From Candidatus Hadarchaeota archaeon (GTDB taxonomy: Archaea > Hadarchaeota > Hadarchaeia > Hadarchaeales > JAGGTB01): DNA of 64,000 nucleotides. Location of the stretch: contig CAYLJV010000001.1 in NCBI GenBank assembly GCA_964384105.1, positions 128,001 through 192,000 on the forward strand, in the 5' to 3' direction. The notes beneath the pieces were generated by a model. That model was given only the letters and a program-made list of their open reading frames with translations, did no database searches and was not told where the DNA came from. Below are positions 1 to 64,000 of this stretch, piece after piece (position 1 is the stretch's first letter; the number at the start of each line of letters is the position of its first letter). A program made the position numbers and the translations under genes.

Positions 1-1
1 G

Positions 2-409
2 GGAATAGTTGGGGCTATACCCGTTTCTATAGCTCTCGTCTGGGAGCTGGGAACCCTTGGTTGTTTGGGTTGGTCCTTGGATGTTATGAATATGATGGTC
101 TCAGCCTTGGCCATAGGTATTGGAGTTGATTTTGCGATTCATATAACGCATAGATTCCAAGAGGAGTGGAAAAATAATGGTAAATCTCCTGAAGAGGCTA
201 TTTCTATAACGATCCAGAGCGTTGGTCGTGCAATAACGGCGGCGGCCGCTACTACTATCGGTGTATTTGTTGTTCTCTCACTCTCCAGAATGCCGCCTAT
301 AGCGAGGTTTGGTCAGATATCGGCGCTGGTGATATTCTTCTCTCTAGTTGGTGCTCTATTGATTTTGCCATCAGCTCTACTAGCTTATGCTAGGTGGAAG
401 GGAGAATAG
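2..409 (+). CDS. RND/MMPL family transporter, C-terminal part (runs off window start)
   Basis: Open frame from the window edge; GIGVDFAIHI motif and hydrophobic helices typical of MMPL/RND. Confidence 0.85.
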   Translation, partial: GIVGAIPVSIALVWELGTLGCLGWSLDVMNMMVSALAIGIGVDFAIHITHRFQEEWKNNGKSPEEAISITIQSVGRAITAAAATTIGVFVVLSLSRMPPIARFGQISALVIFFSLVGALLILPSALLAYARWKGE

Positions 410-545
410 TATCCGAGTCGGTAATATTTCAGGGATTTTGGGTTTTTTTCGGAGCTTGGGGTATATAAATAGATAATAGACGTGAGGTCTATTTGTGAAT
501 ATAGACTTTTTACATGTTTTGGTTGATTCGAACAAGAGGCTCTGA

Positions 546-1205
546 TTAGTCAATTCCCCGAAGAAGACGGCTTAATCGAATTACTTCTTGAGTTTCTCCA
601 ACTAGTACTACTCGATCTCCCTTTTTAAATGAGGTATGGCCTCTAGGAGGTATGAGTTTACCATCTCTAGTTATCATGGCTACTGTACAAAGTTCAGGTA
701 TTTTGAGTTCTTCTATGGTTTTGCCGATAGCATTGGAATGGTCTGTTACTGTAACTTCGAGCACTTCAGCTTTATTTCCTCCAAGTGTTAAGATACCGTA
801 TATTTCGGGTCCTGTCAAAGCCTTTTCGAATAAACCAGCTGAAGCATTAATAGAACTTATCGCTGCATCTGCCCCCAGGTCTTGGAACATTTTTGCATGA
901 TCGCTTTTGTTTACTCTTGCAACTACTCGAGGAATTCCAAAGTTTTTGGCGATTTTACAGGCCATTAAATTAACCTCATCATCGCCCGCCAATGCCGCAA
1001 GCGCATCGACTTTTTTTCCACCGGCTTTTTCAACGTCGTCCATGTCGGAACCGCTTCCATGGATAACGGGGCAGTCCAACTTTTTAGTCAATTCAAAAAC
1101 TCTGTCTTCGTCTATCTCTATGATTGTTGGTTCGTGTCCAGTATTTAGTAGCCTATTCGCTACTTGAACTCCTGTTCTTCCGCCGCCCACTATAACAATC
1201 TGCAT
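546..1205 (-). CDS. trkA: TrkA-family K+ uptake regulatory subunit (RCK-N + RCK-C)
   Basis: GGGRTG Rossmann motif, IHGSGS, C-terminal RDGKLIPPRG TrkA-C signature. Confidence 0.9.
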   Translation of the reverse strand: MQIVIVGGGRTGVQVANRLLNTGHEPTIIEIDEDRVFELTKKLDCPVIHGSGSDMDDVEKAGGKKVDALAALAGDDEVNLMACKIAKNFGIPRVVARVNKSDHAKMFQDLGADAAISSINASAGLFEKALTGPEIYGILTLGGNKAEVLEVTVTDHSNAIGKTIEELKIPELCTVAMITRDGKLIPPRGHTSFKKGDRVVLVGETQEVIRLSRLLRGID

Positions 1206-1330
1206 TCTATCCTGAGTTGGCTTTAACGTTTTAATATATTTAACTTTTTCTTAATTATAGGGATTCTTTTTACTAATTTATCATTTTATTTATAAATTAA
1301 ATTACATATTAAATAATAAAAGAAATTGGG

Positions 1331-2128
1331 GTGATGGAAAAATTGTTTAAACATTCCATAGACACTTTTAAGGGTATGGGCTCAAGAATTGATGAAATTG
1401 ATAGGCGTATACTGTACAGGCTAGTACAGGACTCGCGGAATACTTCTACTCCAGAGATTGCTGAAGAAGTAAATGTTTCTCCTGGGACTATTAGAAACAG
1501 AATAAATCAACTTGAAGATGAGGGAATAATTCTTGGTTACCATGCAAACATCAATTACGAAAAAGTAGGCAATAGGTTGGTTAATCTCTTTAAGTGCTCT
1601 TCTTCGGTTAGAAATAGGCAGAAACTTGTGAAAAAAGTTCTGCAAGTTCCAGGTGTAATCGGTGTTAGTGAGATAATGTCTGGAGATGAGGATCTTCATA
1701 TAAAGGCTGTTGCTGAAAGTACTGAAGATATAAGGAGAATTGCTAATGATTTGATAGAGCTTAACATAGAAATCACGGATGAAGATTTGGTCTTGAGAGA
1801 ATACTTTCATCCTTATCACAAGTTTGGGCCTAAAGGAAAGAAAATAGAATCTATGGTTGATTTTAGGAGAATCACTGGAGGGGCGGAGACCGCCAATTTT
1901 ACAGTTCCTGAAGGGGTTCCAGTCGAAGGAAAAACGGTCAAAGAGATAAATGATATGGGTCTTTTGGATAGGAATGCCTTACTTTTGGCCGTAGAAAGAG
2001 AAGATAAGACTATTACCCCAAAGGGAAATACGACAATTAAAACTGGTGATATTGTAACTATCTTTTCTCCTACAGGTATTGCCAAGGAAACTCTCAGAGC
2101 ATTTACTACCCTAGAAAAGAATAGATGA
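1331..2128 (+). CDS. Lrp/AsnC regulator fused to a TrkA-C domain
   Basis: IDEIDRRIL...VSPGTIRNRINQLE HTH; C-terminal EREDKTITPKGNTTIKTGD. Confidence 0.85.
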   Translation: MMEKLFKHSIDTFKGMGSRIDEIDRRILYRLVQDSRNTSTPEIAEEVNVSPGTIRNRINQLEDEGIILGYHANINYEKVGNRLVNLFKCSSSVRNRQKLVKKVLQVPGVIGVSEIMSGDEDLHIKAVAESTEDIRRIANDLIELNIEITDEDLVLREYFHPYHKFGPKGKKIESMVDFRRITGGAETANFTVPEGVPVEGKTVKEINDMGLLDRNALLLAVEREDKTITPKGNTTIKTGDIVTIFSPTGIAKETLRAFTTLEKNR

Positions 2129-2192
2129 CCGACTGGTCTATTATCGATAAATTTTATCTTCCTATTTTGTAGAGTGTAGGTGGGATATAATT

Positions 2193-2497
2193 TTGAATGT
2201 TACTACTACGAACTCTATAGAGGGTAAGAAAATTCGGAAGTATCTAGGCGTTGTTTCTGGCGCGGCGATTATGGGTGCGAATATTATGTGAGATTTCTTA
2301 GCGGATATAAGAGATGTTGTTGCTGGAAGGTCTGGACAATACGAGAAGGAGAGAGGGGGTAGGCCTTGAGAGACCTCGAAGCAGGAGCCGAGGAATTAGG
2401 TGCCGATGCAGTTATGGGTGTTGGTCTAGATTACGAAGAAATGGGAGAGGGTATTCTGTGGATAACCGCCACTGGAACGGCTGTCAAGCCGGAATAG
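2193..2497 (+). pseudogene. YbjQ/UPF0145 family pseudogene
   Basis: VTTTNSIEGKKIRKYLGVVSG...GANIM*DFLADIRDVVAGRSGQYE with in-frame TGA at 2289-2291, then a frameshift into ALRDLEAGAEELGADAVMGVGLDY...TATGTAVK. Confidence 0.85.
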
Positions 2498-2544
2498 TTA
2501 CCTTATGAAGTAGATATTTTTCCTGAATTTTACTATGGGTGAAG

Positions 2545-3606
2545 TTATTTCTCTGTTTCCAGCAAGTTTTCCAAGATATCGGCCCAAGCTTGACTGAATC
2601 CCCTTTCTTCCTTAGGTCTGAATTCTTGGTCTGCTCTTTTTTTCATTTCGACTTTTACCTCTTTCAATTTCTTCCTGGAGTAGGTTCCGTCTGAAATTTT
2701 TTGAACTAAAGTCAGTTCATGATCTGAATCTATGGCTGCCAGAACACCTTTCAAAGCTTGCCTGTATCCAATGTTCTTTCCAGATTCCTCCCTAAATTTT
2801 CGAGCAAATTTTGATATTTCTTCCGCTCGTCCTTCTCGGAGACTCGGTATTTTGATTAAGTTTTCCAAGGAAGCTTCTGCTATGTTTTTGATTGAATAAT
2901 ATCCATATTCTTGGATTTCTTTTGCTACAGAGGCTTCTGTAATGTCCATGAGTCGTTTTTTTTCTTGTTCTTTTGCCGCTAGTATGATTTTATCCGAAGT
3001 TTTTGTCCCTATTTTTGGTAATTTCTCTAATTCCGAAGGATCAGTATTTGCTAATATGTTGGTGGAGTAATACCCGTGTTTAAATAGTTCTTTGGCTCTG
3101 TCCTTTCCTACTCCATGTAACTCTTCTACTTCTTTTTTGAGTTTTTGCGCCGCATAGTTTTTTATCTTTTTAGCGCTCTTTCTCCCTATCTTGGGTATCT
3201 TTGCTAGCTCTTTTGCGGAAGTCGTGTGAAGGTCCTCGAGGGACGTATATCCTTCTTTCCAGATTTCTTCTGCTCTATCTTTTCCAACCCCTGGAATCGA
3301 CTCTATTCTTTTTTTCAAAAACGCTTGAGCAGATTTTTTTATCTTTTTTGCTTTTCCTTCACTTAAACAAGGGATTTTTATAATTTTCTCGAGCGGGGCG
3401 GATCCTAGGCTCTCTATCGAATCGTATCCATACATTTGAATCTCATGCGCTTCTTTTGGTCCGATTCCAGGAAGTTCTTCGATCTTTGTGGAACCATAAC
3501 CATTCATTTTCTCTTCTTTCAGTACTTTTTCGATCAGTTTTTTTACTTTCTCTCGATTTTTTTCTTTTATAGCCGTTACAAAACGAGTCAACTCTTTTTC
3601 TGTCAC
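2545..3606 (-). CDS. Protein with four tandem (HhH)2 DNA-binding-like repeats
   Basis: ~59-aa repeats IEELPGIG/IESIPGVG/VEELHGVG...GY.S...L.KIP.IG. Confidence 0.75.
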   Translation of the reverse strand: MTEKELTRFVTAIKEKNREKVKKLIEKVLKEEKMNGYGSTKIEELPGIGPKEAHEIQMYGYDSIESLGSAPLEKIIKIPCLSEGKAKKIKKSAQAFLKKRIESIPGVGKDRAEEIWKEGYTSLEDLHTTSAKELAKIPKIGRKSAKKIKNYAAQKLKKEVEELHGVGKDRAKELFKHGYYSTNILANTDPSELEKLPKIGTKTSDKIILAAKEQEKKRLMDITEASVAKEIQEYGYYSIKNIAEASLENLIKIPSLREGRAEEISKFARKFREESGKNIGYRQALKGVLAAIDSDHELTLVQKISDGTYSRKKLKEVKVEMKKRADQEFRPKEERGFSQAWADILENLLETEK

Positions 3607-3799
3607 AAATTACCCCCCTTTTTTTCGAAATTACTTCTATTGGTGACCTGTAATAGACTTATCCGATTGTCCTTATGACCTGTTTATCAGTGTTGAATAA
3701 ATTGAGCAAACTCGGAAAAGAGTTCTTTTTAGGGACAGAGATGTTGGAGAAGTGGGGTTTATTTATAAAGAGCATTTCTAATAACATATAAGGGGTAAT

Positions 3800-3970
3800 T
3801 TGAAAAAGCTTTTAGAAGATGAAAAGGCTCAAGGAGCTACCGAATATCTTCTGATCTTAGCCGGTGTTCTCGGTGTTGTGGCTATGGCGATTAGTTATAT
3901 AATTGAACTCGCAAATAAGGCCGAAGCAGCAGCAGAAAGCAATGCGGATAAAGTCTTTGAGAATCTTTGA
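3800..3970 (+). CDS. Small class III signal peptide (pilin-like) protein, 56 aa; not in ORF track
   Basis: MKKLLEDEKAQGATEYLLILAGVLGVV...; K-A/Q-x-x-x-E processing motif followed by a hydrophobic helix; AGGGGT RBS upstream. Confidence 0.8.
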   Translation: MKKLLEDEKAQGATEYLLILAGVLGVVAMAISYIIELANKAEAAAESNADKVFENL

Positions 3971-4102
3971 ATGAGTTGATGTTTAGCTCTTTTTCCGTTT
4001 GTCGTTAGAAACGAGTCTTTGGTCCTTTGTATAGTGTAACAAAAATCCAATAGCATATCAAAATTCTATAAAAAATAGTTTTAATTTAAACTTTGCAAGG
4101 GC

Positions 4103-4228
4103 CTAATCCTTTTTCTCTTCACCTTTGGAAACTATTGTTAGTTCTGCGCCGCAAACTGAACACTTTGCATCTTTAGTGATTCTAGGCTCTTCGTCTACCT
4201 CTTTACCACAAAGGCCACATTTAGGCAT
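4103..4228 (-). CDS. 41-aa zinc-finger microprotein; not in ORF track
   Basis: MPKCGLCGKEVDEEPRITKDAKCSVCGAELTIVSKGEEKKD, two CxxCG motifs. Confidence 0.7.
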   Translation of the reverse strand: MPKCGLCGKEVDEEPRITKDAKCSVCGAELTIVSKGEEKKD

Positions 4229-4335
4229 TACATTCACATTCCGACTTTTCAGCCGTTTTTATTTATAAATTCAAACTAAATAAATGGTTCCTAAAATTTT
4301 CTTTTTAAGCAATATGTCTAGAAACAAATCAAAAA

Positions 4336-5004
4336 TCACTTTATACCAAAGGCCTCTGCTGCCTCCATTATACTCTCGGACTTCCCTGAGAGAAATACTC
4401 TATCGTTTGCCTTTATTTCCTCATTACCTCGGGGTATTATGAAACTGTCCTCTCTGTATATGCCTGCGAAGACACAGTTATCCGGAAACTTGTCTTCCAT
4501 TATTATCTCAGCTATTCGTTTATCCCTAAGAGGAGAATCCTCTGGTATCTCTACAATAAATATTGAAGCTTCACCGGACCCTAGGTCAACTACCTTTTTC
4601 ACGGATGGGTGTTCAATTTCTAGAAGAATAGAGTCCATATATATGTCTACAGTATTTAGGGCTCTCTTGGCCCCTGCTACGTTATAAGCAACTTTGTAAG
4701 ACGGGTCCCTCATCCTTACCAGAATGTTTGGAACGTTAAATGCGTTAGAGAGTATAGTAAAAGAAAGATTAGCTGAGTCTTTCCCTATCAGGCCGATGCA
4801 AACATCAGCTTTTTCTATCCCTGCTTTTTTAAGAATCTCTATATTTGAAGCGTCCCCGCAAATCACATTTGCACCAGTATCCATACTGACCCTGTTACAA
4901 GCATCTCCATCAATATCTATTACAATGACATCGTGGCCTCGTTCCACTAGTTCTTCCGTGACTCTTCTTCCAACCTGTCCAGCTCCCGCAACAATTATAT
5001 GCAA
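4336..5004 (-). CDS. trkA: TrkA-family K+ uptake subunit
   Basis: GAGQVG, ICGDAS, FIIPRG; directly downstream of trkH. Confidence 0.9.
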   Translation of the reverse strand: MHIIVAGAGQVGRRVTEELVERGHDVIVIDIDGDACNRVSMDTGANVICGDASNIEILKKAGIEKADVCIGLIGKDSANLSFTILSNAFNVPNILVRMRDPSYKVAYNVAGAKRALNTVDIYMDSILLEIEHPSVKKVVDLGSGEASIFIVEIPEDSPLRDKRIAEIIMEDKFPDNCVFAGIYREDSFIIPRGNEEIKANDRVFLSGKSESIMEAAEAFGIK

Positions 5005-5015
5005 GTTACCACACC

Positions 5016-6496
5016 TTAAGCTTTCCAGACCTCTTTATTTAAAAGTATAAATATCGGCAGTACTTCCAACCTCCCTACAAGCATTGCAAATATATAAAAG
5101 GATTTAACTACTGCGTTCAAGCTCGCCATCTCTGCTACTGAAAGATAGCTAGGACCTATATTCCCAAGAGCCGAGAATATCCCTGAAAAAGATTCTAAAG
5201 GCCCATAACCAGAGAAAAGGGCAGTGACGAACCCACCCATAACCAGAATCAAAATCCATGTACCGATGATAATAAAAATTCTTTCCAGGTCACTTCTATC
5301 AATCTTTTCTCCATCGACCATCAGTGGTGTAAGCATTTCTCTCGGCCTGGAAGCTCTTTTCATCCGATTCCAAATACCTTTTATCATTATCCCAACCCTT
5401 CTTACCTTTACTCCACCACCTGTAGAACTCACACAACCTCCGATGACCATTAGTATTAGAAAGACCTGCTTCGCCAACGCACCAAAAAATTCACTACCGA
5501 TGAATCTGGTTTGATAACCAGTTGTTGTAGCTACAGAAACAACCTGAAAACTGTATTCCTGAACAAAGGTTCTATCGCATGGTCAAATATGCCAACCTCG
5601 TACATGATGAAGAATGTAGATAAACCTAGTATAGCCCACCACATTTTCATCTCAAGATTATTCCAAAGGGAACTCAATTTGCCTTTCAAAACTTGATAGT
5701 GAACTACAAAATTTGTCCCCCCAAGAAACATGAAAAAGATCACGGTGTATTCGATAAGTTTGTAATTTTCGAATCCATTGATTCTATAGAATTCGATACT
5801 AGCATTATGTGGGGAAAATCCTCCAGTTGACAAAGTAGTGAAGGCATGATTTACCGCATCAAAAAGAGTTGTTCCCTCAGCCCAAAGTAAAAGGACCATT
5901 AAGGCCGTGAAGCCTCCAAAAATCATCCATAAATATTTTATAGTTCTCGCAATATTTGGCACGGGTTTGCTAGCCTTAATCTTATGAGACTCTCCTCTGT
6001 AGAGTATGTGTTCTGATATTCCTTTTCTACCAATGAAAAGAAAGAAAGACAGTATTCCTAAACCACCTATCCACTGAATCAAACTTCTCCAGAAAATTAG
6101 TGATTTTGGAAATGGGTCCAGATTAGTTATCATCGTGATACCCGTCGTGGTGAATCCACTTACGGCTTCAAAGTATGAATTTATGAAGCTCATATCTGAG
6201 ATTATTAAAAAGGGAAATGAACAGAAAAAAGAAATAATTATCCAAGCTAGACCAGTAAGGAAAAGGCCTTGGACTAGATTTAGTCTTCTGCACTCGAATT
6301 TTTTGTTAAAAATTAAACCAAAGAAAATAGACAAAACTCCAGGAATTATATATCCCAAATAAATGTTATTCCCCAGATAGGTCCACTCTTGGTAAACCAA
6401 CCCAACAAAAATCGGTATAAGACAAACTATACCAATAAGTATGAGAATTCTTCCTAAATGTCCAAGCGAGTACCTCAAATTTTTCGGCAAATTCAT
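5016..6496 (-). pseudogene. trkH: TrkH K+ channel, frameshifted near 5547-5550 (real or sequencing error)
   Basis: FEAVSGFTTTG and TTLSTGGF in the first frame; QVVSVATTTG...SSTGGGVK...SALGNIGP continue in a second frame; one base is missing in a T4 run. Confidence 0.8.
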
Positions 6497-6871
6497 ATTA
6501 TCGAATCTGCGATGGTTTCATTATTTTTATTAAAGGATAGATTAAAACGCTCTTTTTTTATTTTCACGGTAAACCTTCCAAAATCAATAAACTCAGTATC
6601 TCATCTTCTTGATACTTATGTAAAATTTTCGTCGTAATTAAAACAACTATAAAAAATATCTACAATATTGAGAAAATTACCTCTGCCAAAATCTTAACGG
6701 GCTAAATTTCGGGGTCTTGCCGAGGATCTGAGCCCAATGCAGCTAATACGGGAATTTATCTAATGAAGAATAGAGATAGGAATCAGGAACTCAAATCAAA
6801 GATTTCAAAAGACGTGAGGCCTCCGGAATAAAGAAATAGTGAAAACCCGCATTACCCATCGGGTTAAGACT

Positions 6872-7468
6872 ATGATTCCATTTGAAGCTCTCGAGGGATT
6901 GGCTCAACAATATGGTTATATCGGCTTCTTTTTGGCTGCGTTTTTGTCATCCACAATAATACCTTTTTCGGTAGAAGCGCTTTTGTTCTTTGCCATAGGG
7001 CTGGGAATGGGCGCAGTTCAAACAGTCTTTTTGTTTACTGTGGCCTCTACATTAGGAGGATTAACCACTTATCTAATTGGATTTTCTGGAGGGAAAATTC
7101 TTGGAAAAAAAATCGAATCCGGAAAAATAAATAGATATAAAAAAGCCGTCGATCGAGGGGGACCCCCAATGATCTTTTTGGCGGCATTTACTCCGCTACC
7201 ATACGAACTTTTCTCTCTTCCTTCGGGACTTTTAAGGATGAATATATACCTTTTTCTGATATCTACCGCAGCCGGGAGAGCTTTAAGGTTCAGTTTAATT
7301 GTGCTTTTTGGAAGAAAGGTACTAGAAATAACTCACTCAGGAAATTGGGGTCTGTTAGCAGTCTTCATAGTAGTAGGTTTGACTATTATAGTACTTTCGA
7401 GTTATTTTTCTTGGAAGGTGATAAAATCGGGGGAGGGGGACACTGAAGAAAATGGAAACTCAAGTTGA
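6872..7468 (+). CDS. DedA/YqaA (VTT domain) membrane protein
   Basis: AAFLSSTIIPFSVE, TPLPYELF, GRALRF motifs. Confidence 0.85.
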   Translation: MIPFEALEGLAQQYGYIGFFLAAFLSSTIIPFSVEALLFFAIGLGMGAVQTVFLFTVASTLGGLTTYLIGFSGGKILGKKIESGKINRYKKAVDRGGPPMIFLAAFTPLPYELFSLPSGLLRMNIYLFLISTAAGRALRFSLIVLFGRKVLEITHSGNWGLLAVFIVVGLTIIVLSSYFSWKVIKSGEGDTEENGNSS

Positions 7469-7554
7469 GACTAATCGACCCTTCGAAACTAAACACAAAA
7501 ATAAAACTTTCATTTTTTAGTAAAGTTTATATACCAGTAAGCAATGTTAAATTG

Positions 7555-7850
7555 CAGGGGTTTAGGAGGGAGTAAAAAAACACTTTAATTGTTTGAATCG
7601 ATCTTTGAGATTTTAATAAATCACATATCGCACTCCCGCCGGTGTCTTTTACCTTCTCTTGAATTCATCGAGTTTTCAGCATCGGCGGATTTGGTGTCTC
7701 TCAATAATTTTTAATCTCTTTGTTTAAGGTGGGGGACACCGGGGCCGGGCGATGCCGGCAGGCGATGCTTCGGTCGGCTACCGATCAGCTGCTTTGCAAC
7801 CTGCCCGCGAAAGGGTAACATTCCCGGCCCTTTACTCTCACTATCACAAG
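7555..7850 (+). ncRNA. Candidate structured ncRNA, copy A of a two-copy family (core 7742-7830)
   Basis: No ORF; TATA-like TTTATATA at 7526-7533; GC-rich helices with G-U pairs; core shared with 25928-26027. Confidence 0.6.
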
Positions 7851-7907
7851 CTCAATTTTTTGAAATAATATGTCTTTCGGTTTTTTTTGGAACTTCTGCA
7901 CAAAGAA

Positions 7908-7935
7908 ATTTTTTGTTATGGGTGTAACAAAAAAT
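7908..7935. repeat. 28-bp palindrome ATTTTTTGTTA-TGGGTG-TAACAAAAAAT, copy 1
   Basis: Identical to 62169-62196. Confidence 0.85.
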
Positions 7936-7998
7936 TTTAAATTCCAAGTATGTTGAGGAGATCTTCCTTAGATAGTTTTGCGAAGCGGTAGTGGGTTG

Positions 7999-8076
7999 TG
8001 GTGGGGCTGCCCGGATTTGAACCGGGGTCACTGGCACCCAAAGCCAGAAGGCTAGTCCTGACTACCCCACAGCCCC
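7999..8076 (-). tRNA. tRNA-Pro(TGG), CCA encoded
   Basis: GGGGCTG acceptor stem, CTGGC-TT-TGG-GT-GCCAG anticodon arm, GGTTCAAATCC T-loop. Confidence 0.95.
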
Positions 8077-8347
8077 TATTATTTTCAGAAAAGAATTGAG
8101 TAGAATCACTATTAAAATGAGTGTCTGAATTGGTTAATTTCTGGATTAAACCAGTTCTAGTAATAGAGTTTTTATAACTATTGCATATTCATAAATCCAG
8201 ACTCCAGCAAATAGGTTCTAAAAGAGTACTCAGTGGTTGTCAGATATTTGCTGACTACAGTTGGAGATAGTAAAAATATTAATAATTTTGATAGTTAAAT
8301 CTCTCTATTAATACTAGAATATCGCCCTCTCCATGACTCTCTTAATT

Positions 8348-8602
8348 CTATTCTTTGGGTAAGTCGGATAGTCTCTTCAGTTTTATTGTTCCTCGAATCC
8401 TGGTATTTTGGCCGGTTCCGCCATCTACTTTCAATATATCCAATTCTTCTAAGGATAGGAAAATACTGCTCAAACTGTCAATATTTTTTAAGAATTTTTC
8501 CGACAGAGAACATTCTTTTTGGATCTCTTCTAGGTTGTGCCATTCGCAATCGGAGAGGTACTCGACTATTCTATCTATTTTCTCCCAGTTGTCTTTTTTC
8601 AT
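8348..8602 (-). CDS. Small hypothetical protein, probable winged helix
   Basis: IVEYLSDCEWHNLEEIQKECSL pattern. Confidence 0.5.
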   Translation of the reverse strand: MKKDNWEKIDRIVEYLSDCEWHNLEEIQKECSLSEKFLKNIDSLSSIFLSLEELDILKVDGGTGQNTRIRGTIKLKRLSDLPKE

Positions 8603-9002
8603 GGAATGACCAATTTATCTCCCGCTTGAACCTGCATAAAAATTTTGCTAAACAATATTCGGGATAGAGTCGAGACATCTTTTAATTTGTTTAGTTTTCC
8701 TAATGTTTTTCTTATCTATTTTACGATTCTTTTTCATATTTGCGTTTTTCTTTGCCAATAATTCTCTTGAGGTAAGTATTTTCTACTGAAGATGATTCTT
8801 TTTTATTTGATTCCGGATCGTCTTCCTTTTTTACCTTTTTGCTTCTTGATTTCTTTTCTTTATGTTTGTCTTTTTTCATCTCGAACTCCACTAGACTCTA
8901 TGGGATGATGCTTAATAATAGCAATTATGGATAAAGATAAAATTCCAAAAACCGAATTCTTATTCAAAAACATAGGATGTCTGCCGGTTCGTCTTTTTTA
9001 CG

Positions 9003-9317
9003 CTAGGAAGGTTTTCTTTTGACTACCGCTAACCTTCCTTGGTCGTCCTCGATTTCGAAACCATGACGCTGATACCAATCCAGTCTGGGTTTGAAGGTTT
9101 TTGCGACTATTTCCGAATTTTCAAAGTCTTTTAGAATATGCTTTAGGAGGGTGGAACCAACTCCCTTACTTCTGCTATTTCTTTTGATGTTTATCTGTTT
9201 GAGCTTAATTGGCTCGACGGAGTCTATCAGAGTTGCGCTCCCGATTATTCGACTTCCGTAGTCGTTCCAGACTACATATTTACATTTTTTCCCGGACTCT
9301 TCGCGTTCTATCTGCAT
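9003..9317 (-). CDS. GNAT acetyltransferase
   Basis: RSKGVGSTLL acetyl-CoA motif A; WYQRHGF. Confidence 0.8.
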   Translation of the reverse strand: MQIEREESGKKCKYVVWNDYGSRIIGSATLIDSVEPIKLKQINIKRNSRSKGVGSTLLKHILKDFENSEIVAKTFKPRLDWYQRHGFEIEDDQGRLAVVKRKPS

Positions 9318-9409
9318 TGTAATCCTAAAAGCAACGATGAGCTACTATAAAAGTCTTGAGGGGAAGCTCATTTAATTGGGACTTTTATGATATCAAAAGG
9401 TGATTTTCT

Positions 9410-10531
9410 CTATTTTTTTTCTAATGCCATGTCTAGGATCTTATTTACTTCTTTATTCAGTTCCTCTGGAAGTCCCAGGATTCTTACGTCCATGAAACCG
9501 CGCGTGATTAAGGATATTGCTCTGTCTCGGGGTATTCCTCGAGTCATTAGATATTCTATCTGTTTTTCGGAAATTTTTCCCACTGCTGCTTCGTGAGTTA
9601 TGTCTGCGCCTTTTTTTCTTGCAACTAGTTCAGGTATCGATCTGATGATGGAGTCATTATCCATAATCAGTCCCCGACATTCAAGGTGCCCTTTACACTC
9701 CGAATTGTTTCCATCTATTTCGCCTCTTACAATTATTTTGGCTCCATCTTGGACTATCGCTCGGGATATCATCTCTGCCCTGCTCTCTTTCCCGTTGAGT
9801 ACTGCCTTAGAACCGATATCTAGATTAGAATTTTTTTGACTGTAGAGAATATTATTGAAGCTAACTTTCGATTCCTTACCATTACAATACGCCTCAGGAT
9901 ACATCTGGACATCTTTGACCGGCTCTAAATTCACATAGTTTGAAGTGAAGCTTCCTTTATCTTCTATCAAAGCTGCACTACGGGGTCTGACAAAGGTTTC
10001 TTCGCCCCAGTCATGAATCATTGTAAAATTAAGCTCTGCGTTTTTCTTGATGTAGTATTCGGTTACGCCTAGATGGGACCCTTTTGTGACTCCGTGGCTT
10101 TGGGTACATCCACTTATTATATGAGCTTTGGAATTTTCTTCCGCTATTATTATGTTATGTACCTTCTGCTCTTGGTTTTGTTTTCTCATTAATAGGCAGG
10201 ACTGAAGTGGGAACATAATCTCTTGATTCGGTAAGATTCTCATGAAATATCCGCCGCCGAATTCTTCAGAAACTTTTTCCGTGAATTCGTCCTTTTCTTT
10301 ATCTATTAAGTTCCAGAGATAGTCCTTCACCCAGTCGTATTTCTCTAGAGCTTCCTTCGTATCCATTAGTTCTAATTTTCCACCGAATTTTTCGTTAACT
10401 TTTGAGTATACAGTGGACTGGTCTACGTGGAATAGTGTTCCAGAACGGGTTTCCTCCTCTTCGATTCCCACCTTGTAGGCTTCTTTGATTATTTCATGAG
10501 GAATTTTCTCTAGCTCTGATCCTTCTCCCAA
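9410..10531 (-). CDS. sufB: SufB/SufD-family Fe-S assembly protein (archaeal SmsB type)
   Basis: FPLQSCL, KGHLECRGLI, THEAAVGKI, YLMTRG. Confidence 0.9.
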   Translation of the reverse strand: MGEGSELEKIPHEIIKEAYKVGIEEEETRSGTLFHVDQSTVYSKVNEKFGGKLELMDTKEALEKYDWVKDYLWNLIDKEKDEFTEKVSEEFGGGYFMRILPNQEIMFPLQSCLLMRKQNQEQKVHNIIIAEENSKAHIISGCTQSHGVTKGSHLGVTEYYIKKNAELNFTMIHDWGEETFVRPRSAALIEDKGSFTSNYVNLEPVKDVQMYPEAYCNGKESKVSFNNILYSQKNSNLDIGSKAVLNGKESRAEMISRAIVQDGAKIIVRGEIDGNNSECKGHLECRGLIMDNDSIIRSIPELVARKKGADITHEAAVGKISEKQIEYLMTRGIPRDRAISLITRGFMDVRILGLPEELNKEVNKILDMALEKK

Positions 10532-10532
10532 T

Positions 10533-11276
10533 TTACCATCCCTCTGTGACTCTTTCTTTGCAGGAGAAACACTCTTTGTATCCTTTCTCTTTTATTTCCT
10601 TGAGTATTCTATGGGGGTCGGGATAGCATCTGATCTTTTTTCCAAACATGACGCATGCGTGGTCCACATCCACGTGTTCCAAGATGCCACCTTGGTGAGT
10701 AACGATCAAAGCTGAGCTGCTAGTTTCCTTTATATATTCCTGAATCTTTCTTCCTATCAGCTTCAAACTTTCGACATCTACTCCAGAATCTGGTTCATCT
10801 AAGAGCAATAGCTTAGGTTTTAAGAAAAACATCTGGAGAGTTTCAGCTCTTTTTCTTTCTCCTCCAGAAAAACCTACATTTATTTCCCGATCGAGAAAGT
10901 CGGTGAGTCGTAGCGTTTCTATTAACTCCCGCTCTTTTTTAGTAAAGCTATCATTTCTCTCCTTTCCGGCAGATAACTTTAGTAAATCAGATAGTTTTAT
11001 TCCAGTGATTTCAGGCGGATGTTGGAATCCGATAGAAATTCCAAGTTTTGCTCTTTCCTCAACGCTTAGGTTGGTTATATCCTTTCCAAGGAATCTTATT
11101 TCCCCATCGATGTTTTTTGGAGGGACTAGGCCCATTATTGCGTGTAGTAGAGTCGTTTTTCCGGAACCGTTTGGCCCAAATAGGACGTAGCTTTCTCCTT
11201 CGTTTAATTTAAGAGAAATCTTGTCTAGGATTTTTTTGTTTCCCATCTTTACTTTCAGATCTTCTACTTCCAGCAT
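10533..11276 (-). CDS. sufC: SufC-type ATPase (SmsC)
   Basis: GPNGSGKT, NVGFSGGERKR, LDEPDSGVD, C-terminal CxxC. Confidence 0.9.
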   Translation of the reverse strand: MLEVEDLKVKMGNKKILDKISLKLNEGESYVLFGPNGSGKTTLLHAIMGLVPPKNIDGEIRFLGKDITNLSVEERAKLGISIGFQHPPEITGIKLSDLLKLSAGKERNDSFTKKERELIETLRLTDFLDREINVGFSGGERKRAETLQMFFLKPKLLLLDEPDSGVDVESLKLIGRKIQEYIKETSSSALIVTHQGGILEHVDVDHACVMFGKKIRCYPDPHRILKEIKEKGYKECFSCKERVTEGW

Positions 11277-11512
11277 TTTATTTCCAAATCCTGTTATTCG
11301 TCTTTTTTGATACCTTTGATTGTTTATGTTATTAAACTGATGATTGCGCTCTTCTCTTCCTGTCTTGGTGGAAATTTTCGACTGTGGAAAGGAATATCAG
11401 TTTTCCGTAAGATTGATTATGAGCTCGTCTGTAGAAGAGTAACTCTCGGGTTGATCGGCATGTTGATGCTTTAAAATTCAAAAAATATTAGTTATCTCGA
11501 GTAATAGTACGA

Positions 11513-12490
11513 GTGATTAAAGTGAAAATAGTAGCTATTGAGGATCTACAGTTGGAAGAAAATGAAGTAAGGCGGATTTTCTCAGAATTTTTGAAACCGG
11601 ATAACGACTTGAAATACTTCAAGAATAAGCCGGATTCTCAATCTGAGCTAATAGACAGGTTATCGGATGCCGAGATAGCTATTGGCGTTAATTTTCCTAT
11701 TAGTCGAGAAGCGATATCTGAGTCAACGAATCTAAAGATGATATCTACCTCTTTTACAGGATACGATCACGTCGATATCGATGCTGCGACCGAGAGAGGG
11801 GTAGTAGTAACCAATGTTCCGGAATATGCCACTTATGCTGTGACTGAATTGGTCTTTGGATTTATTTTTTCTATTTTAAGAAAGTTAAACAAGGCAGATG
11901 CTGTGGTTAGGACCGGCTGGACCAGAGAAGGTCTTTTAGGGAAGGAGCTTTTCGGTAAGACTCTTGGTGTTATTGGGGCGGGTAATATCGGTCAGGAGGT
12001 CGCTAGAATTGGAAACACTTTCGGAGCAGATGTTCTAATTTACGATTATGCTCAGAGGGAGGATATAGCTGAGAAGGCGGATGCTGAACTCTCCAGATTA
12101 GAAGATCTGTTAAAAAATAGCGATATAATCACGATTCATGTTCCATTGAACGAGGAGACATATGGATTTATTGGAAAAGAGGAGATCGATTTGATGAAAG
12201 AGGGAGCTATTCTGATAAACGCAGCAAGAGGACCAATAGTTATGAGAGAACCACTTATGGAAGCTCTGAAGACAGATAAAATCAGCGCAGGCTTGGATGT
12301 TTATCATGAGGAACCTCTCTCGCCCGATGATCCTTTAACAAAGACCGAAAATACAGCTTTTACACCCCATATAGGCTTCTATACGGAGGAGGCTCTTTTT
12401 AGAAGAACTAAAACAGCTTTTGAGAATATCGAAAGTTTCTTAGAAGGAGACCCTAAAAACGTGGTTAATCCTACCGTTTTAGATAAATAG
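11513..12490 (+). CDS. D-2-hydroxyacid dehydrogenase
   Basis: GAGNIG, HVPL, INAARG, LDVYHEEP, TPHIG. Confidence 0.9.
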   Translation: MIKVKIVAIEDLQLEENEVRRIFSEFLKPDNDLKYFKNKPDSQSELIDRLSDAEIAIGVNFPISREAISESTNLKMISTSFTGYDHVDIDAATERGVVVTNVPEYATYAVTELVFGFIFSILRKLNKADAVVRTGWTREGLLGKELFGKTLGVIGAGNIGQEVARIGNTFGADVLIYDYAQREDIAEKADAELSRLEDLLKNSDIITIHVPLNEETYGFIGKEEIDLMKEGAILINAARGPIVMREPLMEALKTDKISAGLDVYHEEPLSPDDPLTKTENTAFTPHIGFYTEEALFRRTKTAFENIESFLEGDPKNVVNPTVLDK

Positions 12491-12522
12491 ATTTGATAGA
12501 AATTCTAATTTCTAATTATTAA

Positions 12523-13128
12523 TCACTCAAGAAGCGTAAAACTGTCCAAAACTGTGTTTAGCTGAGATTTTAACTGTTCATGGGATCCTTCGTATGAATA
12601 GTAGGAGATTGAATATCCAGAATTATCTCTTTTCAGGAGTATTGTTCTCGCAATTGTATTGTTTTTCTCATTCTCTTGAGTTGCTCTATAGGAGAAATCA
12701 ATCCCTGATGCGTCTTTTATTTGTATATCCTTCTTTTCTTCTAGGAGATTCATGTTTTCGTTGTTTTTAATTGTTGTGTCTATCTGTTCCCATATTGATT
12801 CCAAGGAGTTTCCAAAAGAAGGTACCGTGTAGATCTGTATCTCTGCCTGAGGTCTACCAGCAGTGGAGTTTTCTAGGATAGAAACCCTAAAAGTTCCGAA
12901 GGCTACGGTATTTTCTTCGTGCCAATTAGAGGGATATTCGAAGGAGAATTCGTATTCTTCGCTTACAAATTTTTTGTAGTCTCCATTCTGGACAGATGCA
13001 CTACCCGATGTTTCACTGATATAGAGAGTTCCAACTATAGCTATGGCTATAATAACCGCGATGACCGGTATCGCATCTAGTCCCGTTCCCCGGTTTATCC
13101 TGTCGTGTTCTTCGTCCATGCTAATCAA
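12523..13128 (-). CDS. Membrane-anchored PsbP/DcrB-like protein
   Basis: N-terminal TM helix; FSFEYPSNW; ends VLDSFTL. Confidence 0.65.
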   Translation of the reverse strand: MISMDEEHDRINRGTGLDAIPVIAVIIAIAIVGTLYISETSGSASVQNGDYKKFVSEEYEFSFEYPSNWHEENTVAFGTFRVSILENSTAGRPQAEIQIYTVPSFGNSLESIWEQIDTTIKNNENMNLLEEKKDIQIKDASGIDFSYRATQENEKNNTIARTILLKRDNSGYSISYYSYEGSHEQLKSQLNTVLDSFTLLE

Positions 13129-13241
13129 CCAAACAACTCGCTCGTTTAAAGGATTTCCCCTTTCTAATTGACTTTTTGATTCGAAAAACCGAAAATTTTA
13201 TTGAGTTAATTCGGTCGGTTTATATATGGGGAGGTGTTAAA

Positions 13242-13955
13242 TTGGGCAATAAAGATTTTTTTCGATTAAAAGACGTCAATATCTCTTACGGGCGAATCAG
13301 AGTTATAAAAGAAGTTAACATGAAAGTCAAAGCAGGAGAGTCCGTGGCTCTTCTTGGGCCAAACGGCTCTGGTAAAACGACGCTGATGAACGGGATTATT
13401 GGCTTGAAAGATGTGAAGGGGGAGATAATTTTCAACGGAGAGAACATAGCACCGTTGTCAGCTCACGAGATAGCTCATCGAAAAATAGCGCTTGCTTCCG
13501 AGAGGGGTTCGTTCTTCCCGACGATGAACGTGGCAGAGAATCTATTGATGAGCAGTATAACCCTGAGTAGAGACGAGAGGCAGGAGAGGCTGAAAGAAGT
13601 CTTGGGTCTTTTCCCTAGACTCGACGAGAGAGAAAAGCAGGAGGTTCAGAGCTTGAGTGGTGGAGAGAGAAAGATGCTCACTATTGGTATGGCTTTGATG
13701 AAGAACCCCGAGTTGGTCCTTGCTGACGAGCCTGCGATGGGTCTAGCTGTCGGTATAGTCGAAGACGTTATCAAGAAACTAAATGAGTTGAACGACAGGG
13801 GAATTGCTATAATTACCACCGAACAGAATATCGACTTTGTTCTTAAAGTCGCCGATAAGGTATATCTGTTGGATATGGGTGAGTTATCTGAGCCAATTCC
13901 CACTGATAAGTTAGAAGAATCGGAATTTGTAGAAAAAACTTACTTTGGAGAGTAG
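13242..13955 (+). CDS. LivF-type ABC ATPase, with no permease genes nearby
   Basis: GPNGSGKT, FPRLDER, LSGGERKML, DEPAMGLA, EQN. Confidence 0.85.
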   Translation: MGNKDFFRLKDVNISYGRIRVIKEVNMKVKAGESVALLGPNGSGKTTLMNGIIGLKDVKGEIIFNGENIAPLSAHEIAHRKIALASERGSFFPTMNVAENLLMSSITLSRDERQERLKEVLGLFPRLDEREKQEVQSLSGGERKMLTIGMALMKNPELVLADEPAMGLAVGIVEDVIKKLNELNDRGIAIITTEQNIDFVLKVADKVYLLDMGELSEPIPTDKLEESEFVEKTYFGE

Positions 13956-14105
13956 GGTTCGAACGATCTTGCTTGTTATAGAGGCGTTTATTTATCGTTA
14001 GCGTCAGCTCTAAGCCGATTTAATTGATTTCTTCTTTAAAAACAAATTAAGGAAAATAAGAGAAAAAAGGCCGAAATCAAAAATATTATCAATATTTAAA
14101 ATCGA

Positions 14106-14465
14106 TCATTGGCCGCCGGACATCATTTTTTGTAGTTTCTTCTGGTTTTCTTGTGCTTTTTCTTGAATACTATCTTCTTTACTTTCCATCGATTTTAGTT
14201 GAGTTTCCATTTTTTCTTTCATGTCCGTTAATTCTTCCATGAGTTCTTCTTTATCCGATTTCACTCCAATAGGTCCAACTACTCTAAAAACATCATCATC
14301 TTCATCGACGTCTTCGAGAGCATCGAACGCTTTGTCGAGATACTTTTGCTGTGCCTTGATTTGGTGCTTGTGTTCGTCTATCTGTTGTAGTTGTTGTTGC
14401 TGTTTTTGGAGTTCACCTATCATTTGCTTTGCTTCATCTGACATATTTTGTGGATTTGGTTGCAA
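14106..14465 (-). CDS. pfdB: Prefoldin beta subunit
   Basis: Coiled coils flanking a VFRVVG beta-hairpin; GAGGTG RBS before TTG. Confidence 0.85.
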   Translation of the reverse strand: MQPNPQNMSDEAKQMIGELQKQQQQLQQIDEHKHQIKAQQKYLDKAFDALEDVDEDDDVFRVVGPIGVKSDKEELMEELTDMKEKMETQLKSMESKEDSIQEKAQENQKKLQKMMSGGQ

Positions 14466-14707
14466 TTTTTTCACCTCCTGAAGTCGGAGTATAGTGTTAA
14501 TACTGTCTCCCCTAGTAAAAAAGGTCGGAATTGTCAGATTTCGATAAAATCTAAATATTTTTGAAAAAATTGCCCTTGACAAGACAAAAAATCAAAATGT
14601 TCTCTTTTTTTGGGAGCCTTCCTGTCTATTAAAATCATTGAGGGCCGTTCTTCCTCCAACTGTTATGAAAATAAAAAATCGAAAGAAGACTCGGGTTTGA
14701 GAAATAT

Positions 14708-15232
14708 TTAACTGGAGATTTTTTCTTTGGAGAGACTTAAGTGATCTTTTTCTATTTCGACTATAGCTTTGAAGAGTTTCCTGACCTCCGGTTCTTCTGC
14801 CTCTGAGGCAAACCTTGAATAAGCTTTTATTGCTCTATCCTCTCGCTTGTGAGCTTCTCGATAATTCTCTAATGCGTCTTTTGAGCATTTTTCGTAGCTT
14901 GGTATCTCTTCTTCGGGCACATCTATAACTTCGGCTAGCGCTTCAGCATGCTCTGCTTCTATTTTTCCTAGTCTTTTAAAAATCGCGGCGTCTGATTCGC
15001 TCTCCGTTTTTTTAGCAGCGCAAGCATAGAACTTTGCGTTGTCAATTTCCAGTTCTATTGCCTCTAAAACGTTTTTACGAGACTTCTCAGAAACTTCTTT
15101 GGGCATTAATCGTTCGTATTTCTCTAATTTTTTCAAATATTCTTGATGAGCTCCACAGTAGGGACAGTTCTCTGGTTTCGAGTATCCCAGATACGTTTCT
15201 CCACAAATCTCACATCTGAAAGCTGTGAACAT
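14708..15232 (-). CDS. Rubredoxin + ferritin-like (reverse rubrerythrin-type) protein
   Basis: CEICG...CPYCG followed by EAEH/EKDH diiron motifs. Confidence 0.85.
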   Translation of the reverse strand: MFTAFRCEICGETYLGYSKPENCPYCGAHQEYLKKLEKYERLMPKEVSEKSRKNVLEAIELEIDNAKFYACAAKKTESESDAAIFKRLGKIEAEHAEALAEVIDVPEEEIPSYEKCSKDALENYREAHKREDRAIKAYSRFASEAEEPEVRKLFKAIVEIEKDHLSLSKEKISS

Positions 15233-15381
15233 ATAAAAATCACCTCTTCATATTTATAATCTATTTCGAAGCTTTTAGCCTCTTTGTGTGAGTGGATTTC
15301 GTTATTGATCTTTTACGATGAATTCGTAATAATAAAGATAATAAAATAAAAGATTATTAGAAGAGTTTCTCCATATTCCGT

Positions 15382-15576
15382 TTACTCTATCTTTTTTACT
15401 TTAATGGCCTTTGGGCCCTTTTCCCCTTCTTCGGAGTCGAACTCTACGGTGTCTCCTTCGTTTAGTTTTCCAGACACGATATCGTCTCCGTGAACATAGA
15501 GATCTTTTTTTCCTTCCTCGGGTTCGATAAAGCCGTAGTTTCTCATTCCGTTAAAGAATTTTACTGTTCCTTTCAT
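15382..15576 (-). CDS. Cold-shock domain protein
   Basis: MKGTVKFFN...YGFI...DLYVH...KGPKA. Confidence 0.92.
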   Translation of the reverse strand: MKGTVKFFNGMRNYGFIEPEEGKKDLYVHGDDIVSGKLNEGDTVEFDSEEGEKGPKAIKVKKIE

Positions 15577-15838
15577 GTTATTACACCTCCTGGATTTCAC
15601 TGCTGCGATTCAGAAATGCAAACTATCCTTGGATTAAAAATAGATGTCTCTAAACCTTGTAACAGAATTTTTTTACTTTCCTTATCAACATCGGCTTGTG
15701 AACTTAAAAAGAGTCCCTTTGTTCGAAAGTGTTTAGTAGCTACGTTTTCTTTTATTACTTTTGAGATAACTAGTCTTATTCTTTTATTTTGAGGGTATAG
15801 GCCGGAAGGTACTAGTAGGAGGGAAGAAAGGTAATAAT

Positions 15839-16771
15839 GTGAGCTCTATTGAGGATTCCGAGAAGGAATCCGTTAAGTGTCCGAGCTGCGGTGGCACTTC
15901 CGTGGTGAGGGACTATCAGCACAACGTCACAATATGCGCTGATTGCGGCAGGATCCTAGAAGAGAATATAAAGGATCGGGGCCCGGAGTGGAGAGCATTT
16001 AGCTCCGAGGAATATGATAATAAGAAGCGATCAGGACCTCCTTCTACCCAGACTATTCATGATAGGGGTCTTTCTACAAAGATAGATTGGAAAAACAGGG
16101 ATGCACGGGGTAAGAATCTCTCACCTGAAAAGTCTCGACAGATGTATCGATTAAGAAAGTGGGATAATAGAAGCAAGATCGCCAATTCGGAGGATAGGAA
16201 CTTAATTATTGCACTCAGTGAGATGAGTAGAATGGTTTCTCAACTCGGTCTGCCGAGAAGTACGCAGGAGATAGCATCCAAAATTTACCGAAAAGCTGTC
16301 GAGGAAGGCCTGATTCGCGGGAGGTCGATTGAGGGTATTGTCTCGGCTACACTTTACGCGGCGTGCAGGGAGGCACAGATGCCTCGAACCCTCGAAGAGA
16401 TCGCTGAAGTGAGTCGAATTGATATTAGAAAAATTTCAAGTAATTATATGTTTTTAATCCGAGAGTTGGATCTCCATCTTCCGCCGACCGATCCAGCGAG
16501 ATATATAACTAGATTTGGAAGTGAACTTGGCCTTTCCGGCGAAGTTCAAACTGAGGCGATGCATATGATCAAAAAAATTCGAGATAAAAAGTTGACTTCC
16601 GGTAAGAGTCCCAGCGGGACGGCTGCGGCGTGTCTATACATTGCGGCTTTGAGGGGTGGAGAGAGGGTAACTCAGAGGGAAGTTGCGGAGGTTGCTGGAG
16701 TGACCGAAGTCACTGTCAGAAACAGATACAAAGATACGATCGACGATTTAGGTATCGAGCTTCAGCCTTGA
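15839..16771 (+). CDS. tfb: Transcription initiation factor IIB
   Basis: CPSCG/CADCG Zn ribbon, GPEWRAF, cyclin repeats, VTEVTVRNRYK. Confidence 0.95.
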   Translation: MSSIEDSEKESVKCPSCGGTSVVRDYQHNVTICADCGRILEENIKDRGPEWRAFSSEEYDNKKRSGPPSTQTIHDRGLSTKIDWKNRDARGKNLSPEKSRQMYRLRKWDNRSKIANSEDRNLIIALSEMSRMVSQLGLPRSTQEIASKIYRKAVEEGLIRGRSIEGIVSATLYAACREAQMPRTLEEIAEVSRIDIRKISSNYMFLIRELDLHLPPTDPARYITRFGSELGLSGEVQTEAMHMIKKIRDKKLTSGKSPSGTAAACLYIAALRGGERVTQREVAEVAGVTEVTVRNRYKDTIDDLGIELQP

Positions 16772-17131
16772 TTGTGAAATATGGGCTTTTATTCAAAGTT
16801 TTTAGAAAAGCTGTCACTGCTTCTTTTTTGAAAGACTTATAGGTATCACTTTTCACGGTCTTCGAATCTCTCAGATAAAAACTCCTAAATAGGTCTTAAT
16901 TTGAAATCAAAGCATAATTAGAAGATTTAGTATAGGTCACCTATAATTAGATTCTTGATCCGAATATTTAATATCTAATTAATTTAGTTGCCTTTACTGA
17001 ATTCTATTCCCATCACTAACACACATTGAAGTTAGAATTTGACAAAATTTTATTTTAGCCAATTTTCGTACTTCTACAGCAGATTTTGTCGAAAAACCTT
17101 TCGATAGTGTTCCGAAGTCGAAATATATTTC

Positions 17132-17674
17132 TTATTCTTCGTATTTTTCTTTGAAGAGATCTACTACCGGTTTTAGACCAGTTCTAACTACCTTTCTGAG
17201 TGATTTTGACCTTCCAATAAGATCCGCTACTGGTGGGGATAGTGTGTAGTATAAATTCACTAATTGCTTTCCCCAGTTTCTTTGGACGAGGTAAGAGTCT
17301 CTAAATTTGCGCAAGACATTGATTTCTTTTGCGAGTGGGGTCCCGTAAGCGGCTGTTGCTATGAAACAACCTTGTTGTCTCCTCTCCATATCGTGGTAGT
17401 AGTATTTCCCACAGACCGGACACTTGAATTTTAAATGCATATGCATTTCTTCACTTGATCCAAATCCGAGAAATCCTCCACGCGTTTCTACTTCTCTAAC
17501 TTCGGGTTTCTCTACCTCCATTATCTCCGCATCTTCGTCACACACTATTAGGGGAGTAGCTCCGATGGCGATAATTCCCGATGATTCCAACTCGTTTTCG
17601 TTCTTTTCTTCACTTTCTTCTTCTATTTCTTCTTCAGATTTTTCTTCAGTTTCCTTTTTTGGCAATACAATCAA
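17132..17674 (-). CDS. Acidic protein with CPVCG motif and C-terminal CFI-box domain
   Basis: GCFIATAAYG...VLRKFRD...YYTLSPPVA. Confidence 0.75.
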   Translation of the reverse strand: MIVLPKKETEEKSEEEIEEESEEKNENELESSGIIAIGATPLIVCDEDAEIMEVEKPEVREVETRGGFLGFGSSEEMHMHLKFKCPVCGKYYYHDMERRQQGCFIATAAYGTPLAKEINVLRKFRDSYLVQRNWGKQLVNLYYTLSPPVADLIGRSKSLRKVVRTGLKPVVDLFKEKYEE

Positions 17675-17777
17675 CCAATCCTATTCCTTTTTCATCATAA
17701 ATAAATCCACTTTTACATGAGCATGGCTAAAGGATCTAAATGAAGAATAGTTTTTTCTGTTAATTAAGGATTCTAGT

Positions 17778-18674
17778 TTATTTGAAAAGATCTCCGATTT
17801 CTTTTTTAAGTCCGGTAAGCATCCCTCTTACCAAAGCTTTCCACTTTTGCTCACCTTCTTTGAATATTAGCGCAGAGCAGTCTATACCGTTCACGATTTC
17901 ATCGGTCATCCAACCAAATAAGTACCGAGTGAAAACGTACTCTTTAGTTGGGCCCAGTATGATTAAATCGTAATCCTTTTTCGTTTCTTCTATCAAAGCT
18001 TTCGAAATTTTTTTATGTTGAATTATTTTTGTCTCGCACTCTACACCTAGATTATGCATGAAAGTTTTTGGTCCATTTAGGATTTCTTGAGCTTCTTCCT
18101 CAGTCTCGTCCTCTTGAAGAATATGGACTAATACACAGTCGGCCTTTGTTCCTTCAATTAATTTGGCGGTAACCGACAGCCGCTTTCTATAGTCGTAATC
18201 TTTGTACCCTACTGGGAAAAGAATCTTTTTTATATCCTGAACATTTCCAGTTCTATTTTTGAAGACTAGAACGTCTCGATCCGAATTGGCAAATATACGT
18301 TCAAGCGGATTTTGTCTCAGTGACCTTAGACTCATCTTGCCGCCCCACCCCATTAATATTAGATCGGAATCATTTTCCTCTGCCTCTTCGAGAACCCCTT
18401 GCCACACAGCCTCACTATATCTTATCTTTGGGACTATCTTTGTCCATCTACTAGCTGCCGTTTTCTCTCGATACCTCTCTATAGTTTTCGATGAACGACG
18501 CCAATCCTTTTGCATTTCTATGAAACTTCCTTCTTCGACTACAGTGAGAAATATGATTTTTCCATGATCTACTAGAACAGAAGCGAGTTCTGTTATTCTA
18601 TTTACATCGTTTGGATGTCGTACGGGTACTAGCAAGTTTTTATATCTATATTCATTCCCCAACATTATCCCCAT
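17778..18674 (-). CDS. Tandem universal stress protein, last gene of the kdp operon (KdpQ-like)
   Basis: Two USP domains (DLILMG; DLIILG); overlaps the end of kdpC. Confidence 0.75.
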   Translation of the reverse strand: MGIMLGNEYRYKNLLVPVRHPNDVNRITELASVLVDHGKIIFLTVVEEGSFIEMQKDWRRSSKTIERYREKTAASRWTKIVPKIRYSEAVWQGVLEEAEENDSDLILMGWGGKMSLRSLRQNPLERIFANSDRDVLVFKNRTGNVQDIKKILFPVGYKDYDYRKRLSVTAKLIEGTKADCVLVHILQEDETEEEAQEILNGPKTFMHNLGVECETKIIQHKKISKALIEETKKDYDLIILGPTKEYVFTRYLFGWMTDEIVNGIDCSALIFKEGEQKWKALVRGMLTGLKKEIGDLFK

Positions 18675-19236
18675 CCATAAGTCTTTTTACATCTATATTC
18701 AGTAAGAGGACGTTTACTCTCTTCAGTCCAAACATTCCGAGTAGAGGGTCCTCTGTATGTTTCTCGATCAGGTCCTTAAGTTTGCTTTCGGAAACGCCTG
18801 TATTTTTAGAAACACGAGGTATCTGCAACATCGCAGAATTAACTGTTATGTGGGGATCGAGAGCCGACCCGGACTCCGTAACTAGGTCCGATGGGACTTC
18901 TAAGTTCTCTGAGTTTTCCGAGATTTCCTCCAAAATTTCTCTAACTCTTTCGGTGAGTTCTGGGTTTTGTGGACCAAGGTTTTTGCTTCCCGATTTTCTA
19001 GCATCGTAATCTATTGAAGAAGGCCTTCCGTGGAAGTATCTTGAATCATCGAAATCCTGGCCGATCAACTTTGAACCGACTATCTCATTTTCATATTCAA
19101 CTAAGCTACCCTGGCGTGAGTCACTCCAGATCTGGCCTACCAATCCAACAGATAAGGGATAAGCTATTGAGAAGATTATTATTCCTACTATAATCAGTCT
19201 AACTGCCACGGATAAGTTCTTCAGTTTTTCATTCAT
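18652..19236 (-). CDS. kdpC: K+-transporting ATPase subunit C
   Basis: [30 protein letters not shown]. Confidence 0.95.
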
Positions 19237-21281
19237 CCAAACACCCCAATTGTAACGAGTAATAGGTCAATAAGCTTGATAGACACAAAAGGAGCTATCA
19301 ATCCAGCTCCGCCGTATAATAAGAGGTTCTTTCTCAACAACACGGAAGCACTTTCGGCCTTATAATCCACTCCCCTCATTGCTAGGGGGATCAGGAACGG
19401 GATTATCAACGCATTATATATTAGGGACGCCACGATGGCGCTCTGTGGAGAAAATAGATTCAACACATTCATCTTTGAGAGTGCGGGAATACCGGCGCTG
19501 AAAATTGCCGGAACCAGAGCAAAGTATCTGGAAACATCGTTTGCAATACTGAATGTTGTTAAGGACCCTCGAGTCATCAACAGTTGCTTTCCTATCGACA
19601 CAACTTCGATGAGCTTTGTTGGATCGGAATCCAAATCCACCATGTTTCCAGCTTCCTTAGCAGCGTTCGTACCCGCCTGCATAGCGAGACCTACATCTGC
19701 TTTCGCAAGAGCGGGAGCATCATTGGTTCCATCTCCAGTCATACCAACTAATTTTCCTTCTCCCCTGATTTTCTCAACTAATTCAATTTTTTCCTCTGGT
19801 TTAAACTCGGCGTAATATTCGTCTATTCCCGCCTTCTCAGCAACAGCCCGAGCGGTTCTCTCATTGTCTCCAGTGGCCATGATAGTTTGAACTCCCATAT
19901 TTTGGAGTTCCTCGATTCTCTCTCGGATTCCCGGTTTCAGCTCATCATGAAGCTCTATTAGACCTACTATGTCTTTGTTGACCGCTACTGCCAGAGGGGT
20001 CCCTCCTTTATCGGATATGTTGTTAGCTTTTTCTTCCAAATCCGATGGGATATTTTCAGCATACTCTCTGATGGCGTCGACAGCCCCTTTTCTAACTTCA
20101 GTTCCATCGGAAAGATCAATTCCACTCATTTTTGTTTTAGCAGAGAACTCAATGAAATTATTTTCCGATAATTCCCCTTCATCAATATTGACCTCCATTT
20201 CATCGGCAAGAACCACAACGGACCGACCCTCAGGGGTTTCATCAAAGTATGATGCTTTTAGACTCGCAGAAGCGATGTCCGAATCTTCATATTTCCCCAG
20301 TGGCACGAAACTTTCGGCCGTTCTCTCTCCAGTAGTGATGGTTCCAGTTTTGTCCAAAATTAGTGCATCGAGGTCACCTGCCGATTCCACGGCTTTACCT
20401 GTCTTGGCTATTACGTTGTCTTTGGTCACATTTGTCATACCTGCGATCCGGATAGTAGCTAGTAAGGCCCCAATTGTAGTTGGCATCAGACCAACCAATA
20501 ACGCAATTAGATTGGCCACGTCTACGGTCATATTCACGTAGGTTCCAAAAAATCTCATAGTTGTTACGGCCACCAAATAGATGAAGGTAAAACTGGCCAG
20601 AAGTAGGATCATCGAGATTTCGTTCGGTGTTTTTTCCCGAGTAGCCGATTCTACCAATCCAATCATCTTGTCCAAAAATGATTCTCCTGGCTCTGCAGTG
20701 ACTTCAATTTTCAAACGGTCGCTGAGCACCTCGGTCCCCTCCGTTACCGAGCTTCTATCACCACCACTCTCACGAATAACTGGTTCAGACTCCCCCGTAA
20801 CTGCCGACTCATCGATTGAAGCACTCCCTTCTATGACGGTTCCATCTCTGGGGATAAGATCTCCTTCTTCCACGAATACTAAGTCTCCTTTAGCTAGGTC
20901 ATCGCTATCCACTATCTCGTAATTTCCATCGGAGATTTCCTCCAAACCAAGATCCTTCGAGAGTTTTTTTCCTTTCGTCTCGGTTTTCAGTTCTCTCAAA
21001 CTATCAGCGTGAGCTTCACCTTCCAGTTCTGCAAGAGATTCAGCATAATTTGCGAAAAGAACTGTGAATAGTAAGAGGGCCGTGATTATACCATAGTACC
21101 ACTGAGCCTCGGCACCGCCAAAGAAAGGAGGGTATAAGGTTAATATGAAAGTCATAATTGTGCCGATTTCTACGACAAACATTACGGGGTTTTTGATTAG
21201 ATATGTGGGGTCGAGCTTGATGACCGCCTCCTTCATTGCATCCAATTGTTTATCCCAATCAACCACTCTACAGACCTCCAC
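19233..21281 (-). CDS. kdpB: K+-transporting ATPase subunit B
   Basis: [30 protein letters not shown]. Confidence 0.97.
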
Positions 21282-23007
21282 TCAGTAATTCTCCTATCGG
21301 GCCGAGGGCGAGAGATGGTAGGAAAATTAGTCCTCCTATTATTACCATAACACCTATGAAAAGTACCAAAAAGGAGATGCTTTCTATTTTCAAAGTTCCT
21401 TCTGTTTCTGGTCTAATCTTCTTGCTCGCTAGAGATCCAGCTATTATTATCTGGCCTGTTATTGGCAGATATCGACCGAGGAGAATTTGAATACCATTCG
21501 TTAGGTTATAGAAAATACTATTGTCAACAAGCCCTTCAAAACCACTCCCATTATTAGCCGAAGCCGAGAACATTTCATACAGTATCTCAGCAAAACCTCT
21601 GAATCCGGGGTTACTGATCGCTTCTTTCCCGATATCCGTAATGACGGCCAGGGAAGTAGGAATCAGCACGAGAGTGGGTAATAGCAATATTATCAGGGCA
21701 GCAATTTTTATTTCAGTCCATTCGATCCGTTTCCCCAGATATTGGGGTGCACGCCCGATCATCAGACCTGCTATAAAAACAGCGAGGAATAGATAAGTCA
21801 TTAGATTGAGAAGTCCAACTCCTAGTCCATTATAGAGGCAATTCATGCTCATTCCAAGGAAAAGCGGAAGTGTACCTTGTGCAGTGTAACTGTTATGCAT
21901 ACTGTTTACTGCACCATTGGTGGTAGAAGTGGTGGAAACACCCCAGAGGGCACTCATAACCGGCCCGAAACGGACCTCCTTGCCTTCCATGTTACCGTGA
22001 AGTTGAACAACTCTGCCATTCTCAGTGACAACGTTAACCCCTGGATTAGGCTGGAGTTCTCCGTTTATACCAACGAAAAGGAGTCCTAGGAAAAGTACAA
22101 AGAAGGCACCTATGAGAACTGCCGAATGCCATCTCTTGCCAATCCATATTCCAAAGGCATATATTACGGAGATAGGAGCTGCCAGTAGGAATAGGTTAAG
22201 GATTAAATTAGAGAGCACGGTAGGGTTTTCGAAGGGGTGAGCTGCATTTGCAGCGAAGTATCCACCTCCATTAGTTCCAAAAATCTTTATTGATTCTATG
22301 CCCGCAACTGGGCCAATTCTTATTGCCTGTTCTCCTCCTTCGATCGAATTTAAAGCTACTTGTCCACCAAAAGTCTGGGGCACTCCCTGGGAAACCAAAA
22401 ATACCCCCAGTATTATGGCTATCGGAATAAGAAAGCGTACTGATCCCCTTATTAGGTTGGTGTAGAAGTTACCAAGATCGTCGTTTTCCTCGTTCAAAAG
22501 ACCCTTTGTAAAACCAACTGCGAGACTGAGTCCTGTGGCCGCGGACATGAACATCGCCAGTCCAACACCGAACAACTGACTGAAATAAGATAGACTCTCT
22601 CCGGCGTAATGTTGCTGATTAGTGTTAGTTACAAAAGTGGAAGCTGTATGAAATGCTTGATGCCAGCTCATTCCGTCTAGATTGAGTGGATTTAGAGGTA
22701 GAATACCCTGAAAACGGAAAATAAAAATTAATAGCGTAAATAAAACTGCGTTAAATACGAACAAAGAAACAAGATATTTCCGCCAGTCCATGCCTTCGTC
22801 AGGGTCGACACCAATCAATTTGTAAATAAGGTTCTCTAATGGAGAGAAAATTCGATTCAATTTTTTGATCCAACTGAGCCAAGATGGAAGGGAACCCTTA
22901 CTGTTCGTTTGGTCTCTAAATATCCAAGCAAGATATTCTCCAAGGAAGTATATTAGAGCTAATAGAAAAACCAAGAAAAATAGTATTTGGAATATCACAC
23001 CGAACAT
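21268..23007 (-). CDS. kdpA: K+-transporting ATPase subunit A
   Basis: [34 protein letters not shown]. Confidence 0.97.
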
Positions 23008-23020
23008 AATTTCTCCTCAA

Positions 23021-23110
23021 TTAGAACTTGGTCGGGTTAAACAGCACGTATGCAAGATAAATTATCAAGAAAACTACAACACCTAGATAAACATAATCAC
23101 CTATTTCCAT
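23021..23110 (-). CDS. kdpF: KdpF small subunit, 29 aa; not in ORF track
   Basis: MEIGDYVYLGVVVFLIIYLAYVLFNPTKF directly upstream of kdpA, with RBS. Confidence 0.88.
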   Translation of the reverse strand: MEIGDYVYLGVVVFLIIYLAYVLFNPTKF

Positions 23111-23347
23111 CCTTCTCCCCTTTATCAAACATTAGGAAACTTCTTTCTTTTTAGTCTCCCAGTTTCTCTTTTTCCTTCTTACATGATATTTGTTTTCCTG
23201 CCCTCAGTTACCAAACAAAAATTTTTGATGAAGAAGTCTTTCTTTTTATTACCTGGTCTTCTACAGGCTTTCATCGAAGATTTTTTTGCCTGATTTGGAT
23301 TCTTACTTCGTCAATCTTTCATACGTCGGTATACATATCATATACCG

Positions 23348-23548
23348 ATGACAACAACTGTTCGTATAGATAAAGAGACTAGAGAACTACTGAAGGAAGC
23401 GGGTAGTAAGGAACAAACTTACAACGATATAATTCGTGAGTTGTTGGAGATGTGGGGAATGTTCATCGAGGACTTGTATTCTATTCTGGAAGAAACCAGG
23501 GAAGAGGATTGGTTGGACACTGACGAGCTCAGGAAGGAACTTAAATGA
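23348..23548 (+). CDS. Small ribbon-helix-helix antitoxin-like protein
   Basis: MTTTVRIDKETRELLK...TYNDIIRELL. Confidence 0.7.
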   Translation: MTTTVRIDKETRELLKEAGSKEQTYNDIIRELLEMWGMFIEDLYSILEETREEDWLDTDELRKELK

Positions 23549-23742
23549 CTGTTCTTTGAAGCCCAATTCTAGAAAGTAACTGGGAAAGCTCGAGAAAGAG
23601 ACACAAACTATGAATAATTAACAAGGTAGAGGAGTTCCACACTAAGGACAGAGGTGACATTTACGTTCTGAGAGTTACTCATTGGAAACATGCGTACCGT
23701 GAGGATGTTATAAGTGCTCTTCGGGGAAAAATCGACAGATGA
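23545..23742 (+). pseudogene. Degraded RelE-like toxin
   Basis: Fragments LKPNSRK*LGKLEKETQ and DIYVLRVTHWKHAYR, with stops; start overlaps the antitoxin stop (ATGA). Confidence 0.5.
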
Positions 23743-23861
23743 TGATTCTTGTTTTTTGTAAATCTCTAAATTTTTCTTTAACGGTAAGATTGTTGAATAA
23801 AGAGTAAGTAGACTTTTAGTAAAACTTAATAATTTTGTAAACATATTTGTTTACAGATACT

Positions 23862-24074
23862 ATGCCACAAGTTCAAGTAAGAGTTTCGGATGAAATGATG
23901 AAAACTCTTGATGAGTGGATCAAGGCTGGTAAATACAAGAGCAGGAGTGATGCTATTAGAACTGTTCTAGCTAAACACGAAGAGAGGGAAAAAACTCGTG
24001 AGTTCTACGAAATGTTGATTAAGAGAAGTAAAGAATCTAAGGGACACCCTGAGAAGCTTGTTTTTTTGGAGTAA
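23862..24074 (+). CDS. CopG/RHH antitoxin
   Basis: VQVRVSDEM...GKYKSRSDAIR; directly upstream of a RelE gene. Confidence 0.8.
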   Translation: MPQVQVRVSDEMMKTLDEWIKAGKYKSRSDAIRTVLAKHEEREKTREFYEMLIKRSKESKGHPEKLVFLE

Positions 24075-24079
24075 TCTCT

Positions 24080-24346
24080 ATGGGGTTCGAAGTCTTGTTG
24101 CATCCAAAGGCAAATGAATTTCTCGTGAAATCAGATAATGATCTTCAGTATCGTATCAAAGATAAGCTAAAAAAGCTAGGTTCAAATCCCAGAAGAGGAA
24201 AAAAGTTAGTACATTCAGACTTCTGGAGGTTAAGAATTGGAAATTATCGTGCAATATATGAAATTGATCAAAATGAGGAGGAGGTTGTAATTTTGTTCAT
24301 AGGGCATAGAAAGGACGTCTACGATGATTTCTCGAGACTAATCTAG
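24080..24346 (+). CDS. RelE/ParE family toxin
   Basis: LHPKA...WRLRIGNYRAIY...IGHRKDVY. Confidence 0.9.
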   Translation: MGFEVLLHPKANEFLVKSDNDLQYRIKDKLKKLGSNPRRGKKLVHSDFWRLRIGNYRAIYEIDQNEEEVVILFIGHRKDVYDDFSRLI

Positions 24347-24602
24347 TTTGGGTTTTCCATGTAGAAATAATTTTTCCACTTCAATTAAGAAGAATTTTTT
24401 AGATTTTCTGTATTATGATTTTATGAATTTAGCTTTTTGTTTAGAAGGACCTTACTTAAATTCTCTTTTATTAATCTCAAAAAAATAATTCATTAATTAG
24501 CTAATCTATATGTGTAGAAAGCCTCTTGAGAGTAATACTAGTGTATAAGGTCATCTCAAAGGTCGAATCCACTTTTCGAAGGGAATAAGATAATTCCACA
24601 TC

Positions 24603-24860
24603 TTATAAATTGCAATTAATCCAATCCTTAAATTTTTGGAAATCCTTGGCACCAGCCTGATCAGCGATACTCCGAAGTGTTCCCGTTCTAATTGACTTGT
24701 GTAACGGAACTATAACAATTCGAACATCATCCTGTTTAGTTGGATGTTCGTAACGAAGCTTCACGTGGCTACCCGTCCGATCCACAACTTGGAATTGGTT
24801 CTTCGTAAGGGCCTTCACTATCTCATGACCAGAAAAATCAGATGATGTCATGTAAACCAA
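24603..24860 (-). CDS. hicA: HicA family toxin
   Basis: RTGSHVKL...VPLH...GTLRSI. Confidence 0.9.
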   Translation of the reverse strand: MVYMTSSDFSGHEIVKALTKNQFQVVDRTGSHVKLRYEHPTKQDDVRIVIVPLHKSIRTGTLRSIADQAGAKDFQKFKDWINCNL

Positions 24861-25163
24861 TTACTGCATAAACTTAGGGAGTACTCTACTGTTCTCGCGG
24901 GTCTTTTTGACCTTATCATGATCAATACCGAGGCTTTTAAGGATCTCTCGCTCCTTCTTAGAAATATCGATAGATTCATTGATCTTTTTCCTGTAGAGTG
25001 TCACTGCCTCATCGAGGTTTTTCAGGGCCGCTTGGCGGGTCTTACCCTGGCTCGCAATACTCGTATCTCCATCCTTTGCAATCCATATGTCATCCTCCTT
25101 CCAGAGAAGGTAAGGAGCTTTCTCGGTCGGATTTTTCAGTCTTGTTGCCATTTCATTTTCCAA
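24861..25163 (-). CDS. hicB: HicB family antitoxin
   Basis: WIA...IASQGKTRQAALKNLDEAV. Confidence 0.85.
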   Translation of the reverse strand: MENEMATRLKNPTEKAPYLLWKEDDIWIAKDGDTSIASQGKTRQAALKNLDEAVTLYRKKINESIDISKKEREILKSLGIDHDKVKKTRENSRVLPKFMQ

Positions 25164-25502
25164 TATCTTTTTCTTACCTATAAAAACCCGTACCTCTGAT
25201 TATTGGTATTTTCCGAAGGAAAGCCCAGGGAATATCTCATTTAAGCTCTTCTTTTTCTCCGTTAATGAGCTCTATTTAAAATACGCTAGAGAATATTAGA
25301 ATCAGGATATACCACACGATGCCAAAAATAACGTGAAGTCGAAATCTGCACCTAAACGAGCTAAACAGCCTCAAGCATATCCCACAGACCATTTAATAAG
25401 TTTTCTCTTAGCCTTTCAAGGTTCTTTAGACTTTTATTAAAGAATTAAAGCTCTTTTTAACTCTTGTTTAAAAATAAAAGGTCCATAGTAAGCTTAAAAG
25501 CA

Positions 25503-25576
25503 AGCCCCGGGTGGGATTTGAACCCACGACCTGCCGCTTACAAGGCGGCCGCTCTTACCAACTGAGCTACCGAGGC
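25503..25576 (-). tRNA. tRNA-Thr(TGT)
   Basis: GCCTCGG acceptor stem, GCCGC-CT-TGT-AA-GCGGC anticodon arm, GGTTCAAATCC T-loop. Confidence 0.95.
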
Positions 25577-25734
25577 ACTATTAGTTTTCTGGTAGTAGTT
25601 GTTTTTCTAATAATGGTTACTACTATTAATGTGCTAATTTTTGTTTTCTAGTAATATGGAATATTGAGTTAAAATCACACGTTTTTAAGTAATATACACT
25701 ACATTTAATAGTTATAACACCGTAATGAAAAATG

Positions 25735-26045
25735 AAAATCGGTGGAGGTGCTGAGAAGACATCAAAAGATCAAAGTTTCAGTTATCACGGTCCCGTCTGG
25801 CTCTGCTTTTTCTCCTTGACTCCGACTGTTAAATAGGCCGGACGGATAAACGCCCTCCTCTACTGAGGATGAAGTTTTTCACCCCCTACTGACTCAGTAA
25901 GGGGGAGCGAACCGCGAGGTTTAGTTTTTAGGAGGCCGGGCGCTGCTGGTAGGTTGTTTTTTCAGTTGGCATCTGAGAGATTCATAAAAAGCCTACCCGC
26001 GAAAGGGTAACATTCCTGGTCTCCTAACGTCGTGGTTCATCAGAG
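25735..26045 (+). ncRNA. Candidate structured ncRNA, copy B (core 25928-26027)
   Basis: Helices 25739-48/25857-66, 25793-802/25836-45 and 25882-905; GNRA hairpin AACC-GCGA-GGTT; core shared with copy A. Confidence 0.62.
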
Positions 26046-26097
26046 CCAATCTTGGAAATATTTTCGAAGATAATTTAACGTTGGGGTAGTCATGTTT

Positions 26098-26778
26098 CTA
26101 TTCTGCCGCTATTGTGCCTTCAGCGAGCTCTACCATTGCCTTCTTTGGTTCTTCTGCTTTTACTACACCTGAGGCGATTAGAATGCCTTCGGCACCCAGT
26201 TCTAAGGCTATTTTCACGTCTTCCCCGTCTGATATCCCTGCCCCACATAGCACATGGACGTCAGGGTCTACCTTCTTAACTTCTTCAACGGTCTCTTCTA
26301 TAATATCAGGACTTACCTTGGAGACGGACCGCCCTGTTCCTATCAGTTCTGGTGGTTCGACGGCCACCATGTCGGGATGAAATTCTGCGACCTTTCGTGC
26401 GATATTGGAGTCTTCGGCGCAAACTATACTAGTGAGACCAGATTCCTTGAGCCTCTCAACTATTTTCTCTATCTCTTCCAGCTCCAACTGTTTTTCCGAG
26501 TGATTTACTAATGAGCCAACTGCTCCGGCCTTTTTGGCGGCTTCGGGTAAGAGAGAACCAGTACCCTGGCCAGGGGTTAGAGGATCGACGTGCTGTGCGT
26601 ACACAGGAACATCCACTTGACTAGTGACCCGATATAGGTCTGCGTATTGAGGGGAAACTCCCACTCCAACTCCTTTTTCTTCTCCAGCTTCAGCTATCGC
26701 TTTCGAAATTTGAACGGATTTTTTCCCTATTCCTTGAGAATAGGCTTTTAGATTTACAATTATTGTCGGAAATTTCAT
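26098..26778 (-). CDS. tpiA: Triosephosphate isomerase, archaeal type
   Basis: VNLKAY, NHSE, AVEPPELIG, LCGAGI. Confidence 0.95.
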   Translation of the reverse strand: MKFPTIIVNLKAYSQGIGKKSVQISKAIAEAGEEKGVGVGVSPQYADLYRVTSQVDVPVYAQHVDPLTPGQGTGSLLPEAAKKAGAVGSLVNHSEKQLELEEIEKIVERLKESGLTSIVCAEDSNIARKVAEFHPDMVAVEPPELIGTGRSVSKVSPDIIEETVEEVKKVDPDVHVLCGAGISDGEDVKIALELGAEGILIASGVVKAEEPKKAMVELAEGTIAAE

Positions 26779-27009
26779 TTTGGATCCATCTAGAAAATGC
26801 CTTGTTGGCTTAAAATGTTTTGCGAAATTTTCTATAGGATATTTTACCATGAATGTATTGATTAAAGAACTGTACAATAACAGTTGGCTTCATTCTGTTG
26901 GAAATTTTATAAAATATAGAATTAAAACCCTATTCCTTATTGATTCTACCGATTTTGGAAAATTTTGAAACGATAACGATTTTTATCTTTTTTGTGATTA
27001 TTTTAAGGA

Positions 27010-27744
27010 ATGATTGGCGAAAGTTTAGTCCTTCTTTGGCTCTCGGTAGCAACTTTGCTGGCGTCGGTAGTGGGAACCTTTACTGGTTTTGGAGTTTCCA
27101 CGATTCTGATTCCTGTATTTCTTCTATTTTTTCCAGTATCTGAAACTTTACTTCTCGTGGGTGTGATACATTGGTTTGGAAATGTCTGGAAATTACTATT
27201 GTTTAGAAAAGGGATAGAATATAGATTAATTTTGCTTTTCGGAGTACCCGGTGTGATATTGAGCTATACAGGTGCTCGATTGTCCTTGGAAATACCTCAG
27301 GCAATTCTGGCAAGAGCCATTGGTCTATTGATAATTTCATACGTTCTGTTCATTTACTTCAAGCCCGATTACGAGCTACCAGAGAATAGGAAGAATGCAC
27401 TTATTGGCGGAACATTGTACGGATTCTCCTCTGGCATTTCTGGTATAGGAGGTGAATTGCGGTCTATGTTTCTAACTTCCTTTCACTTGCCAAAAGCCGT
27501 GTATCTTGCCACTACTGGAGCTATTTCTCTCACCATCGATTCGACTCGTATAGTTACCTACATAGCAGGTGGAACAAGGGTTGGAAGCAACATTATCATT
27601 ACTTTGATGGGCTTGGTTTTGCTTTCTTTAATTGGTGCATACGTAGGGAAGCGTTTTGTAGAAAAAGTTCGAAAACGAAGGTTCAGGATGGTGGTCGTAC
27701 TTTCTCTGCTTCTGGTTTCTCTGAAGCTTTTGCTATTTCCTTGA
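27010..27744 (+). CDS. TauE/SafE (TSUP) family exporter
   Basis: GTFTGFG and GFSSGISGIGG repeats; multiple TM helices. Confidence 0.8.
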   Translation: MIGESLVLLWLSVATLLASVVGTFTGFGVSTILIPVFLLFFPVSETLLLVGVIHWFGNVWKLLLFRKGIEYRLILLFGVPGVILSYTGARLSLEIPQAILARAIGLLIISYVLFIYFKPDYELPENRKNALIGGTLYGFSSGISGIGGELRSMFLTSFHLPKAVYLATTGAISLTIDSTRIVTYIAGGTRVGSNIIITLMGLVLLSLIGAYVGKRFVEKVRKRRFRMVVVLSLLLVSLKLLLFP

Positions 27745-27791
27745 ACTATGTGTTTTCCTTTAGTGCTCTGATTATTGCCTAAGTTGATATA

Positions 27792-27933
27792 TGCCGGGGG
27801 CGGGACTCGAACCCGCGACCTCGCGATTTCCCACATCATCTCGTGGATCAGCACTCACAACCGAGATTAAGAGGCTATGAGTCGCGCGCTACTAACCACC
27901 TGAGCTATCGGGTCCAGTTAAGGATACCCCGGC
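27792..27933 (-). tRNA. Elongator tRNA-Met(CAT) with two introns: 27907-27925 (position 8/9) and 27828-27875 (position 37/38)
   Basis: Removing both inserts at BHB-predicted cut sites gives a normal cloverleaf GCCGGGG-TA-GCTC...CGCGA-CTCATAA-TCGCG...GGTTCGAGTCC...CCCCGGC-A. Confidence 0.9.
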
Positions 27934-28066
27934 TCAGCCCCGGCACATTTGTTTACTATTGGCGTCTCTCTTAAAAGATGCTTTTGTTGTACGATCTTAA
28001 AGTTTCTAAAAGAATGATGATAGTAGTTTTGAATCATTAGATTTGCTTTTTTGGATAAGGATTTTC

Positions 28067-28771
28067 CTATATTTCTTTTAGGACCTTAGAGAATTCTTTC
28101 TTATTTTTAATAATTTTACAACTATCTTCGTATCCGATGAATAGCTGGTCCAACAGGTCTATGAATATTCCATTGTCTATTACTCCTGGAACTTGGTTCA
28201 ACCTCTTTTCCAGTTTTGAAGGTTTTTCAATGATCCCGAAGTCCGCATCTAGTATGTAATTTCCATTATCGGTGACGAATGGCCCGCCAGCTTTAGATTT
28301 TCTTAGTTTCGTCTTGCTACCAAGACTTTCCAAAATTCCAGCTATATAATCATAAGAAAAGGGAATTATCTCAACCGGAACCGGGTTTTTCTCACCTAAA
28401 TTCTTCACAACTTTTGTTTTGTCTACGACTATTGCCACCTTTCTTGCAGCTTTTGCGACTATTTTTTCTCTTGTGTGGGCCCCTCCTCCTCCTTTAATCA
28501 TATCGAGTTCGGGATTTACCTCGTCTGCTCCATCTATAGTCAAATCTAGCTCAATATTCTTTTTCAAGGAAGTCAAATTCAAATTCATTCGATCTGCTAG
28601 TTGTTGAGTTGAAATCGAGGCACATACAAATTCTGCCTTGGATTTCTTTTCACCCAAAATTTTAACCACTTCGGCGAGGGTCGAACCAGAACCAAGGCCC
28701 ACCACCATATTGTCTTCTACCAGTTTGGCGGCTTCCATCGCTGCATTTTTTTTCCATTTTTCTCTTGACAT
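28067..28771 (-). CDS. rpiA: Ribose-5-phosphate isomerase A
   Basis: GLGSGST, DGADEV, IKGGGGA, TDNGN. Confidence 0.96.
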   Translation of the reverse strand: MSREKWKKNAAMEAAKLVEDNMVVGLGSGSTLAEVVKILGEKKSKAEFVCASISTQQLADRMNLNLTSLKKNIELDLTIDGADEVNPELDMIKGGGGAHTREKIVAKAARKVAIVVDKTKVVKNLGEKNPVPVEIIPFSYDYIAGILESLGSKTKLRKSKAGGPFVTDNGNYILDADFGIIEKPSKLEKRLNQVPGVIDNGIFIDLLDQLFIGYEDSCKIIKNKKEFSKVLKEI

Positions 28772-28920
28772 TATTTCATGATTTTCTAGATACTATTGGC
28801 AAATAAATCCTGCTAGTTTTTTGCTTATTTGTAATACTTCCTGTGTAAATGGACTCTCTGAGTTTTGGGGTAATTTTTTAGAAGATAGAGTTAATAAGTC
28901 TAGAAAAGAAAAACGTAAAT

Positions 28921-29469
28921 TTGGAGATAAAAATGGATCGTAGCGTACCTGTTAAAGACTCCATGACGGTAAATGTAATCACGGCCAAACCTAAAGATTC
29001 CGTTACCGAGATTGCGGATATAATGGTAAAAAATGGAATCGGTAGTGTAGTGATTACTAAAGGAGAAAAACCGGTAGGTATCATATGTGAAAGAGATTTA
29101 CTTGATAAGGTTATCTCCTCCGACCTCAAGCCTAGCGAGGTTACTGCTGAGAGTGTTATGGTAACGGATCTGATTACTATCGGTCCTTCTGCCGATATGC
29201 TCGATGCTATGAGGAGAATGATCGATAATGACATTGGTCACCTTCCGGTAATAGAGAATGGCAAGTTGGTTGGCATTGTAACGGTTCAGGATGTATTGGA
29301 AGTTACACCTCAGATTCTCGAGATAATTCCTGAACATGCGGAGATTGAATCCTCCGAGGAATCTATAGAGGAGAGTGTCTGCGAGATTTGTGGTGAAGCC
29401 AGAAAACCGTTAATACAATACGAAGACAAGTGGATTTGTGAAGAATGCCGTGACTTTTTGGTTGGATGA
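28921..29469 (+). CDS. CBS-domain protein with C-terminal Zn ribbon
   Basis: VGIICERD, LVGIVT; CEICG...CEEC. Confidence 0.85.
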   Translation: MEIKMDRSVPVKDSMTVNVITAKPKDSVTEIADIMVKNGIGSVVITKGEKPVGIICERDLLDKVISSDLKPSEVTAESVMVTDLITIGPSADMLDAMRRMIDNDIGHLPVIENGKLVGIVTVQDVLEVTPQILEIIPEHAEIESSEESIEESVCEICGEARKPLIQYEDKWICEECRDFLVG

Positions 29470-30266
29470 TTTTGAAGAGTCCACAAGAGATTTTGAAGTC
29501 GACCAAGGCGGGCAATATCCTAAAAGAGGATTATATTGTTCTATCGCCTTCTGATTTAGCTACTAGAGCGCGGGAAGTTATTAGATCAGAGGAGATTAGA
29601 GTCCTTCCAGTAGTGGAAGACAGGAAACTTAAAGGAGTATTGAGTGCACAGGACCTTCTGAAAATAACTTCTACTAGTTCTAACGTCAAGGTTTCCGGTC
29701 TTATGGAGACTCCGCCTATTTTTGGAACTCCTGATTGGGATCTGGCGGAGTTGTTCGGGAGAGCAGTTGAGTTTGATGTCTACGATATCCCCATAATCGA
29801 AGGTTCTGAGGATAAGACTTTCCGAGGTATGGTAAGGATAGAAAATATTTTGAACGAAATAGTGGATTGTTGTGGAGATGAGCCCAAAGTTGAGGAGATT
29901 ATGACTAGGGAAGTCTTGGTAACCCATCCCGGAAAAAAGTTGTCTAGTGTTTGGAATAAGATGGAGGAAAGCAATATTTCGGGCGTTCCTGTGGCAAAAA
30001 AGGAAAAACCAATAGGGATGATAACTCGCTTGGATATCTTAAAGTTTGGAAAGGCCAGATTGGCCTTAGAATCTGAAGGTGGGAGAGATCCACCTAAAGT
30101 AGAGATCATAATGACTTCTCCTGTGGTGACTGTCGCACCCGAAGACTCAATCGGAAAATCGGTCAAGATCATGAGGGATAATGATATAGGAAGGTTGCCA
30201 GTAACTAAAGACGAAAGATTGATAGGTATAATTGACCGAGAAGATATAATTAGAACTTACTTATGA
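29466..30266 (+). CDS. CBS-domain protein (4 CBS)
   Basis: Repeated LPV...GII/GMI..D motifs. Confidence 0.85.
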   Translation: MILKSPQEILKSTKAGNILKEDYIVLSPSDLATRAREVIRSEEIRVLPVVEDRKLKGVLSAQDLLKITSTSSNVKVSGLMETPPIFGTPDWDLAELFGRAVEFDVYDIPIIEGSEDKTFRGMVRIENILNEIVDCCGDEPKVEEIMTREVLVTHPGKKLSSVWNKMEESNISGVPVAKKEKPIGMITRLDILKFGKARLALESEGGRDPPKVEIIMTSPVVTVAPEDSIGKSVKIMRDNDIGRLPVTKDERLIGIIDREDIIRTYL

Positions 30267-30275
30267 GGTAATATT

Positions 30276-31181
30276 TTGCCAAGACCGCCATCTGCAAGCT
30301 ATAAATCAAGGGACCGAGGCCCCCTCGAGTTCGAATCAAAGCTCCACGAAGAAGAAGGCAATATAATGGATATAGCTAAGAGGGAAGCCGAAATGGTATC
30401 ACCTAGTTTTCCTATAAAAAAGGCTTCCGAGGAGATGGTTAAAAAAGGTATAAGGCGTCTCCCTGTCGTATCGGCTGGAACTGAAAAGTTACAGGGAATG
30501 TTCGTGTCTCGAGACATCGTGGATTTTCTTGGTGGGGGAGAAAAACACCAGATTATCCAAAATAAGCACAAAGGAAATTTTCTTTCGGCTATAAATGATC
30601 CCGTTAAGATTATTATGAATCCCGAAGCTCCTCACACGAGCAATACATCTTCTATATCAGAGGTGGCAAAACTTCTTTACGAAACTGGCGCGGGTGGGGT
30701 CCCTATCTTGGATAAGGAACGTGTTGTGATTGGAATAGTGACTGAAAGAGATTTCGCAGGTTACATGCCGTCTCCGGCCCAAGCTCGAGTGGAGGGTTAC
30801 ATGACCCAAAATGTGGTTACTGCTGATCCAAATCTTTTTCTTATAGATGCAATGAAGAAGATGATTTCCGAGGGTTTCCGTAGATTGCCAATTGTAGAGG
30901 ATGGAGAGTTAGTCGGAATAATAACTTCAGTCGATGTTTTGGATTATTTTGGGTCTAGTGAGGTTTTCAATCATATGGCCAGCGATAATGCGATGGATGC
31001 GATGTCTATCGAGATAAGTGAAATAATGACCGAAGATCCTGTCACTGCTACTCCTGACGATGATTTGGGTGAAGTTGCAAGAGAGATGAGGAAGAGGGGT
31101 TACGGAGGATTACCGGTCATAGAAAACGGAAACTTAGTTGGAATTATAACTGAAAGAGACATCTTGGAGATCCTACTTTAA
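30276..31181 (+). CDS. CBS-domain protein (4 CBS)
   Basis: RRLPVV, GIVTERD, GIITERD. Confidence 0.85.
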   Translation: MPRPPSASYKSRDRGPLEFESKLHEEEGNIMDIAKREAEMVSPSFPIKKASEEMVKKGIRRLPVVSAGTEKLQGMFVSRDIVDFLGGGEKHQIIQNKHKGNFLSAINDPVKIIMNPEAPHTSNTSSISEVAKLLYETGAGGVPILDKERVVIGIVTERDFAGYMPSPAQARVEGYMTQNVVTADPNLFLIDAMKKMISEGFRRLPIVEDGELVGIITSVDVLDYFGSSEVFNHMASDNAMDAMSIEISEIMTEDPVTATPDDDLGEVAREMRKRGYGGLPVIENGNLVGIITERDILEILL

Positions 31182-31214
31182 TTTTCGAGAGTTAACTACC
31201 TTTGGTGAGATAAT

Positions 31215-32309
31215 TTGAAAGCACTGACAGAAGCGTTCCACGACCCAAAAGAGGCTAAAAGAATTTCTACGAAGATAGCGGATATTGCCGATTCTTTCGG
31301 AGAAGTAAAATTGATGAACGTGTGTGGGACTCACGAATATAGTATAGTAAAGTATGGATTACGTAACTTAATCCCCGATAATGTAAAACTGATTGCTGGA
31401 CCGGGATGCCCGGTCTGTGTTACACCTGCGAGGGAGATAGACGAAGCTATCGAGTTAGCAAATCGAGGCATTATAGTAACTACTTTTGGAGATATGTATC
31501 GTGTCCCGGGGAGTTCGTCTTCACTCTCTGATGCTAAAACTAATGGAGCAAGTGTCAGAATAGTTTACGGAATCTCGGATTCTGTAGAGATCGCTCGTAA
31601 GAATCCGGATAAGGAGGTTGTGCATGTTGCGATTGGTTTTGAAACTACTGCACCGACCACCTCAGCGGAATTACTCAGAAATCCTCCGGAGAATTTTAGC
31701 GTACTTGTGAGTCACAGGATAATGCCTCCTGTTATGGATTTCTTGCTTTCCTCAGGGGAAACGGATATCGACGGGTATATATGTCCCGGCCACGTTTCTA
31801 CGATAATCGGTTCCAACCCCTACAAGCCGTTGAGCGAGGTTTATGGAGTCTCTCAGGTAATTTCTGGATTTGAACCTTTGGACATACTCCTGAGTGTCCT
31901 AATGTTGCTTCAACAGATTCAGGAGGGTAGAAGCGAGGTCGAAAATGAGTACGAAAGGTTCGTGAAACCGGAAGGAAATACGAAAGCTAAGAAGCAAATG
32001 GAAGAGGTTTTCGAGACCAAAGATAATATCTGGAGAGGGTTCCCGATTATCCCAGGATCTCATTTAGAACTTAGAGAAGAGTTTGAGTCCTACGATGCAA
32101 GGAAAAAATTCGATGTGCGCATCGAAGAGGAGCGAGAGTTTGCTGAGGGATGTCGTTGTGGAGAAGTGCTAAAAGGTTTGATTTCTCCTACTGACTGCCC
32201 GTTGTTTATGAAGGGTTGTAAACCAGATTCACCGAAGGGTCCATGTATGGTGTCTGTTGAGGGGACCTGTAGCGTGTGGGCGAAACACGGAGACCCTTCT
32301 AAGTTTTGA
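31215..32309 (+). CDS. hypD: Hydrogenase maturation protein HypD
   Basis: VCGTH, GPGCPVCVTP, GFETT, PGHVS, GPCMVSVEGTC. Confidence 0.96.
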   Translation: MKALTEAFHDPKEAKRISTKIADIADSFGEVKLMNVCGTHEYSIVKYGLRNLIPDNVKLIAGPGCPVCVTPAREIDEAIELANRGIIVTTFGDMYRVPGSSSSLSDAKTNGASVRIVYGISDSVEIARKNPDKEVVHVAIGFETTAPTTSAELLRNPPENFSVLVSHRIMPPVMDFLLSSGETDIDGYICPGHVSTIIGSNPYKPLSEVYGVSQVISGFEPLDILLSVLMLLQQIQEGRSEVENEYERFVKPEGNTKAKKQMEEVFETKDNIWRGFPIIPGSHLELREEFESYDARKKFDVRIEEEREFAEGCRCGEVLKGLISPTDCPLFMKGCKPDSPKGPCMVSVEGTCSVWAKHGDPSKF

Positions 32310-33291
32310 ATATTCTCCATAGTTCATCCTGTTTTGGAAAGTCAAGTTCCTTGCCGTCCATGAGTCTAGTTTTTTCGTCCTCCAGTATCTCACCGATCTC
32401 TGAGGCTGGAATGTCTTTTTCTTCTAGAGCTTTGATTATGGCTTTGGTGTCCTCAGGTTCACAGCAGATTAGCAGACTTCCGGATCCGATGGTTTTTAGA
32501 GGGTCTATATTGAAGTAATCGCATATCTCTCTCGTTATTTCGGAGATCGTTACAGAATCAGAATTTATAGAAAACCCGACTTTGGAAGCGTCGGCCAGTT
32601 CATGGAGACCGCCTACGAGCCCGCCTTCAGTGGGATCATGCATAGCATGGACTTCTCCCGAATTAATCGCAGTGGATGCGTCCTCCACCACGCTTATCTT
32701 TTTGAGAAATTTTTTTGCTTTATCTAGTGAACCTGGACGAAGCTTTTCGCTTAATTTTTCCTCATAGTTTGAGGCAAGTAAAAAAGTGCCTTCTATTGCA
32801 GCGGTTTTAGTGAAGATTATGTGATCTCCGGGCTTTGCTCGGTCGGTGGATACCCATTTGTCCAATGGAGCTTCTCCGATCATAGCTCCAGAGATCAGAA
32901 CTCTCTTTAATCCAGGTGTTACTTCTGTGTGGCCTCCGACTAAGGAGATTCCCAGTTCTTCGCTTGCTGTTTTTGCCCTTTCGAAAATTTCTCTTATCTC
33001 CGATTCTTTTATTCCCTCAGGTAAGAAGAGATTCATTAGGAACCATTGGGGAGTTGCTCCGGTAGTTGCTACATCATTTGCGTTAACATGTACTGAGAGC
33101 CAGCCGGGGTCTTTCAGTGCACCGGTTATAGGGTCTGAAGAGAGGGCCAATACTCTGTCTTCGAGCTTTACTATCGATGCATCTATTCCTACTTCCGGCC
33201 CGACCAAGACCCTTTCGTCTTTTAATTCTAATAGAGAGAAAAGTATCTCTTTTAGCTTATAAGGACTGATTTTTCCTGTTGGTAGGGGCAT
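32299..33291 (-). CDS. AIR synthase/HypE-like (PurM superfamily) protein
   Basis: NANDVA, GGHTEVT, MHDPTEGG. Confidence 0.85.
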   Translation of the reverse strand: MPLPTGKISPYKLKEILFSLLELKDERVLVGPEVGIDASIVKLEDRVLALSSDPITGALKDPGWLSVHVNANDVATTGATPQWFLMNLFLPEGIKESEIREIFERAKTASEELGISLVGGHTEVTPGLKRVLISGAMIGEAPLDKWVSTDRAKPGDHIIFTKTAAIEGTFLLASNYEEKLSEKLRPGSLDKAKKFLKKISVVEDASTAINSGEVHAMHDPTEGGLVGGLHELADASKVGFSINSDSVTISEITREICDYFNIDPLKTIGSGSLLICCEPEDTKAIIKALEEKDIPASEIGEILEDEKTRLMDGKELDFPKQDELWRIFKT

Positions 33292-33386
33292 TTGAATCAA
33301 TAACTTTTTGTTTTTACCGAGTAAAAGTTTCACTTAAGGTGTTGACTGGAGCATTTGATTTAAGACATTTTTTATAAAATTAGTTC

Positions 33387-33740
33387 TTGAGCGGCCGTGG
33401 TCCAGTGGCAAGACTCTGGCTTCCCGAGCCGAACCAACTTTTTTGGAAAAAAAAAAACGTTGACGAAAAAACTTCAATAGACGAAATATTGGATAAATTC
33501 AAGGATTTTTGCCTGATAGACATTGACTTGACCGAAAGCACGTACGAAAGACACAAGTGCTGTATATGGGATTTTTTGAAGTTTTATGACGGTAATATTT
33601 CTGGTTTAAACAAGAATGATGTCCGTGATTACCTCAAAACGAGAAAGAATAACGAGGCTAAAAGTACCTACGCTAACAGGATTAAAGCGTTGGGAAGGTT
33701 CTTTCGTGATTTTTTACCGTTTAGGATTTTCGTGCATTAA
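33387..33740 (+). pseudogene. Split tyrosine integrase C-fragment, truncated (core-binding domain only)
   Basis: Begins inside the att repeat; FKDFCLID...DVRDYL...TYANRIKALGRFFRDFL; no catalytic R-H-R-H-Y region. Confidence 0.7.
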
Positions 33741-33753
33741 TAATACTTCTTAG

Positions 33754-33838
33754 TATGACAAATTAACAATTATTGTTATAAGTCATATTTAATATAAAAG
33801 TACTTATGACAAAATGTTATTTATAATTATAAGTCATA
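33754..33838. promoter_or_regulatory. Two TATGAC-N22-GTCATA inverted-repeat boxes (33754-33787, 33805-33838)
   Basis: Identical arms and spacer length, 51-bp period, upstream of the fic gene. Confidence 0.6.
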
Positions 33839-33872
33839 TATAGTATAAGTATGCATAATGTAGTGTGTTAAA

Positions 33873-34832
33873 ATGAAAAATATCATATTAGAAAAACTTC
33901 GTGCTGCGTTTTTTGAACGTTCGGATTTGGAGACTTTACCTGAGTCTGTCTGGAAAAGAAGTTCAGCTCTTAACACCTGGGGCACCAACGCAATTGAAGG
34001 AAGCACTATTTCTCGTGAAGATGCGGAAAAAATTATTTTAGAAGGAAAAAGTGTCAAAGGTAAACCAATTCGTGATATTGCAGAAACCATGGACCATGAA
34101 CGAGCCTTTAGAGGACTTTTGAAACTCCGAAAAAAAGAGATCGATCTTGAAACAGTATTAGAACTTCATGAAAAAGTATTCTTAAGGACCAAAGATGATG
34201 CTGGGCAGTGGCGAAGAGTAAATGTTCGAATTAAAGGGGCAGACTACACGCCACCCCGATGGGAAAAAGTAGTTAATGAAATGAAAGAATGGAAAGAAAA
34301 TTATAGAGAACGGGATATAGATGATGAGGACCCTTTTTCCCTTGGAGCTTGGATGCATTATGAATTTGAACGCATCCACCCTTTTAGTGATGGTAATGGA
34401 CGCGTGGGGAGATTGCTTTTAAATCTACACTTTCTTAAAAGAAATTGGTCTCCAATCCATGTTCTTCCGATAAATCGTGATAAATATCTAAAAGCCCTAA
34501 ACAAAGCTGCTAAAGATGATTTTTTACTCTTAGAAGAATTCATAAAATTTTTGATTGGGGGTAGTTTATTGGATATTCTTGACCAAGTAGGTGTTGCCAA
34601 AGACGAGCTGATTTCTTTAAAAGAAGCAACTAGGTTAAGTCCATATGATAGAAAATATTTGGCTTTGAGATGTAAACAGGGAGAGCTACCAGCATTTAGG
34701 ACGGGAAAGAAATGGATGACAAGCGAAAGAGCACTTGAACTTTATTCAAATTTTGTGAGTAATAAGGAAATAAGAATAGTGGACAAGAGGAAAGGCGAAG
34801 ATACGAAAAAAAGCGAAAAATCTAAAGAATAA
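33873..34832 (+). CDS. Fic-domain protein with C-terminal HTH
   Basis: HPFSDGNGRVGR catalytic motif; N-terminal TNAIEGS inhibitory motif; LISLKEA...YLALRC..GELPA HTH. Confidence 0.92.
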   Translation: MKNIILEKLRAAFFERSDLETLPESVWKRSSALNTWGTNAIEGSTISREDAEKIILEGKSVKGKPIRDIAETMDHERAFRGLLKLRKKEIDLETVLELHEKVFLRTKDDAGQWRRVNVRIKGADYTPPRWEKVVNEMKEWKENYRERDIDDEDPFSLGAWMHYEFERIHPFSDGNGRVGRLLLNLHFLKRNWSPIHVLPINRDKYLKALNKAAKDDFLLLEEFIKFLIGGSLLDILDQVGVAKDELISLKEATRLSPYDRKYLALRCKQGELPAFRTGKKWMTSERALELYSNFVSNKEIRIVDKRKGEDTKKSEKSKE

Positions 34833-34887
34833 AATTGTTAAAAACGGAAATAACTATTGATGAAACTTATAGAAAGGCTAAGAAGGT

Positions 34888-35045
34888 TTGAATGATTTTC
34901 TACCTGAAAAAGAAGAAGGCTATAACCTCTCTAAAACCCTTGAAAACGCAATTAAAGAGAAATTAAACAACTATGATAAGCGGATTAATAATGATCAGTT
35001 CTTGAGCGGCCGTGGTCCAGTGGCAAGACTCTGGCTTCCCGAGCC
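34888..35045 (+). pseudogene. Split integrase N-fragment reading into att
   Basis: GYNLSKTLENAIKEKL...LSGRGPVARLWLPEP, same frame through att as the intC fragment. Confidence 0.6.
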
Positions 35046-35079
35046 AGCGACGCGGGTTCAAATCCCGCCGGCCGCACCA
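35006..35079 (+). tRNA. tRNA-Gly(CCC), CCA encoded
   Basis: GCGGCCG acceptor stem, CTGGC-TT-CCC-GA-GCCAG anticodon arm, GGTTCAAATCC T-loop. Confidence 0.95.
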
Positions 35080-35190
35080 TATTCCACTTTTTGCAGTGAT
35101 CGATTTGGAAAGGTGGTTAAAAAAACCACAAATTGAAATTACCGATAATAATTATAACCTTGTTATGAATAGATAATAGGGGAGTTTAAC

Positions 35191-35757
35191 GTGCGGCCAG
35201 CTTTGTTGATTATAGATATGTTGGAGGATTTTGTATATGGTGAATTAGGTGATGAAAAGTTTCAGAAGATCATACCGCCGTTAGATAGACTCATCAAGGA
35301 AGCGAGGAAGAGCGGGATACCGGTCATGTATTGTAATGATTCTCATGAGGAAGATGATCCAGAGATGGGAATTTGGGGAAAACATGCTATGAAGGGAAGT
35401 GAGGGAGCAAAAGTAATCGAAGAACTAAAGCCAGAGAAATCTGATGAAGTGGTGGAAAAAAGTACGTATGGTGCTTTCGAAGGGACTGATCTGGAAGAGA
35501 GGCTTAAAAAATCATATAATGGTAAGGGTGCAGATACTGTCATTATTACCGGTTTGCACACTCATTTGTGTGATCGGCACACGGCTTATGGTGCTTTCGC
35601 TCGGGGCTATGATGTTGTCTTTGCAGAAGACGCTACTGAGGCTTTTAGCAAAGAACAACACGAAGAGGGATTGGATTATGCCCAAAAATTTTACGGTGCC
35701 AAAATATTGAGCAGTAATAAGATTATATCTGAAATTTTCGAGAAAGTCGAAAACTAG
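35191..35757 (+). CDS. Isochorismatase/nicotinamidase-family cysteine hydrolase
   Basis: LLIIDM..DF, KSTYGAF, GLHTHLC. Confidence 0.88.
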   Translation: MRPALLIIDMLEDFVYGELGDEKFQKIIPPLDRLIKEARKSGIPVMYCNDSHEEDDPEMGIWGKHAMKGSEGAKVIEELKPEKSDEVVEKSTYGAFEGTDLEERLKKSYNGKGADTVIITGLHTHLCDRHTAYGAFARGYDVVFAEDATEAFSKEQHEEGLDYAQKFYGAKILSSNKIISEIFEKVEN

Positions 35758-35878
35758 CTAAAAATTTCAAGTGAATACTACAGTCGAGCTGATTATTGGT
35801 TAAAAGATAAATTGGTAAATCTCCAATCTGTCTGTGAATGGAAAGAAGTTTAACTTTCTTTTTAGAGAGAGGTATGAA

Positions 35879-36721
35879 ATGTTTAGAATAGGTGCTCATG
35901 TTTCTATTTCGGGTGGCTATGAAAAGGCGATTGGCCGTGAAATTGATTTAGGTGGTAACTGTGGGCAGATTTTCGCTGGCTCACCACGTGGGTGGAAAGT
36001 AAGTCAGCCATCTGAAGAAGAAGCTCAGAAATTCCGAACTGAATCGGAAGAGGAGGATTTGAAACCGTGGATAGTTCACGGGACATATTTGATCAATTTT
36101 GCTACTCCAAAGAAGAATTTAGCAGAAAAATCAGTGAGGGCTGTTCAAGAAGAACTGAATGCAACGGCAAAAATTGGTATCGATTACTACGTTTTTCATC
36201 CTGGAGCACATACAGGTGCTGGTGAAGAGCAAGGTATAAAGAATATCTCCGAGAGATTGTCAAAACTCGATATTCCTGACGGTGTAAAACTTCTCTTGGA
36301 AAATACTGCAGGAAAGGGGACTACCCTCGGGAAAACCTTTGAACAACTCAATGAAATGGTAGAACTTTCTGATTACGATTATTCGAAGCTCGGTGTTTGC
36401 TTGGATACTGGTCATATGTATGCTGCAGGTTATGAAATAAATTTGAAATATGAACTAGATGAGATAGTAAAAAGTATTGATGAGGATATTGGTCTCGATA
36501 ACATGCACTTTTTGCACCTTAATGATTCTAAGCACCCACTAGGTTCGGAAAAGGATGAACATGAGCATATTGGGGAGGGTGAGATTGGAGGAGATGGCTT
36601 TGAATATTTTATTAACCACGAAAAATTGCGAGATAAGCCTATGGTTCTCGAGACTCCGACTAATGGCAAGGGTTTCGCTTGGAATATCAAGAAGTGTAAA
36701 GAGCTAAGAAAGGGGGATTAG
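35879..36721 (+). CDS. nfo: Endonuclease IV
   Basis: IGAHVS, FHPG, LENTAG, DTGH, HLNDSK, DEHEHIG, ETP. Confidence 0.95.
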   Translation: MFRIGAHVSISGGYEKAIGREIDLGGNCGQIFAGSPRGWKVSQPSEEEAQKFRTESEEEDLKPWIVHGTYLINFATPKKNLAEKSVRAVQEELNATAKIGIDYYVFHPGAHTGAGEEQGIKNISERLSKLDIPDGVKLLLENTAGKGTTLGKTFEQLNEMVELSDYDYSKLGVCLDTGHMYAAGYEINLKYELDEIVKSIDEDIGLDNMHFLHLNDSKHPLGSEKDEHEHIGEGEIGGDGFEYFINHEKLRDKPMVLETPTNGKGFAWNIKKCKELRKGD

Positions 36722-36822
36722 GGGAATTGTCGTATTATATGATCTGCTTTACAAATGTAAGGAGAAAGCTAATATAATCGAAGAATTGATTTTTCCTACG
36801 AAAGATGTGAAAGAGGAAGATT

Positions 36823-39800
36823 ATGCCAAAGCGCACTGATATAAATAGTATAATGGTGATTGGGTCTGGCCCTATCAAGATCGGTCAGGCTTGTGAATTT
36901 GATTATTCAGGTTCTCAGGCTTGTAAGGCTTTGAGAGAGGAAGGCTACAAGACTATTCTAATGAATTCTAATCCTGCAACTATAATGACAGACTTGAATA
37001 TGGCGGATAGAACATATATAGAACCCTTAACCGCTGAATTCGCTACCAAGGTAATAGAAAAAGAGCGTCCTGATGCCCTTCTTCCTACCTTAGGAGCTCA
37101 AGAAGGCCTTAACATCGCTTCTACTCTCTCGGAGGAAGGTATCCTAGAGAAATATGGGGTCGAACTTATTGGAGCCAAGGCTGGAGCTATAAAGAAGGCT
37201 GAAGATAGGACCAGTTTCAAGGAAGCGATGGATAATATAGATGTTCCATATTTGAATAGTGAGGCGGTTAATACAGTAGATGATGCTCTTAGGGTTGCGG
37301 ATAGAATAGGTTATCCTGTGGTTGTTCGCCCGGCTTACACGCTTGGTGGTTCAGGAGGTGGTTCTGCTTATAATCAAGAGGAACTTCAGGAGATAGCTGA
37401 GAGAGGGATAAACAAGAGCAGAATAAATCAAGTGTTGATAGAAGAATCAGCTGTGGGTTGGAAGGAATATGAACTTGAAGTTATGAGAGATTTTGCAGAT
37501 AATGTTGTGATCATTTGTACGGTCGAGAATATGGATCCGATGGGGGTACATACTGGTGATTCTATTACCTGTGCCCCAGCTCAGACTTTGACTGATAGAG
37601 AGTATCAGAGGATGAGAGATTATTCAATCGATATAATGAGGGAGATTGGTGTGGAAACTGGTGGTTCTAATATTCAGTTTGCTGTCAATCCTGAGAATGG
37701 AAGAATGATTGTAGTTGAGATGAATCCGAGGGTTTCTAGGTCTTCGGCACTTGCTTCTAAAGCTACAGGTTTTCCCATAGCGAAAATAGCAGCTAAACTT
37801 GCAGTTGGCCTGACCTTGGATGAAATTCCTAATGATATCACTAAAGAAACTCCAGCTTCTTTTGAACCTACTATCGACTATACCGTTGTGAAGATGCCGA
37901 GATGGCCTTTTGATAAGCTACCTGGTGCAAACGATGAGCTGACTACTCAAATGAAATCCGTAGGTGAAACGATGTCGATTGGAAGGACTTTCGAAGAAGC
38001 CTTACAGAAGTCAATCCGCTCTTTAGAGATTGGAAGATATGGATTGGGTTCGGATGGAAAATCCTTGGACAAAGAAGTGGATATTGAGAGAAAATTATCG
38101 AGGCCGAATCCGGATAGAATATTTTACATCAAAGAGGCTCTTTTGTCTGGCTATACGGTAGAAGAGGTCAGTAAAATGACTAGAATCGATCCATGGTTTA
38201 TCTTTAAGGTAAGTAAAATCATTGAAGTTGAGAAGGAAATTCAGAATTATGATAGTATAGAAGATTTACCTTCAAAGATGCTTAGAAAGGCTAAGAGGTA
38301 TGGGTTTTCTGATAGGCAATTAGCATTTTTGCTCAACTCGCAGGAGAAAGAAGTCAGAGAGATTAGGAAGAAAAAAGGAGTTCTTTCTACCTACAAAGCC
38401 GTTGATACGTGTGCGGCAGAGTTTGAAGCGAAAACTCCCTATTTCTATTCAACCTATGAGGATGAGAACGAAGTGAGGGAAACCGACAGAGAATCTATAA
38501 TGATCTTAGGTTCGGGACCGAATAGAATTGGTCAAGGAATAGAGTTCGACTATTGCTGTGTACAGTCTGTGTTTGCTCTCGAGGAGGAGGGTTACGAGAC
38601 GATTATGGTAAATAGCAACCCTGAAACAGTTTCTACAGATTATGATACCTCTGATAAACTCTATTTTGAACCTCTAACGGCTGAGGATATATTGGGAATA
38701 ATAGAAGCGGAGAAACCGATGGGTGTCATAGTACAGTTTGGTGGGCAAACTCCTCTTAACATAGCGGAGGAGCTAGAAAAGGAGGGTGTTAATATTCTCG
38801 GTACTTCTCCAAAATCGATAGATATGTCTGAGGACAGGCAAAGGTTTGGGGATATGATAAAGAAGCTTGGCTTGAATCAACCTGAAGGTGGTACGGGTAG
38901 GTCCGCTGAGGAGGCCTTGAAAATAGCCAACAATATTGGCTATCCCGTGCTTGTTAGACCATCCTACGTCCTCGGGGGGAGAGGCATGAGGATAGTGTAC
39001 GGAGAGGAAGAGCTTGAGAGTTACATAAACGAGGCTATTGACGTTTCTCCGGATAAACCGATTCTTATAGATAAATTCTTGGAGGAGGCGATAGAGGTGG
39101 AAGTTGATGCAGTTTCGGATGGCGAAGATGTAGTTATTGGTGGAATGATGGAGCACACCGAAGAGGCGGGTGTTCATTCGGGGGACTCTGCTTGTGTGTT
39201 CCCACCTCAATCCATAAGTGAGGAAATAATGAATGAGATGAGAAAGGCAACTTATGCCATGGCGAAGGAGTTGAATGTTATTGGTCTTATGAATATTCAG
39301 TTTGCTGTCAAAGATGGTAAAATGTATGTTCTCGAAGTCAATCCTAGAGCCTCTAGAACTATTCCTTATCTCAGTAAATCTACAGGCGTTCAGTTAGCTA
39401 AAATTGCTACTAAGGTGATGGTAGGTAAGAGTTTGGAAGAATTGGGGTTCACGGAGGAGGTAAATGTTGATCATGTTTCTGTAAAGGAAGCAGTTTTCTC
39501 TTTTTCAAATCTTCCAGGTGTTGATACTGTTTTAGGTCCCGAGATGAAGGCGACCGGGGAGGCGATGGGTATCGATTCCGATTTCGGAAAAGCTTACTAC
39601 AAATCTCAAATTTCTGCGGGCATGGAGCTTCCTGACAGTGGGAATATTTTCATCTCTGTTAGGAACAAGGATTTGAGAACAGTTACTCTGATAGCTTCTA
39701 ACCTCGAGAACCTTGGGTTCAAAATATATGCGACTGAGGGAACGGGGAGGAAGCTAAAGAATATGGGTGTAGATGTGGAGATAGTTCCTAAGGTAAGTGA

Positions 39801-40044
39801 TATAGAGAGACCGAATATACTTGATCTGATAAAGTCGAAGAAGATAGATTTGATAATAAATACTCCAGTGGGTAAAGGAGCAAAATCAGATGAGTTCGAA
39901 ATAAGGTCCGCGGCAGTTAATTTCGACATTCCCTACATAACTACGATGGCTGGTGCGACCGCTGCGGTTAATGCTATAAAGAGAATTAAGAGGGGTAAGA
40001 TGAGTGTTAAACCGATTCAGGAGTATGTGGAGGAGATAAAATGA
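36823..40044 (+). CDS. carB: Carbamoyl-phosphate synthase large subunit
   Basis: MPKRTDI...[11 protein letters not shown]; duplicated ATP-grasp; MGS domain. Confidence 0.98.
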
Positions 40045-41120
40045 AGGCTTACTTAGCTTTAGAAGATGGAACTTTCCTTGAGGGGGAAGGCTTTGGGGCA
40101 AAAGGCCGAGCGAAAGGAGAGTTAGTTTTCGAAACGGGAATGACTGGTTACGTGGAGGCTCTGACCGATCCATCCTATAACGGACAGATTTTAATGTTAA
40201 CTTATCCACTGATAGGAAACTATGGAGTTTCAGAAGAGGATTATCAGTCTGATGGTATCAAGTCTGAGGCCCTTGTTATAAGAGACCTTTGTCAATACCC
40301 GAGCAATTGGAGATCTGATAAGTCCCTTGATGAGTTTTTGAAGGAATTCGATATTCCTGGCATTCAGGGTGTGGATACTAGAATGCTAACACGGAAAGCA
40401 CGTATTCACGGGACGATGAAATCTGTGGTTTCAGTCGGTGAAGAGGTAGATAAGGATGAGCTTATCCGCGAAGCTAGAGAGCAACCTGGGATTGTAGAGA
40501 AGGAATATTTGGTGGAAGAAGTCTCCTGCGATGAGGTCCAAAGATTTGAGAACGGTGGAGACCTCGAACTGGTTATGCTTGACTGTGGATATAAGAGAAA
40601 TATTTTGACTAATGTTCTAAAGGAAGGAATAAATGTTACGATAGTTCCTCACGACACTTCCGCCGACGATATTTTGAGTTATGAATCCGATGGGGTTTTG
40701 GTCTCTAATGGTCCCGGTAACCCTGCCCTCTTGGATGAGGTGATAGAGAATGTAAGGAAACTTTTCGGCGAGACTGTTCTCTATGGAATTTGTCTGGGGA
40801 ATCAGTTGATCTCGCTTGCTTTGGGTGCCGAAACTTTTAAGCTGAAATTTGGTCATAGGGGGATAAATCACCCCGTGAAGGACCTCGAAACGGGTAGAGT
40901 TTTCATCTCTACTCAGAACCATGGCTTCGCAGTTACAGAAGATAGTCTAAAGGATGTAGGTTTGGAAATAACTCAAATTAATTTAAACGATAATACTGTT
41001 GAAGCAGTGAAACATAGTGAGATGCCAATAAAAGCCGTTCAGTATCACCCGGAAGCGGGTCCGGGCCCGCATGACACTTATTTTTTCTTCAAAGAGTTGA
41101 GAGAAAGCATGGAGAAGTAA
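40041..41120 (+). CDS. carA: Carbamoyl-phosphate synthase small subunit
   Basis: [24 protein letters not shown]. Confidence 0.98.
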
Positions 41121-41165
41121 TTTTTTCTCCTAATAGAACAGTCTCTCCTAAGTTAGAACGATAGT

Positions 41166-41495
41166 TTGAGTAGAACTGTACATTATAGAACTTGTGAAAC
41201 AGTTTTGGAGTCCGAGTTTTGCTTACTTAAGGCAGCGATTGAGAGTATAAATTCTCAGTATTGTTGGGAAGTTGAAGGACTAAAGTTATGGAGAGAGGGT
41301 ATCTTATCGGATAATTCGAAAGTTTGGGGGTTTACTAAAGTCGGCTCTGGGAGTGAAGCAGAGGTAGTTATTTGTGCAGTGGAATATTTGTCTTCGCTTG
41401 TTCCTAGATTAAAGTGGATAGTAACGGATGAAGGATTCAGTGTTGGAAGAATTTTTATTGTGAAGAACGGCGACAGAATTTCTTTGGATTGCTGA
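41166..41495 (+). CDS. Hypothetical protein
   Basis: 109-aa ORF filling the gap; no motif recognised. Confidence 0.5.
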   Translation: MSRTVHYRTCETVLESEFCLLKAAIESINSQYCWEVEGLKLWREGILSDNSKVWGFTKVGSGSEAEVVICAVEYLSSLVPRLKWIVTDEGFSVGRIFIVKNGDRISLDC

Positions 41496-41607
41496 TTTCA
41501 GAATTTCGAGTTATCAGGATCTCTTTTAGTTTTTGAACAATTCAGTTAATATCTTATAGACTCCAAAAAGCATTATTAGTCTGAATCCTTTCAGACCATT
41601 CTAATGA

Positions 41608-42384
41608 TTGGTGATTAATCTGCACGTACTTAGGAAGCCTACGCTTAAATCGGCTCAACAATTACTTGAGGACTCTTTGAGGGAGAATAAGATTATAGTA
41701 ACGGTGGGCTCGTGCATTGTGGACTATGAAGGTCGAGCAAGTTCTATGCTATCTGAGGGAGAACGTTTAGTAATAGTGAAACCGGATGGAACGGTCTTAG
41801 TTCATCAAACTGAAAAAAGAAAACCAGTTAATTGGAATCCACCTGGGTGTGTTGCTAGGGTTGACCTTCGTGAGGGTGGTCTCTGGTTGATTTCGAGGAG
41901 GTCTAATCCGCCGGAACGACTTTCTATTCTATTTAAAGATCTTAAGATAGCGGCGTCTTTCGACTTGGTTGATAAAGAAAGCCTGCAGCTTGTTGGCACT
42001 GAAGAAGATTTAGTAAAATCTGTTTTGAAGAAGCCGGATTTGATTGAGGAGGGGTTCAAACCAATAGAACGAGAGAAATCCACGAGATCTGGTGTTATAG
42101 ATTTGTACGGTACGGATTCTGAGGGAAGGAAAGTTGCCGTGGAATTTAAAAGGGGAAAGGCCACTCTGTCGGCGGTCGGTCAGTTAAGCCGGTATATTAA
42201 GGAATTGGAAAAGCAGACTAACGGAAAAATTAGAGGTATTCTAGTGGCTCCGAAAATTACCTCAGGAGCTCTTAGGCTTTTAAGAAAGGAGGGGCTCGAG
42301 TACGTTCGAGTAAAAGATTCATCGGATAAAAAATCCACAGATATTATCTACGATAAAAACCAGAAGCGTATAAAGGAATACTAG
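41608..42384 (+). CDS. nucS: Endonuclease NucS/EndoMS
   Basis: VDYEGRA, KPDGTVLVH, PVNWNPPG, IDL...VEFKR, QLSRY. Confidence 0.95.
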   Translation: MVINLHVLRKPTLKSAQQLLEDSLRENKIIVTVGSCIVDYEGRASSMLSEGERLVIVKPDGTVLVHQTEKRKPVNWNPPGCVARVDLREGGLWLISRRSNPPERLSILFKDLKIAASFDLVDKESLQLVGTEEDLVKSVLKKPDLIEEGFKPIEREKSTRSGVIDLYGTDSEGRKVAVEFKRGKATLSAVGQLSRYIKELEKQTNGKIRGILVAPKITSGALRLLRKEGLEYVRVKDSSDKKSTDIIYDKNQKRIKEY

Positions 42385-42394
42385 CTTTTTAGAA

Positions 42395-43129
42395 TCAGTA
42401 TGACTGATTTTTGTTTTTTTCCGTCTTTTTGTGCCACTCACTTGGTTTCTGACTTCTTATGGTTTCTGGAAAGTCTCTAGTGCTTAGTTTTTCTTCCTCT
42501 GCTTCTAAGGATGATGTACTTTTGGGGGGTTCATTATTCCTTTTCAGATATAAAGCAACTTTTCCGATGAAATCTTTATTGATTATTTTTGGGGGATTTT
42601 CGATATTCATTACTGCTTCTTCTATCTTTTCATGATCGGGTATCTCTACGAGGTAGTCTAAGGCTTCTTCATCAGGATGGATGTTTTTTACATGAAAAAG
42701 TCTTTTTATAGTTTTTCTTAAACCAAAGGGAGTTTCTATACTACCTTCCTCTGGATTAAACAATATAACGCTGAATGGTTGCTCTTTTATCAATTTTTCT
42801 TCTTCCATTAACGTTTTTCTGTTATCTTTATTGTCCTCAAAAACTATGTATGGATTAAGATTTTCCGATTCTAGGTCTCGTTCCTTTGAATAAAATTTGG
42901 TTTCTATTTTTATCTGCTTAACTGCGTCCTCTATCTTTTCACTATCTCTCCAAAAATCGAATATGGCAACGTTGGAAGGATTCTCAACTACTAGGTCTAT
43001 GAATCCTAGGACTCCGTGGTAATAATAGGGCGACCAAACTTCGTAATTACCTTCGAATTTGAGACACTCTACGAAAGCTTTGATCAAATTTTTGTTCTTT
43101 TTCCGAGATTTTCTTCTAAGTGCTTGCAT
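42395..43129 (-). CDS. Hypothetical protein, possibly degenerate PD-(D/E)XK fold
   Basis: GFIDLVV...AIFDFW...AVKQIK. Confidence 0.5.
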   Translation of the reverse strand: MQALRRKSRKKNKNLIKAFVECLKFEGNYEVWSPYYYHGVLGFIDLVVENPSNVAIFDFWRDSEKIEDAVKQIKIETKFYSKERDLESENLNPYIVFEDNKDNRKTLMEEEKLIKEQPFSVILFNPEEGSIETPFGLRKTIKRLFHVKNIHPDEEALDYLVEIPDHEKIEEAVMNIENPPKIINKDFIGKVALYLKRNNEPPKSTSSLEAEEEKLSTRDFPETIRSQKPSEWHKKTEKNKNQSY

Positions 43130-43203
43130 CTTTCTTCAATAATAAATGTCTCATTCAAGTCGTAAAAAACTCTACCCTTGGAGGGTTTCTGATTAATCCT
43201 TGC

Positions 43204-43935
43204 TCAAATCTTTTCACAAAAATTGGATTTTTCTTTTTGGAACAGAAAGTTACGTACTTGTCTTTTAATTTCGGAGAATCCTTTGTTTTTATACAGGAAT
43301 AGGTGTATATACATTCCGAAAATACCGACCGTAGCTACTATTGACAGCCACAAGTTTTGATAGAATATAGATAAGAGATGAGGCGAAATATAAGATTCAA
43401 TCGGTCCTGCAATAAATATAAGAAGAAATCCTATCGAAGCAAGTGTGAGATAATCCTTCCAGAATGTTTTTGTGATTATTTCTTTGGTTACTGCTCCTTT
43501 TAATATGTAGAGGGAAAGGGCGGCTAGCAGGAAGAAACCTATACTTTCAGGTATTCTGTGAGCAAAAGTTCCACCTAAGAATCCGAAAAGATAATCTATT
43601 CCCCCAAATTGGTATTGATATGCGGATGCCCACGAGGAATTATATTCACTTATGAAAAGGAAATTCACACCCATGATGGGGATTAGGTGGTACGCACCGA
43701 GCTTCAGGTTGTTGCCCCAATAATATAGAGTTCTATCAAATTCATCTTTTCTCATTGTAGTATCTACTCTGTTTTCGTACTCCTCTGTCTCTTCCATGTT
43801 TGCAAATTGTTCTTGATTGAAATTTGTCGAATAGTGGATTAGACCGGTGAAATATATCGCTAGAGAAATCAGAATAACGAGGCCGATTAACCAAGAATTT
43901 CTTTTGAAAGATTTGATTATTTCAGTAATTTTCAT
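43204..43935 (-). CDS. SpoIIM-like membrane protein
   Basis: NNLK, AHRIPE, AGPIESYISP. Confidence 0.7.
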   Translation of the reverse strand: MKITEIIKSFKRNSWLIGLVILISLAIYFTGLIHYSTNFNQEQFANMEETEEYENRVDTTMRKDEFDRTLYYWGNNLKLGAYHLIPIMGVNFLFISEYNSSWASAYQYQFGGIDYLFGFLGGTFAHRIPESIGFFLLAALSLYILKGAVTKEIITKTFWKDYLTLASIGFLLIFIAGPIESYISPHLLSIFYQNLWLSIVATVGIFGMYIHLFLYKNKGFSEIKRQVRNFLFQKEKSNFCEKI

Positions 43936-44010
43936 TCCTTTTCCAGGTTTTCTAATTTTATTTCATAGATTTTTGGATAGGCTTTTTGTTCATTTATAGG
44001 CAATATGATT

Positions 44011-44598
44011 TCAATATTTTGGAGATACGTGGTCACTATTATTTATATAAAACCTATGTTTTCCATCTAGGTCTTCTTTAACTCCTATTCTGTGGGAAGA
44101 ATTAATTTCGATTTGGCATTCCTTCCTCGGTTTTTTTATATATATTTTCTCAGAGCTAGTTAGATCGGTCCCATGAAGACTTTTGGTTATTTTTAGAGCT
44201 TGAGTTAGCTTCCCCGGTCCAGATGCCAATTCTTTAAGCTTGTCTCTGCCTCTACGTTTTTTCATAATTTCAATACCTTCGATCGGTTCTAAAGCTCTTA
44301 TTAATACGGCTCCAGGGGTTCCCTTCTTCTCTGTGGTGATATTGAGGAGCCAGTTTCCGTGTACCATATATATGAGAGCTAGCCCCGGTTTTTCCCACAT
44401 CAGCTCATTTATCTTGTTCTTTTTCTTTGTTGCTCTTGAAGCCGGATCCTCTGGCCCATAGTAAGCTTCTGTTTCGACTATCTTTCCGCTTATTATGGTC
44501 TTTTCTGATCTTGATACCAGAGATTTCCCCAATAAATCTCGAGCAACTTTTCCTGTATCTTGATTATAAAAGCCCTTGGATAGTCTCATATTAATCAT
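44011..44598 (-). CDS. DNA-3-methyladenine glycosylase (MPG family)
   Basis: VARDLLGK, IVETEAY, AVLIRALEP, GPGKL, RIG. Confidence 0.93.
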   Translation of the reverse strand: MINMRLSKGFYNQDTGKVARDLLGKSLVSRSEKTIISGKIVETEAYYGPEDPASRATKKKNKINELMWEKPGLALIYMVHGNWLLNITTEKKGTPGAVLIRALEPIEGIEIMKKRRGRDKLKELASGPGKLTQALKITKSLHGTDLTSSEKIYIKKPRKECQIEINSSHRIGVKEDLDGKHRFYINNSDHVSPKY

Positions 44599-44678
44599 AA
44601 GCCTCTGTGGGTGTGATTGATTAGAAATCTGGAAACAACGCTTAGTTGTTGGAAGTTTCTTGGAGTTTTCTAAATAAT

Positions 44679-45029
44679 CTATTCAGTTAAGTTTACAATA
44701 GCTTGGGCGATATCTCCATCTGTTTTCTCCAGAGCTTCTTTTGCTGTCTCTCTATCAACGTTTGTTTGTTCCATTACCATTTCGATATCTTCATCTGTTA
44801 TGTCCGTATCAGATTCAGTTTTCTGTTCTTCTGCTTCTCCTATAATCTGATATGTTTTCTGACCCTTCATTTCCGTGATTTGGACTTGTGGATTTGGAAT
44901 AACGAGCTTTTTATCTGATAGTTCTATGGTAACTCTCTGAACGTCTGTCATCTCTTCTGTTTTTACACCCATTTGCTTCATCAGTTTCTGGATTTTCTTT
45001 GGATCTAGTCCTCCTCTGCCAAACATCAA
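44679..45029 (-). CDS. nac: Nascent polypeptide-associated complex protein
   Basis: MKQMG, TYQIIG, UBA-like DIEMVMEQ...GDIAQAI. Confidence 0.93.
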   Translation of the reverse strand: MMFGRGGLDPKKIQKLMKQMGVKTEEMTDVQRVTIELSDKKLVIPNPQVQITEMKGQKTYQIIGEAEEQKTESDTDITDEDIEMVMEQTNVDRETAKEALEKTDGDIAQAIVNLTE

Positions 45030-45084
45030 AACACCTCTTTAGTTCACATTTTATTTGGAAAGCTGAAATGTGTTTCCATGAATT

Positions 45085-46515
45085 TTAACGTTCCGATTTT
45101 AATGCCCCCACTGATTCCCAGAATTTTCTTCCAATGGCTCTGTTTATAGCTCCTCTTAACGCTTTTTTGTTTTCTTTTGATTCTTCAAAAGCATCGAGAG
45201 GGATTTTTGCACCCCCCATTGTGGGGTGTCCTCCGGCAGACCCTAGATTGCCGTAGATTTCTTTCATCAGTTTTCCTATATGCATTCTCACGTCGGTGGT
45301 TCTTCCCGATATGTATACTGAGTCTCCTTCTATACCATAAACTAAGGTTGTTAGTGCACCTTCTCTTCTGAGTAAATAATCTGCTGCTTGGGCTATTGAG
45401 TCTCGATCCTTTACCTCTCCCACATTGGAAATAAGGTATCCTCCTTTTACCCTGCTACTCCTTATCGCTTTTCTAATAACTTCGAGGGTGTCAGCGGAGA
45501 GCGGGGGGGAACGGAATTTCCTTAGAAGCTCATTGCTGGTTTTGGGCAATAAAAATTCGAGAGTTGAAAAATCTAAGTGGGTCCCACCTCTAGTGAAATT
45601 CATAGTGTCAGTAAGTATGGCGAATACAAGTGCAGTCGCTAGTGTTTCGTCAATTTCTATTTCCCCATATCTCAGATAGTTGGCAAGTATCGTGGCAGTT
45701 GCTCCTACTTTTATAATATCCTTGTATTCGGCTTCTGCCCTTTCAGAAACTGCTGAGTGATGATCGATTATTATCGTTGGGGGAATTTCGTTTGGGAGAG
45801 AGCAATTTCCGTGGGTAGAAACATCCACCATTGCGTAAGCCGCATAATCGTCAAAATTTACCTTTTCGGCTTCTATCATCTGGGCATTTAGGGAATTGAC
45901 CAAAGATCTGTTCTGTTGGTGTCCTATTCTGCCTCCGTAAATCAAATCGGATTCGATTCCAAGAGAATTTGCATATGTTTTGAGTGCCAGGCCCGAAGCG
46001 ATGCTATCGGGGTCGGGATTATCCTGCAATATTATACCCAGTTTTCCTTCTAGATTCTTAAAGAGGTTTCTTAGTTGTTTCTCTTTTATCCTGATCCGAA
46101 ATTCCTGAAATTTATCGTATATGTATTCCGCAAAAAGCTCGGAAGTTACTATAACTTCGTCAGCTCCCAGTTCTTTTATTTCCGGGGCTATTATGGAATC
46201 GGCTCCTCGGGCCACAACTATTGGATCTATTTCTAGATCAAGTTTCAACTGATTAATAGCTCCTAGTGACTTCTCGACAGTTTCTAGGTCCGGAGATAGT
46301 ATTAGGATTACTTCTACTTCCTCTATTCCAGCTTCCTTCAAATCTTCTGAACTCGTAAAATCCCCTAGGTGAGCGTCAAAATCCGCTTCTTTTAGTTGGT
46401 TTACTTTACTTTCGTTTTTTTCTATTATTCTAACGTCTTCTTCCTTTTCTTTAAGCTTATTAGCTATTGCAAATCCTAAATCCCCACAGCCGAATAGCAA
46501 ATACATAGTTACCAA
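45085..46515 (-). CDS. TrkA-N + DHH/DHHA1 phosphoesterase
   Basis: GCGDLG; NPDPDS; IIDHH; AGGH. Confidence 0.88.
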   Translation of the reverse strand: MVTMYLLFGCGDLGFAIANKLKEKEEDVRIIEKNESKVNQLKEADFDAHLGDFTSSEDLKEAGIEEVEVILILSPDLETVEKSLGAINQLKLDLEIDPIVVARGADSIIAPEIKELGADEVIVTSELFAEYIYDKFQEFRIRIKEKQLRNLFKNLEGKLGIILQDNPDPDSIASGLALKTYANSLGIESDLIYGGRIGHQQNRSLVNSLNAQMIEAEKVNFDDYAAYAMVDVSTHGNCSLPNEIPPTIIIDHHSAVSERAEAEYKDIIKVGATATILANYLRYGEIEIDETLATALVFAILTDTMNFTRGGTHLDFSTLEFLLPKTSNELLRKFRSPPLSADTLEVIRKAIRSSRVKGGYLISNVGEVKDRDSIAQAADYLLRREGALTTLVYGIEGDSVYISGRTTDVRMHIGKLMKEIYGNLGSAGGHPTMGGAKIPLDAFEESKENKKALRGAINRAIGRKFWESVGALKSER

Positions 46516-46699
46516 CTTACATTACTTTCTTACTCTCATTGTTTCCTAAATATGATTCGGAAAAGCCAAGAATGGTACTGTTTTTTTGAGGTTATCCAAG
46601 GTCGTATTTAAATCCATTTGTTTTTTCTTCTAAATTATTAACAATATTTATATAGAAGATGTTACATTTATTCAGAATTGCTCAAGGAGGGGGGATAAA

Positions 46700-46951
46700 A
46701 TGGAATTTTGTTCTGAGTGTGGTACAATTATGATGCCTAAACACAAGGATAATTCTGTTTGGCTTGTTTGTTCGAATTGTGGTCATTCCCAGGAGCTGAA
46801 ACAGGAGAATGATTATAAAATTGGTAGCCAGAGCAAAAAGGAAAAGAAACCTGAGGTAGCGGTTATAGAAAAAGAAACTAGGAAAAGGTACAGAGAGCCT
46901 AATTATGACCTTGATCTCGATCCTTACGCAGAAATTTACGATGATTATTAG
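46700..46951 (+). CDS. TFS/RpoM-like protein with only the N-terminal Zn ribbon
   Basis: MEFCSECGTIMMP...LVCSNCG; acidic/aromatic tail instead of the C-terminal ribbon. Confidence 0.7.
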   Translation: MEFCSECGTIMMPKHKDNSVWLVCSNCGHSQELKQENDYKIGSQSKKEKKPEVAVIEKETRKRYREPNYDLDLDPYAEIYDDY

Positions 46952-47760
46952 GGTTCTACTGTAGCTCCCGATAGAGCGTCTTTGCAAGGACACTTTCTTT
47001 CTTCAGAAATTTCTGGAATAGAGCTGAATATCAAGTTTTGAACTTTCTTTATGTTTTTGTCCATTATCTCTGCTACTTCCTTATGTGTTAGCTTATCGGC
47101 TGAGATACCTGCCGCATAGTTAGTTACTACGGAGATTGTGGAGTAGCACATTTCTAGCTCCCTTGCAAGGACACTTTCGGGAACGTTTGTCATTCCCACA
47201 ACATCAGCTTCCATCTTTTTCAGCATCTTGATTTCTGCTGCAGTTTCGAATCTGGGACCCTCAGTACAGGCATAAGTGCCTTTTTCTTCTATTGGGATCC
47301 CCCTCTTCTTACCTATTTCTATTAGAATTTTCCTAAGTTCGGGACAATATGGGTTTGTCATATCTACATGTACGACTTTTTCCCCATTACCTTCGTAGAA
47401 CGTTTTTTCTCGGTTTTTGGTAAAGTCTAGAAATTGATCTAAAATTATTAACTTGCCCGGTTCAAATTCTTTTCTTAGAGATCCCACAGCGGTAGTAGCT
47501 AGTATTCGTTCTATTCCGAGTTCTTTAAGGCTCCAAAGATTCGCTCTGAAATTTATCTTATGGGGTGGGGTAGTGTGCCCTTCACCATGTCTAGGCAGAA
47601 ATGCTAGTTTCTTCCCTTCGAATTCTCCTACAACTATGCCAGGGGATGTTCCATAGGGTGTTTCTATTCTTTTTTTCTCTGTTTTTTTAATGGAATTAAG
47701 AGAATACAAGCCTGATCCACCGATTATGGCTATTTTTGGATTCAAAATTTCACTCTCCAA
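46948..47760 (-). CDS. mtnP: 5'-methylthioadenosine/purine nucleoside phosphorylase
   Basis: IIGGSG, PRHG, EGPRFET, VGMT, VTNYAAG. Confidence 0.92.
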   Translation of the reverse strand: MESEILNPKIAIIGGSGLYSLNSIKKTEKKRIETPYGTSPGIVVGEFEGKKLAFLPRHGEGHTTPPHKINFRANLWSLKELGIERILATTAVGSLRKEFEPGKLIILDQFLDFTKNREKTFYEGNGEKVVHVDMTNPYCPELRKILIEIGKKRGIPIEEKGTYACTEGPRFETAAEIKMLKKMEADVVGMTNVPESVLARELEMCYSTISVVTNYAAGISADKLTHKEVAEIMDKNIKKVQNLIFSSIPEISEERKCPCKDALSGATVEP

Positions 47761-48559
47761 ACCTTCGGTCTCTACCTTGATAGTTATAGATAGCTCTTAG
47801 GAAGTTAATCTTATCAAAATTAGGCCAATTTGCTTCACAAAAATACAATTCGCTATAGGCAGATTGCCATATTAAAAATCCACTAAGTCTTTCTTCTCCG
47901 CTGGTTCTTATTATTAGATCTGGGTCGGGTATATCGGCTGTATAGAGGTTTTCTTCTATTGTTTTTTCGTTAATGTCAGAAGGTTTGATTTTGCCTTTTT
48001 CGATTTTTTGACATATATTTCTTACAGCATCTACCAGTTCGGATCTTCCCCCATACCCTACGGCAATATTTAATGAAAAATTATCGTAGTTTTTAGTGGC
48101 TTCTTCGGCTTCTTCTATAGTGTCTCTTATGCATTTTGGTAAAGAGCTTAGGTCACCTATCGCTCTAACTTTGACTTTATTTCTGTGAATTCTATCGTCT
48201 TCAATGATTTCTTCAAATTTCTTTTTGAAAAGCTTCATTAGAGCTTTGATTTCCTCGGGAGGTCTTTTGTAGTTTTCATTGGACAGGGCGTAGACGGTCA
48301 TATGCTTTATCCCTAATTCTTGGGCCCAGTTTAAGACATCTTCAAGCTTTTTGGCTCCAAGTGCGTGACCCTTTTCTTTTGATAGACTTTTTTCTTCCGC
48401 AAATCTGCGGTTGCCGTCCAGGATTATCCCTATGTGCTGGGGTAAATGTTTTCTTTTTTTCACTCTGTTTAGAAGTCGGTTTTCGTAGTATTTTGATACG
48501 AGATTTCTAAGTTTTTTTATACCCGGTAGTTTTCCTATGGGGATTCCGTTCTGATTCAT
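47750..48559 (-). CDS. uppS: cis-prenyltransferase
   Basis: HIGIILDGNRR, YGGR, IRTSGEERLSGF. Confidence 0.95.
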   Translation of the reverse strand: MNQNGIPIGKLPGIKKLRNLVSKYYENRLLNRVKKRKHLPQHIGIILDGNRRFAEEKSLSKEKGHALGAKKLEDVLNWAQELGIKHMTVYALSNENYKRPPEEIKALMKLFKKKFEEIIEDDRIHRNKVKVRAIGDLSSLPKCIRDTIEEAEEATKNYDNFSLNIAVGYGGRSELVDAVRNICQKIEKGKIKPSDINEKTIEENLYTADIPDPDLIIRTSGEERLSGFLIWQSAYSELYFCEANWPNFDKINFLRAIYNYQGRDRRFGE

Positions 48560-48713
48560 TTTATTCTCAAAAGAACCTTTAATGGCCGCACTCTTATGAA
48601 GATTACTTGAGTTTTTTAGAATTAGTAAAATGTTTTATTATTCAGAAAATGTATTTTATTAATCAGAGGCTGTGACCGGGGACTGAAAATAAAAAAACAG
48701 GACCGGGTCTAAG

Positions 48714-51035
48714 TTGGTACATGTAAGCAAGTTGGAAATGAGGGGCTTCAAGTCCTTTGGTCATAAAAAGGAGTCTTTGCCTCTCTCTTCTGGGTTAACG
48801 GCAATAGTAGGGCCTAATGGCAATGGAAAAAGCAATGTAGTGGATGCGCTTTCCTTCGTTTTGGGACAAAGAAGTGCAAAGACTCTGAGAGCTTCAGAGT
48901 TTTCTGCTTTAATTTATCACGGAAGTGAAGGCGAAAACGGTAGAAGGCCCGCGTCATCGGCTAAGGTAAAATTGTATATTAATGACGATAATAATTCTCT
49001 TTCTATTGACACAGATGAAGTGACTATTTCTCGAAAAGTTGACCGAGATGGAAAAAGTACCTATCGGATAAATGGTAATCGCTCTACTCTTCAGGAAATT
49101 CTTGATCTCATTTCAGGCACTTTGATCGGCTCAGAGGGTTATAACTTTGTTATGCAGGGCGATGTTGGCAGATTTATAAAAATGAGCTCTGAAGAGAGGA
49201 GGAAAATCATTGATGACTTGGCAGGCGTAGCAGAATTTGAGGAAAAGAAATCAAAGGCTCTTAACGAGCTTGAAAAAGTACAGACTAATTTACAGAGTCA
49301 AGAGGGAAGGATCGAAGAATTGGAGAAGAATATGAAGAGGTTAGAAAAGGAAAGGAAGGAAGCTATTGAATATAAAGAGTTAAAGAAAGAGGTAAAAGTC
49401 AAAAAGGCTTCTCTTGCAAAATTCGATGTTTTATCTTGCAAGAAAGAACTGGAGAGTATTGAAAAGGATATCAAAAAAAGAAATAAAGAACTAAAAAAGT
49501 TAGAAGAAGAAAGAAATAACATTAAAGAACGTCAAAAGGAACTTAAGGAAGAAAGAAAGAACCTAGATTCCAGAATTCAGGAAAAAAGACAGTCAGAAGT
49601 ATTAAACCGAGTGGAAAGAATCAATTCCAGAATAGAGACTTTAAAAGAGAGTTTAAGGGCAAGTGAAGAAAACTATAATGCACTTTCTGAAGAAATAGAG
49701 AAAGCAAAGAAGAAAGCCAAAGAGCTTGGTGAAAAAGTCGAAGAGGAATCCCCGCTTTCAGAAATAGAGGAATTCACTACTGATTTCCAAAACTTACATG
49801 AGAAGTTTGTGAGTTTAATTGATTTTATCAAAAATTATGATAAAGACTCAAAAGAATTTGAAGAATCTCTTTCTGAATTGAAAGGAGTCTTGGAATCACT
49901 CGATGATGTAATATCAAACTTAGAAGGACGTTTTAGGAAGGCTTTGGAGTCCCGAGAGAAGTTCATAAAGCTTGCTGAAGAAACGGATGATATCGAAAAA
50001 GCGGGTTCGGAATTTGAAAGGATTAAATCTCGCTTAGCTTCTATTAAGGGGAGACGTGAAGATGCGGAAAAAAGAATCAAGAGCTTGAAAGAAAAAATAA
50101 AGGAAAATGAGAGTTTATTAGAGGAGACTGAGAACGAAGCTGAGAAAATCAAGAATAAAATAAGCGAATTCGAGGAAAAACTTAGTAAATTGGATAAAGA
50201 GGACGATAAGCTAGGTAATAAATTCGAATCATTAGAGGAAAAGATAAGGAAAATAGAGAATAAGAAAAGCGATTTAAGGACAGAGAAGGCTTCTACGGAA
50301 GCAAAGTTGACCCAAGCTGAAGAGAATCTCAAGGAGTATGGGATTGGTGAGGTTGATATTTCTGATAAATCTCGGAAAAAATTAGAAAAAGATGTTAGTA
50401 AGATTGAAAAAAAGGTTGAGAATCTTAAACCTATTAATGAGAGGGCTATAGAGGCTTATGGGGAGGTTGAAGAAAGATATCAATCTCAAATGGAATATTA
50501 CAGTAAATTGGAAAAGGAAAAGCAAAAATTGATTGATTTTATGAAGGAAATAGATGAGAAAAAAACAGGGGTGTTCATGGAGACTTTTGAAGAGGTTTCA
50601 AAGAATTTCAGTGATATATTCAGTGAACTTTCACCTGGTGGTGAGGGGAGGCTGGTACTAGAGAATTCTGAGAGGCCATTGGATGGGGGATTGGATATAG
50701 AAGTTAAACCCAAAGGTAAAAAATTGGGTAACGTAGCTTCACTTTCGGGAGGGGAAAAAGCATTGACTGGTCTGGCGTTTATATTTGCTATTCAGAGAAC
50801 CAAACCTTCGGCTTTGTATGTCTTTGACGAACTTGATGCTCATCTTGATCCCGAAAATCAGAGGGGCGTGGCTAAGATGATTAAAAAATTCTCCAGCGAG
50901 TCACAGATAATCGTAGTCACACTTAGAGATTCGATGATGTCCGTTGCTGACAAGCTTTTTGGTGTTAATATGGATGAGGATAATATCTCTCATATAGTAT
51001 CTGTTGACTTAGAAGAATATGAGGGTGAAAATTAA
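48714..51035 (+). CDS. smc: SMC ATPase, unusually short (773 aa), no recognisable hinge
   Basis: GFKSF, GPNGNGKSN, QG Q-loop, LSGGEK, FDELDAHLD; followed by scpA and scpB. Confidence 0.9.
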   Translation: MVHVSKLEMRGFKSFGHKKESLPLSSGLTAIVGPNGNGKSNVVDALSFVLGQRSAKTLRASEFSALIYHGSEGENGRRPASSAKVKLYINDDNNSLSIDTDEVTISRKVDRDGKSTYRINGNRSTLQEILDLISGTLIGSEGYNFVMQGDVGRFIKMSSEERRKIIDDLAGVAEFEEKKSKALNELEKVQTNLQSQEGRIEELEKNMKRLEKERKEAIEYKELKKEVKVKKASLAKFDVLSCKKELESIEKDIKKRNKELKKLEEERNNIKERQKELKEERKNLDSRIQEKRQSEVLNRVERINSRIETLKESLRASEENYNALSEEIEKAKKKAKELGEKVEEESPLSEIEEFTTDFQNLHEKFVSLIDFIKNYDKDSKEFEESLSELKGVLESLDDVISNLEGRFRKALESREKFIKLAEETDDIEKAGSEFERIKSRLASIKGRREDAEKRIKSLKEKIKENESLLEETENEAEKIKNKISEFEEKLSKLDKEDDKLGNKFESLEEKIRKIENKKSDLRTEKASTEAKLTQAEENLKEYGIGEVDISDKSRKKLEKDVSKIEKKVENLKPINERAIEAYGEVEERYQSQMEYYSKLEKEKQKLIDFMKEIDEKKTGVFMETFEEVSKNFSDIFSELSPGGEGRLVLENSERPLDGGLDIEVKPKGKKLGNVASLSGGEKALTGLAFIFAIQRTKPSALYVFDELDAHLDPENQRGVAKMIKKFSSESQIIVVTLRDSMMSVADKLFGVNMDEDNISHIVSVDLEEYEGEN

Positions 51036-51709
51036 TGCCAATAATATTTGATCAACCCTTTCAGATATTGTTGAATCTGGCTCGTGAGAAGAAGATAGAT
51101 CCATGGGATGTGGAGATAGACAAGTTAGCGGATTTATATGTGGAGAAAATTAGAGAGATGAAAAAATTAGATCTTAGAGTATCTGGTAGAGCTATTTTTT
51201 CGGCTTCGGTTCTTCTAAGAATGAAGGCTGATAGTTCGCCTGGCAATGGTCATTCTGAAGATGAAGATGAGATATTGGATGACCTCGACTTTGATATACC
51301 TGAGTTGGAACCGATTACTATAATAAACAGTAGTCATCAGAAGATAACTCTCTCGGACCTTGCTACTTCTCTTCAGGAAGTTATGGAAAAACCTTCCGAA
51401 AGTAAAAGTAAAAAGAGGAAGCGAACGACAGTGAAGAATATCATGAAGGAGCTGGACGAATATCAGATTCACATAGAGGATCATATAGAGGAGTTCCACG
51501 AAAAAGTTGCAATGCTGGCCTCAAACGGGGAAATGATAAACTTTACTCAATTATTACCCGAGAGAAATAAACTAGAGGTGGTCAGAAATCTACTACTTGC
51601 TCTATTTTTGAGCTCTCGTGGAAAGATATCTTTGCATCAGGAAGAGCACTTTGGGGATATTTATATCAGATTGGAAGAGCCACCGGAGGGGATGGAATAT
51701 GGGAATTAG
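51035..51709 (+). CDS. scpA: Kleisin ScpA
   Basis: IDPWDVEI, SGRA...A..LLRMKA, C-terminal LFL...I.L.QEE.FGDI. Confidence 0.92.
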   Translation: MPIIFDQPFQILLNLAREKKIDPWDVEIDKLADLYVEKIREMKKLDLRVSGRAIFSASVLLRMKADSSPGNGHSEDEDEILDDLDFDIPELEPITIINSSHQKITLSDLATSLQEVMEKPSESKSKKRKRTTVKNIMKELDEYQIHIEDHIEEFHEKVAMLASNGEMINFTQLLPERNKLEVVRNLLLALFLSSRGKISLHQEEHFGDIYIRLEEPPEGMEYGN

Positions 51710-52205
51710 TGATGATGTTTCTACGGTAGAAGCTGCTTTGTATGCTTCTGATAGGCCACTTTCATTGGATGAATTAAAGAAGACTGTTGGTACTTCCTCT
51801 GAGACCTATATTCGAAAATTGTTGGATAGATTGAGAGATAGATATGATCGAGATGGGTCACTCGAGCTTAAGGAGACTACAGAAGATATGTTTACGGTGC
51901 AACTTCGGGAAGAATTCATGCCTAAAGTAGAAGGTATAGTACCAAAAACCAAGCTCTCAAAAGGTGCTCTCAAGACACTTGCGGTAATAGCTTATAAGCA
52001 ACCTATTAAGCAGTCCGAACTGGCAGAGATAAGAGGAGGCCGTGTTTACAAATACGTAAGACGACTCCAGGAACTTGATTTTGTTGAGGCGAAGCCGCAC
52101 GGAAGAACAAAAGTTTTGAGAACATCTAAGAAATTTGCTGGTTACTTTGGCATGGAGGATCAGATGGATAAGATAAGGGAAAAACTTCAGCAGATGGTCA
52201 AATAG
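51699..52205 (+). CDS. scpB: ScpB
   Basis: VEAALYAS, LKTLAVIAYKQPI, IRG, T..F..YFG. Confidence 0.93.
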   Translation: MGISDDVSTVEAALYASDRPLSLDELKKTVGTSSETYIRKLLDRLRDRYDRDGSLELKETTEDMFTVQLREEFMPKVEGIVPKTKLSKGALKTLAVIAYKQPIKQSELAEIRGGRVYKYVRRLQELDFVEAKPHGRTKVLRTSKKFAGYFGMEDQMDKIREKLQQMVK

Positions 52206-52290
52206 GAGTTCTATTCGAGTACTTTCGAATAGTTTTTAGAAAGGGGAGATTTTTTAATCTTTAAGTTTAAAGTGGACAGGTGGTGTTGTA

Positions 52291-52758
52291 ATGGCTAAAT
52301 GGCAAGGAAGATCTAGAAAGAAGCCGAGTAGTGGAAGAATATGGCCCAGCCGTAAAAAGCGAAAGTATGAGTTAGGTCGTGAATCTGCGGATACTAAAAT
52401 CGGAGAGGAGAAGAAAGTCCAAGTCTCTGTTAGAGGCACAGGCCAGAAGACGAGATTACTTTCTGTTAATTCTGTTAACGTGACTGATCCAGAATCCGGA
52501 GAGAGCAAGAAGGCTAGTATTAACACGGTTTTAGAAAATCCTGCAGACCCTCATCTTGCTAGACGGAACATCATAACCAAAGGTGCGATAATAGAGACGG
52601 ATATAGGAAAAGCCAGAGTTACAAGTAGGCCAGGCCAGGAACAAACCCTTAACGCAGTTTTGATAGAAGGTTCTTTCAAGAAAGAGTCTCAGAAAAAAGA
52701 GACAAAAGGAAAGGAAGAGCCCGCCGAAAAAGATGAGTCAGAATCACCGAAAGAATGA
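52291..52758 (+). CDS. rps8e: 30S ribosomal protein S8e
   Basis: [31 protein letters not shown]. Confidence 0.96.
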
Positions 52759-52805
52759 GGCACTGAGCCGAAGCATATTTTCTCTCAATTCTCTAAAAAG
52801 TAGAA

Positions 52806-53102
52806 TTAGTAATAGATCGGTCTTTGACCGGCAATTACTTGATCGACACTATGTACTACTCCACCCCACTCTTCTATCTTAGATCTGATTTCCCTGTAGT
52901 CTAGGTCTCCGTCAACTGTCAGCTTGAGTGTTTCGGTTTCTTTGTCTATCTCTAGAAGTGCGGCATCTACTCCTTCGACTCCTTCCATGGCTCCTATTTT
53001 TTCAGCGAAGTCGGGAAGTGGTGGATCATGAGGCTTTAGCACGTCCAATACTATTCGCCAGACTTTTGATTTTTGTGAAGAATCTTCAGGCATTCTGACC
53101 AA
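52806..53102 (-). CDS. DUF211 family protein
   Basis: RIVLDVLKPHDP...GGVVHSVDQV. Confidence 0.88.
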   Translation of the reverse strand: MVRMPEDSSQKSKVWRIVLDVLKPHDPPLPDFAEKIGAMEGVEGVDAALLEIDKETETLKLTVDGDLDYREIRSKIEEWGGVVHSVDQVIAGQRPIYY

Positions 53103-53194
53103 GCTTTAATCTCTCTTATTTAGTAAAAGATTTTTCTAATTTCCAAATCCCCAATATTCAAATTCTTAACACCGTTTATAGTTCTGGAGTTTCT

Positions 53195-53644
53195 ATGAAG
53201 GGCACATACGTGCTTCTAATCTGTCTTTCGGAATGCGAAAGTATTAAGATCGGGAGCCTTGGGGCCATAAAATTCGAAAAAGGCTGGTACGCTTATGTTG
53301 GTTCTGCCTTAAAATCGTTGGAAAATAGGATCGAGAGGCATATCTGTAGCGAAAAGAGTATTTATTGGCACATAGATTACCTCCTTTCTAGAGCTGAGCT
53401 CGAAAATATTTTCTATGGAGAGGGTGAAGAAAGAAGAGAATGTGGCATTGCGGAGGAGATTTCGAGAGATTTCCCGTTCATTGAAGGATTTGGTTCGAGT
53501 GATTGTCAATGCGAAAGTCATCTTTTTTATTCTAGAGATGTTTCGAAGTTGAGAGATAGTATAGTCTTGGGCTTTATAAGAAATGGATTAAAACCAATTT
53601 CTTGGTACGATGGGAAAGAGATGGCAGCAGAAGAGGAAAAATGA
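53195..53644 (+). CDS. GIY-YIG-like DUF123 protein
   Basis: KGTYVL, YAYVGSA, WHIDYL, GFGSSDC.C.SHL. Confidence 0.88.
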   Translation: MKGTYVLLICLSECESIKIGSLGAIKFEKGWYAYVGSALKSLENRIERHICSEKSIYWHIDYLLSRAELENIFYGEGEERRECGIAEEISRDFPFIEGFGSSDCQCESHLFYSRDVSKLRDSIVLGFIRNGLKPISWYDGKEMAAEEEK

Positions 53645-54221
53645 GCATTTTTACAAGCAAGCTAAAAAAGAAGGCTACAGAAGCAGAGCTACTTATAAAC
53701 TCAAACAACTTGATGACAAATACAGCCTTATTCATCCGGGGGATATAGTTGTAGACCTGGGTGCAGCGCCTGGTAGTTGGCTTCAATTTGCGAGGGATAA
53801 AGTTGGTGAAAATGGGTTTGTTTTGGGTGTTGATCTTGAGGAGATAGAAGATTTGGATTATGAAAACGTTAAAACAGTTCAAGCAGACATTACTGAATCA
53901 GAAACAATAGATATTATTCAGAAAAATCTTCCCGATTCTCCTAATATTATAATTTCGGATGCTGCGCCAAATATCACAGGGATATGGGATGTTGATCACG
54001 CTAGATCGATAGACCTGTGTAGATCTGCTTTGAAAATAGCCGATAAAGTACTGAAACAGGGCGGATTCTTATTAGTTAAGGTTTTCCAGGGTGAATTTTT
54101 CGACGAACTCTTGGAGGATTTTAAAAAGAAATTTAGTTTCTGTAAGGCTTCTAAGCCCAAAGCTTCTAGAAAAAGGAGTTCTGAAATATATATAATTGGT
54201 AAAGGTTTTTCTTCAGGCTAA
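53610..54221 (+). CDS. rlmE: 23S rRNA Um2552 methyltransferase
   Basis: GYRSRA.YKL, DLGAAPGSW, SDAAP, KPKASR..SSE. Confidence 0.95.
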   Translation: MGKRWQQKRKNEHFYKQAKKEGYRSRATYKLKQLDDKYSLIHPGDIVVDLGAAPGSWLQFARDKVGENGFVLGVDLEEIEDLDYENVKTVQADITESETIDIIQKNLPDSPNIIISDAAPNITGIWDVDHARSIDLCRSALKIADKVLKQGGFLLVKVFQGEFFDELLEDFKKKFSFCKASKPKASRKRSSEIYIIGKGFSSG

Positions 54222-54235
54222 TATTCTCGTGATTT

Positions 54236-54676
54236 TTAGTTTCTGTTTTTCTCTATATGGTCTTCGGCTATATCCCCAACTATCGGAAACTTGTAAAGTT
54301 CCCCTTTGTAGGCTTTGATCATCCCGACTACCCAAACTATGAATCCTATAATGCCCAGTATAGCTCCTACGATGGCTCCAAAAATAGGTATAGGACTTAA
54401 AATAGCCCCAACTATGAATAGTCCTAAGAATATGATCGTTGATTGAAAGGCGTGAAATCTAACGAAGTAACTTTTCTCTTCGATGAAGTAAAGAATTATT
54501 CCTGACACAAAAACTAATAGGTAGGCTAGTGCCCCTTCTAGATTTTCTTCAAGGCCTAAAGATGTTTTATTGCTCTTTTTCTGAGTTCTTTTAGTTCTTT
54601 TTAACTCAGCGCCACATTCCGGGCAGAAAGCAGCATTTTCAGGAATTTCCTCTCCACAATCTGGACAATATTTCAT
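54236..54676 (-). CDS. Zn-ribbon + DUF4870-type membrane protein
   Basis: CPDCG/CPECG; VRFHAFQS; YKFPIVG. Confidence 0.8.
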   Translation of the reverse strand: MKYCPDCGEEIPENAAFCPECGAELKRTKRTQKKSNKTSLGLEENLEGALAYLLVFVSGIILYFIEEKSYFVRFHAFQSTIIFLGLFIVGAILSPIPIFGAIVGAILGIIGFIVWVVGMIKAYKGELYKFPIVGDIAEDHIEKNRN

Positions 54677-54743
54677 GACTCATCTAAAATAGCTGTCTTT
54701 TACTTAATAATTCTTTTTCTGCTGGATGAGGTTAATAGAAGCT

Positions 54744-55904
54744 TCATTCAGATATCAATTTTGTCAAACTTTCCATCGTTGCGTCCGTTCTTATCCCATT
54801 GCTTAGAAAATGCGTTCTTGAGGCAAAATAGCCGTTTTTCCTAAGTTTTTGAATAGCATGATTGATCTTAGGTGGGGATGCACCAGATTTTGAGCAAACC
54901 TCATGGAGATCATAGAATATGGGTGGCCCTTCGTTCTCTTTTGCCAAGGTTTCGAGTAGGTTTCTTTCTTCTCCGTATAGTTTGAAGTTTCTTAGGGAGA
55001 GGTCATTTATCAGGGCTTTTATGTGTTCTTTATCTCCCATCTTTTCGAGATATAGTGGGCCCGCTTGTTTGTATTTACCACCACATTCGCAGTTTTCTGG
55101 CAGGTTTGGAAAAAAACCTTTTTTGTAAGTTCTCTTTCCGCATTGAAAACAGTGAGCTAAGTAACCTTGATCTTTCAGAATTCGGTTAGCTTTCCTTGCT
55201 CCTTGGTCAACTTGAAAGTGGATTCTGAAATAGTGTTGAGTAGCATGGCTTAGAAGGGGGATCAGAGCAAGATCAAAAGCTGCTGCTTTTCTTTGTATTG
55301 ATCCAACTAGAATTCTTAGTCCCAGTTCTCTTGAGTAGGGAGTTCTTAGGGGTGTTGAACCGTATTTTCTCTTACATGCGTTTGGATACGCTCCGCATAG
55401 GGGTGCAGTGTCAGTGGCTGTTATCAGAAGGGCACCTCTTCTAGATATTGCAGTGAAGGAAGGCTCTAGGAATGGAATGGGGGTACCAAAAGGGTCAATA
55501 TCTATAATATGGAATCTTGGTCTGTGATTATAGAGTAAAACATTAGCGTCTTCTCTCTTTGCTTCCGCTACGGAGAGTTGATTGTGTTTTATGTTTTTCT
55601 TTATGAATTCGAAGGCATCGGCTGATCTATCATTCACGACTACTTTTTTTACTCCAGAGACCTCTTTTGCATATCTTAGACCTCTAGCACCTATACCAGT
55701 TAGAACATCGCAAATTCTCAGACCATCTATACTCTTTCCGATTACTTGAACGGAAGAAACAGATATATCTCTGGATAGTTCCATTATGGGATTAAAAAAA
55801 ACAGGTGTCTTGGAAGGGACGTACTCTTTTTCAGAAGTTTTGTAGTTTTCTAGTTTTGGTACTTCTAATTTTAATTCTCCTTCTTTGATTATCTCTGTCT
55901 CCAT
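54744..55904 (-). CDS. trm1: tRNA G26 dimethyltransferase
   Basis: VFFNP.M..SRD, G.RGLRY, DIDPFGTP, TATD. Confidence 0.95.
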   Translation of the reverse strand: METEIIKEGELKLEVPKLENYKTSEKEYVPSKTPVFFNPIMELSRDISVSSVQVIGKSIDGLRICDVLTGIGARGLRYAKEVSGVKKVVVNDRSADAFEFIKKNIKHNQLSVAEAKREDANVLLYNHRPRFHIIDIDPFGTPIPFLEPSFTAISRRGALLITATDTAPLCGAYPNACKRKYGSTPLRTPYSRELGLRILVGSIQRKAAAFDLALIPLLSHATQHYFRIHFQVDQGARKANRILKDQGYLAHCFQCGKRTYKKGFFPNLPENCECGGKYKQAGPLYLEKMGDKEHIKALINDLSLRNFKLYGEERNLLETLAKENEGPPIFYDLHEVCSKSGASPPKINHAIQKLRKNGYFASRTHFLSNGIRTDATMESLTKLISE

Positions 55905-55958
55905 TTTATCCTATACAGAGTAGAGTCTCCAGCTTTAACTTGCTTTTGAAAAGATCTT

Positions 55959-56495
55959 CTACATATTTTCAAGTATTAGATTAGCTAACTCCTTTGATAT
56001 CTGATCGCGGTTATTTTTGTTTACCCCAAATATCCTGGCGTCTTTTCTTCTTTTCACTTCTCCTATGAATCCACTCTTTGATCTTTTATGTATGACTCCT
56101 ATGGTGGGTTTTTCAGATTCTAGAGCTTTCTTTACTTGTTTTTTGAACTCTTCACTGTGAACTTCCATCGGTGCTATTTCGTCAATTATTAGGAAGTCCG
56201 CTTCTCTGAGCGCTTTAGGAATTGAGTATTTACAAATTTCGTCAATATTAGAAATATTAACTCTATATTTGCTGATCTTCGGTCCGTTATCTAAATCTAC
56301 GTGCGCTAATATTTTTGATTCGCCGCTAGCTATATCTATAATTTTGAATCCTTTTCTAATTCCGTTAGACTTTATCTCTGGACAGTAAATTCCTCCAGCC
56401 TTCAGATCTTTTTCTTTTAATATTTCCGAAGTCCTTTCGACTACTGTAGTTTTCCCACTGCCTGGTGAACCCGTTATTAAAAAATTGTTTGGAAT
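55959..56495 (-). CDS. NTPase (THEP1/NTPase_1 family); probable ATT start
   Basis: ITGSPGSGKTT, RKGFKI, IIDEIAPME. Confidence 0.88.
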   Translation of the reverse strand: MPNNFLITGSPGSGKTTVVERTSEILKEKDLKAGGIYCPEIKSNGIRKGFKIIDIASGESKILAHVDLDNGPKISKYRVNISNIDEICKYSIPKALREADFLIIDEIAPMEVHSEEFKKQVKKALESEKPTIGVIHKRSKSGFIGEVKRRKDARIFGVNKNNRDQISKELANLILENM

Positions 56496-56664
56496 TCTTT
56501 CACCCTCTCTACGTGTATATTCTCTGCTTTTGCAGTACAACTTTCCGGATTTTAACGTATTAAAATTTCCAAGACTCTATTAGTTTGCAAAGAGATTATC
56601 TAGACAGTAATGTTATGAATTGAGTGTTGACAAATGAAATGTTATATATGCCGGAGGTGTTTCT

Positions 56665-57332
56665 ATAGGACCTAATTTTGTAGCTGGCCTGGACGAGGCG
56701 GGTAGAGAATCAATCCACTGGTAGATGATTCGCCCAAAGGTCCCGTTCTAGGCCCGATGGTTATATGTGGCGTCGTAGTGAGTCCAAAGGTATTCTCTGA
56801 CCTGAGAGCTGAAAGGGTAAGAGACTCTAAGCTGATAGGCCCCAATCGGAGAGAATTCTTAGACGGGTTCCTAAAAGAAAAGATGAAAAAATATGAGATT
56901 GTTGAATATTCTCCATTTGAGATAGATCGACTCAGGGGTGGAGGAACTAACATAAACCAAATAGAAGCAGAAGGTTTTGCCAAGGTACTAAATTTTCTTC
57001 AACCTTCAAAAGCCTACATAGACTCAGCGAGCGCAAATACGGAAAAATTTGCATCTGATATAGCAAATAAGTTAGAGTGCGAAGTTGAACTGATTGTTGA
57101 GCATAAAGCTGATGAAAATTATCTTCCCGTTTCTGCAGCTTCTATTATAGCTAAAGTTAGAAGAGATCAGAGAATCGATGAATTAAAAGAAGAATACGGT
57201 GAAATAGGATCAGGTTATCCTTCTGATGAGCGAACGATAAGATTTTTGGAAAGATGGGTGGATGGGAACAAGAAATTTCCAGATTTTGTGAGAAAATCTT
57301 GGAAAACTGCTCAAAGATTTTTAAATAAGTGA
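56665..57332 (+). CDS. rnhB: Ribonuclease HII, interrupted by a 32-nt intron (56706-56737); start probably ATA at 56665
   Basis: Exon 1 VAGLDEAG(R); exon 2 GPVLGPMV...VRDSK...EHKAD...VSAASIIAKV.RD...GSGYPSD. Confidence 0.88.
56706..56737 (+). other. Putative BHB mRNA intron in rnhB
   Basis: GGGT/GCCC central helix, AGA and AAA bulges, GAATCA/TGATTC inner helix; excision restores AGA GGT in frame. Confidence 0.82.
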
Positions 57333-57338
57333 GTTTTA

Positions 57339-57624
57339 AGACCCCTGTGTTGCCTTTCCTACTAACTCCAAGCTTCCTCGTCTGCCAAACGGCGTCCTCC
57401 ACTTGGTAACCCTCATGGAAGGCTTTTTCAGGGGTCTGCCCATCATGTTTCGTACCCGGGTTGTCTCTCAGTCATCGACTGGTGTCACGCCAAGCACTCC
57501 TGAAAGGACCGCATGGGTACGGTTTGTTTGATGGATACTCAAGTGTTACCTCAGCATTGCTCTGGCGATCATGTTTTCACGCCAGTCCTCGAAGCTGTGG
57601 TTTTAGCCTTTCATCGCAGTTAGT
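57339..57624 (-). ncRNA. Candidate ~285-nt highly structured, pseudoknotted ncRNA
   Basis: GC-rich island with no credible ORF; at least 8 complementary segments; A-rich linkers on the minus strand (strand inferred). Confidence 0.55.
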
Positions 57625-57818
57625 TTTCTGTATTTAACAAGTAAAAAAAGATATCCTTTTTATTATCCTGCTTAATATTTTAGTCTCACTAAAATTTCTA
57701 AAAGGGTTTTTTATATATTTTGGAGTGAATTTGAGCTTTATTTTTATATTTAAGGAGAATAAAGATAACTCAAAAATTTTCAAAATGCTTATAATAATAT
57801 AAATCTTAAAAATATTCA

Positions 57819-59213
57819 ATGTCGAAGGAGAAAGACGGATATAACTCTCCTTATATTCCCAATAACGATGCAGAAATACGCGAGGAGATGCTCCAAGAGA
57901 TCGGAGTGAAGGATGTCGAAGAGCTTTATGCAGATATTCCAGAGAGTTCTAGATTCAGGGGCAAATTGAATATTCCCCCTTCTATGTCCGAATCTGAAGT
58001 AAAAAAACATGTCTCTTCAATTCTATCAAAAAATAGGTCAAATGAAGAAGTAATTAGCTTTTTAGGAGCTGGTTGCTGGCCTCACTATGTTCCAGCACTC
58101 TGCGATGAGGTTAAGGGTAGGTCCGAATTTTTGACGGCCTATGCCGGGGAGACATATTCCGACTTGGGAAAATTTCAAGCTCTGTTTGAATTTCAGAGCA
58201 TGATGGGAGAACTACTCAATTTAGACGCGGTTGGATTAAGCGTATATGACTGGGCTACAGCCTGTGGAGATGCTGCTAGAATGGCTGCAAAGGTCACTGG
58301 GGATAGCGAGATTTTAGTTCCCAGGTTAATTAATCCGGAGAGATTATCTGTCATGAGAAATTACTGTGAGTCATTGGCAGAAGTAAATCTTGTTGATTAT
58401 AGTCCTGAGACCGGTCTTTTGGACCTGGAGGACTTAAAGGAAAAAATATCCGCGGATACAGCTGGTGTTTACATAGAAAATCCTTCTTACTTGGGGTTTA
58501 TTGAAGAAAATGGAAAGGAAATTTCAGAAATTGCCCATGATTATGACGCATTGAGTATTGTGGGAGTGGACCCGATCTCTTTAGGAGTGTTAAGCCCGCC
58601 CGGTGATTATGGTGCAGATATTGTATGTGGGGAAGGTCAACCCCTTGGTATGCACATGAACTATGGTGGGGGTTTAGTAGGAATATTAGCCTGTCGGGAC
58701 GAAGAGAGGATTGTCTCTGCTATGCCGTGTCAGTTGTTAACCATTGCTCCTGAGGCGGAGGGTGATAATTTTGGATTTTCTTGGTGGGCACTACCAGAAC
58801 GGAGTATGTATTTTGAGAGAGCTAAAGTTAAATCGATTGTTGGGAGTTCTACAGCTCTTTGGAGTATAGCTGCTGGAGTTTATTTAGCGCTGGTGGGATC
58901 TGATTTAGACAAACTCGGAGAAACCATAATGCAGAAATCTCATTATGCGAAGCAATTAATCTCCCAGATAGATGGGGTGAGTGTCCCTGTTTTTGAATCA
59001 TCTTACTTCAAGGAATTCACAGTTAATTTTGATAATACAGATAAGAGTGTGAAGGAAGTAAATCAAGAGCTTCTTGATGAGGGAATTCAGGGTGGGAAGG
59101 ATCTATCTGAGGAATTTCCCGAACTTGGAGAGACCGCACTTTACTGTGTTACTGAAATACATGACCAAGAGGAAATCGAAAAACTTGCTCGAACTCTGGA
59201 AGGGGTGTTGTGA
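57819..59213 (+). CDS. gcvPA: Glycine cleavage P-protein-like subunit 1
   Basis: FLGAG.W.HYVPA, QALFEFQS, ENPSYLG, GEGQPLG. Confidence 0.9.
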   Translation: MSKEKDGYNSPYIPNNDAEIREEMLQEIGVKDVEELYADIPESSRFRGKLNIPPSMSESEVKKHVSSILSKNRSNEEVISFLGAGCWPHYVPALCDEVKGRSEFLTAYAGETYSDLGKFQALFEFQSMMGELLNLDAVGLSVYDWATACGDAARMAAKVTGDSEILVPRLINPERLSVMRNYCESLAEVNLVDYSPETGLLDLEDLKEKISADTAGVYIENPSYLGFIEENGKEISEIAHDYDALSIVGVDPISLGVLSPPGDYGADIVCGEGQPLGMHMNYGGGLVGILACRDEERIVSAMPCQLLTIAPEAEGDNFGFSWWALPERSMYFERAKVKSIVGSSTALWSIAAGVYLALVGSDLDKLGETIMQKSHYAKQLISQIDGVSVPVFESSYFKEFTVNFDNTDKSVKEVNQELLDEGIQGGKDLSEEFPELGETALYCVTEIHDQEEIEKLARTLEGVL

Positions 59214-60763
59214 TAATGAAAGATAAGGATACGGGCTATCAGGCTGTCGGCTGGAATGAACCTATTATTTACGAGTTTGAGGGCAGGAATGTAAATAACA
59301 ATATTATCCCTGCTGCTGAGGATGAGATAAAAGAGAGTGTAGGCGATGTGACTTCAAAAATATCTCCGAAAATGAGAAGAAAAAGTTCGCCAAATCTGCC
59401 AAGACTCTCTGAACCTCAGATTGCGAGACACTATATTCGATTATCGCAGCAAACTTTTGGAGTCGACTCTGGTAGTATGCTAGGATTGGGAACCTGTACT
59501 ATGAAGTACAATCCTAAGTTCAGTGAGCAACTTGCTAGGTCTCCGAAAGCAGCGGATGTGCATCCCTTACAGGATGAGAAAATATCTCAGGGATACCTCG
59601 AACTGCTTTACAACTTGAAGAAGTTCCTTTGTGAGATCAGCGGAATGGATGAGTTTTCTCTACAACCGAGAGGTGGGGCGCATGCTGTATATACTAACGC
59701 CTGCATAATTAGGGAATATCATAAAATGAGGGATCAACTTGATCAGAAGAATGAGATAATAACTACTGTTTTGTCTCATCCGTGCAATGCAGGAGCTCCA
59801 GCAATGGCTGGTTTTAATGTTGTAAATCTTTATCCAGATGAAGAAACTGGTGTTCCTGACATGGAGGCCTTCAAGGAGGCTCTTTCGGAAAAAACTGCCG
59901 GTTTGATGATTACTGACCCGTATGATACTGGTAAATATGACGATAATCTGGAAGAATACATAGATATGATACACGAGGTTGGTGGACTTGTCGCTGTGGA
60001 TCAAGCCAATTTTAACGGGGTTATAGGTAAGCTTCGTATTGGTGATATAGGGGCGGACCTGTGCCATTTTAATCTTCATAAGACTTTTGGAGCTCCTCAT
60101 GGGTCCTACGGCCCAGCGTCTGCACCTGTTGGAGCTAAGGAGGAGTTAGAGGAACTCCTGCCAGTTCCTTCCATAAATTTTGATGGTGATAAGTATTATC
60201 TCAACTATAAAAAGGAAAATAGTATTGGTAAGGTAGCTGGATTTCAAGGAACGGCTCCTGCTCTTTTGAAAGCCTATGCGTGGATAAGAAGAATGGGAGC
60301 AGAGGGTTTGGAGGAGGCCGCGGAAATGGCTGTAATCAACAATAATTATCTATTAAAGAAACTGCTGGAGGTAAAGTGGATAGACATTTCTTATCAGAGA
60401 GATCATCGAATTCAGGAGGCAAGAATGAGTCTGCAAAAGATGAAGGAGGATACGGGGGTCGGAACCGAGGATGTCAATCGTAGGATCGTGGATTATGGGG
60501 TTTCGAGTTATTTTGAAAGTCATCATCCTTGGATAGTTTCGGAACCGTTTACACCAGAACCTACCGAATCGGCTTGGAAGGAGGAGCTTGACAGGTGGGC
60601 GGAGATAATGAAAAATATATCGGACGAGGCTTATAGTAATCCTGAGATAGTTAAAAGTGCTCCACATAAGGCACCAATAGGACGTATTGATGAGAGTCCC
60701 TTGAGTGATCCTAATAAAGCAGCTTTAACTTGGAGAGCCTATCTCAAAAAATATAGTGATTAA
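59210..60763 (+). CDS. gcvPB: Glycine cleavage P-protein-like subunit 2
   Basis: LGTCTMKYNP, HFNLHKTF..PHG, EPTES. Confidence 0.92.
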   Translation: MIMKDKDTGYQAVGWNEPIIYEFEGRNVNNNIIPAAEDEIKESVGDVTSKISPKMRRKSSPNLPRLSEPQIARHYIRLSQQTFGVDSGSMLGLGTCTMKYNPKFSEQLARSPKAADVHPLQDEKISQGYLELLYNLKKFLCEISGMDEFSLQPRGGAHAVYTNACIIREYHKMRDQLDQKNEIITTVLSHPCNAGAPAMAGFNVVNLYPDEETGVPDMEAFKEALSEKTAGLMITDPYDTGKYDDNLEEYIDMIHEVGGLVAVDQANFNGVIGKLRIGDIGADLCHFNLHKTFGAPHGSYGPASAPVGAKEELEELLPVPSINFDGDKYYLNYKKENSIGKVAGFQGTAPALLKAYAWIRRMGAEGLEEAAEMAVINNNYLLKKLLEVKWIDISYQRDHRIQEARMSLQKMKEDTGVGTEDVNRRIVDYGVSSYFESHHPWIVSEPFTPEPTESAWKEELDRWAEIMKNISDEAYSNPEIVKSAPHKAPIGRIDESPLSDPNKAALTWRAYLKKYSD

Positions 60764-60804
60764 AGTTTTTCTTGCCGTTCAGTTAATTTTTAAACTTTTA
60801 GAAA

Positions 60805-61953
60805 TTGGTTAGTTTGGAAGTTGCTATGAGAAAGTTAGGTCTTATCGTAAACCCAATAGCTGGAATGGGTGGAAAGGTTGGCCTGAAAGGAACTGATGGA
60901 AAAGAAACGCTCGAAAAAGCAGTTAAACTGGGTGCTACTCCTGTCTCCCCAGAGCGTGCGCGCATGACGCTCCATGAAATCTCGTCTTTGAGTGAAGAGA
61001 TTGAACTGGTTACTTATCCGAATGATATGGGGGAGAACGAGGCGCGGGAGAGCGGCTTCAATCCGACGGTTCTAGGACAATTGAGTTCAGAAAAAACAAC
61101 TGATCAGGATACCAAAAGAGCGGCAAATGAATTGACTGATTATGGTGTTGACCTGTTGCTCTTTGCAGGTGGAGATGGAACTGCTAGAGATATTTACGAT
61201 TCTATAGGTGAGCAAACTGTTGCTTTGGGTATACCGACGGGTGTTAAGATACACTCGAGTGTCTTTGCGTTAGATCCAAAGAATGCTGGTAGACTTGTTA
61301 AAAAGTATCTTGTAGGTGAGAGGAGAATCGAGGTCAGAGAAGGGGAGGTTATGGACATCGATGAAAGCGCTTTTAGAGAGGATAGGGTTTCTGCTAGACT
61401 TTATGGTTGTCTAAAGATACCATTTGAAAGAGAGATGGTGCAAAACGCAAAACAAAGCAGCAAGGGTTGTGAATCTCCGGAATCTATTGCCTGTGATATT
61501 GTAGAAAATATGAAAGAGAATTGTATCTACGTAGTAGGGCCGGGTACTACGACTAGAGCGATTATGAGACAACTCGGTTTAGATCATACTTTGCTTGGTG
61601 TAGATGCCGTTTGCGATAAGGAACTTATCGGTTCAGATCTTAATGAATCTCAGCTAATAGATCTTATCGAAAGTAATGAAGATAAGGATGTTAAGATAAT
61701 AGTCACGGCCATAGGTGGGCAGGGATATATATTTGGGAGAGGGAATCAACAAATCAGTCCCAAAGTAATCAAAAAAGTTGGTAAAAAAAATATAATTATA
61801 ATTTGTACTTCTGGTAAGATAGATTCCTTAAATAGCAGACCTCTTTTAGTGGACACCCCCGATAGAGAAGTCAACAAGATGTTAAGTGGTTATACTAGAG
61901 TCAAGACTGGATATAGAGAAGAAATTGTCTACAAGGTAAAAGGCTGCAAATAG
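60805..61953 (+). CDS. ATP-NAD kinase family protein
   Basis: VNPIAGMGG.VGLKGTDG, GGDGTARD, GRGNQQ. Confidence 0.85.
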   Translation: MVSLEVAMRKLGLIVNPIAGMGGKVGLKGTDGKETLEKAVKLGATPVSPERARMTLHEISSLSEEIELVTYPNDMGENEARESGFNPTVLGQLSSEKTTDQDTKRAANELTDYGVDLLLFAGGDGTARDIYDSIGEQTVALGIPTGVKIHSSVFALDPKNAGRLVKKYLVGERRIEVREGEVMDIDESAFREDRVSARLYGCLKIPFEREMVQNAKQSSKGCESPESIACDIVENMKENCIYVVGPGTTTRAIMRQLGLDHTLLGVDAVCDKELIGSDLNESQLIDLIESNEDKDVKIIVTAIGGQGYIFGRGNQQISPKVIKKVGKKNIIIICTSGKIDSLNSRPLLVDTPDREVNKMLSGYTRVKTGYREEIVYKVKGCK

Positions 61954-62168
61954 GTTTTTGGATTTTATTTAGTGGACGTTCGGATTTTTTTGGTGTAACA
62001 AAAAGGATTCAAGTCGACTGACTAGATTGTATTTCTAAATTGGGAGTTTTCTTAAGTCTGGCTTAGTTCTATAATCCAGATTTTTTTGATTATTGGTGAC
62101 CAATATTAAATCTTCAAATATTGCTTAATTTTGGATTTGAAGTTTATTTTATGGTTTCTCTTTTCGAC

Positions 62169-62196
62169 ATTTTTTGTTATGGGTGTAACAAAAAAT
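62169..62196. repeat. 28-bp palindrome, copy 2
   Basis: Identical to 7908-7935. Confidence 0.85.
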
Positions 62197-62206
62197 CCAC
62201 TTGTTT

Positions 62207-62869
62207 TCATTCTAGTTCTCTCAGGTAAGTTCTCTCTGTCCCAAAGTTCCTTGCCTTGAGAACCTGTGAGAGATCGAATCCGTAGCGGGATACGGAGGCT
62301 AGGAATGGAATGAGTATGGGAATTTTTCTCTTTGCTCGTTTTAGTGGATTACCACCTTTCTTAAGACCGCGGGAAAGTTGGGCCTCTTCTATTTCTCTGA
62401 ATTTTCTTCTCATCTCTGGAATTAGCTTCATTGTGAGTGAGGAAATAAATGCAAATTTCCAAGGGACTCCCAGTTTTTTCAGCCCGAATTCGAACTCTTC
62501 TGGTGGAGTTGTGACTACTAACCAGGCTGCCGAGAACGCTACGGAAATAAGTCTGGATGCTATCATTATGGATCTTTCAATTCCTCCGGAAGTCACTGCC
62601 AATTCGAATAGTTTCAAGTCTACAGAAGCAAATGTTCTTCCATTGGCGTAGAAAAAGAGATTTATAGTAAACAGTATTGGAACAAGAATTGTTAGTGGGG
62701 ATAGGTAGGAAAATAGCTTTGACAGATAGCGGCCTTTGAGGGATATGATTATTATCACACTTGTTAAGAGTGCCATTACAAGAGTTCTTGAGATTATGAT
62801 AGCTAGAATTATCATTGCTGAGGTGAAGATTATCTTCAATCTCGGATCTATTTTCTTAATTTGAATCAC
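62207..62869 (-). CDS. ecfT: ECF transporter T component
   Basis: IDPRLK, AQLSRG, LKARNF. Confidence 0.88.
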   Translation of the reverse strand: MIQIKKIDPRLKIIFTSAMIILAIIISRTLVMALLTSVIIIISLKGRYLSKLFSYLSPLTILVPILFTINLFFYANGRTFASVDLKLFELAVTSGGIERSIMIASRLISVAFSAAWLVVTTPPEEFEFGLKKLGVPWKFAFISSLTMKLIPEMRRKFREIEEAQLSRGLKKGGNPLKRAKRKIPILIPFLASVSRYGFDLSQVLKARNFGTERTYLRELE

Positions 62870-63614
62870 CTTCTCGAAAAATCTTCAGAGCTTCTTCGAA
62901 ATTTTTTGGAGGATCTATTCCCTTGAATTCTGCCCATTCTACGATTTGGGGAACCTCTAAGCCTGCCTTATTGCAGAGTTCTCGATTCGAGAGAATCGAT
63001 TTAGCATTTTCATCTTTCAGGATTTTTCCGTTTTCTAGAAGGATAACTCTATCCGCAAATTCGTAGGCGAAATCGGAGTTGTGTGTTGAAAGTATTATGG
63101 TCGTCGATTTCTTCAGATATCTTAATAATTCCCCTATTTCCCTCTCGGCTTTTCTGTGTAGGCTTTTGACGGGCTCGTCTAGCACCATTAATTTTTGGAC
63201 TCCTGAAAGTACTGAAGCCATAGAGACCTTTCTCATCTCCCCTGCAGAGAGGGTAAAAGGTGATCGGTCCGCAAGCTCGAGTATATCGAGTTTTGAGAGC
63301 GCTTCTTCAGCTCGTTTCTTGTAGTTTAGATCGAGATTTTTTGGAAAAAACTCTACTTCTTCTCTGACTGTGTTGGCGAAGAAACCATCCTCGGGGTTTT
63401 CTGGAACAAATCCTACAAAACTTTCTTTTCCAACTTCGACCTCCCCTTTTTTTGGATCAAGCAATCCTGCTATCAGTTTTAGAAGAGTGGTTTTACCAGA
63501 ACCGTTTTTTCCCATTAGGGCCGTCAATTCCTCTTGTATTTCTAGAGAGACATCGGATATTGCTACTCTATCAGAATCCTTATATGAGAAGTAGATGTTC
63601 TTCGCTTTAACCAT
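62856..63614 (-). CDS. ECF transporter ATPase
   Basis: GKNGSGKTT, LSAGE, LDEP, STHN. Confidence 0.88.
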   Translation of the reverse strand: MVKAKNIYFSYKDSDRVAISDVSLEIQEELTALMGKNGSGKTTLLKLIAGLLDPKKGEVEVGKESFVGFVPENPEDGFFANTVREEVEFFPKNLDLNYKKRAEEALSKLDILELADRSPFTLSAGEMRKVSMASVLSGVQKLMVLDEPVKSLHRKAEREIGELLRYLKKSTTIILSTHNSDFAYEFADRVILLENGKILKDENAKSILSNRELCNKAGLEVPQIVEWAEFKGIDPPKNFEEALKIFREGDSN

Positions 63615-63999
63615 CTTTTTCCACTTCCGCTTTCAGTTCTAATTCGAGAGGGAGTCGGACCCCCTCAGAGTATAGTTCGGATATGATCTCTTTCGGTTTT
63701 CCCTGATTTCTGATACGCCCGTTCTTCAAGAGTACGATTCGATCAACTATTGGAAATAGATCCTTGATGTCGTGTTCGGCTATTATGAGAGTTTTTTCCT
63801 GTTTTTTTATTTTCTTTATTTGATCTATCATCATTTTCTTGTTTGGAGAATCGAGCATCGAGAGAGGTTCGTCAAGTATCAAGATGTCAGGTTCGGTGAC
63901 CAATACTCCTACAAGAGCTACTTTCGCTGCTTCTCCAGAAGAGAGTTCTTTGGTCTCTCTTTCTAGGAAGTCCGTTAGATTGTAGACTTCAGCGTATTT
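63607..63999 (-). CDS. ECF transporter ATPase, C-terminal part (runs off window end)
   Basis: LSSGE...ILDEPLSMLD...AEHD. Confidence 0.85.
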   Translation of the reverse strand, partial: KYAEVYNLTDFLERETKELSSGEAAKVALVGVLVTEPDILILDEPLSMLDSPNKKMMIDQIKKIKKQEKTLIIAEHDIKDLFPIVDRIVLLKNGRIRNQGKPKEIISELYSEGVRLPLELELKAEVEKDG

Positions 64000-64000
64000 T

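Follow-up and report, generated by a model that had tools for sequence, protein, structure and literature searches.

The 64,000-nucleotide stretch of Hadarchaeota DNA analysed here (the window) carries two places that resemble each other, which raises the question of what kind of RNA recurs there and what it might do. An initial annotation, made from the sequence alone, had described them as paralogous structured RNA loci with a shared core, and both stretches are present as described: the 21-mer at 7804-7824 is identical to that at 25996-26016, where by our estimate ~0.0005 shared 21-mers would be expected by chance in 64 kb, the compensatory change between GCAGG/CCUGC and GUAGG/CCUAC is real, and so is the replacement of G-C by G-U pairs in the closing stem. 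The count of two loci has to be revised, as a search with covariance model R1 found seven full-length copies in this genome (E 1e-63 to 5e-28), each specifying an RNA of ~215-250 nt in which two 5' hairpin domains are followed by a core of ~92 nt. The conserved core of the annotation is indeed structured RNA, but only the 3' domain of a ~250-nt molecule (R1 matches 7623-7838, genome C1:135623-135838, and 25780-26030), and the hairpins noted upstream of it, although present, are not separate elements but belong to this molecule, as two domains that are conserved and covary.

Copy 1 lies on the + strand, as do all features given in this paragraph, and its approximate transcript, placed from the R1 match and from contigs of RNA libraries, spans 7598-7850. 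A putative promoter, read from the sequence as a purine-rich box and then an A-rich TATA-like box, occupies 7560-7580, ~25 nt ahead of the starts of the RNA contigs; similar AT-rich TATA-like boxes lie upstream of each of the seven copies. An oligo-T tract at 7855-7862 is a candidate archaeal terminator, and six of the seven copies have a T-run 5-40 nt past the core. Domain 1 (7635-7688) consists of a P1 hairpin of 9-10 bp with an inner stem of 3-4 bp; its 5' internal loop is rich in pyrimidines and its apical loop is of the UUGA type. In the alignment 87% of cells in this domain are paired and both sides of one pair have changed, and covariation in the inner stem can be followed by eye (CUC/GAG, UUC/GAA, UUCU/AGAA). 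Domain 2 (7693-7739, from alignment pair counts) is a P2 hairpin of eight pairs, four of them changed on both sides and 91% of cells paired, built around an inner motif, GGAG-UUUCUCA-CCUCC-UUGUUU, which is conserved in most copies and degenerate in copy 1. The core, the first locus of the annotation, spans 7741-7831 (R2 match 7740-7831). Pair counts place its lower stem at 7741-7749/7823-7831, P4 at 7757-7762/7800-7805, P5 at 7766-7768/7796-7798 and P6, with a 7-nt loop, at 7770-7773/7781-7784, while covariation identifies a pseudoknot (7754-7778) between the junction GCC at 7754-7756 and the P6-loop GGC at 7776-7778. The conserved, purine-rich junction strand that leads from P4 to the lower stem (7806-7822, from the alignment) holds a C-R-CGAAA-G motif. 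The gene of copy 2 occupies 25780-26030 (R1, E 2e-43) with its core, the second annotated locus, at 25931-26023 (R2 match, genome C1:153931-154023); it has diverged furthest, being 58-61% identical to the other copies, and has an additional hairpin between domain 2 and the core.

The core thus described, a lower stem, a three-helix arm (P4, P5, P6) and a loop-to-junction (H-type) pseudoknot, can be judged by its covariation. The counts come from 28 sequences, which are non-independent paralogues and orthologues, and for the nested helices from an alignment that had been fitted to those helices. Over these sequences 97.8% of cells pair, compared to 77.3% in shuffled alignments and 30-58% with slid partners, and compensatory change occurs at 21 of 25 pairs, values reached by none of 500 shuffles. 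For the full-length fold, 93% of cells are paired and 11 of 48 pairs changed on both sides, which 0 of 500 shuffles equal. As a test for structured RNA under selection, the compensatory changes therefore exceed both the shuffled and the slid controls. The covariation is far stronger than the annotation could show from its two loci. The helix of the pseudoknot was absent from the model used to build the alignment, and all three of its pairs changed on both sides over the 28 sequences (GC24/UA2/AU1; CG26/UA1; CG24/UG3/UA1); a rival helix has 84% of cells paired and zero compensation. The + strand is assigned because of the many G-U pairs. Compensatory change spans five nested or knotted helices, and one strand of 18 nt has no partner. 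The junction strand is identical in five copies, copies 6 and 7 differing by an extra A and the replacement of an A by G, the C-R-CGAAA-G motif is common to the whole family, and the junction nucleotides are unpaired and near-invariant across phyla. By eye, CGAAAG could form a mini-hairpin of the C[GNRA]G type, and a congener (G002) has GAGA at that place.

Is this RNA made? Contigs from RNA libraries of three studies cover copy 1 at lengths of 252 nt (7599-7850), 237 nt (7593-7832) and 182 nt (7647-7826), these being assemblies from relatives 90-95% identical, in which strand, ends and level cannot be read and DNA carry-over is possible. They run unbroken from domain 1 through the core and none covers the flanks of copy 1; because they cannot fix ends, the transcript ends given above are approximate. 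The genomic setting varies from copy to copy. The seven copies are 58-79% identical pairwise while their flanks are ~50% identical, the background level, and the genes around all of them are unrelated housekeeping genes. The adjacency to tRNA genes stressed by the annotation holds in the window, where opposite-strand genes for tRNA-Pro and tRNA-Thr lie 161 nt from copy 1 and 204 nt from copy 2, respectively, but not across the family, as only three of seven copies have a tRNA gene within ~200 nt, a weak excess over random large non-ORF gaps (P ~0.046). Copy 7 adjoins the SRP RNA gene and a tRNA-Ser gene. In line with the annotation, no same-strand gene lies downstream in the window, copy 1 facing the tRNA-Pro gene and copy 2 the triosephosphate isomerase gene, and copy 7 likewise faces an opposite-strand gene.

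Comparison with known classes used the 4227 covariance models of Rfam 15, at the gathering threshold and in three permissive scans. At the gathering threshold the whole window yielded three tRNAs only; at E up to 10 both window loci gave unrelated noise alone, and the five other copies together with the G002 locus gave SRP RNA, tRNA and noise, all outside the family RNA; nine loci from another phylum (see below) had no match at E up to 1. The proposal of an undescribed structured ncRNA on the + strand is supported: of the three findings that the annotation had named as contrary to it, namely a known Rfam family, lack of transcription and dispersed copies with terminal repeats, none was made. 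Several specific identities were also rejected: ARAGORN and Rfam recognise only the neighbouring tRNAs, not a tRNA or tRNA-like element in the RNA itself; the single TnpB-like ORF of the genome (C3: ~5.8-7.0 kb) has no covariance-model match beside it and the copies have housekeeping neighbours, unlike TnpB/IscB omega RNAs; and the genome, 90% complete, has no RVT_1 match, as a retron or group II intron RNA would call for. By eye, the alignments show neither an ACA past the closing stem nor the K-turn geometry of tandem G-A pairs, and paralogues share a constant internal loop, unlike the variable guide pockets of H/ACA or C/D RNAs. The genome has one normal gene each for SRP RNA and RNase P RNA at other places, and the models of these two RNAs do not match the family. 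Taken together, we are highly confident that this is a real, expressed and structured RNA family without an Rfam entry, whose seven copies are independently transcribed genes, two of them within the window. What is new is the family and its fold, and we limit any claim of novelty to those two.

The core also occurs outside this genome. In G002 it stands by itself, without the other domains, in the pstA-pstB spacer, which is just 9 nt long in our genome, and 12 genomes of another phylum, probably Halobacteria, carry it in 1-3 copies each, joined to a different 5' hairpin domain. Genome G250 has a stand-alone core that opens its transcript unit and has nothing to protect upstream. As a module the core is old and self-contained; its carriers look like salt-adapted archaea, and its distribution is patchy and cross-phylum. 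Of the 19 loci examined in the other phylum, 15 are followed most closely by an ORF on the opposite strand, and no same-strand downstream function recurs, Pfam-identified neighbours including trkA, SRAP, TFB and purD. These loci, like the opposite-strand genes faced by copies 1, 2 and 7, led us to reject a riboswitch or cis leader, which the annotation had already considered unlikely. One further possibility is that a small MITE- or SINE-like element, mobile but non-autonomous, left the copies behind as remnants, its inverted repeats being what we have taken for stems. Seven dispersed copies, three of them near tRNA genes, and a core in an operon spacer that is 9 nt here would agree with this, but we consider it very improbable: the dispersed copies are old, with flanks at background, and have no consistent terminal inverted repeats, target-site duplications or any repeat of >=8 nt consistent across their flanks. 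Compensatory change in five helices and an 18-nt strand without a partner also speak against it, the lone TnpB-like ORF lies elsewhere and there is no reverse transcriptase, the family has no match in viral, plasmid or phage collections, and the RNA locus of the other phylum is syntenic across genomes.

What might such an RNA do? The annotation had suggested a possible ribozyme or a protein-binding module. Our leading proposal, offered tentatively and at somewhat less than an even chance, is that it is a stable RNA that acts in trans and uses its core as a shared handle, for protein binding and for protection. The family RNAs would act in trans as stable ribonucleoproteins or regulatory RNAs; the fold of the core would be recognised by a protein that shields the 3' end against exonucleases, and the lineage-specific 5' domains would bear the effector surfaces. 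In this genome those surfaces may be the pyrimidine-rich loops, which could pair with ribosome-binding sites rich in purines; one of these loops is similar to the 3' end of 16S rRNA. That end reads GAUCACCUCCU and CUCACCUCCUU occurs in domain 2 of three copies, and SD-like motifs precede 22% of long ORFs compared to 4.5-6.7% at control positions. The 16S-like stretch is paired within its hairpin, however, and it cannot be the common function of the family because it is degenerate in copies 1, 2, 5 and 7 and absent from the other-phylum RNAs. Two observations sit uneasily with a handle: the stand-alone core of G250 has no obvious effector part, and ribozymes and aptamers just as typically combine a near-invariant junction with a pseudoknot.

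An unlikely explanation is that the core has no specific partner and is a stability or processing element, its knotted fold blocking exonucleases or aiding 3'-end formation at the 3' ends of various small RNAs and, within an operon, stabilising the upstream segment, in the manner of REP elements or exonuclease-resistant RNAs. As this would predict, RNAs of two phyla with unrelated 5' domains carry the core as their 3' end, and G002 has it in the pstA-pstB spacer; two of the three RNA-library contigs end <=5 nt from the base of the lower stem (7826, 7832), a weak hint as contig ends differ from RNA ends. Mechanical stability, however, needs no near-invariant unpaired junction nucleotides across phyla, and in G250 there is nothing upstream to protect.

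Those same nucleotides bring a self-cleaving or otherwise catalytic RNA to mind. Compact size, a pseudoknot, near-invariant junction nucleotides and a scattered distribution are traits of known small ribozymes, and the core, at ~92 nt, pseudoknotted, with a handful of near-invariant junction nucleotides and in multiple copies regardless of context, operon spacer included, has them all. It would process its own transcript, freeing domains 1 and 2 here and cutting the pst mRNA in G002. We nevertheless judge this decidedly improbable, since even at E up to 10 no Rfam ribozyme family matches, we can point to no cleavage site, the topology is by eye unlike the HDV-like double pseudoknot, and the RNA-library contigs run uninterrupted from domain 1 into the core, with which partial cleavage would be compatible. 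Likewise, the pseudoknotted junction could form a pocket whose conserved unpaired nucleotides bind a ligand or ion, K+ or a nucleotide second messenger for example, acting in trans or on the stability of its own RNA rather than as a 5'-UTR riboswitch. Copy 1 lies 1.1 kb from a trkH-trkA operon, trkA adjoins 7 of the 19 other-phylum loci, and one core copy is in the phosphate-transporter operon of G002. The RNA is convergent with trkA, however, and the seven trkA loci count as one event because they are one orthologous locus; six of the seven copies here have no transport-gene neighbour, the same-strand downstream gene is not conserved, and no expression platform is seen, which leaves an aptamer with a slim chance. 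Broader, and possible though we do not expect it, is that halophilic archaea have in this core a new functional class of RNA. It would be self-cleaving or catalytic, or would sense in trans an ion or second messenger linked to potassium and osmotic homeostasis; it would have been exchanged between an archaeal phylum with small genomes and hosts resembling Halobacteria, and larger RNAs of this genome would have recruited it seven times as their 3' domain.

The family shares traits with several known systems. Hfq-type bacterial sRNAs combine a constant 3' protein-binding module with a variable 5' part, and in principle only the present RNAs resemble them, as small independent genes with several paralogues, a constant structured 3' module and variable 5' parts with pyrimidine-rich loops; the 3' module of the former, however, is a terminator hairpin with a U-tail, compared to a 92-nt pseudoknotted junction in an archaeon. 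The role of the family RNA may prove to be that of a familiar kind of regulator. With twister, HDV-like, hatchet and pistol ribozymes the core shares size, pseudoknot, few near-invariant junction nucleotides and scattered multi-copy distribution, but none is matched even at E 10 and its helix order is unlike the HDV-like and twister layouts. The orphan RNAs ROOL, GOLLD, raiA and OLE, which are 200-800 nt long and bacterial or phage-borne, are also multi-domain and supported by covariation, but as Rfam families, the basis on which we compared them, none matches; tRNA genes are frequent neighbours of ROOL and GOLLD and lie close to three of seven copies here, where the tRNA link is weak. REP/MITE repeats and exonuclease-resistant RNAs likewise place a compact stable fold in operon spacers or at 3' ends, whereas the present copies are old and divergent, lack terminal repeats, conserve unpaired nucleotides and cross phyla. 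Like archaeal SRP RNA and RNase P RNA, these are GC-rich stable RNAs in an AT-richer genome.

To our knowledge, archaea-specific structured ncRNA families are very few besides guide RNAs, SRP RNA and RNase P RNA, and structured RNAs with multiple paralogues and no catalogue entry have been an earlier source of new ribozymes, riboswitches and RNP scaffolds. The significance of this archaeal family lies in its well-supported pseudoknotted fold, its patchy cross-phylum spread and its multiple expressed paralogues absent from the catalogue. Because it has relatives in Halobacteria-like genomes, a group that includes genetically tractable species, function is directly testable by deletion, pull-down and probing. 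A possible counterpart, likened by description rather than sequence, is STRG.4577.1, an intergenic sRNA of 266 nt from a Nanohaloarchaeon, reported as conserved and structured (Gelsinger et al. 2020, PMC7002113); it is of similar length and also comes from an uncultured small archaeon of salt habitats.

The two structured loci of the window belong to an uncatalogued, pseudoknotted archaeal RNA family, which has seven paralogues in this genome and relatives in a second phylum. Both stretches that the initial annotation had picked out are present, the 21-mer they share (7804-7824 and 25996-26016) matches exactly, and the compensatory paired changes between them are genuine; the finding is real and stronger than first described. 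A search with the 21-mer returned five places in the window's own assembly (1.62 Mb), and the full-length covariance model made from these five (R1) retrieves seven full-length copies from the genome, with E values of 1e-63 to 5e-28. Copies cp1 (7623-7838) and cp2 (25780-26030) lie in the window; of the others, contig C3 holds cp3 and cp4, contig C4 holds cp5 and cp7, and contig C1 holds cp6. Identity between copies ranges from 58 to 79%, and their flanks show roughly 50% identity, as expected for AT-rich DNA. Although dispersion is what a transposable element would produce, copies of this divergence with neither consistent terminal inverted repeats nor target duplications do not represent a recent MITE, an origin named as a rival at the outset, and we regard a mobile-element remnant as highly improbable.

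The copies are independent gene-like units. Upstream of every copy lie A/T-rich TATA-like boxes, and in six of the seven a T-run stands 5-40 nt past the core, the roughly 92-nt 3' domain of the RNA; judged by sequence, these are candidate promoters and terminators. The genes around them are unrelated housekeeping genes, and neighbours include trkH, a VTT/DedA protein, triosephosphate isomerase, TFB paralogues, a nitroreductase-like gene, PEP carboxylase and a flavodoxin-like gene. The TFB paralogues stand two in tandem at C3:115.3-120.6 kb (L011, L014), each with a same-strand RNA copy upstream (cp4 at 833 nt, cp3 at 1476 nt), and the two units are alike only in the RNA (73% identity) and the TFB genes (66%).

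The cp1 sequence is represented in RNA libraries, in the form of assembled contigs of close relatives from which strand, ends and abundance are not readable. In a look-up of sequencing runs, DNA runs hold the stretch and RNA runs hold part of it. Contigs of four runs were placed on window positions 7000-8300, where uncovered parts carry no evidential weight, and small shares in runs that were not placed on the window are uninformative on habitat. Short contigs from RNA libraries of three studies fall on the cp1 RNA at 90-95% identity, among them one of 252 nt (7599-7850), one of 237 nt (7593-7832) and one of 182 nt (7647-7826). The contigs start about 25 nt past a purine-rich box and an A-rich box at ~7560-7580. 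Breaks in assembly induced by the repeats are a possible alternative cause of their shortness. Additional short contigs are alike in the core only and diverge upstream, as expected of other paralogues.

The RNA is laid out in three parts. Domain 1 is a 9-10-bp hairpin that contains a small inner stem; its internal loop is pyrimidine-rich and its apical loop is of the UUGA type. Domain 2 is a hairpin built, in most copies, around a conserved inner element, GGAG-UUUCUCA-CCUCC-UUGUUU. The core, which is the stretch first noticed, opens with a lower stem of 9 bp, continues through a short 5' junction into an arm whose three stacked helices (6, 3 and at least 4 bp) lead to a 7-nt terminal loop, and returns to the lower stem through a strand of 17-18 nt that is near-constant in the seven copies. 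The fold is conserved: 93% of cells are paired on the seven copies and 11 of 48 pairs show two-sided change, a result matched by 0 of 500 shuffles, with the proviso that this alignment was fitted to the model and is not independent of the fold being counted. Many of the pairs are G-U; read from the opposite strand they would become A-C mismatches, which places the RNA on the plus strand. A pseudoknot joins GGC of the hairpin loop to GCC of the 5' junction. A rival nested helix, in which GGUA of the junction strand pairs with the 5' junction, was dropped in its favour because it pairs 84% of cells with zero compensation. A further, long-range helix would join UUAUC of the 5' leader to GGUAA of the core; it pairs 76% of cells without covariation and is an idea only.

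Relatives within the window's small phylum were sought with three models, the full-length R1, R2 for the core only and R3 for domains 1-2; the largest run covered 65 genomes of the window's class. The one real match outside the window's genome is in the congener G002, and it consists of the core alone (R2, E 2.6e-12), on the operon strand of a 175-nt spacer between pstA and pstB (G002:C102, L018 ~1463-1690, in pst-gene orientation). In the window's genome 9 nt separate these two genes, and the G002 spacer reflects either insertion of the core into the operon or retention of an older arrangement. The silence of the remaining relatives is weak evidence, because most assemblies are fragmented and the proteins distant (33% identity for one neighbour). 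Weak R1/R3 matches in G001, G002:C45 and G005 are attributed to chance, as they look coding-like by eye and have E values of at least 0.03 per genome; they also lack AT-rich intergenic flanks. One place near a contig end (L024, G005:C131:4135-4281) matches both R1 and R3 weakly (E 0.03-0.1 per genome) and has a domain-2-like GGAGUUUCUC element and no core; it is either a remote relative or a chance match.

Beyond the phylum, five others were searched with R2, 151 genomes in each. Four gave no match, a weak negative under strict filters with 28 candidates scored per genome, and the fifth gave one, in G250 (E 5.9e-6). Among 40 relatives of G250 six genomes match R2, and an exact 14-mer taken from their junction strand is present in 11 of the 401 genomes of the class, at 18 places compared to 2 for the reversed control; R2 did not confirm three of the 18 (L158-L160). 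The number of copies per carrier genome ranges from one to three and is mostly two where checked. The carrier loci have 56-71% G+C and HTH_10 and DUF7260 proteins among the neighbours, from which we infer that the carriers are probably Halobacteria. Here the core is used modularly: 15 copies have in common a different 5' part, in which an A/T-rich box is joined by a GC-rich hairpin and a linker, along with a conserved 3' tail. The RNA would be roughly 180-220 nt long. In G525, two loci (L146, L148) have a hairpin with the loop UUGCUCA followed by CCC(A/U)CAAC about 60-100 nt upstream of the core, which by eye only resembles the UUUCUCA-CCUCC of domain 2 and is not reached by R1.

Adding these relatives gave an alignment of 28 cores: the seven paralogues, G002 and 20 sequences from 11 carrier genomes of the other phylum, the copy of a twelfth being left out as identical to that of G250. 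The five helices pair 97.8% of cells, compared to 77.3% when shuffled and 34-58% with slid partners, and 21 of 25 pairs show two-sided change; none of 500 shuffles reaches any of these measures, though the sequences are kin and independent events are fewer than the counts imply. The pseudoknot is an independent test, as this helix was absent from the model that built the alignment, and all three of its pairs are compensatory (AUC/GAU in G250, GCC/GGC elsewhere). Unpaired nucleotides are conserved at five places: CG follows the lower stem, C.CUG follows the first arm helix, UGGC lies within the loop, CAAC precedes the returning arm strand and C-R-CGAAA-G belongs to the junction strand.

The initial annotation had proposed an undescribed family, and the database searches agree. 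Rfam gave zero family matches for the window and genome copies at every threshold tried, and nothing at E up to 1 for the loci of the other phylum. Full-text literature searches and a search for motif strings found no description of the RNA. A conserved intergenic sRNA of 266 nt from a Nanohaloarchaeon, and an antisense RNA at trkA, are reported from halite communities (PMC7002113); the former is comparable to the present RNA by description only, as the text of that article gives no sequences. No tRNA or tRNA-like identity was found, and the SRP RNA and RNase P RNA genes lie elsewhere in the genome, both single and normal (RNase P RNA at C3:148469-148758, L140, 220 bits). An omega RNA was rejected, since the sole TnpB-like ORF of the assembly, a 393-aa open frame at C3 ~5.8-7.0 kb (L019; Cas12f1-like_TNB, 75 bits), lies elsewhere and has no R1 match, and so was a retron or intron RNA, as no reverse transcriptase was found in the genome, which is 90% complete. 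K-turn, H/ACA and C/D boxes and a hammerhead core do not fit by eye, nor does the helix order of the core suit an HDV-like fold; a ribozyme, suggested in the first reading, appears quite unlikely. Pattern scans gave no match in a genome contig collection and seven places in metagenome contigs, one of which scored 12 bits with R1, partially, and was taken as chance. Three scans of viral contigs gave 0, 19 and 0 places, none of the 19 being confirmed, and blastn against plasmids and phages found no match. Within the collections searched, the RNA is not viral or plasmid-borne.

As initially claimed, neither window copy has a same-strand gene downstream. Seven loci of the other phylum represent a single syntenic site flanked by a DHDPS-family gene and trkA, with the RNA convergent on trkA; an SRAP peptidase gene lies beside one locus (Pfam), and three more loci seem by eye to be the same site. 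One copy (L167) adjoins a TFB gene, and that of G250 begins at its own A/T-rich box, 150 nt ahead of purD. As no same-strand downstream gene recurs, the RNA is not a classical riboswitch, and we consider an aptamer very unlikely.

The fold and the junction nucleotides are kept across two phyla whereas the 5' parts differ, which suggests that the core is the functional heart of the RNA. Our tentative preference, held at somewhat less than even confidence, is that the core would serve as a handle, its fold recognised by a shared protein that would also shield the 3' end, and that lineage-specific 5' domains would supply effector surfaces, in the window's genome the pyrimidine-rich loops. An element of stability or processing that acts without a partner seems unlikely. 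For the handle with its effector domains, one target can be imagined. Domain 2 of three copies carries CUCACCUCCUU, the 3' end of 16S rRNA is GAUCACCUCCU, and SD-like motifs lie ahead of 22% of long ORFs compared to 4.5-6.7% at control positions; from this likeness and this excess it is conceivable that the pyrimidine-rich stretch of domain 2 pairs with ribosome-binding sites. The 16S-like stretch is itself engaged in base pairs; four copies have it in degenerate form and the RNAs of the other phylum lack it. Anti-Shine-Dalgarno mimicry was rejected as a family-wide function because the stretch is conserved in three copies only.

Adjacency to tRNA genes, the remaining claim of the initial annotation, holds for both window copies, with tRNA-Pro (7999-8076, minus strand) 161 nt past cp1 and tRNA-Thr (25503-25576, minus strand) 204 nt ahead of cp2, but is only marginal as a trait of the family: three of the seven copies have a tRNA gene no more than about 200 nt away, on the opposite strand every time (P ~0.046 against a null of random non-ORF gaps of at least 350 nt). 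The third is cp7, which adjoins the SRP RNA gene in a cluster of stable-RNA genes at C4:84.3-85.2 kb (L017:936-1751), where tRNA-Ser stands between SRP RNA (Rfam, 190 bits) and cp7, the latter on the opposite strand and 72 nt from tRNA-Ser. The tRNA-Thr gene and cp2 share one large, sparsely coding gap with the genes for a ParE-type toxin and a DUF7387 protein (24080-24346 and 24861-25163). Copy cp1 lies 1.1 kb from the start of the trkH-trkA operon (4336-6496, minus strand), in which trkH is spread over two ORFs, 5531-6496 corresponding to profile positions 29-243 and 5016-5477 to positions 346-491, and may be a split or frameshifted gene. ARAGORN also reports two tRNA-like genes, at C1:351151 and C1:581189, whose anticodon loops are odd ('atag' and 'cc') and which are possibly intron-containing tRNAs.

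Follow-up and report, generated by a model that had tools for sequence, protein, structure and literature searches.

How could a tRNA be spliced at position 8/9, directly behind the 5' acceptor strand, when the splicing motif itself engages that strand? The question is raised by a locus in a 64,000-nt window, the whole stretch of DNA analyzed here, in which positions are counted from the first letter and the tRNA gene lies on the minus strand. A pre-tRNA-Met(CAU) is encoded at 27944-27792, minus strand, with an 11-nt leader, a 19-nt intron (intron 1) and a 48-nt canonical intron (intron 2). An earlier note had described intron 1 as bounded by a BHB that is completed by the leader, and the start of the leader as a second copy of the 5' acceptor strand. 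Upon re-reading of the minus strand, its letters and coordinates were all correct.

The gene and the BHB at position 8/9

The gene and its upstream region comprise the following features.

27970-27976, minus strand: TATA-like box TTTTAAG, a putative promoter element that precedes the duplicate GCCGGGG by 25 nt and G1 by 36 nt
27944-27934, minus strand: leader GCCGGGGCTGA (GCCGGGG plus CUGA), read from the sequence
27938-27944, minus strand: duplicate GCCGGGG, with which the leader begins; it matches G1-G7 at 7/7 positions and lies 11 nt upstream of them
27934-27937, minus strand: leader CUGA, providing 4/6 pairs of the BHB outer helix, with U12-G15 as partner
27926-27933, minus strand: exon 1, G1-U8, of which G1 and C2 belong to the outer helix and C3-G6 to the central one; G7 and U8 are part of the 5' bulge
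27907-27925, minus strand: intron 1, 19 nt, ATCCTTAACTGGACCCGAT, position 8/9, in a strict 3-4-3 BHB; lineage-specific
27906, minus strand: A9, the first nucleotide after intron 1
27876-27906, minus strand: exon 2, A9-A37, with the D-arm, the 5' strand of the anticodon stem and the anticodon CAU, according to the ARAGORN cloverleaf of the spliced sequence
27828-27875, minus strand: intron 2, 48 nt, canonical position 37/38, present in 19/19 orthologues
27792-27827, minus strand: exon 3, A38-A73, with the 3' strand of the anticodon stem, the variable loop, the T-arm, the 3' acceptor strand CCCCGGC and the discriminator A, according to the ARAGORN cloverleaf

No CCA is encoded at the 3' end, where the discriminator A73 is position 27792. 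All exons are collinear within 153 nt, and the gene is thus neither split nor permuted. Removal of both introns in silico, with cuts after the second bulge nucleotide, gave a sequence that ARAGORN folds as a 75-nt cloverleaf of tRNA-Met(cat). Without splicing, the gene received no ARAGORN call and scored 26.3 bits with the Rfam tRNA model, for which the cut-off is 29; because both tools overlook it, the genome would be annotated without an elongator tRNA-Met. For introns near the tRNA ends, tRNAscan-SE 2.0 is described as scanning 60 nt of flanking sequence (PMC8450103, PMC4090602).

The minimum-energy structure of 27944-27892 calculated with RNAfold is identical to the proposed motif, in agreement with the claim of a strict BHB. 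It consists of a 6-bp outer helix CUGAGC/GCUCAG, to which the leader contributes four pairs and G1 and C2 the other two, a 4-bp central helix CGGG/CCCG formed by C3-G6 with intron nucleotides 14-17, two 3-nt bulges (G7-U8-A and A-U-A9), a 3-bp inner helix and a 6-nt loop, and all 13 of its 13 pairs are Watson-Crick pairs. On paper, the predicted BHB is certainly completed by the leader. The real 5' acceptor strand is consumed by this motif, as had been proposed, with C3-G6 engaged in the central helix.

The sequence by itself allows three placements of the 19 nt (7/8, 8/9 or 9/10), and it is the BHB geometry with its cut sites alone that selects 8/9. The removal of 19 nt at this position restores U8-A9, as the earlier note had stated; a cloverleaf results, and it matches the uninterrupted sequence of 19/19 orthologues. 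When the 19 nt were shuffled 200,000 times with their composition preserved, 430 of the shuffled sequences formed at least a minimal BHB at these cut sites, and 129 had an inner helix of at least 3 bp. Four Watson-Crick leader pairs with U12-G15 are offered by one in 256 four-base words. The combined pattern of BHB and duplicate exceeds chance.

Host genome, relatives and recent gain of the intron

The host genome (G000) is a Hadarchaeota MAG of 1.62 Mb in 12 contigs, with 40% G+C and a completeness of 90.2%. Its EndA is 65-66% identical to the EndA proteins of Candidatus Hadarchaeota and Hadarchaeia MAGs, followed by Methanobacterium as the next best match. Three tRNAs with a CAU anticodon are encoded in this genome. 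One is the initiator tRNA-Met (contig C8, 35433-35567), with A1-U72 and a GGG/CCC anticodon stem. Another is tRNA-Ile2 (contig C1, 351151-351247), which is identical to tRNA-Ile(GAU) at 66/76 positions, has the same acceptor stem and bears a 21-nt strict-BHB intron of its own at 30/31. The third is the present gene, with G1-C72 and an anticodon stem CGCGA/UCGCG. Since the other two are the initiator and Ile2, the present gene is, judging by sequence, the sole elongator tRNA-Met of the 90.2%-complete assembly, and it should be essential.

In a genome scan for strict BHBs, each of 109,058 candidates was spliced and then submitted to ARAGORN, which resulted in 23 junction-spanning calls. Besides canonical introns, the scan recovered introns near the anticodon stem of tRNA-Ile2, tRNA-Leu(UAG) and tRNA-Leu(UAA), and among its calls in the host genome only the 8/9 intron sits in the 5' part of a tRNA. 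Several tRNAs, for example tRNA-Asn(GUU), were found neither by ARAGORN nor by the strict-BHB scan.

EndA is encoded by a single gene of 178 aa (PF01974, 119 bits; TIGR00324, 126 bits). Of the solved structures, the M. jannaschii homotetramer 1A79 matches it best over the full length (residues 12-173, 122 bits). A search with a beta-subunit model matched only the same 178-aa gene in this 90%-complete genome. From gene count, length and best match, we infer that the host EndA is of the alpha4 type. Enzymes of this type are reported to need a strict 3-4-3 hBHBh' motif (PMC3239211). RtcB is also encoded (594 bits), and an archaeal RNase P RNA is present (219.8 bits).

A DNA search of 40 relatives showed that the orthologue is widespread, and 19 loci were fetched, 4 from the same genus, 2 from the same family and 13 from the same order. 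The locus is syntenic, with rpiA (ribose-5-phosphate isomerase) upstream on the same strand in most relatives, and the exons of the present gene are intact and 81-94% identical to those of the orthologues. The canonical intron is kept in 19/19 fetched orthologues. By contrast, G7-U8 to A9-G10 is unbroken (GCCGGGGTAGC...) in 19/19, and both the 19-nt intron and the upstream GCCGGGG duplicate were found in 0/19. As the feature occurs in one lineage, the comparison gives no covariation for the leader, which the earlier note had suggested checking together with its conservation. A copy of at least 6/7 of a tRNA's own nucleotides 1-7 within 40 nt upstream was likewise found in 0/46 other ARAGORN-called tRNAs of the host genome and in 0/19 orthologues. 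Two further same-genus genomes (65-85% complete) gave T-arm matches only. A pattern with a 10-40-nt insert between exon 1 and the D-arm matched 2/66 Hadarchaeota genomes, the host and one other (G061); the site in the latter is not a tRNA and was rejected, which leaves one true match among the 66.

Intron and duplicate are thus confined to one species-level lineage and, because the relatives are without both, represent a gain on the branch to the present species. Very probably, intron 1 is a real and functional-looking strict-BHB intron that was gained recently, at 8/9, by an essential tRNA gene of a Hadarchaeon. What makes this locus informative is that a fresh intron gain appears to be caught in an essential single-copy gene, absent from the 19 fetched orthologues, in a genome with a sole EndA that is strict-motif-like, and that a copy of the first exon is included in the extra DNA.

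The allele consisting of leader and intron 1 was also present in Logan DNA contigs from four runs, which belong to three studies; the contigs match without gaps and differ at 0-1 positions. A single RNA run was among the runs listed, with a small share (0.07) of the sampled words. The DNA contigs are:

X1 and X2, study P1: leader and intron; may be the source sample
X5, study P2: 27791-27984, 1 difference, no gaps
X6, study P3: 27872-27988, 0 differences

Beyond the matched spans, the contigs of X5 and X6 diverge from the window, either because of different flanks or as short graph contigs. A separate metagenome scan for GCCGGGGT followed by 12-40 nt and AGCTCAGGTGGTNAG gave 42 loci, none of which was a further 8/9 intron, in a collection that may leave out near-identical records. 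Some of the loci were not tRNAs, and the others were ordinary tRNAs, bacterial for the most part, that have GCCGGGGT upstream by chance.

The duplicate acceptor strand and the order of processing

Whether the duplicate is part of the precursor depends on the start of transcription. The usual archaeal spacing between TATA box and start predicts, from TTTTAAG, a start near 27946-27944, so that the duplicate would be included; this agrees with the earlier claim that the box places the leader in the transcript. TTTTAAG or TTTTAAA is also found upstream of the orthologue in four same-genus relatives, at 25-40 nt from G1.

The proposed pairing of the duplicate with the 3' acceptor strand was seen in the minimum-energy fold of the whole precursor and in the predicted ensemble. 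In the former (-70.3 kcal/mol, z = -3.3), the duplicate is paired to C66-C72 and the BHB is retained; in the latter, the probability of this pairing is 0.98 at 37 C and that of the true acceptor stem is ~6e-9. We calculated the probability of the BHB in constrained ensembles for varied 5' ends of the transcript at 37, 60 and 75 C:

Start at 27946 or 27944, with duplicate: 0.69, 0.34 and 0.11
Start at 27937, with CUGA only: 0.013, 0.0008 and 0.0002
Start at G1 (27933), 5'-matured: 1.7e-8, 3.6e-7 and 5.7e-7

The BHB occupancy is thus ~50-fold higher with the duplicate than with CUGA alone, and a precursor trimmed first by RNase P is a dead end in this model. The earlier proposal that splicing is enforced before RNase P trimming is supported by the predicted BHB probability of ~1e-8 in the 5'-matured precursor. 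The interpretation in the earlier note is partly supported overall; it is weakened by the prediction that the duplicate also traps the RNA after splicing. With intron 1 removed, the probability of the duplicate conformer is 0.98 at 37 C and 0.72 at 75 C, compared with 2e-6 and 0.03 for the true acceptor stem, since the CUGAGC/GCUCAG pairing is retained in a hairpin of 6 bp and a 7-nt loop. According to the model, the duplicate would hinder the last step if the equilibrium is not shifted by tertiary folding or by the binding of RNase P.

Four consecutive pairs between leader and D-arm, with G-U allowed, were found in 3/19 intron-less orthologues, and three pairs in 3 more, so that CUGA need not have been selected for the intron. 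After cleavage by EndA, only 2 bp would hold the 8-nt 5' exon if there were no leader, compared with 6 bp if CUGA is present and 13 bp if the duplicate is present as well. A tether of 13 bp should, in the model, be relevant to ligation.

We slightly favor the reading that this single-copy elongator tRNA-Met, which combines an old guide intron with a recent 8/9 intron and 11 leader bases, follows a splice-then-trim pathway. Transcription would begin about 0-2 nt upstream of the duplicate, and the first ~50 nt would fold into the strict 3-4-3 BHB, with CUGA and G1C2 paired to G10-G15 and the central helix formed via C3-G6. The 3' acceptor strand, made ~100 nt later, would bind the free duplicate rather than displace the BHB, and the resulting helix would conceal G1 from RNase P and tether the tiny 5' exon by 13 bp. 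The single alpha4-like EndA would then cleave both bulges, and RtcB would ligate U8 to A9. Finally, the real 5' strand would displace the duplicate, the D-arm would form and RNase P would take off the 11-13-nt leader. Because the mature acceptor stem and the BHB are mutually exclusive, splicing of intron 1 would have to precede 5' trimming.

The folding model suggests that the duplicate is needed as a placeholder or tether and that it forces splicing to precede 5' trimming; we hold this tentatively, leaning a little against it. If the duplicate is needed, it would be a simple escape from the conflict between mature fold and splicing fold, and the locus a natural case in which splicing obligatorily comes before 5' trimming. 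It is doubtful that the full set of roles applies, in which the acceptor-strand copy in the leader would serve the RNA as a built-in chaperone that occupies the 3' strand, hides G1, clamps the exon and reverses the trim-then-splice order, and would have come with the intron in one 30-nt event. If true, the locus would offer a snapshot of a strict-BHB lineage gaining a viable intron at an otherwise forbidden site.

The intron could also be real and spliced while the duplicate is a footprint of the insertion without a required role; the 5' hairpin would then fold during transcription and be cut by EndA ahead of the synthesis of the 3' strand, and RNase P would remove a longer leader. This is the main rival reading, which we regard as possible without favoring it. 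Compared with the orthologues, the host gene has gained either 19 nucleotides together with a longer leader or 30 nt inserted at once between G7 and U8. Deletion of 27937-27908 (30 nt) in one piece likewise brings back the ancestral gene, in which the first GCCGGGG then serves as the acceptor strand. Furthermore, 13 of the 30 extra bases copy the adjacent tRNA, CTGAGC being the inverted nucleotides 10-15 and fused at GC to GCCGGGGTA, the direct nucleotides 1-9. A published model ties a direct repeat of a 5' tRNA fragment to intron gain via mobile-element integration (PMC3293823), and the predicted trapping of the spliced RNA by the duplicate points the same way. The spacing of 25 nt between TTTTAAG and the first GCCGGGG equals that to G1 in the closest relative (L002), but the spread of TATA-to-G1 spacings in the genus (25-40 nt) makes this argument weak. 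A TATA-like hexamer 15-45 nt upstream was found in only 15/46 tRNAs, at distances of 16-41 nt, which is too noisy to assign a start site or the ancestral GCCGGGG, and a MAFFT alignment of the same-genus upstream regions does not decide which GCCGGGG holds the ancestral position. Against a footprint, the BHB would reach at most 1.3% at equilibrium without the duplicate, and a harmful remnant in an essential single-copy gene should be purged. In addition, no integrase or element remnant was found adjoining the gene, nor was there a donor copy of the 19-nt or 30-nt piece: blastn-short against the whole genome returned the locus only (other matches were at most 15 nt, E >0.5), and an exact 29-nt scan of viral contigs gave 0 matches.

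Other explanations concern the gene itself. It might be a pseudogene disabled by the insertion, with a working elongator gene in the ~10% of the genome that is unassembled, and the tRNAs missing from the 90.2%-complete assembly, such as tRNA-Asn(GUU), are in line with this. Such decay is improbable given that the insert is a perfect strict BHB, as reached by 0.2% of shuffles, that all exons are intact with 81-94% identity to orthologues at the syntenic locus downstream of rpiA, that each relative contributes a single such gene to the fetched loci, and that the allele persists in samples of three studies. An identical mature sequence would be obtained if the first GCCGGGG were the start of the tRNA and 30 nt were excised in one step as an intron at 7/8; this register has no 3-4-3 motif, as worked out by hand from the sequence, and the strict-BHB genome scan gave only the 19-nt register at the locus, which makes it highly improbable. 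An assembly or binning artefact, for which a metagenome-assembled draft in 12 contigs gives some occasion, has next to no probability in view of the independent Logan contigs from four runs and three studies in which this leader and intron recur, ungapped and with 0-1 differences.

Non-canonical archaeal tRNA introns have been described at "seemingly random" positions, with 3/4 as the extreme case (reviews and methods including PMC4090602, PMC4033280, PMC8450103, PMC3218864, PMC4390854 and PMC11408192). Position 8/9 is absent among the positions named in the literature covered (20/21, 22/23, 25/26, 29/30, 30/31, 45/46, 53/54, 56/57, 59/60 and 3/4). The literature searched, reviews, methods papers and a 2026 Asgard census among it, contained no description of an 8/9 intron, of a leader copy of the acceptor strand or of Hadarchaeota tRNA introns. 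In principle, a role of the leader in BHBs near the 5' end is not new, as shown by the known 3/4 intron. The introns of Thermoproteales, Thaumarchaeota and Asgard archaea resemble intron 1 as short BHB-bounded inserts outside 37/38 that are presumably removed by EndA and RtcB; further similarities are a canonical intron in the same gene, a recent lineage-specific gain and the contribution of the leader near the 5' end. In the sources covered, however, they occur mainly in lineages with (alpha-beta)2 or epsilon2 enzymes and relaxed motifs, in contrast to the single alpha4-like EndA found here (PMC3239211, PMC5829648). The route by which introns arrive "remains open" according to a 2026 census of Asgard tRNA genes (bioRxiv 10.64898/2026.10.13.758758).

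The closest parallel for the extra DNA is tRNA-Thr(GGU) of Caldiarchaeum subterraneum, in which a repeat of a 5' tRNA fragment and a new intron arose together, as attributed to mobile-element integration (Sugahara et al. 2012, PMC3293823). That repeat is 27 nt long and 1.8 kb upstream, with a recombinase-bearing element in between, whereas the present one comprises 7 nt, lies 4 nt upstream and is without an element; the paper proposes no processing role for the repeat. In split and permuted tRNA genes (Nanoarchaeum, Caldivirga, Thermofilum and C. merolae), a leader or trailer absent from the mature tRNA similarly helps to build the BHB cut by EndA (PMC4090602, PMC4033280). According to these sources, EndA cuts such leaders at the BHB; the leader in the present gene only extends the outer helix, its removal by RNase P is proposed and the transcript is one contiguous molecule. 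In M. kandleri tRNA-Glu, also from a euryarchaeal-type lineage, a second intron in the D-loop lies in the 5' third beside the canonical one (Su, Tripp and Randau 2013, PMC3695527). There, 5' and 3' trimming are reported to occur before intron removal, and the acceptor stem is mature with the D-loop intron still present, to which the order proposed here would be an exception.

Intron 2 as a candidate guide for C34

The canonical intron contains GGUUGUGAGUG-CUGA, 8 nt and GAUGAUG, an arrangement that is common across the order. Its elements are as follows.

27862-27852, minus strand: guide, with C34 opposite the fifth nucleotide upstream of CUGA
27851-27848, minus strand: box D'-like CUGA
27840-27834, minus strand: box C'-like GAUGAUG

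The duplex of guide and target has 10 bp and spans A31 to intron nucleotide 3 (A31-A37 and the first three intron bases). In an alignment of 18/20 sequences, 17 of them distinct and with L003 and L019 left out by the pattern, 99.4% of the cells of this helix are paired, and 3/10 pairs, the three able to vary, have compensatory changes; this level was reached by 0/500 shuffles. The anticodon stem and the BHB central helix of intron 2 are 98.7% paired. Within intron 2, box conservation is confined to CUGA and GAUGAU(G), which are separated by 8 nt, and neither a terminal C/D pair nor a match to an Rfam C/D family was found.

Intron 2 looks like a cis box C/D-type guide for Cm34 (2'-O-methylation of C34) of elongator tRNA-Met, as far as can be judged from the sequence. 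Cm34 of archaeal elongator tRNA-Met is described as box C/D-guided (PMC6601510, PMC11408192). The candidate resembles the guide in the euryarchaeal pre-tRNA-Trp intron and the trans guide for Cm34 in that the guide lies by CUGA with C34 at the fifth position. It differs in that only a D'/C'-like pair is evident in its 48 nt, and in that tRNA-Met carries the guide in its own intron.

Leader pairing and surroundings of the tRNA-Met gene

The four bases preceding G1 can pair with U12-G15 of the D-arm in three orthologous elongator tRNA-Met loci of relatives, all of them without the 8/9 intron (L005, L009 and L020; leaders TTGA, CTGG and TTGG), and ATGA precedes G1 in the tRNA-Met genes of three more relatives. 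Complementarity between leader and D-arm seems common in this tRNA-Met lineage, and it may represent a pre-adaptation of the 8/9 intron site.

A protein-coding gene lies between tRNA-Met and the triosephosphate isomerase gene:

27010-27744, plus strand, TauE/SafE-family membrane protein gene

In several relatives (L012, L014, L015 and L017), the isomerase gene follows tRNA-Met without an intervening TauE/SafE-family gene. In contigs from sequencing runs X5 and X6, which belong to two further studies, identity to the window ends at 27791, the 3' end of tRNA-Met, and at 27984-27988, just upstream of its promoter, and the contig sequence past these edges is unlike the window. The edges could reflect different flanks around a near-identical promoter-plus-gene block, or merely short assembly-graph contigs.

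The canonical tRNA-Met intron as a candidate guide

The canonical intron (27828-27875, minus strand) looks like a cis-acting box C/D-type guide. It contains GGUUGUGAGUG followed by CUGA, with A31-A37 and three intron bases as the pairing partner and C34 at the fifth position of the pairing; GAUGAUG lies 8 nt downstream. This arrangement is kept in all 19 orthologues (L002-L020), comparison of which identified compensatory changes at 3 of the 10 pairs of the guide duplex.

Other non-canonical introns and the endA locus

Further non-canonical introns interrupt three tRNA genes of the source genome, which ARAGORN misnamed Ser-aga, Pro-agg and His-gtg, respectively:

G000:C1:351151-351247, tRNA-Ile2(CAU), 21-nt intron at 30/31, strict BHB
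G000:C8:12441-12560, tRNA-Leu(UAG), 34-nt intron just 5' of the anticodon
G000:C4:41380-41515, tRNA-Leu(UAA), 29-nt intron plus another intron, immediately 5' of the anticodon

The source genome, with one alpha4-like EndA, therefore carries multiple non-canonical introns, each with a strict motif. The EndA gene lies in this locus:

L021 (G000:C1:104375-107632), containing endA (178 aa) and, directly after it, a 366-aa gene

The latter gene, from its sequence, presumably encodes tryptophanyl-tRNA synthetase. Both genes lie just downstream of the tRNA genes for Trp (65-nt intron), Arg(UCG) (20-nt intron) and Arg(CCG).

Follow-up and report, generated by a model that had tools for sequence, protein, structure and literature searches.

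The rnhB locus

The window, i.e. the whole analysed stretch of 64,000 nucleotides, belongs to a Hadarchaeota metagenome-assembled genome (MAG) of 1.62 Mb (12 contigs, 90% complete) with one RNase HII match, the rnhB gene described here. In the window, this gene is flanked by an H/ACA-like small RNA and by an NTPase gene that runs on the opposite strand. The rnhB gene lies on the forward strand and is interrupted by a short insert:

56653..56659, + strand: Shine-Dalgarno-like GGAGGTG, 5 nt upstream of the presumed start; read from the sequence, function putative
56665..56705, + strand: rnhB exon 1, ATA GGA CCT AAT TTT GTA GCT GGC CTG GAC GAG GCG GGT AG (sequence, translation)
56706..56737, + strand: predicted bulge-helix-bulge (BHB) intron of 32 nt, its boundaries set by cutting behind the second nucleotide of each bulge (fold, covariation, covariance model)
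56738..57332, + strand: rnhB exon 2, A + GGT CCC ... to the stop TGA at 57330-57332 (translation, Pfam)

Exon 1 ends with ...GAC GAG GCG GGT AG at 56705 and encodes ...VAGLDEAGR. Exon 2 (A GGT CCC GTT CTA GGC CCG...) has an open frame until 57330-57332, encoding 197 aa that begin with GPVLGPMVICG.... The insert lies behind the second base of the Arg codon in the catalytic motif (DEAGR/GP). The exon 2 product matches the Pfam family RNase_HII (PF01351) with an E value of 5.6e-40 at profile positions 9-198 of 199, and since the match begins at position 9, the first eight positions, including the catalytic Asp and Glu, are in exon 1. Reading through from exon 1 without removal of the insert leads to a TAG at 56722-56724, and the only possible products of the unspliced mRNA are a peptide of 19 residues and a protein truncated at its N-terminus, devoid of the catalytic Asp and Glu. 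A split gene with separate translation of exon 2 was considered and rejected, since its product would have neither of these two residues.

No in-frame ATG, GTG or TTG was found in exon 1. The ATA at 56665, which presumably serves as the start codon of rnhB, occupies the position of ATG in 5 of the 6 congeners, 9 codons before the Asp codon (10 in the sixth congener, L002). Because ATA stands here instead of the congeners' ATG and there is no other in-frame start, the rnhB copy of the window could be poorly expressed or at the onset of decay. When RNA runs (n = 2, small shares of each) were mapped on 55900-57900, the coverage corresponded to the neighbouring small RNA at 57344-57607, plus 55926-56094 (X10). 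Rfam, used at the gathering threshold, gave no match within 50000-64000. A DNA contig from run X2 stops at 56702 with a depth of 3 and is hence uninformative.

A predicted BHB intron in the catalytic motif

An earlier note on this DNA had read the insert as a tRNA-type intron. The splitting of DEAGRGPVLGP by the 32 nt at 56706-56737 was confirmed letter for letter, the in-frame stop that it mentioned is the TAG located above, and the BHB elements that it described (GGGU/GCCC, AGA, AAA and GAAUCA/UGAUUC) were all recovered at the same coordinates and within the minimum-energy fold. The structure is composed of the following parts:

56686..56699, + strand: outer exon-exon helix, 5' strand; 56697-99/56740-42, 56694-95/56744-45 and 56686-93/56747-54 pair
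56700..56703, + strand: central helix, 5' strand GGGU (third base of the Ala codon followed by the Gly codon), pairing with 56732-56735 (fold, covariation)
56704..56706, + strand: 5' bulge AGA, unpaired in the minimum-energy fold; predicted cut 56705/56706
56707..56731, + strand: inner hairpin, GAAUCA 56707-12 / UGAUUC 56726-31 plus loop, including the in-frame TAG 56722-24 (fold)
56732..56735, + strand: central helix, 3' strand GCCC, within the intron (fold, covariation)
56736..56738, + strand: 3' bulge AAA; predicted cut 56737/56738; G56739 also unpaired in the energy fold
56740..56754, + strand: outer helix, 3' strand, in the G-P-V-L-G-P codons (fold, covariation)

The minimum-energy fold of 56685-56755 (-28.8 kcal/mol, z = -2.41) includes the central helix, the AGA bulge and the inner helix. 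As 4 of 200 shuffles fold equally well, the folding energy by itself is only moderately unusual. As in archaeal pre-tRNA, the central helix is separated from the inner helix by the 5' bulge and from the outer helix by the 3' bulge. The outer helix is relaxed, in agreement with the earlier description: in strict register it is reduced to the single pair C56699-G56739 (1 bp), and with a 4-nt 3' bulge (AAAG), which the energy fold requires, it has 3+2 bp and is interrupted. Cutting by the rule joins AG + A to an Arg codon, and the exon translations restore DEAGRGP in frame, just as had been proposed. In the window, shifting both cuts one base 3' gives an identical mRNA.

We consider it highly likely that the insert is an archaeal BHB (tRNA-type) intron in the rnhB pre-mRNA. 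The transcript would fold with the GGGU at the end of exon 1 paired to the GCCC at the 3' end of the intron, leaving a 3-nt bulge on either strand and the intron's own hairpin beyond. EndA would cleave after the second base of each bulge and RtcB would ligate AG to A, rebuilding the Arg of DEAGRGP, while the 32-nt intron would be set free, probably as a circle. We infer cleavage and ligation, as well as any regulatory role of the intron, from sequence features. If the intron is spliced, the sole RNase HII of this genome depends on EndA and RtcB, and the intron may form a regulatory link between tRNA splicing and ribonucleotide repair.

Conservation and covariation

The six other genomes of the genus also carry the insert at this place, with a length of 25-26 nt, which makes 7 of 7. 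The junctions of the congeners are conserved (GGGUAG/A ... GCCCAA/A, the slash marking the predicted cut), and their inner helices differ and still pair (GGAUCA/UGGUCC, GAGCCG/CGGCUC and GAAUCGA/UCGAUUC). Exon 2 of the window is 56-63% identical to the congeners, which all bear the insert. From 66 sampled Hadarchaeota genomes, 61 contain rnhB, two of these as C-terminal fragments, and the gene is interrupted in 9 of the 59 assessable ones, i.e. the 7 of the genus plus two genomes of another family (G028 and G030). Two other species in the genus of G030 (G010 and G039) are uninterrupted, by sequence, as are G042 and G043, judged by the match start.

When archaea of other lineages were included, 58 distinct sequences were obtained, with introns of 25 to 39 nt (including 25-33, 38 and 39). 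A group I or II intron was ruled out, as this length is far too small. The phase never varies among the 58 sequences: the intron follows the second base of the Arg codon (Lys in one). The 5' cut context is AG/A or AG/U in 57 of them and AA/A (Lys) in the remaining one, and DEAGK is found in uninterrupted genes too. For L035 and L127, Arg is obtained only with the rule-based cut. Exon 2 has an intact frame of ~200 aa in every locus where the whole gene is available.

The central helix has 3 or 4 of its 4 pairs in 58 of 58 sequences, at least 3 having been a requirement for selection. Covariation was evaluated in an alignment of 41 sequences, whose prefiltering (Arg/Lys across the junction and at least 3/4 central pairs) somewhat favours the structure. 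In this alignment, the central helix (columns 16-19/50-53) is 95.1% paired, with two-sided changes in 2 of its 4 pairs; the bases of pair 16-53 are UA (18), GC (10), UG (5), CG (3), AU (1) and GU (1), and pair 19-50 as UG (26), CG (9) and GC (5). Since the 5' strand is made of the wobble base of the Ala codon and the Gly codon, synonymous exon positions covary with intron bases, which makes this a clean case of their co-evolution. The inner helix is 88.5% paired with all 6 pairs changed on both sides, so that the two helices together contain 8 such pairs. The covariation score is 0.394 vs 0.226 ± 0.009 in shuffled alignments (0/500 as high, a test inflated by the relatedness of the sequences), and sliding the partners yields no score above 0.104.

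When the register allows for the 4-nt 3' bulge, the proximal outer helix is 92.7% paired and has one-sided variation only; the distal part is 65.9% paired. The bases of the outer helix are constrained by the D-E-A and G-P-V codons. By energy folding alone, the full central helix was recovered in 18 of the 58 sequences vs 1 of 290 shuffled-intron controls. The successes are mostly from Hadarchaeota and DPANN, and many Asgard sequences, with central helices rich in G-U pairs, fail. The earlier note had named an insert with no conserved pairing in relatives as evidence against an intron. The relatives, from several phyla, bear out the intron reading: their inserts, 25 to 39 nt long, share one codon and one phase, and compensatory changes preserve the pairing.

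Distribution in other archaea

Among 80 loci, the same interruption is present in many MAGs labelled as Promethearchaeota, Odin- or Hodarchaeota, in one Nanohalarchaeota MAG and in one further archaeon. In the sample of the Asgard phylum, rnhB was found in 387 of 400 genomes. We considered an Asgard gene as insert-bearing when the span was ~30 nt too long or when the match started at residue 28-30; 81 of the best 150 rows, by hand count, bear the insert (352 further rows lie beyond these). Inspection of 20 regions by sequence agreed with this criterion in all 15 predicted to be interrupted and all 5 predicted to be uninterrupted. In-match stops were also tried as an insert marker in Asgard and dropped, because G215, G200, G076 and G078 proved to be uninterrupted. 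One of the interrupted Asgard loci (L128) has an assembly gap just past the intron.

For the remaining taxa, we relied on a covariance model (R1) of 41 distinct sites, in which a match of 68-82 nt means an interrupted gene and a match of 43 nt an uninterrupted one. This length rule was verified by sequence in 19/19 long matches (interrupted) and 14/14 short ones (uninterrupted). The R1 counts are given below with genomes containing a match as denominators, the many genomes without a match being uninformative either way:

Nanohaloarchaeota-labelled: 70 genomes searched, 6 of 23 matched genomes interrupted
Second DPANN-like phylum (genomes of ~1 Mb): 151 genomes searched, 17 of 49 matched genomes interrupted
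Thermoproteota: 151 genomes searched, 2 of 30 matched genomes interrupted
Thermoplasmatota: 151 genomes searched, 1 of 42 matched genomes interrupted
Methanobacteriota: 151 genomes searched, 0 of 70 matched genomes interrupted

Against the 1.6-Mb genome of the window, R1 gave a single match, at rnhB (74 bits, E 1.4e-16); the model is specific for rnhB, and this single match is not a census of introns in other genes. A scan of this genome (G000) for further mRNA BHB introns, combining geometry with the joining of ORFs, returned 946 matches including rnhB and was rejected as too unspecific in an AT-rich genome.

Because the same insert is found at the same codon in many distant archaea, the rnhB intron is very probably spliced, at least ancestrally. 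Interruptions of this one codon, in a nuclease that acts in replication and repair, occur within Hadarchaeota and DPANN-like archaea and in a large share of Asgard genomes, the Asgard archaea being the prokaryotes most closely related to eukaryotes. Automatic annotation is expected to call the interrupted genes frameshifted or truncated, so that RNase HII would seem absent or broken in many archaeal MAGs.

It is against this distribution that an inactivating insertion has to be weighed, in which rnhB would be a pseudogene and a small hairpin element would happen to sit in the motif. Such an event would account for the shifted frame and the stop within the insert, for the ATA in place of ATG and for the RNA coverage at the locus, which is confined to regions outside rnhB. 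We regard it as very unlikely, since rnhB is the only RNase HII match of the genome and exon 2 is open over 197 codons, with its identity to congeners that all have the insert. Moreover, the 58 distinct sequences, from several phyla, keep both the phase and the compensatory pairing, neither of which a dead gene would keep.

Splicing machinery of the genome

The genome has one gene for EndA (C1:105623-106156), encoding 178 aa with the catalytic domain (PF01974, 119 bits) and the N-terminal domain (PF02778), and one gene for RtcB (PF01139, 594 bits). Since the 178-aa EndA has the domain architecture of the alpha4 type, it is probably homotetrameric. ARAGORN predicted 48 tRNA genes, several with an intron at the canonical position. 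A strict BHB with a 5-bp outer helix was found in four tRNA introns (Met, Arg-CCU, Leu-CAA and one with the anticodon UCA), whose 3' bulges are AA/A or UA/A, like that of rnhB. As for the geometry, the pre-tRNA introns of the same genome (position 37/38) resemble the rnhB intron in the 4-bp helix that separates two 3-nt bulges and in the cut sites behind the second base of each bulge. They differ in the outer helix, which has 5 bp in the pre-tRNA (anticodon stem) and, in rnhB, 1 bp in strict register or 3+2 bp with the 4-nt 3' bulge. The relaxed outer helix of rnhB matters because the EndA of this genome looks alpha4-type, and in the available text of PMC5829648 this type is described as strict, not cutting relaxed motifs. 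The same text describes Asgard archaea as having a broad-specificity heterotetrameric EndA (PMC5829648).

The relaxed helix could render cutting inefficient or conditional, which leads to a second reading, EndA cleavage with no productive ligation. The BHB would then be a switch that destroys or down-regulates the rnhB mRNA, like the endonuclease-initiated decay by yeast TSEN, an enzyme described as cutting mRNAs with no splicing of them (PMC10485636, available text). However, the only rnhB gene could yield no functional RNase HII if ligation did not follow, RtcB is encoded in the genome, and a geometry that restores the frame (Arg or Lys in 58/58, with varied intron lengths) would be pointless if the exons were never joined. 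We find this option hardly probable. Translational recoding, with the ribosome hopping over the 32 nt or shifting within them as in the T4 gene 60 bypass, is even less probable. Two GGU codons, at 56701-03 ahead of the insert and at 56739-41 behind it, enclose a hairpin and a stop and superficially resemble a take-off and landing pair, but a hop from GGU to GGU would remove the conserved Arg and Gly of DEAGRGP. In the relatives, the two Gly codons mismatch (GGU, GGC or GGG upstream vs GGC, GGA or GGG downstream), and the part that covaries is the BHB pairing, unnecessary for a bypass. An assembly or sequencing artefact, conceivable in a draft MAG, has a negligible probability, given the homologous insert in dozens of independently assembled genomes and the independent assembly of the DNA run X1 (possibly the MAG's own source sample), whose 853-nt contig spans 55960-56812 with 0 differences from the MAG.

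The identity of the X1 contig over the site also means that the insert is present in the DNA, the point on which the earlier note had sought reassurance. Removal of a BHB intron by EndA and RtcB is the reading that we retain.

Comparison with known mRNA introns

A BHB intron in the cbf5 pre-mRNA of Crenarchaeota was reportedly the subject of studies by Watanabe (2002) and Yoshinari (2006). In the available text of PMC10485636, it is described as a somewhat relaxed BHB removed by the tRNA splicing endonuclease, the exons being ligated afterwards, and is linked to the heterotetrameric EndA; its occurrence among relatives is patchy, with gains and losses (Yokobori 2009, PMC2738675; PMC10485636). 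Like the rnhB intron, it is short, has a somewhat relaxed BHB within a protein-coding gene and shows a patchy distribution. The two differ in the gene and the hosts, cbf5 being a pseudouridine synthase gene of Crenarchaeota (Desulfurococcales/Sulfolobales) and rnhB the RNase HII gene of Hadarchaeota, Asgard, DPANN-like archaea and a few Thermoproteota and Thermoplasmatota. Unlike the cbf5 intron, that of rnhB interrupts the catalytic motif, and its codon and phase are identical from phylum to phylum. The EndA of the rnhB host looks alpha4-type, in contrast to the heterotetrameric enzyme associated with the cbf5 intron in the available text of PMC10485636, and cbf5 splicing has been experimentally demonstrated, whereas rnhB splicing is a prediction. 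The predicted rnhB intron would work like the cbf5 intron and is not a member of the cbf5 intron family.

The second described case is the HVO_1309 mRNA of Haloferax volcanii, which is cleaved by EndA and whose spliced form was seen by RNA-seq (PMC10485636, PMC7714728, available text). As predicted for rnhB, this mRNA is a substrate of archaeal EndA beyond Crenarchaeota, and its host has a non-heterotetrameric enzyme. The case concerns one organism and a gene unrelated to rnhB, and the available text of these sources reports no conservation of the site across phyla.

In the available part of a 2023 review, cbf5 and HVO_1309 are the two archaeal genes listed with mRNAs spliced by the tRNA endonuclease, and more are expected (PMC10485636). 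By that count, rnhB would be the third archaeal gene with a predicted mRNA intron of the endonuclease type. As far as their available text goes, PMC11291895 and the 2026 preprint 10.64898/2026.10.13.758758 deal with Asgard tRNA introns only. A full-text search of openly available papers turned up no report of an RNase HII gene with a BHB intron, and the available text of PMC3082918, PMC12397907 and PMC13149111 mentions none.

Evolution of the intron

A quick maximum-likelihood tree of RNase HII was obtained from 125 distinct proteins, using exon 2 only. It sorts the proteins by host lineage, and the 7 of the genus form one clade (support 100) within the Hadarchaeota group. The Asgard clade has 50 rows, of which 31 are interrupted and 19 uninterrupted. 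Mapped on this tree, the intron requires at least 12 changes, at least 4 of them forced by well-supported branches, vs a mean of 35.3 when the trait is shuffled. The sorting by host lineage and the number of changes argue against one transferred gene. As judged from this tree, the intron is a trait repeatedly gained or lost at one site.

Endonuclease-like genes were found beside some of the interrupted genes. From 19 intron-bearing loci outside Asgard and Hadarchaeota, 5 have a LAGLIDADG_3 ORF (Pfam) abutting rnhB or close upstream of it on the same strand. These are DPANN loci (L133, L134, L138, L143, where the ORF spans 333-1484, and L144) in which the ORF is ~40-50 nt from the intron site, and in 4 of the 5 ORFs LAGLIDADG_3 is followed by a TrmB-like winged helix. 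The winged-helix part alone occurs upstream of rnhB in L135, L070 (= L137) and L146, and the other scanned upstream ORFs among the 19 loci are unrelated neighbours or have no Pfam match. A regular expression for the LAGLIDADG motif found none in the neighbouring ORFs; Pfam did detect LAGLIDADG_3 in 5. Upstream of uninterrupted rnhB in DPANN-like genomes, neither LAGLIDADG_3 nor the winged helix was seen in any of 9 loci, where 6 upstream ORFs match no Pfam family. The conserved ORF upstream of rnhB in Asgard encodes an HTH_3 protein, both where the intron is present (L037, L044 and L035) and where it is absent (L046). No endonuclease gene adjoins rnhB in the window, nor was one found in the scanned upstream ORFs of the congeners L002, L003 and L006 and of L017.

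In collaborative homing, a free-standing endonuclease gene lies beside an intron that interrupts the endonuclease's own target, as with F-CphI and the psbA intron of cyanophages. The DPANN loci are similar in that a LAGLIDADG_3 ORF, mostly with a winged helix, abuts the intron-bearing rnhB, cleavage by its product being hypothetical. The differences are that a group I intron is involved there and a BHB intron here, and that the window and the scanned congeners have no adjoining endonuclease gene.

The LAGLIDADG-like gene abutting rnhB in some DPANN genomes suggests that the intron family spread by homing into a highly conserved site and that the intron of the window is an orphan with no adjoining endonuclease. 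As there is no such gene at the loci of the window and its scanned congeners, homing would be a plausible origin of the family and not a property of this locus. A fuller scenario, of mobile BHB mini-introns that home into the best conserved part of a housekeeping gene, is possible rather than probable. In it, a free-standing endonuclease with LAGLIDADG and winged-helix parts, whose gene would still be found just upstream of rnhB in some DPANN genomes, would cut intron-less DEAGRGP DNA, and repair would copy the intron into the cut, destroying the target. The introns would have crossed phyla in this way (DPANN, Asgard, Hadarchaeota and a few TACK and Thermoplasmatota), and orphans would persist through clean splicing by EndA and RtcB.

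The recurrent use of one site, at times beside a LAGLIDADG gene, makes the gain of BHB introns testable. If the homing reading is true, tRNA-type introns in archaeal mRNAs would be a horizontally spreading class and no crenarchaeal curiosity, and RNase HII in about half of the sampled Asgard archaea (among the best 150 rows) would be reliant on tRNA-splicing enzymes. In the genome of the window itself, there are two LAGLIDADG_3 matches, both on other contigs.

Open reading frames upstream of rnhB in relatives

In five loci of DPANN-like relatives, an ORF encoding a LAGLIDADG_3 domain was found upstream of the intron-bearing rnhB:

L133:1593-2642, minus strand, LAGLIDADG_3 ORF
L134:1697-2599, minus strand, LAGLIDADG_3 ORF
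L138:444-1484, plus strand, LAGLIDADG_3 ORF
L143:333-1484, plus strand, LAGLIDADG_3 ORF
L144:1585-2631, minus strand, LAGLIDADG_3 ORF

These ORFs, whose hosts belong to two DPANN-like phyla, encode proteins of 300 to 385 aa, and in 4 of the 5 the LAGLIDADG_3 domain is followed by a TrmB-like winged helix. Four of them (L133, L138, L143 and L144) end at most about 10 nt from the rnhB start, the exception being L134, where the distance is about 100 nt. Upstream of uninterrupted rnhB genes from DPANN-like genomes, of which 9 were tested, neither a LAGLIDADG_3 nor a winged-helix domain was found.

A different ORF, with an HTH_3 domain, is found in Asgard loci on the same strand as rnhB:

L037:426-1424, HTH_3 ORF
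L044:405-1436, HTH_3 ORF
L035:220-1278, HTH_3 ORF
L046:453-1463, HTH_3 ORF

Their products are about 335 to 350 aa long and carry the HTH_3 domain, which is of the XRE type, in the centre. The ORF is located immediately 5' of rnhB, frequently overlapping its start, and occurs beside both intron-bearing and uninterrupted genes.

In the window's own genome (G000), a LAGLIDADG_3 domain (55.5 bits) was found at another locus, L166 (C5:37065-37346), within an open frame of 1650 aa, and is probably an intein of a large protein.

Start codon and downstream region of rnhB in the window

The in-frame codon of rnhB at the position where congeners have ATG is ATA (56665). The ATG at 56648 is in another frame and terminates at the TAG at 56666. 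The ATA points to initiation at a near-cognate codon or, alternatively, to a start codon lost recently.

Two other features were annotated on this side of the window:

57343-57653, minus strand, structured RNA directly downstream of rnhB
57819-59213, plus strand, glycine-cleavage P-protein-like gene (Pfam GDC-P)

The structured RNA matches RF00064 (HgcG/Pab40, an H/ACA guide RNA) over the full model length, but weakly (25 bits, E 4.6e-5, against a gathering score of 77). It is the only place within 55900-57900 with high metatranscriptome depth in the two runs, the summed depth in run X10 reaching up to 136 per bin. It is probably a multi-hairpin H/ACA sRNA too divergent for Rfam.

EndA gene neighbourhood

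The gene for the tRNA splicing endonuclease EndA is found in G000 outside the window:

C1:104375-107632 (L111), tRNA-Trp, EndA gene and putative tryptophanyl-tRNA synthetase gene
C1:105316-105457, tRNA-Trp with a 65-nt intron (ARAGORN)

All three form a row on one strand, made up of the intron-bearing tRNA-Trp, the EndA gene (178 aa) and a 366-aa gene whose sequence indicates that it is probably the tryptophanyl-tRNA synthetase. The EndA gene is therefore placed between a substrate tRNA and the probable synthetase of that tRNA.

Anomalous relatives

The Asgard genome G266 has an interrupted rnhB (C110:13838-14578) and a second match, an uninterrupted fragment covering residues 2-162 at a contig end (C7:2-484). 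Mixed strains, an additional copy or faulty binning could account for this. Five loci labelled uncultured Methanosarcinales archaeon (L099, L101, L103, L104 and L090), from genomes of about 0.9 Mb, all group with Woese-, Nano- and unnamed archaea in the RNase HII tree, and the phylum-level search for L099 gave the same genome sample as that for the DPANN-like G069. The Methanosarcinales label of these five looks wrong.

Follow-up and report, generated by a model that had tools for sequence, protein, structure and literature searches.

A probable three-motif box H/ACA guide RNA of the Pab40/HgcG type, with every motif closed by a helix, in a Hadarchaeota archaeon

Among archaeal box H/ACA guides, the best match to the RNA described here is the group formed by Pab40, Pf7, Pho40 and Afu4 (Rfam RF00064, HgcG), which share the same three motifs, in the same order and directed at the same 23S rRNA sites as those found here. 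According to the available text of PMC2377435, motifs 1 and 3 of Pab40 are active in vitro at P. abyssi 2588 and 2016, and position 2678 is the expected site of motif 2 in Pf7 and Afu4, the motif 2 of P. abyssi itself having shifted to 1932. A second described system, sR-h45 of H. volcanii, has two stem-loops, connected through a 56-nt linker that is dispensable, and lacks a counterpart of motif 1; the portions of the report available to us place the site of its SL1 at that of motif 2 and the helix 69 sites of its SL2 at those of motif 3, describe guiding in vivo at the sites matching both motifs, and attribute the modification of two helix 69 uridines to an unpaired UNUN (PMC7075261).

The RNA considered here lies between two protein-coding genes in a 64,000-nt stretch of DNA (the window) from a Hadarchaeota archaeon (GCA_964384105.1, contig CAYLJV010000001.1, positions 128,001 to 192,000), and an earlier note had read it as an unclassified large non-coding RNA or ribozyme with multiple pseudoknots. 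We now consider it very probably to be a separately transcribed, three-motif archaeal box H/ACA guide of the Pab40/HgcG type, orthologous to Pab40, Pf7 and Afu4 (Table 1). The order of the motifs and their predicted targets are those of that group, and detection is reciprocal, in that a covariance model built from relatives of this RNA finds the known copies and the known model finds this RNA. Whereas sR-h45 has two stem-loops, three motifs are present here. Because the function of such guides is already known, the main result is the correction of an apparent orphan "large ribozyme".

Table 1. Positions of the guide RNA, its parts and its neighbours in the window. Target uridines are predictions in the numbering of the genome's own 23S rRNA.
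Feature	Position	Strand	Details
Three-motif box H/ACA guide RNA (~280 bases)	57338..57619	-	probable ends, from conservation and promoter spacing
TATA-like box, putative promoter of the RNA	57642..57649	-	A/T-rich at a fixed upstream distance in 53 homologs
H/ACA motif 1	57544..57600	-	pocket 57593-87 + 57560-57; K-loop upper stem; ACA 57546-44; predicted target 23S U2607
H/ACA motif 2	57446..57521	-	pocket 57512-07 + 57462-56; K-turn upper stem; ACA 57448-46; predicted target 23S U2697
H/ACA motif 3	57348..57423	-	pocket 57414-07 + 57366-61; K-turn upper stem; ACA 57350-48; predicted target 23S U2036
K-turn closing motif 1, 5' strand	57608..57618	-	3 pairs, 3-nt bulge, GA, 2-3 pairs
K-turn closing motif 1, 3' strand	57536..57543	-	directly behind ACA 1
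Closing helix 2, 5' strand	57529..57534	-	pairs with 57445-57440
Closing helix 2, 3' strand	57440..57445	-	directly behind ACA 2
Closing helix 3, 5' strand	57429..57437	-	9 bp with 57347-57339
Closing helix 3, 3' strand	57339..57347	-	directly behind ACA 3
rnhB (RNase HII), convergent neighbour	56757..57332	+	TIGR00729 above cut-off
gcvPA, divergent neighbour	57819..59213	+	NF001696 above cut-off

Searching the whole window with Rfam at the gathering score returned only three tRNAs and left the RNA itself unmatched. With lax settings, in the Rfam comparison that the earlier note had proposed, the clear best match was HgcG (RF00064), covering the whole model at 25 bits (E 4.6e-5); assignment to a known kind, which the note itself had named as the outcome that would overturn its reading, is therefore what was found. 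The gathering cut-off of RF00064 lies at 77 bits, and 0 of 61 relatives exceed it; since this cut-off is missed, we refer to the RNA as an ortholog and do not assign it to the curated model itself. R1, a covariance model trained on 21 relatives alone, matched 57 of the 66 genomes of the phylum, nearly always with one copy each (training copies included), which means that the Rfam cut-off misses this guide RNA across a whole phylum. Beyond the phylum, 12 outgroup genomes gave nine matches to RF00064 (eight above the cut-off) and nine to R1, at the same locus in seven; R1 missed two Thermococcus copies and added two others. It also matched 33 of 41 genomes taken from another phylum, to which an Archaeoglobales genome belongs and in which the Rfam cut-off misses the guide as well, and a further set of 26 genomes yielded 12 matches, mostly to motif 3 alone.

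The fold of the RNA was established from homologs. The region contains 13 perfect helices of at least 6 bp against a mean of 6.7 after shuffling, a count reached by 4 of 200 shuffles, and the numbers of 6- and 7-bp helices both lie above those of the shuffles (4 of 200 reach either). Folding z-scores were -2.8 for the minus strand and -3.4 for the plus strand; as both strands fold better than their shuffles, folding alone cannot give the strand. BLAST detected homologs in 23 of 61 genomes, the source genome included, and the 21 full-length copies were aligned with MAFFT, two truncated ones being left out. In this alignment the nested fold is 91.3% paired versus 83.4% after shuffling, and 30 of its 59 pairs show two-sided changes, a level attained by none of 500 shuffles; that count is not a p-value because the structure line is fitted and the sequences are related. 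The line was redrawn from column support, with two rows (G026 and G044) mis-anchored at motif 2, and is thus partly fitted; a first version had the closing helices out of register (64–69% paired). Covariation extends to both stems, lower and upper, in each of the three motifs. The homologs and the covarying nested fold bear out the claim of a structured, roughly 285-nt non-coding RNA encoded on the minus strand.

The specific pairings proposed in the earlier note divide into two groups. All ten complementary segments are present, eight of them perfect and two with one bulged base, and five belong to the covarying nested fold (57339-47/57429-37, 57352-59/57417-23, 57440-45/57529-34, 57451-57/57515-21 and 57562-67/57580-85). 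The remaining five comprise the local pair 57469-73/57477-81 and four crossing pairs of long range; across the 21 sequences they could not be told from shuffles, either in pairing (62.8% versus 62.1%) or in covariation (0.126 versus 0.125). For the pair 57400-05/57540-45 the figures are 81.0% and 81.2%, and one of the five includes bases upstream of the likely RNA start; their probabilities in the RNA's own ensemble are 0.00–0.06. The minimum-energy fold of the single sequence was also considered and set aside: it contains the closing helices and motif 2, and misfolds the lower stem of motif 1 and the upper stem of motif 3, whose ensemble pair probabilities are 0.06 and 0.08. K-turns and G.A pairs are absent from the energy model, so we relied on covariation instead.

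Targets were predicted by testing each pocket against all uridines in the 16S and 23S rRNA of this genome, and each pocket had a single best site, a UA with 10–13 flanking pairs. Motif 2 is predicted to pair 7+6 bp at U2697, with the ACA box at 14 nt, motif 3 to pair 4+8 bp at U2036 in the loop of helix 69, with the ACA at 16 nt, and motif 1 to pair 4+6 bp around the unpaired UA at U2607, with the ACA at 14 nt; 0, 1 and 11 of 500 shuffled pockets, respectively, were as good, counts that flatter the pockets because their limits were chosen after viewing the data. The predicted equivalents are P. abyssi 2588 for motif 1, P. abyssi 2678 or H. volcanii 2605 for motif 2, and P. abyssi 2016 for motif 3, and the targets are spaced 571 and 90 nt apart, compared with 572 and 90 nt for P. 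abyssi 2016, 2588 and 2678. In E. coli we take the equivalents to be positions ~2496, 2586 and 1915 (motifs 1, 2 and 3), matched by sequence context; the E. coli 23S copy used for comparison is 2721 nt long and provides such context, not standard numbers. An initial guess at the motif 2 pocket (57529-22 with 57450-42) would pair 9+5 bp at 23S U650 around three unpaired bases, and was rejected because the guide would then include the ACA box and the closing helix, and because its left strand is not conserved.

The architecture of the motifs agrees for the most part with published rules. ANA boxes are in place in 53, 53 and 46 of 53 homologs for motifs 1, 2 and 3, and the ACA of motif 2 stands at 14 nt in all 53. 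Reading of sequence and alignment places the tandem G.A K-turn or K-loop 10 layers above the pocket in motif 1 and 9 layers above it in motifs 2 and 3. The available text of PMC7075261 gives 9–10 layers as usual, which all three motifs fit, and a stricter 10-layer rule, as worded in the accessible part of PMC4652768, is followed by motif 1 only. Motif 3, at 16 nt, falls outside the ACA-distance rule of 14–15 nt contained in the same part of that paper and in the available text of PMC2377435, and the text on H. volcanii SL2 describes a stem-loop that works at an ACA distance like that of motif 3 (PMC7075261). Pab40-type copies have GUUA and 14 nt to the ACA at this position, whereas motif 3 here has GUUAGU and 16 nt. 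It is possible, judging from complementarity, that a two-base slide would also let motif 3 reach U2038, in a second register of 4+6 bp with the ACA at 14 nt; the right arm of this register has at least 4 pairs in 20 of 22 genomes, with 0 in G029 and 3 in G061. As motif 3 can pair the second U, it resembles the single-site "1940 guide" variant of sR-h45, as far as that variant is described in the available text (PMC7075261), unless the sliding register is used.

Pairing between guide and rRNA could be followed in relatives through 30 loci with pieces of 23S rRNA, 25 of them from genomes with a guide sequence in the set. Motif 3 pairs 4 plus 6–10 bp in all 22 genomes in which the site was found, and motif 2 pairs 5–7 plus 4–6 bp in 23 of 23. 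The target sites are highly conserved, so it is the changes that carry the weight. Helix 69 has undergone an A-to-G change in G029 and G061, which belong to different orders, and the pocket of motif 3 answers it with U-to-C; next to the motif 1 site, an A-to-C change shared by the congeneric G012 and G018 is answered by U-to-G, and this same rRNA change in G014 is a counter-case, being uncompensated. Motif 1 is the weakest of the three, often pairing 3+6 bp around three unpaired bases in relatives and pairing poorly in family f2, and in the 23S copy of G012 its target U is itself replaced. Within the source genus, G003, G005 and G006 (loci L007, L004 and L006) have intact motifs 2 and 3 but a motif 1 whose pocket and ACA box look decayed.

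The 23S sequences gathered for this comparison have features of their own. Loci L202-L208 and L210 (genomes G027, G037, G025, G036, G009, G013, G023 and G035) carry insertions of ~220–800 nt that interrupt the motif 1 target within its 3' arm, so that full pairing with the guide would come about only after splicing. The short insertion in L204 resembles a group I intron family below its cut-off (37.2 of 50 bits, E 7.8e-7), and the long one in L206 matched no family. In nine relatives (L184, L188, L193, L194, L196, L197, L205, L206 and L207) a second site, immediately 3' to the target of motif 3 and just behind helix 69, also contains an insertion, and is likely to hold another rRNA intron. Several 23S copies (L183, contigs C41 and C63 of G004, and also copies in G036 and G045) are only 68–76% like the main one, and are probably foreign contigs in the bins.

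The most distinctive feature of the RNA is the closure of its motifs. In textbook H/ACA motifs the ACA box is single-stranded. In the Thermococci and Archaeoglobales copies that we compared, the hairpins are separated by short linkers with no closing helix, whereas here every motif is closed: the strand right behind each ACA pairs with one that precedes the lower stem by a few nucleotides, which leaves the ACA box in an internal loop. The junction stretches are accordingly ~20 nt longer, with a median of 33 nt versus 13–15 nt, a comparison in which some rows are mis-anchored (7 of 45 short values at the first junction within the order, and a few very long ones outside it). Motif 1 is closed by a K-turn to which the 5' end of the RNA contributes, with AUGA in 52 and CNNGA in 50 of 53 homologs, its helices 1 and 2 being paired in 92% and 100% of cells. 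Two-sided changes were counted for each closure in an alignment fitted to the covariance model; they occur in 5 of 5 modelled pairs of closing helix 2 and in 6 of 8 pairs of closing helix 3, which is at least 6 bp long in 43 of 46 testable homologs of the order.

Variants of these closures were found in several lineages. Six more copies (L164-L169), all from family f2, lack an ANA box in motif 3, and their closure runs on into the lower stem with a small loop between the two; G061, from another order, keeps only the closing K-turn, as read by eye. Closure of motif 3 was seen in 0 of 7 Thermococci copies. The idea that closures are confined to the RNA's own lineage had nevertheless to be rejected, as motif 3 is also closed in copies from the phylum of G072: among 24 testable copies the closure comprises 8–11 bp in three and 4 bp in five, another 5 of the 29 being untestable for want of an anchor. 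Neither the closures nor this RNA were found described in the open-access passages and listings consulted, and published figures or supplementary files on Pab40, Afu4 and sR-h45 may show flanking pairings. As to the role of the closing helices, we infer that they most likely insulate three GC-rich domains against mispairing and guard the ends of the RNA.

Cbf5, Nop10 and L7Ae are encoded in the genome, each above its cut-off. Gar1 was not found in this 90% complete genome with Pfam, with tblastn (best E 0.13) or with a lineage profile (best 7.7 bits) built from the proteins of 18 relatives, against which four held-out relatives score 95–101 bits. Gar1 was found in none of the seven genomes of the genus (G000-G006), compared with 23 of 24 other relatives; as the genus genomes are 65–91% complete, its loss is likely but not established. 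The available text of PMC6138745 reports that the pseudouridine corresponding to motif 1 is lost in vivo in T. kodakarensis without Gar1, a dependence that makes the missing Gar1 count against full activity here. Basal guided activity of Cbf5 and Nop10 in vitro without Gar1 is described in the accessible part of PMC1865073.

By analogy with the known family, on which our view of protein binding and catalysis is modelled, the RNA would be transcribed from its own promoter and would fold into three separate domains. L7Ae would bind the apical K-turns and K-loop as well as the terminal K-turn, and Cbf5–Nop10 would dock at the ACA box and lower stem of every motif. The pockets would capture 23S rRNA around an unpaired U, which Cbf5 would convert to pseudouridine at U2607 and U2697, both in the peptidyl-transferase region, and at U2036, in the loop of helix 69 (own numbering). 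A bolder proposal is that closed H/ACA RNAs form a distinct, recurring architecture in which closure holds the lower stem on Cbf5 and makes the ACA box dispensable, and that the genus runs a Gar1-free particle on core ribosomal sites; we put this forward tentatively and regard it as rather unlikely to hold as a whole. The variants without an ACA box (family f2), or apparently without Gar1 (the source genus), bear on the need for both parts.

The pseudoknotted reading, whether as a large non-coding RNA, a new class of ribozyme or a permuted RNase P RNA, draws on the crossing segments that do exist in one sequence and on the absence of an Rfam match at cut-off here. We consider it extremely improbable, since the crossing helices show no covariation and have pair probabilities of 0.00–0.04 in the RNA's own ensemble, and the invariant stretches left unpaired are explained as rRNA-complementary pockets and boxes; the apparent pseudoknots are chance complementarity. 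The likeness to RNase P RNA (RF00373) consists of two short words, with neither the CR-I to CR-V set and P4 pseudoknot of that RNA nor a match even at E 10. One of the words, GAUGAAAGG, supplies the 5' strand for the K-turn closing motif 1, and the other, GAGGAAGCU, corresponds to the K-turn plus upper stem of motif 3. The earlier note had itself decided against RNase P, correctly, as a normal RNase P RNA is encoded on another contig of the genome (G000:C3:148469-148758, 219.8 bits). This RNA and the 23S rRNA of the genome are both of archaeal type. Another non-guide reading would make the plus strand a cis-regulatory leader of gcvPA, similar to a glycine riboswitch. The region does lie upstream of that gene and folds as well on the plus strand as on the minus strand, but no riboswitch matched even at E 10, and promoter, boxes, G-U pairs and K-turns are all read on the minus strand. 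Moreover, gcvPA adjoins the RNA in 0 of 36 other loci, which makes the RNA independent of gcv, and the probability that we leave to a leader is vanishingly small.

Other explanations accept an H/ACA origin. The RNA might be partly or wholly inactive as a guide in this genus, acting as an rRNA-binding chaperone or decaying, as the distribution of Gar1, the low score of the Gar1 profile in this genome and the decayed look of motif 1 in three genus members would suggest. We judge this improbable: all pockets, ACA boxes and K-turns are intact here, Cbf5, Nop10 and L7Ae are kept, Cbf5 with Nop10 has the basal activity noted above, and the incompleteness of the genus genomes softens the case for Gar1 loss. 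Alternatively, the AUGA of the 5' strand and the CUUGA that follows ACA 1 could be true C/D boxes of a composite guide that also directs 2'-O-methylation. These C/D-like strands enclose motif 1 and are conserved to the extent given above, and eukaryotic composite C/D–H/ACA scaRNAs show similar nesting. A box C/D guide would carry an antisense element of 10-21 nt upstream of box D, but here the 20 nt before the D-like word match the genome's own rRNA over 7 nt at most, and are taken up by the lower stem and ACA box. The D-like word itself is free to vary at two positions and no C'/D' pair was seen, and we hold a composite guide to be very improbable. An H/ACA guide of the Pab40/HgcG type thus remains the preferred reading.

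The surroundings of the gene were also examined. The minus-strand promoter proposed in the earlier note holds up, in that 53 homologs share an A/T box spanning -27 to -23 (A+T fraction 0.8–1.0); a sigma-70 promoter scan was set aside as unsuited to an archaeon. Contigs from four RNA libraries, from four studies, map within 57344-57607 and give no strand, ends or level; one of them spans 264 nt at 57344-57607 with 2 differences. They were retrieved by searching with the RNA stretch and uncovered flanks were given no weight, and we treat them as a weak hint of expression only. An 81-aa minus-strand ORF (57157-57402) overlaps motif 3 and is antisense to rnhB, and is taken as spurious. The convergent rnhB adjoins the RNA in 17 of 36 other loci as well. 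In the window, it belongs to a cluster of RNA-handling genes beside the guide (53610-57332), which comprises an RlmE-like 23S methyltransferase, Trm1 and RNase HII. Elsewhere in the genome, contigs C1, C3, C6, C8 and C12 together carry at least 8 full-length TFB matches (54–70% identity) in addition to partial ones, a large expansion.
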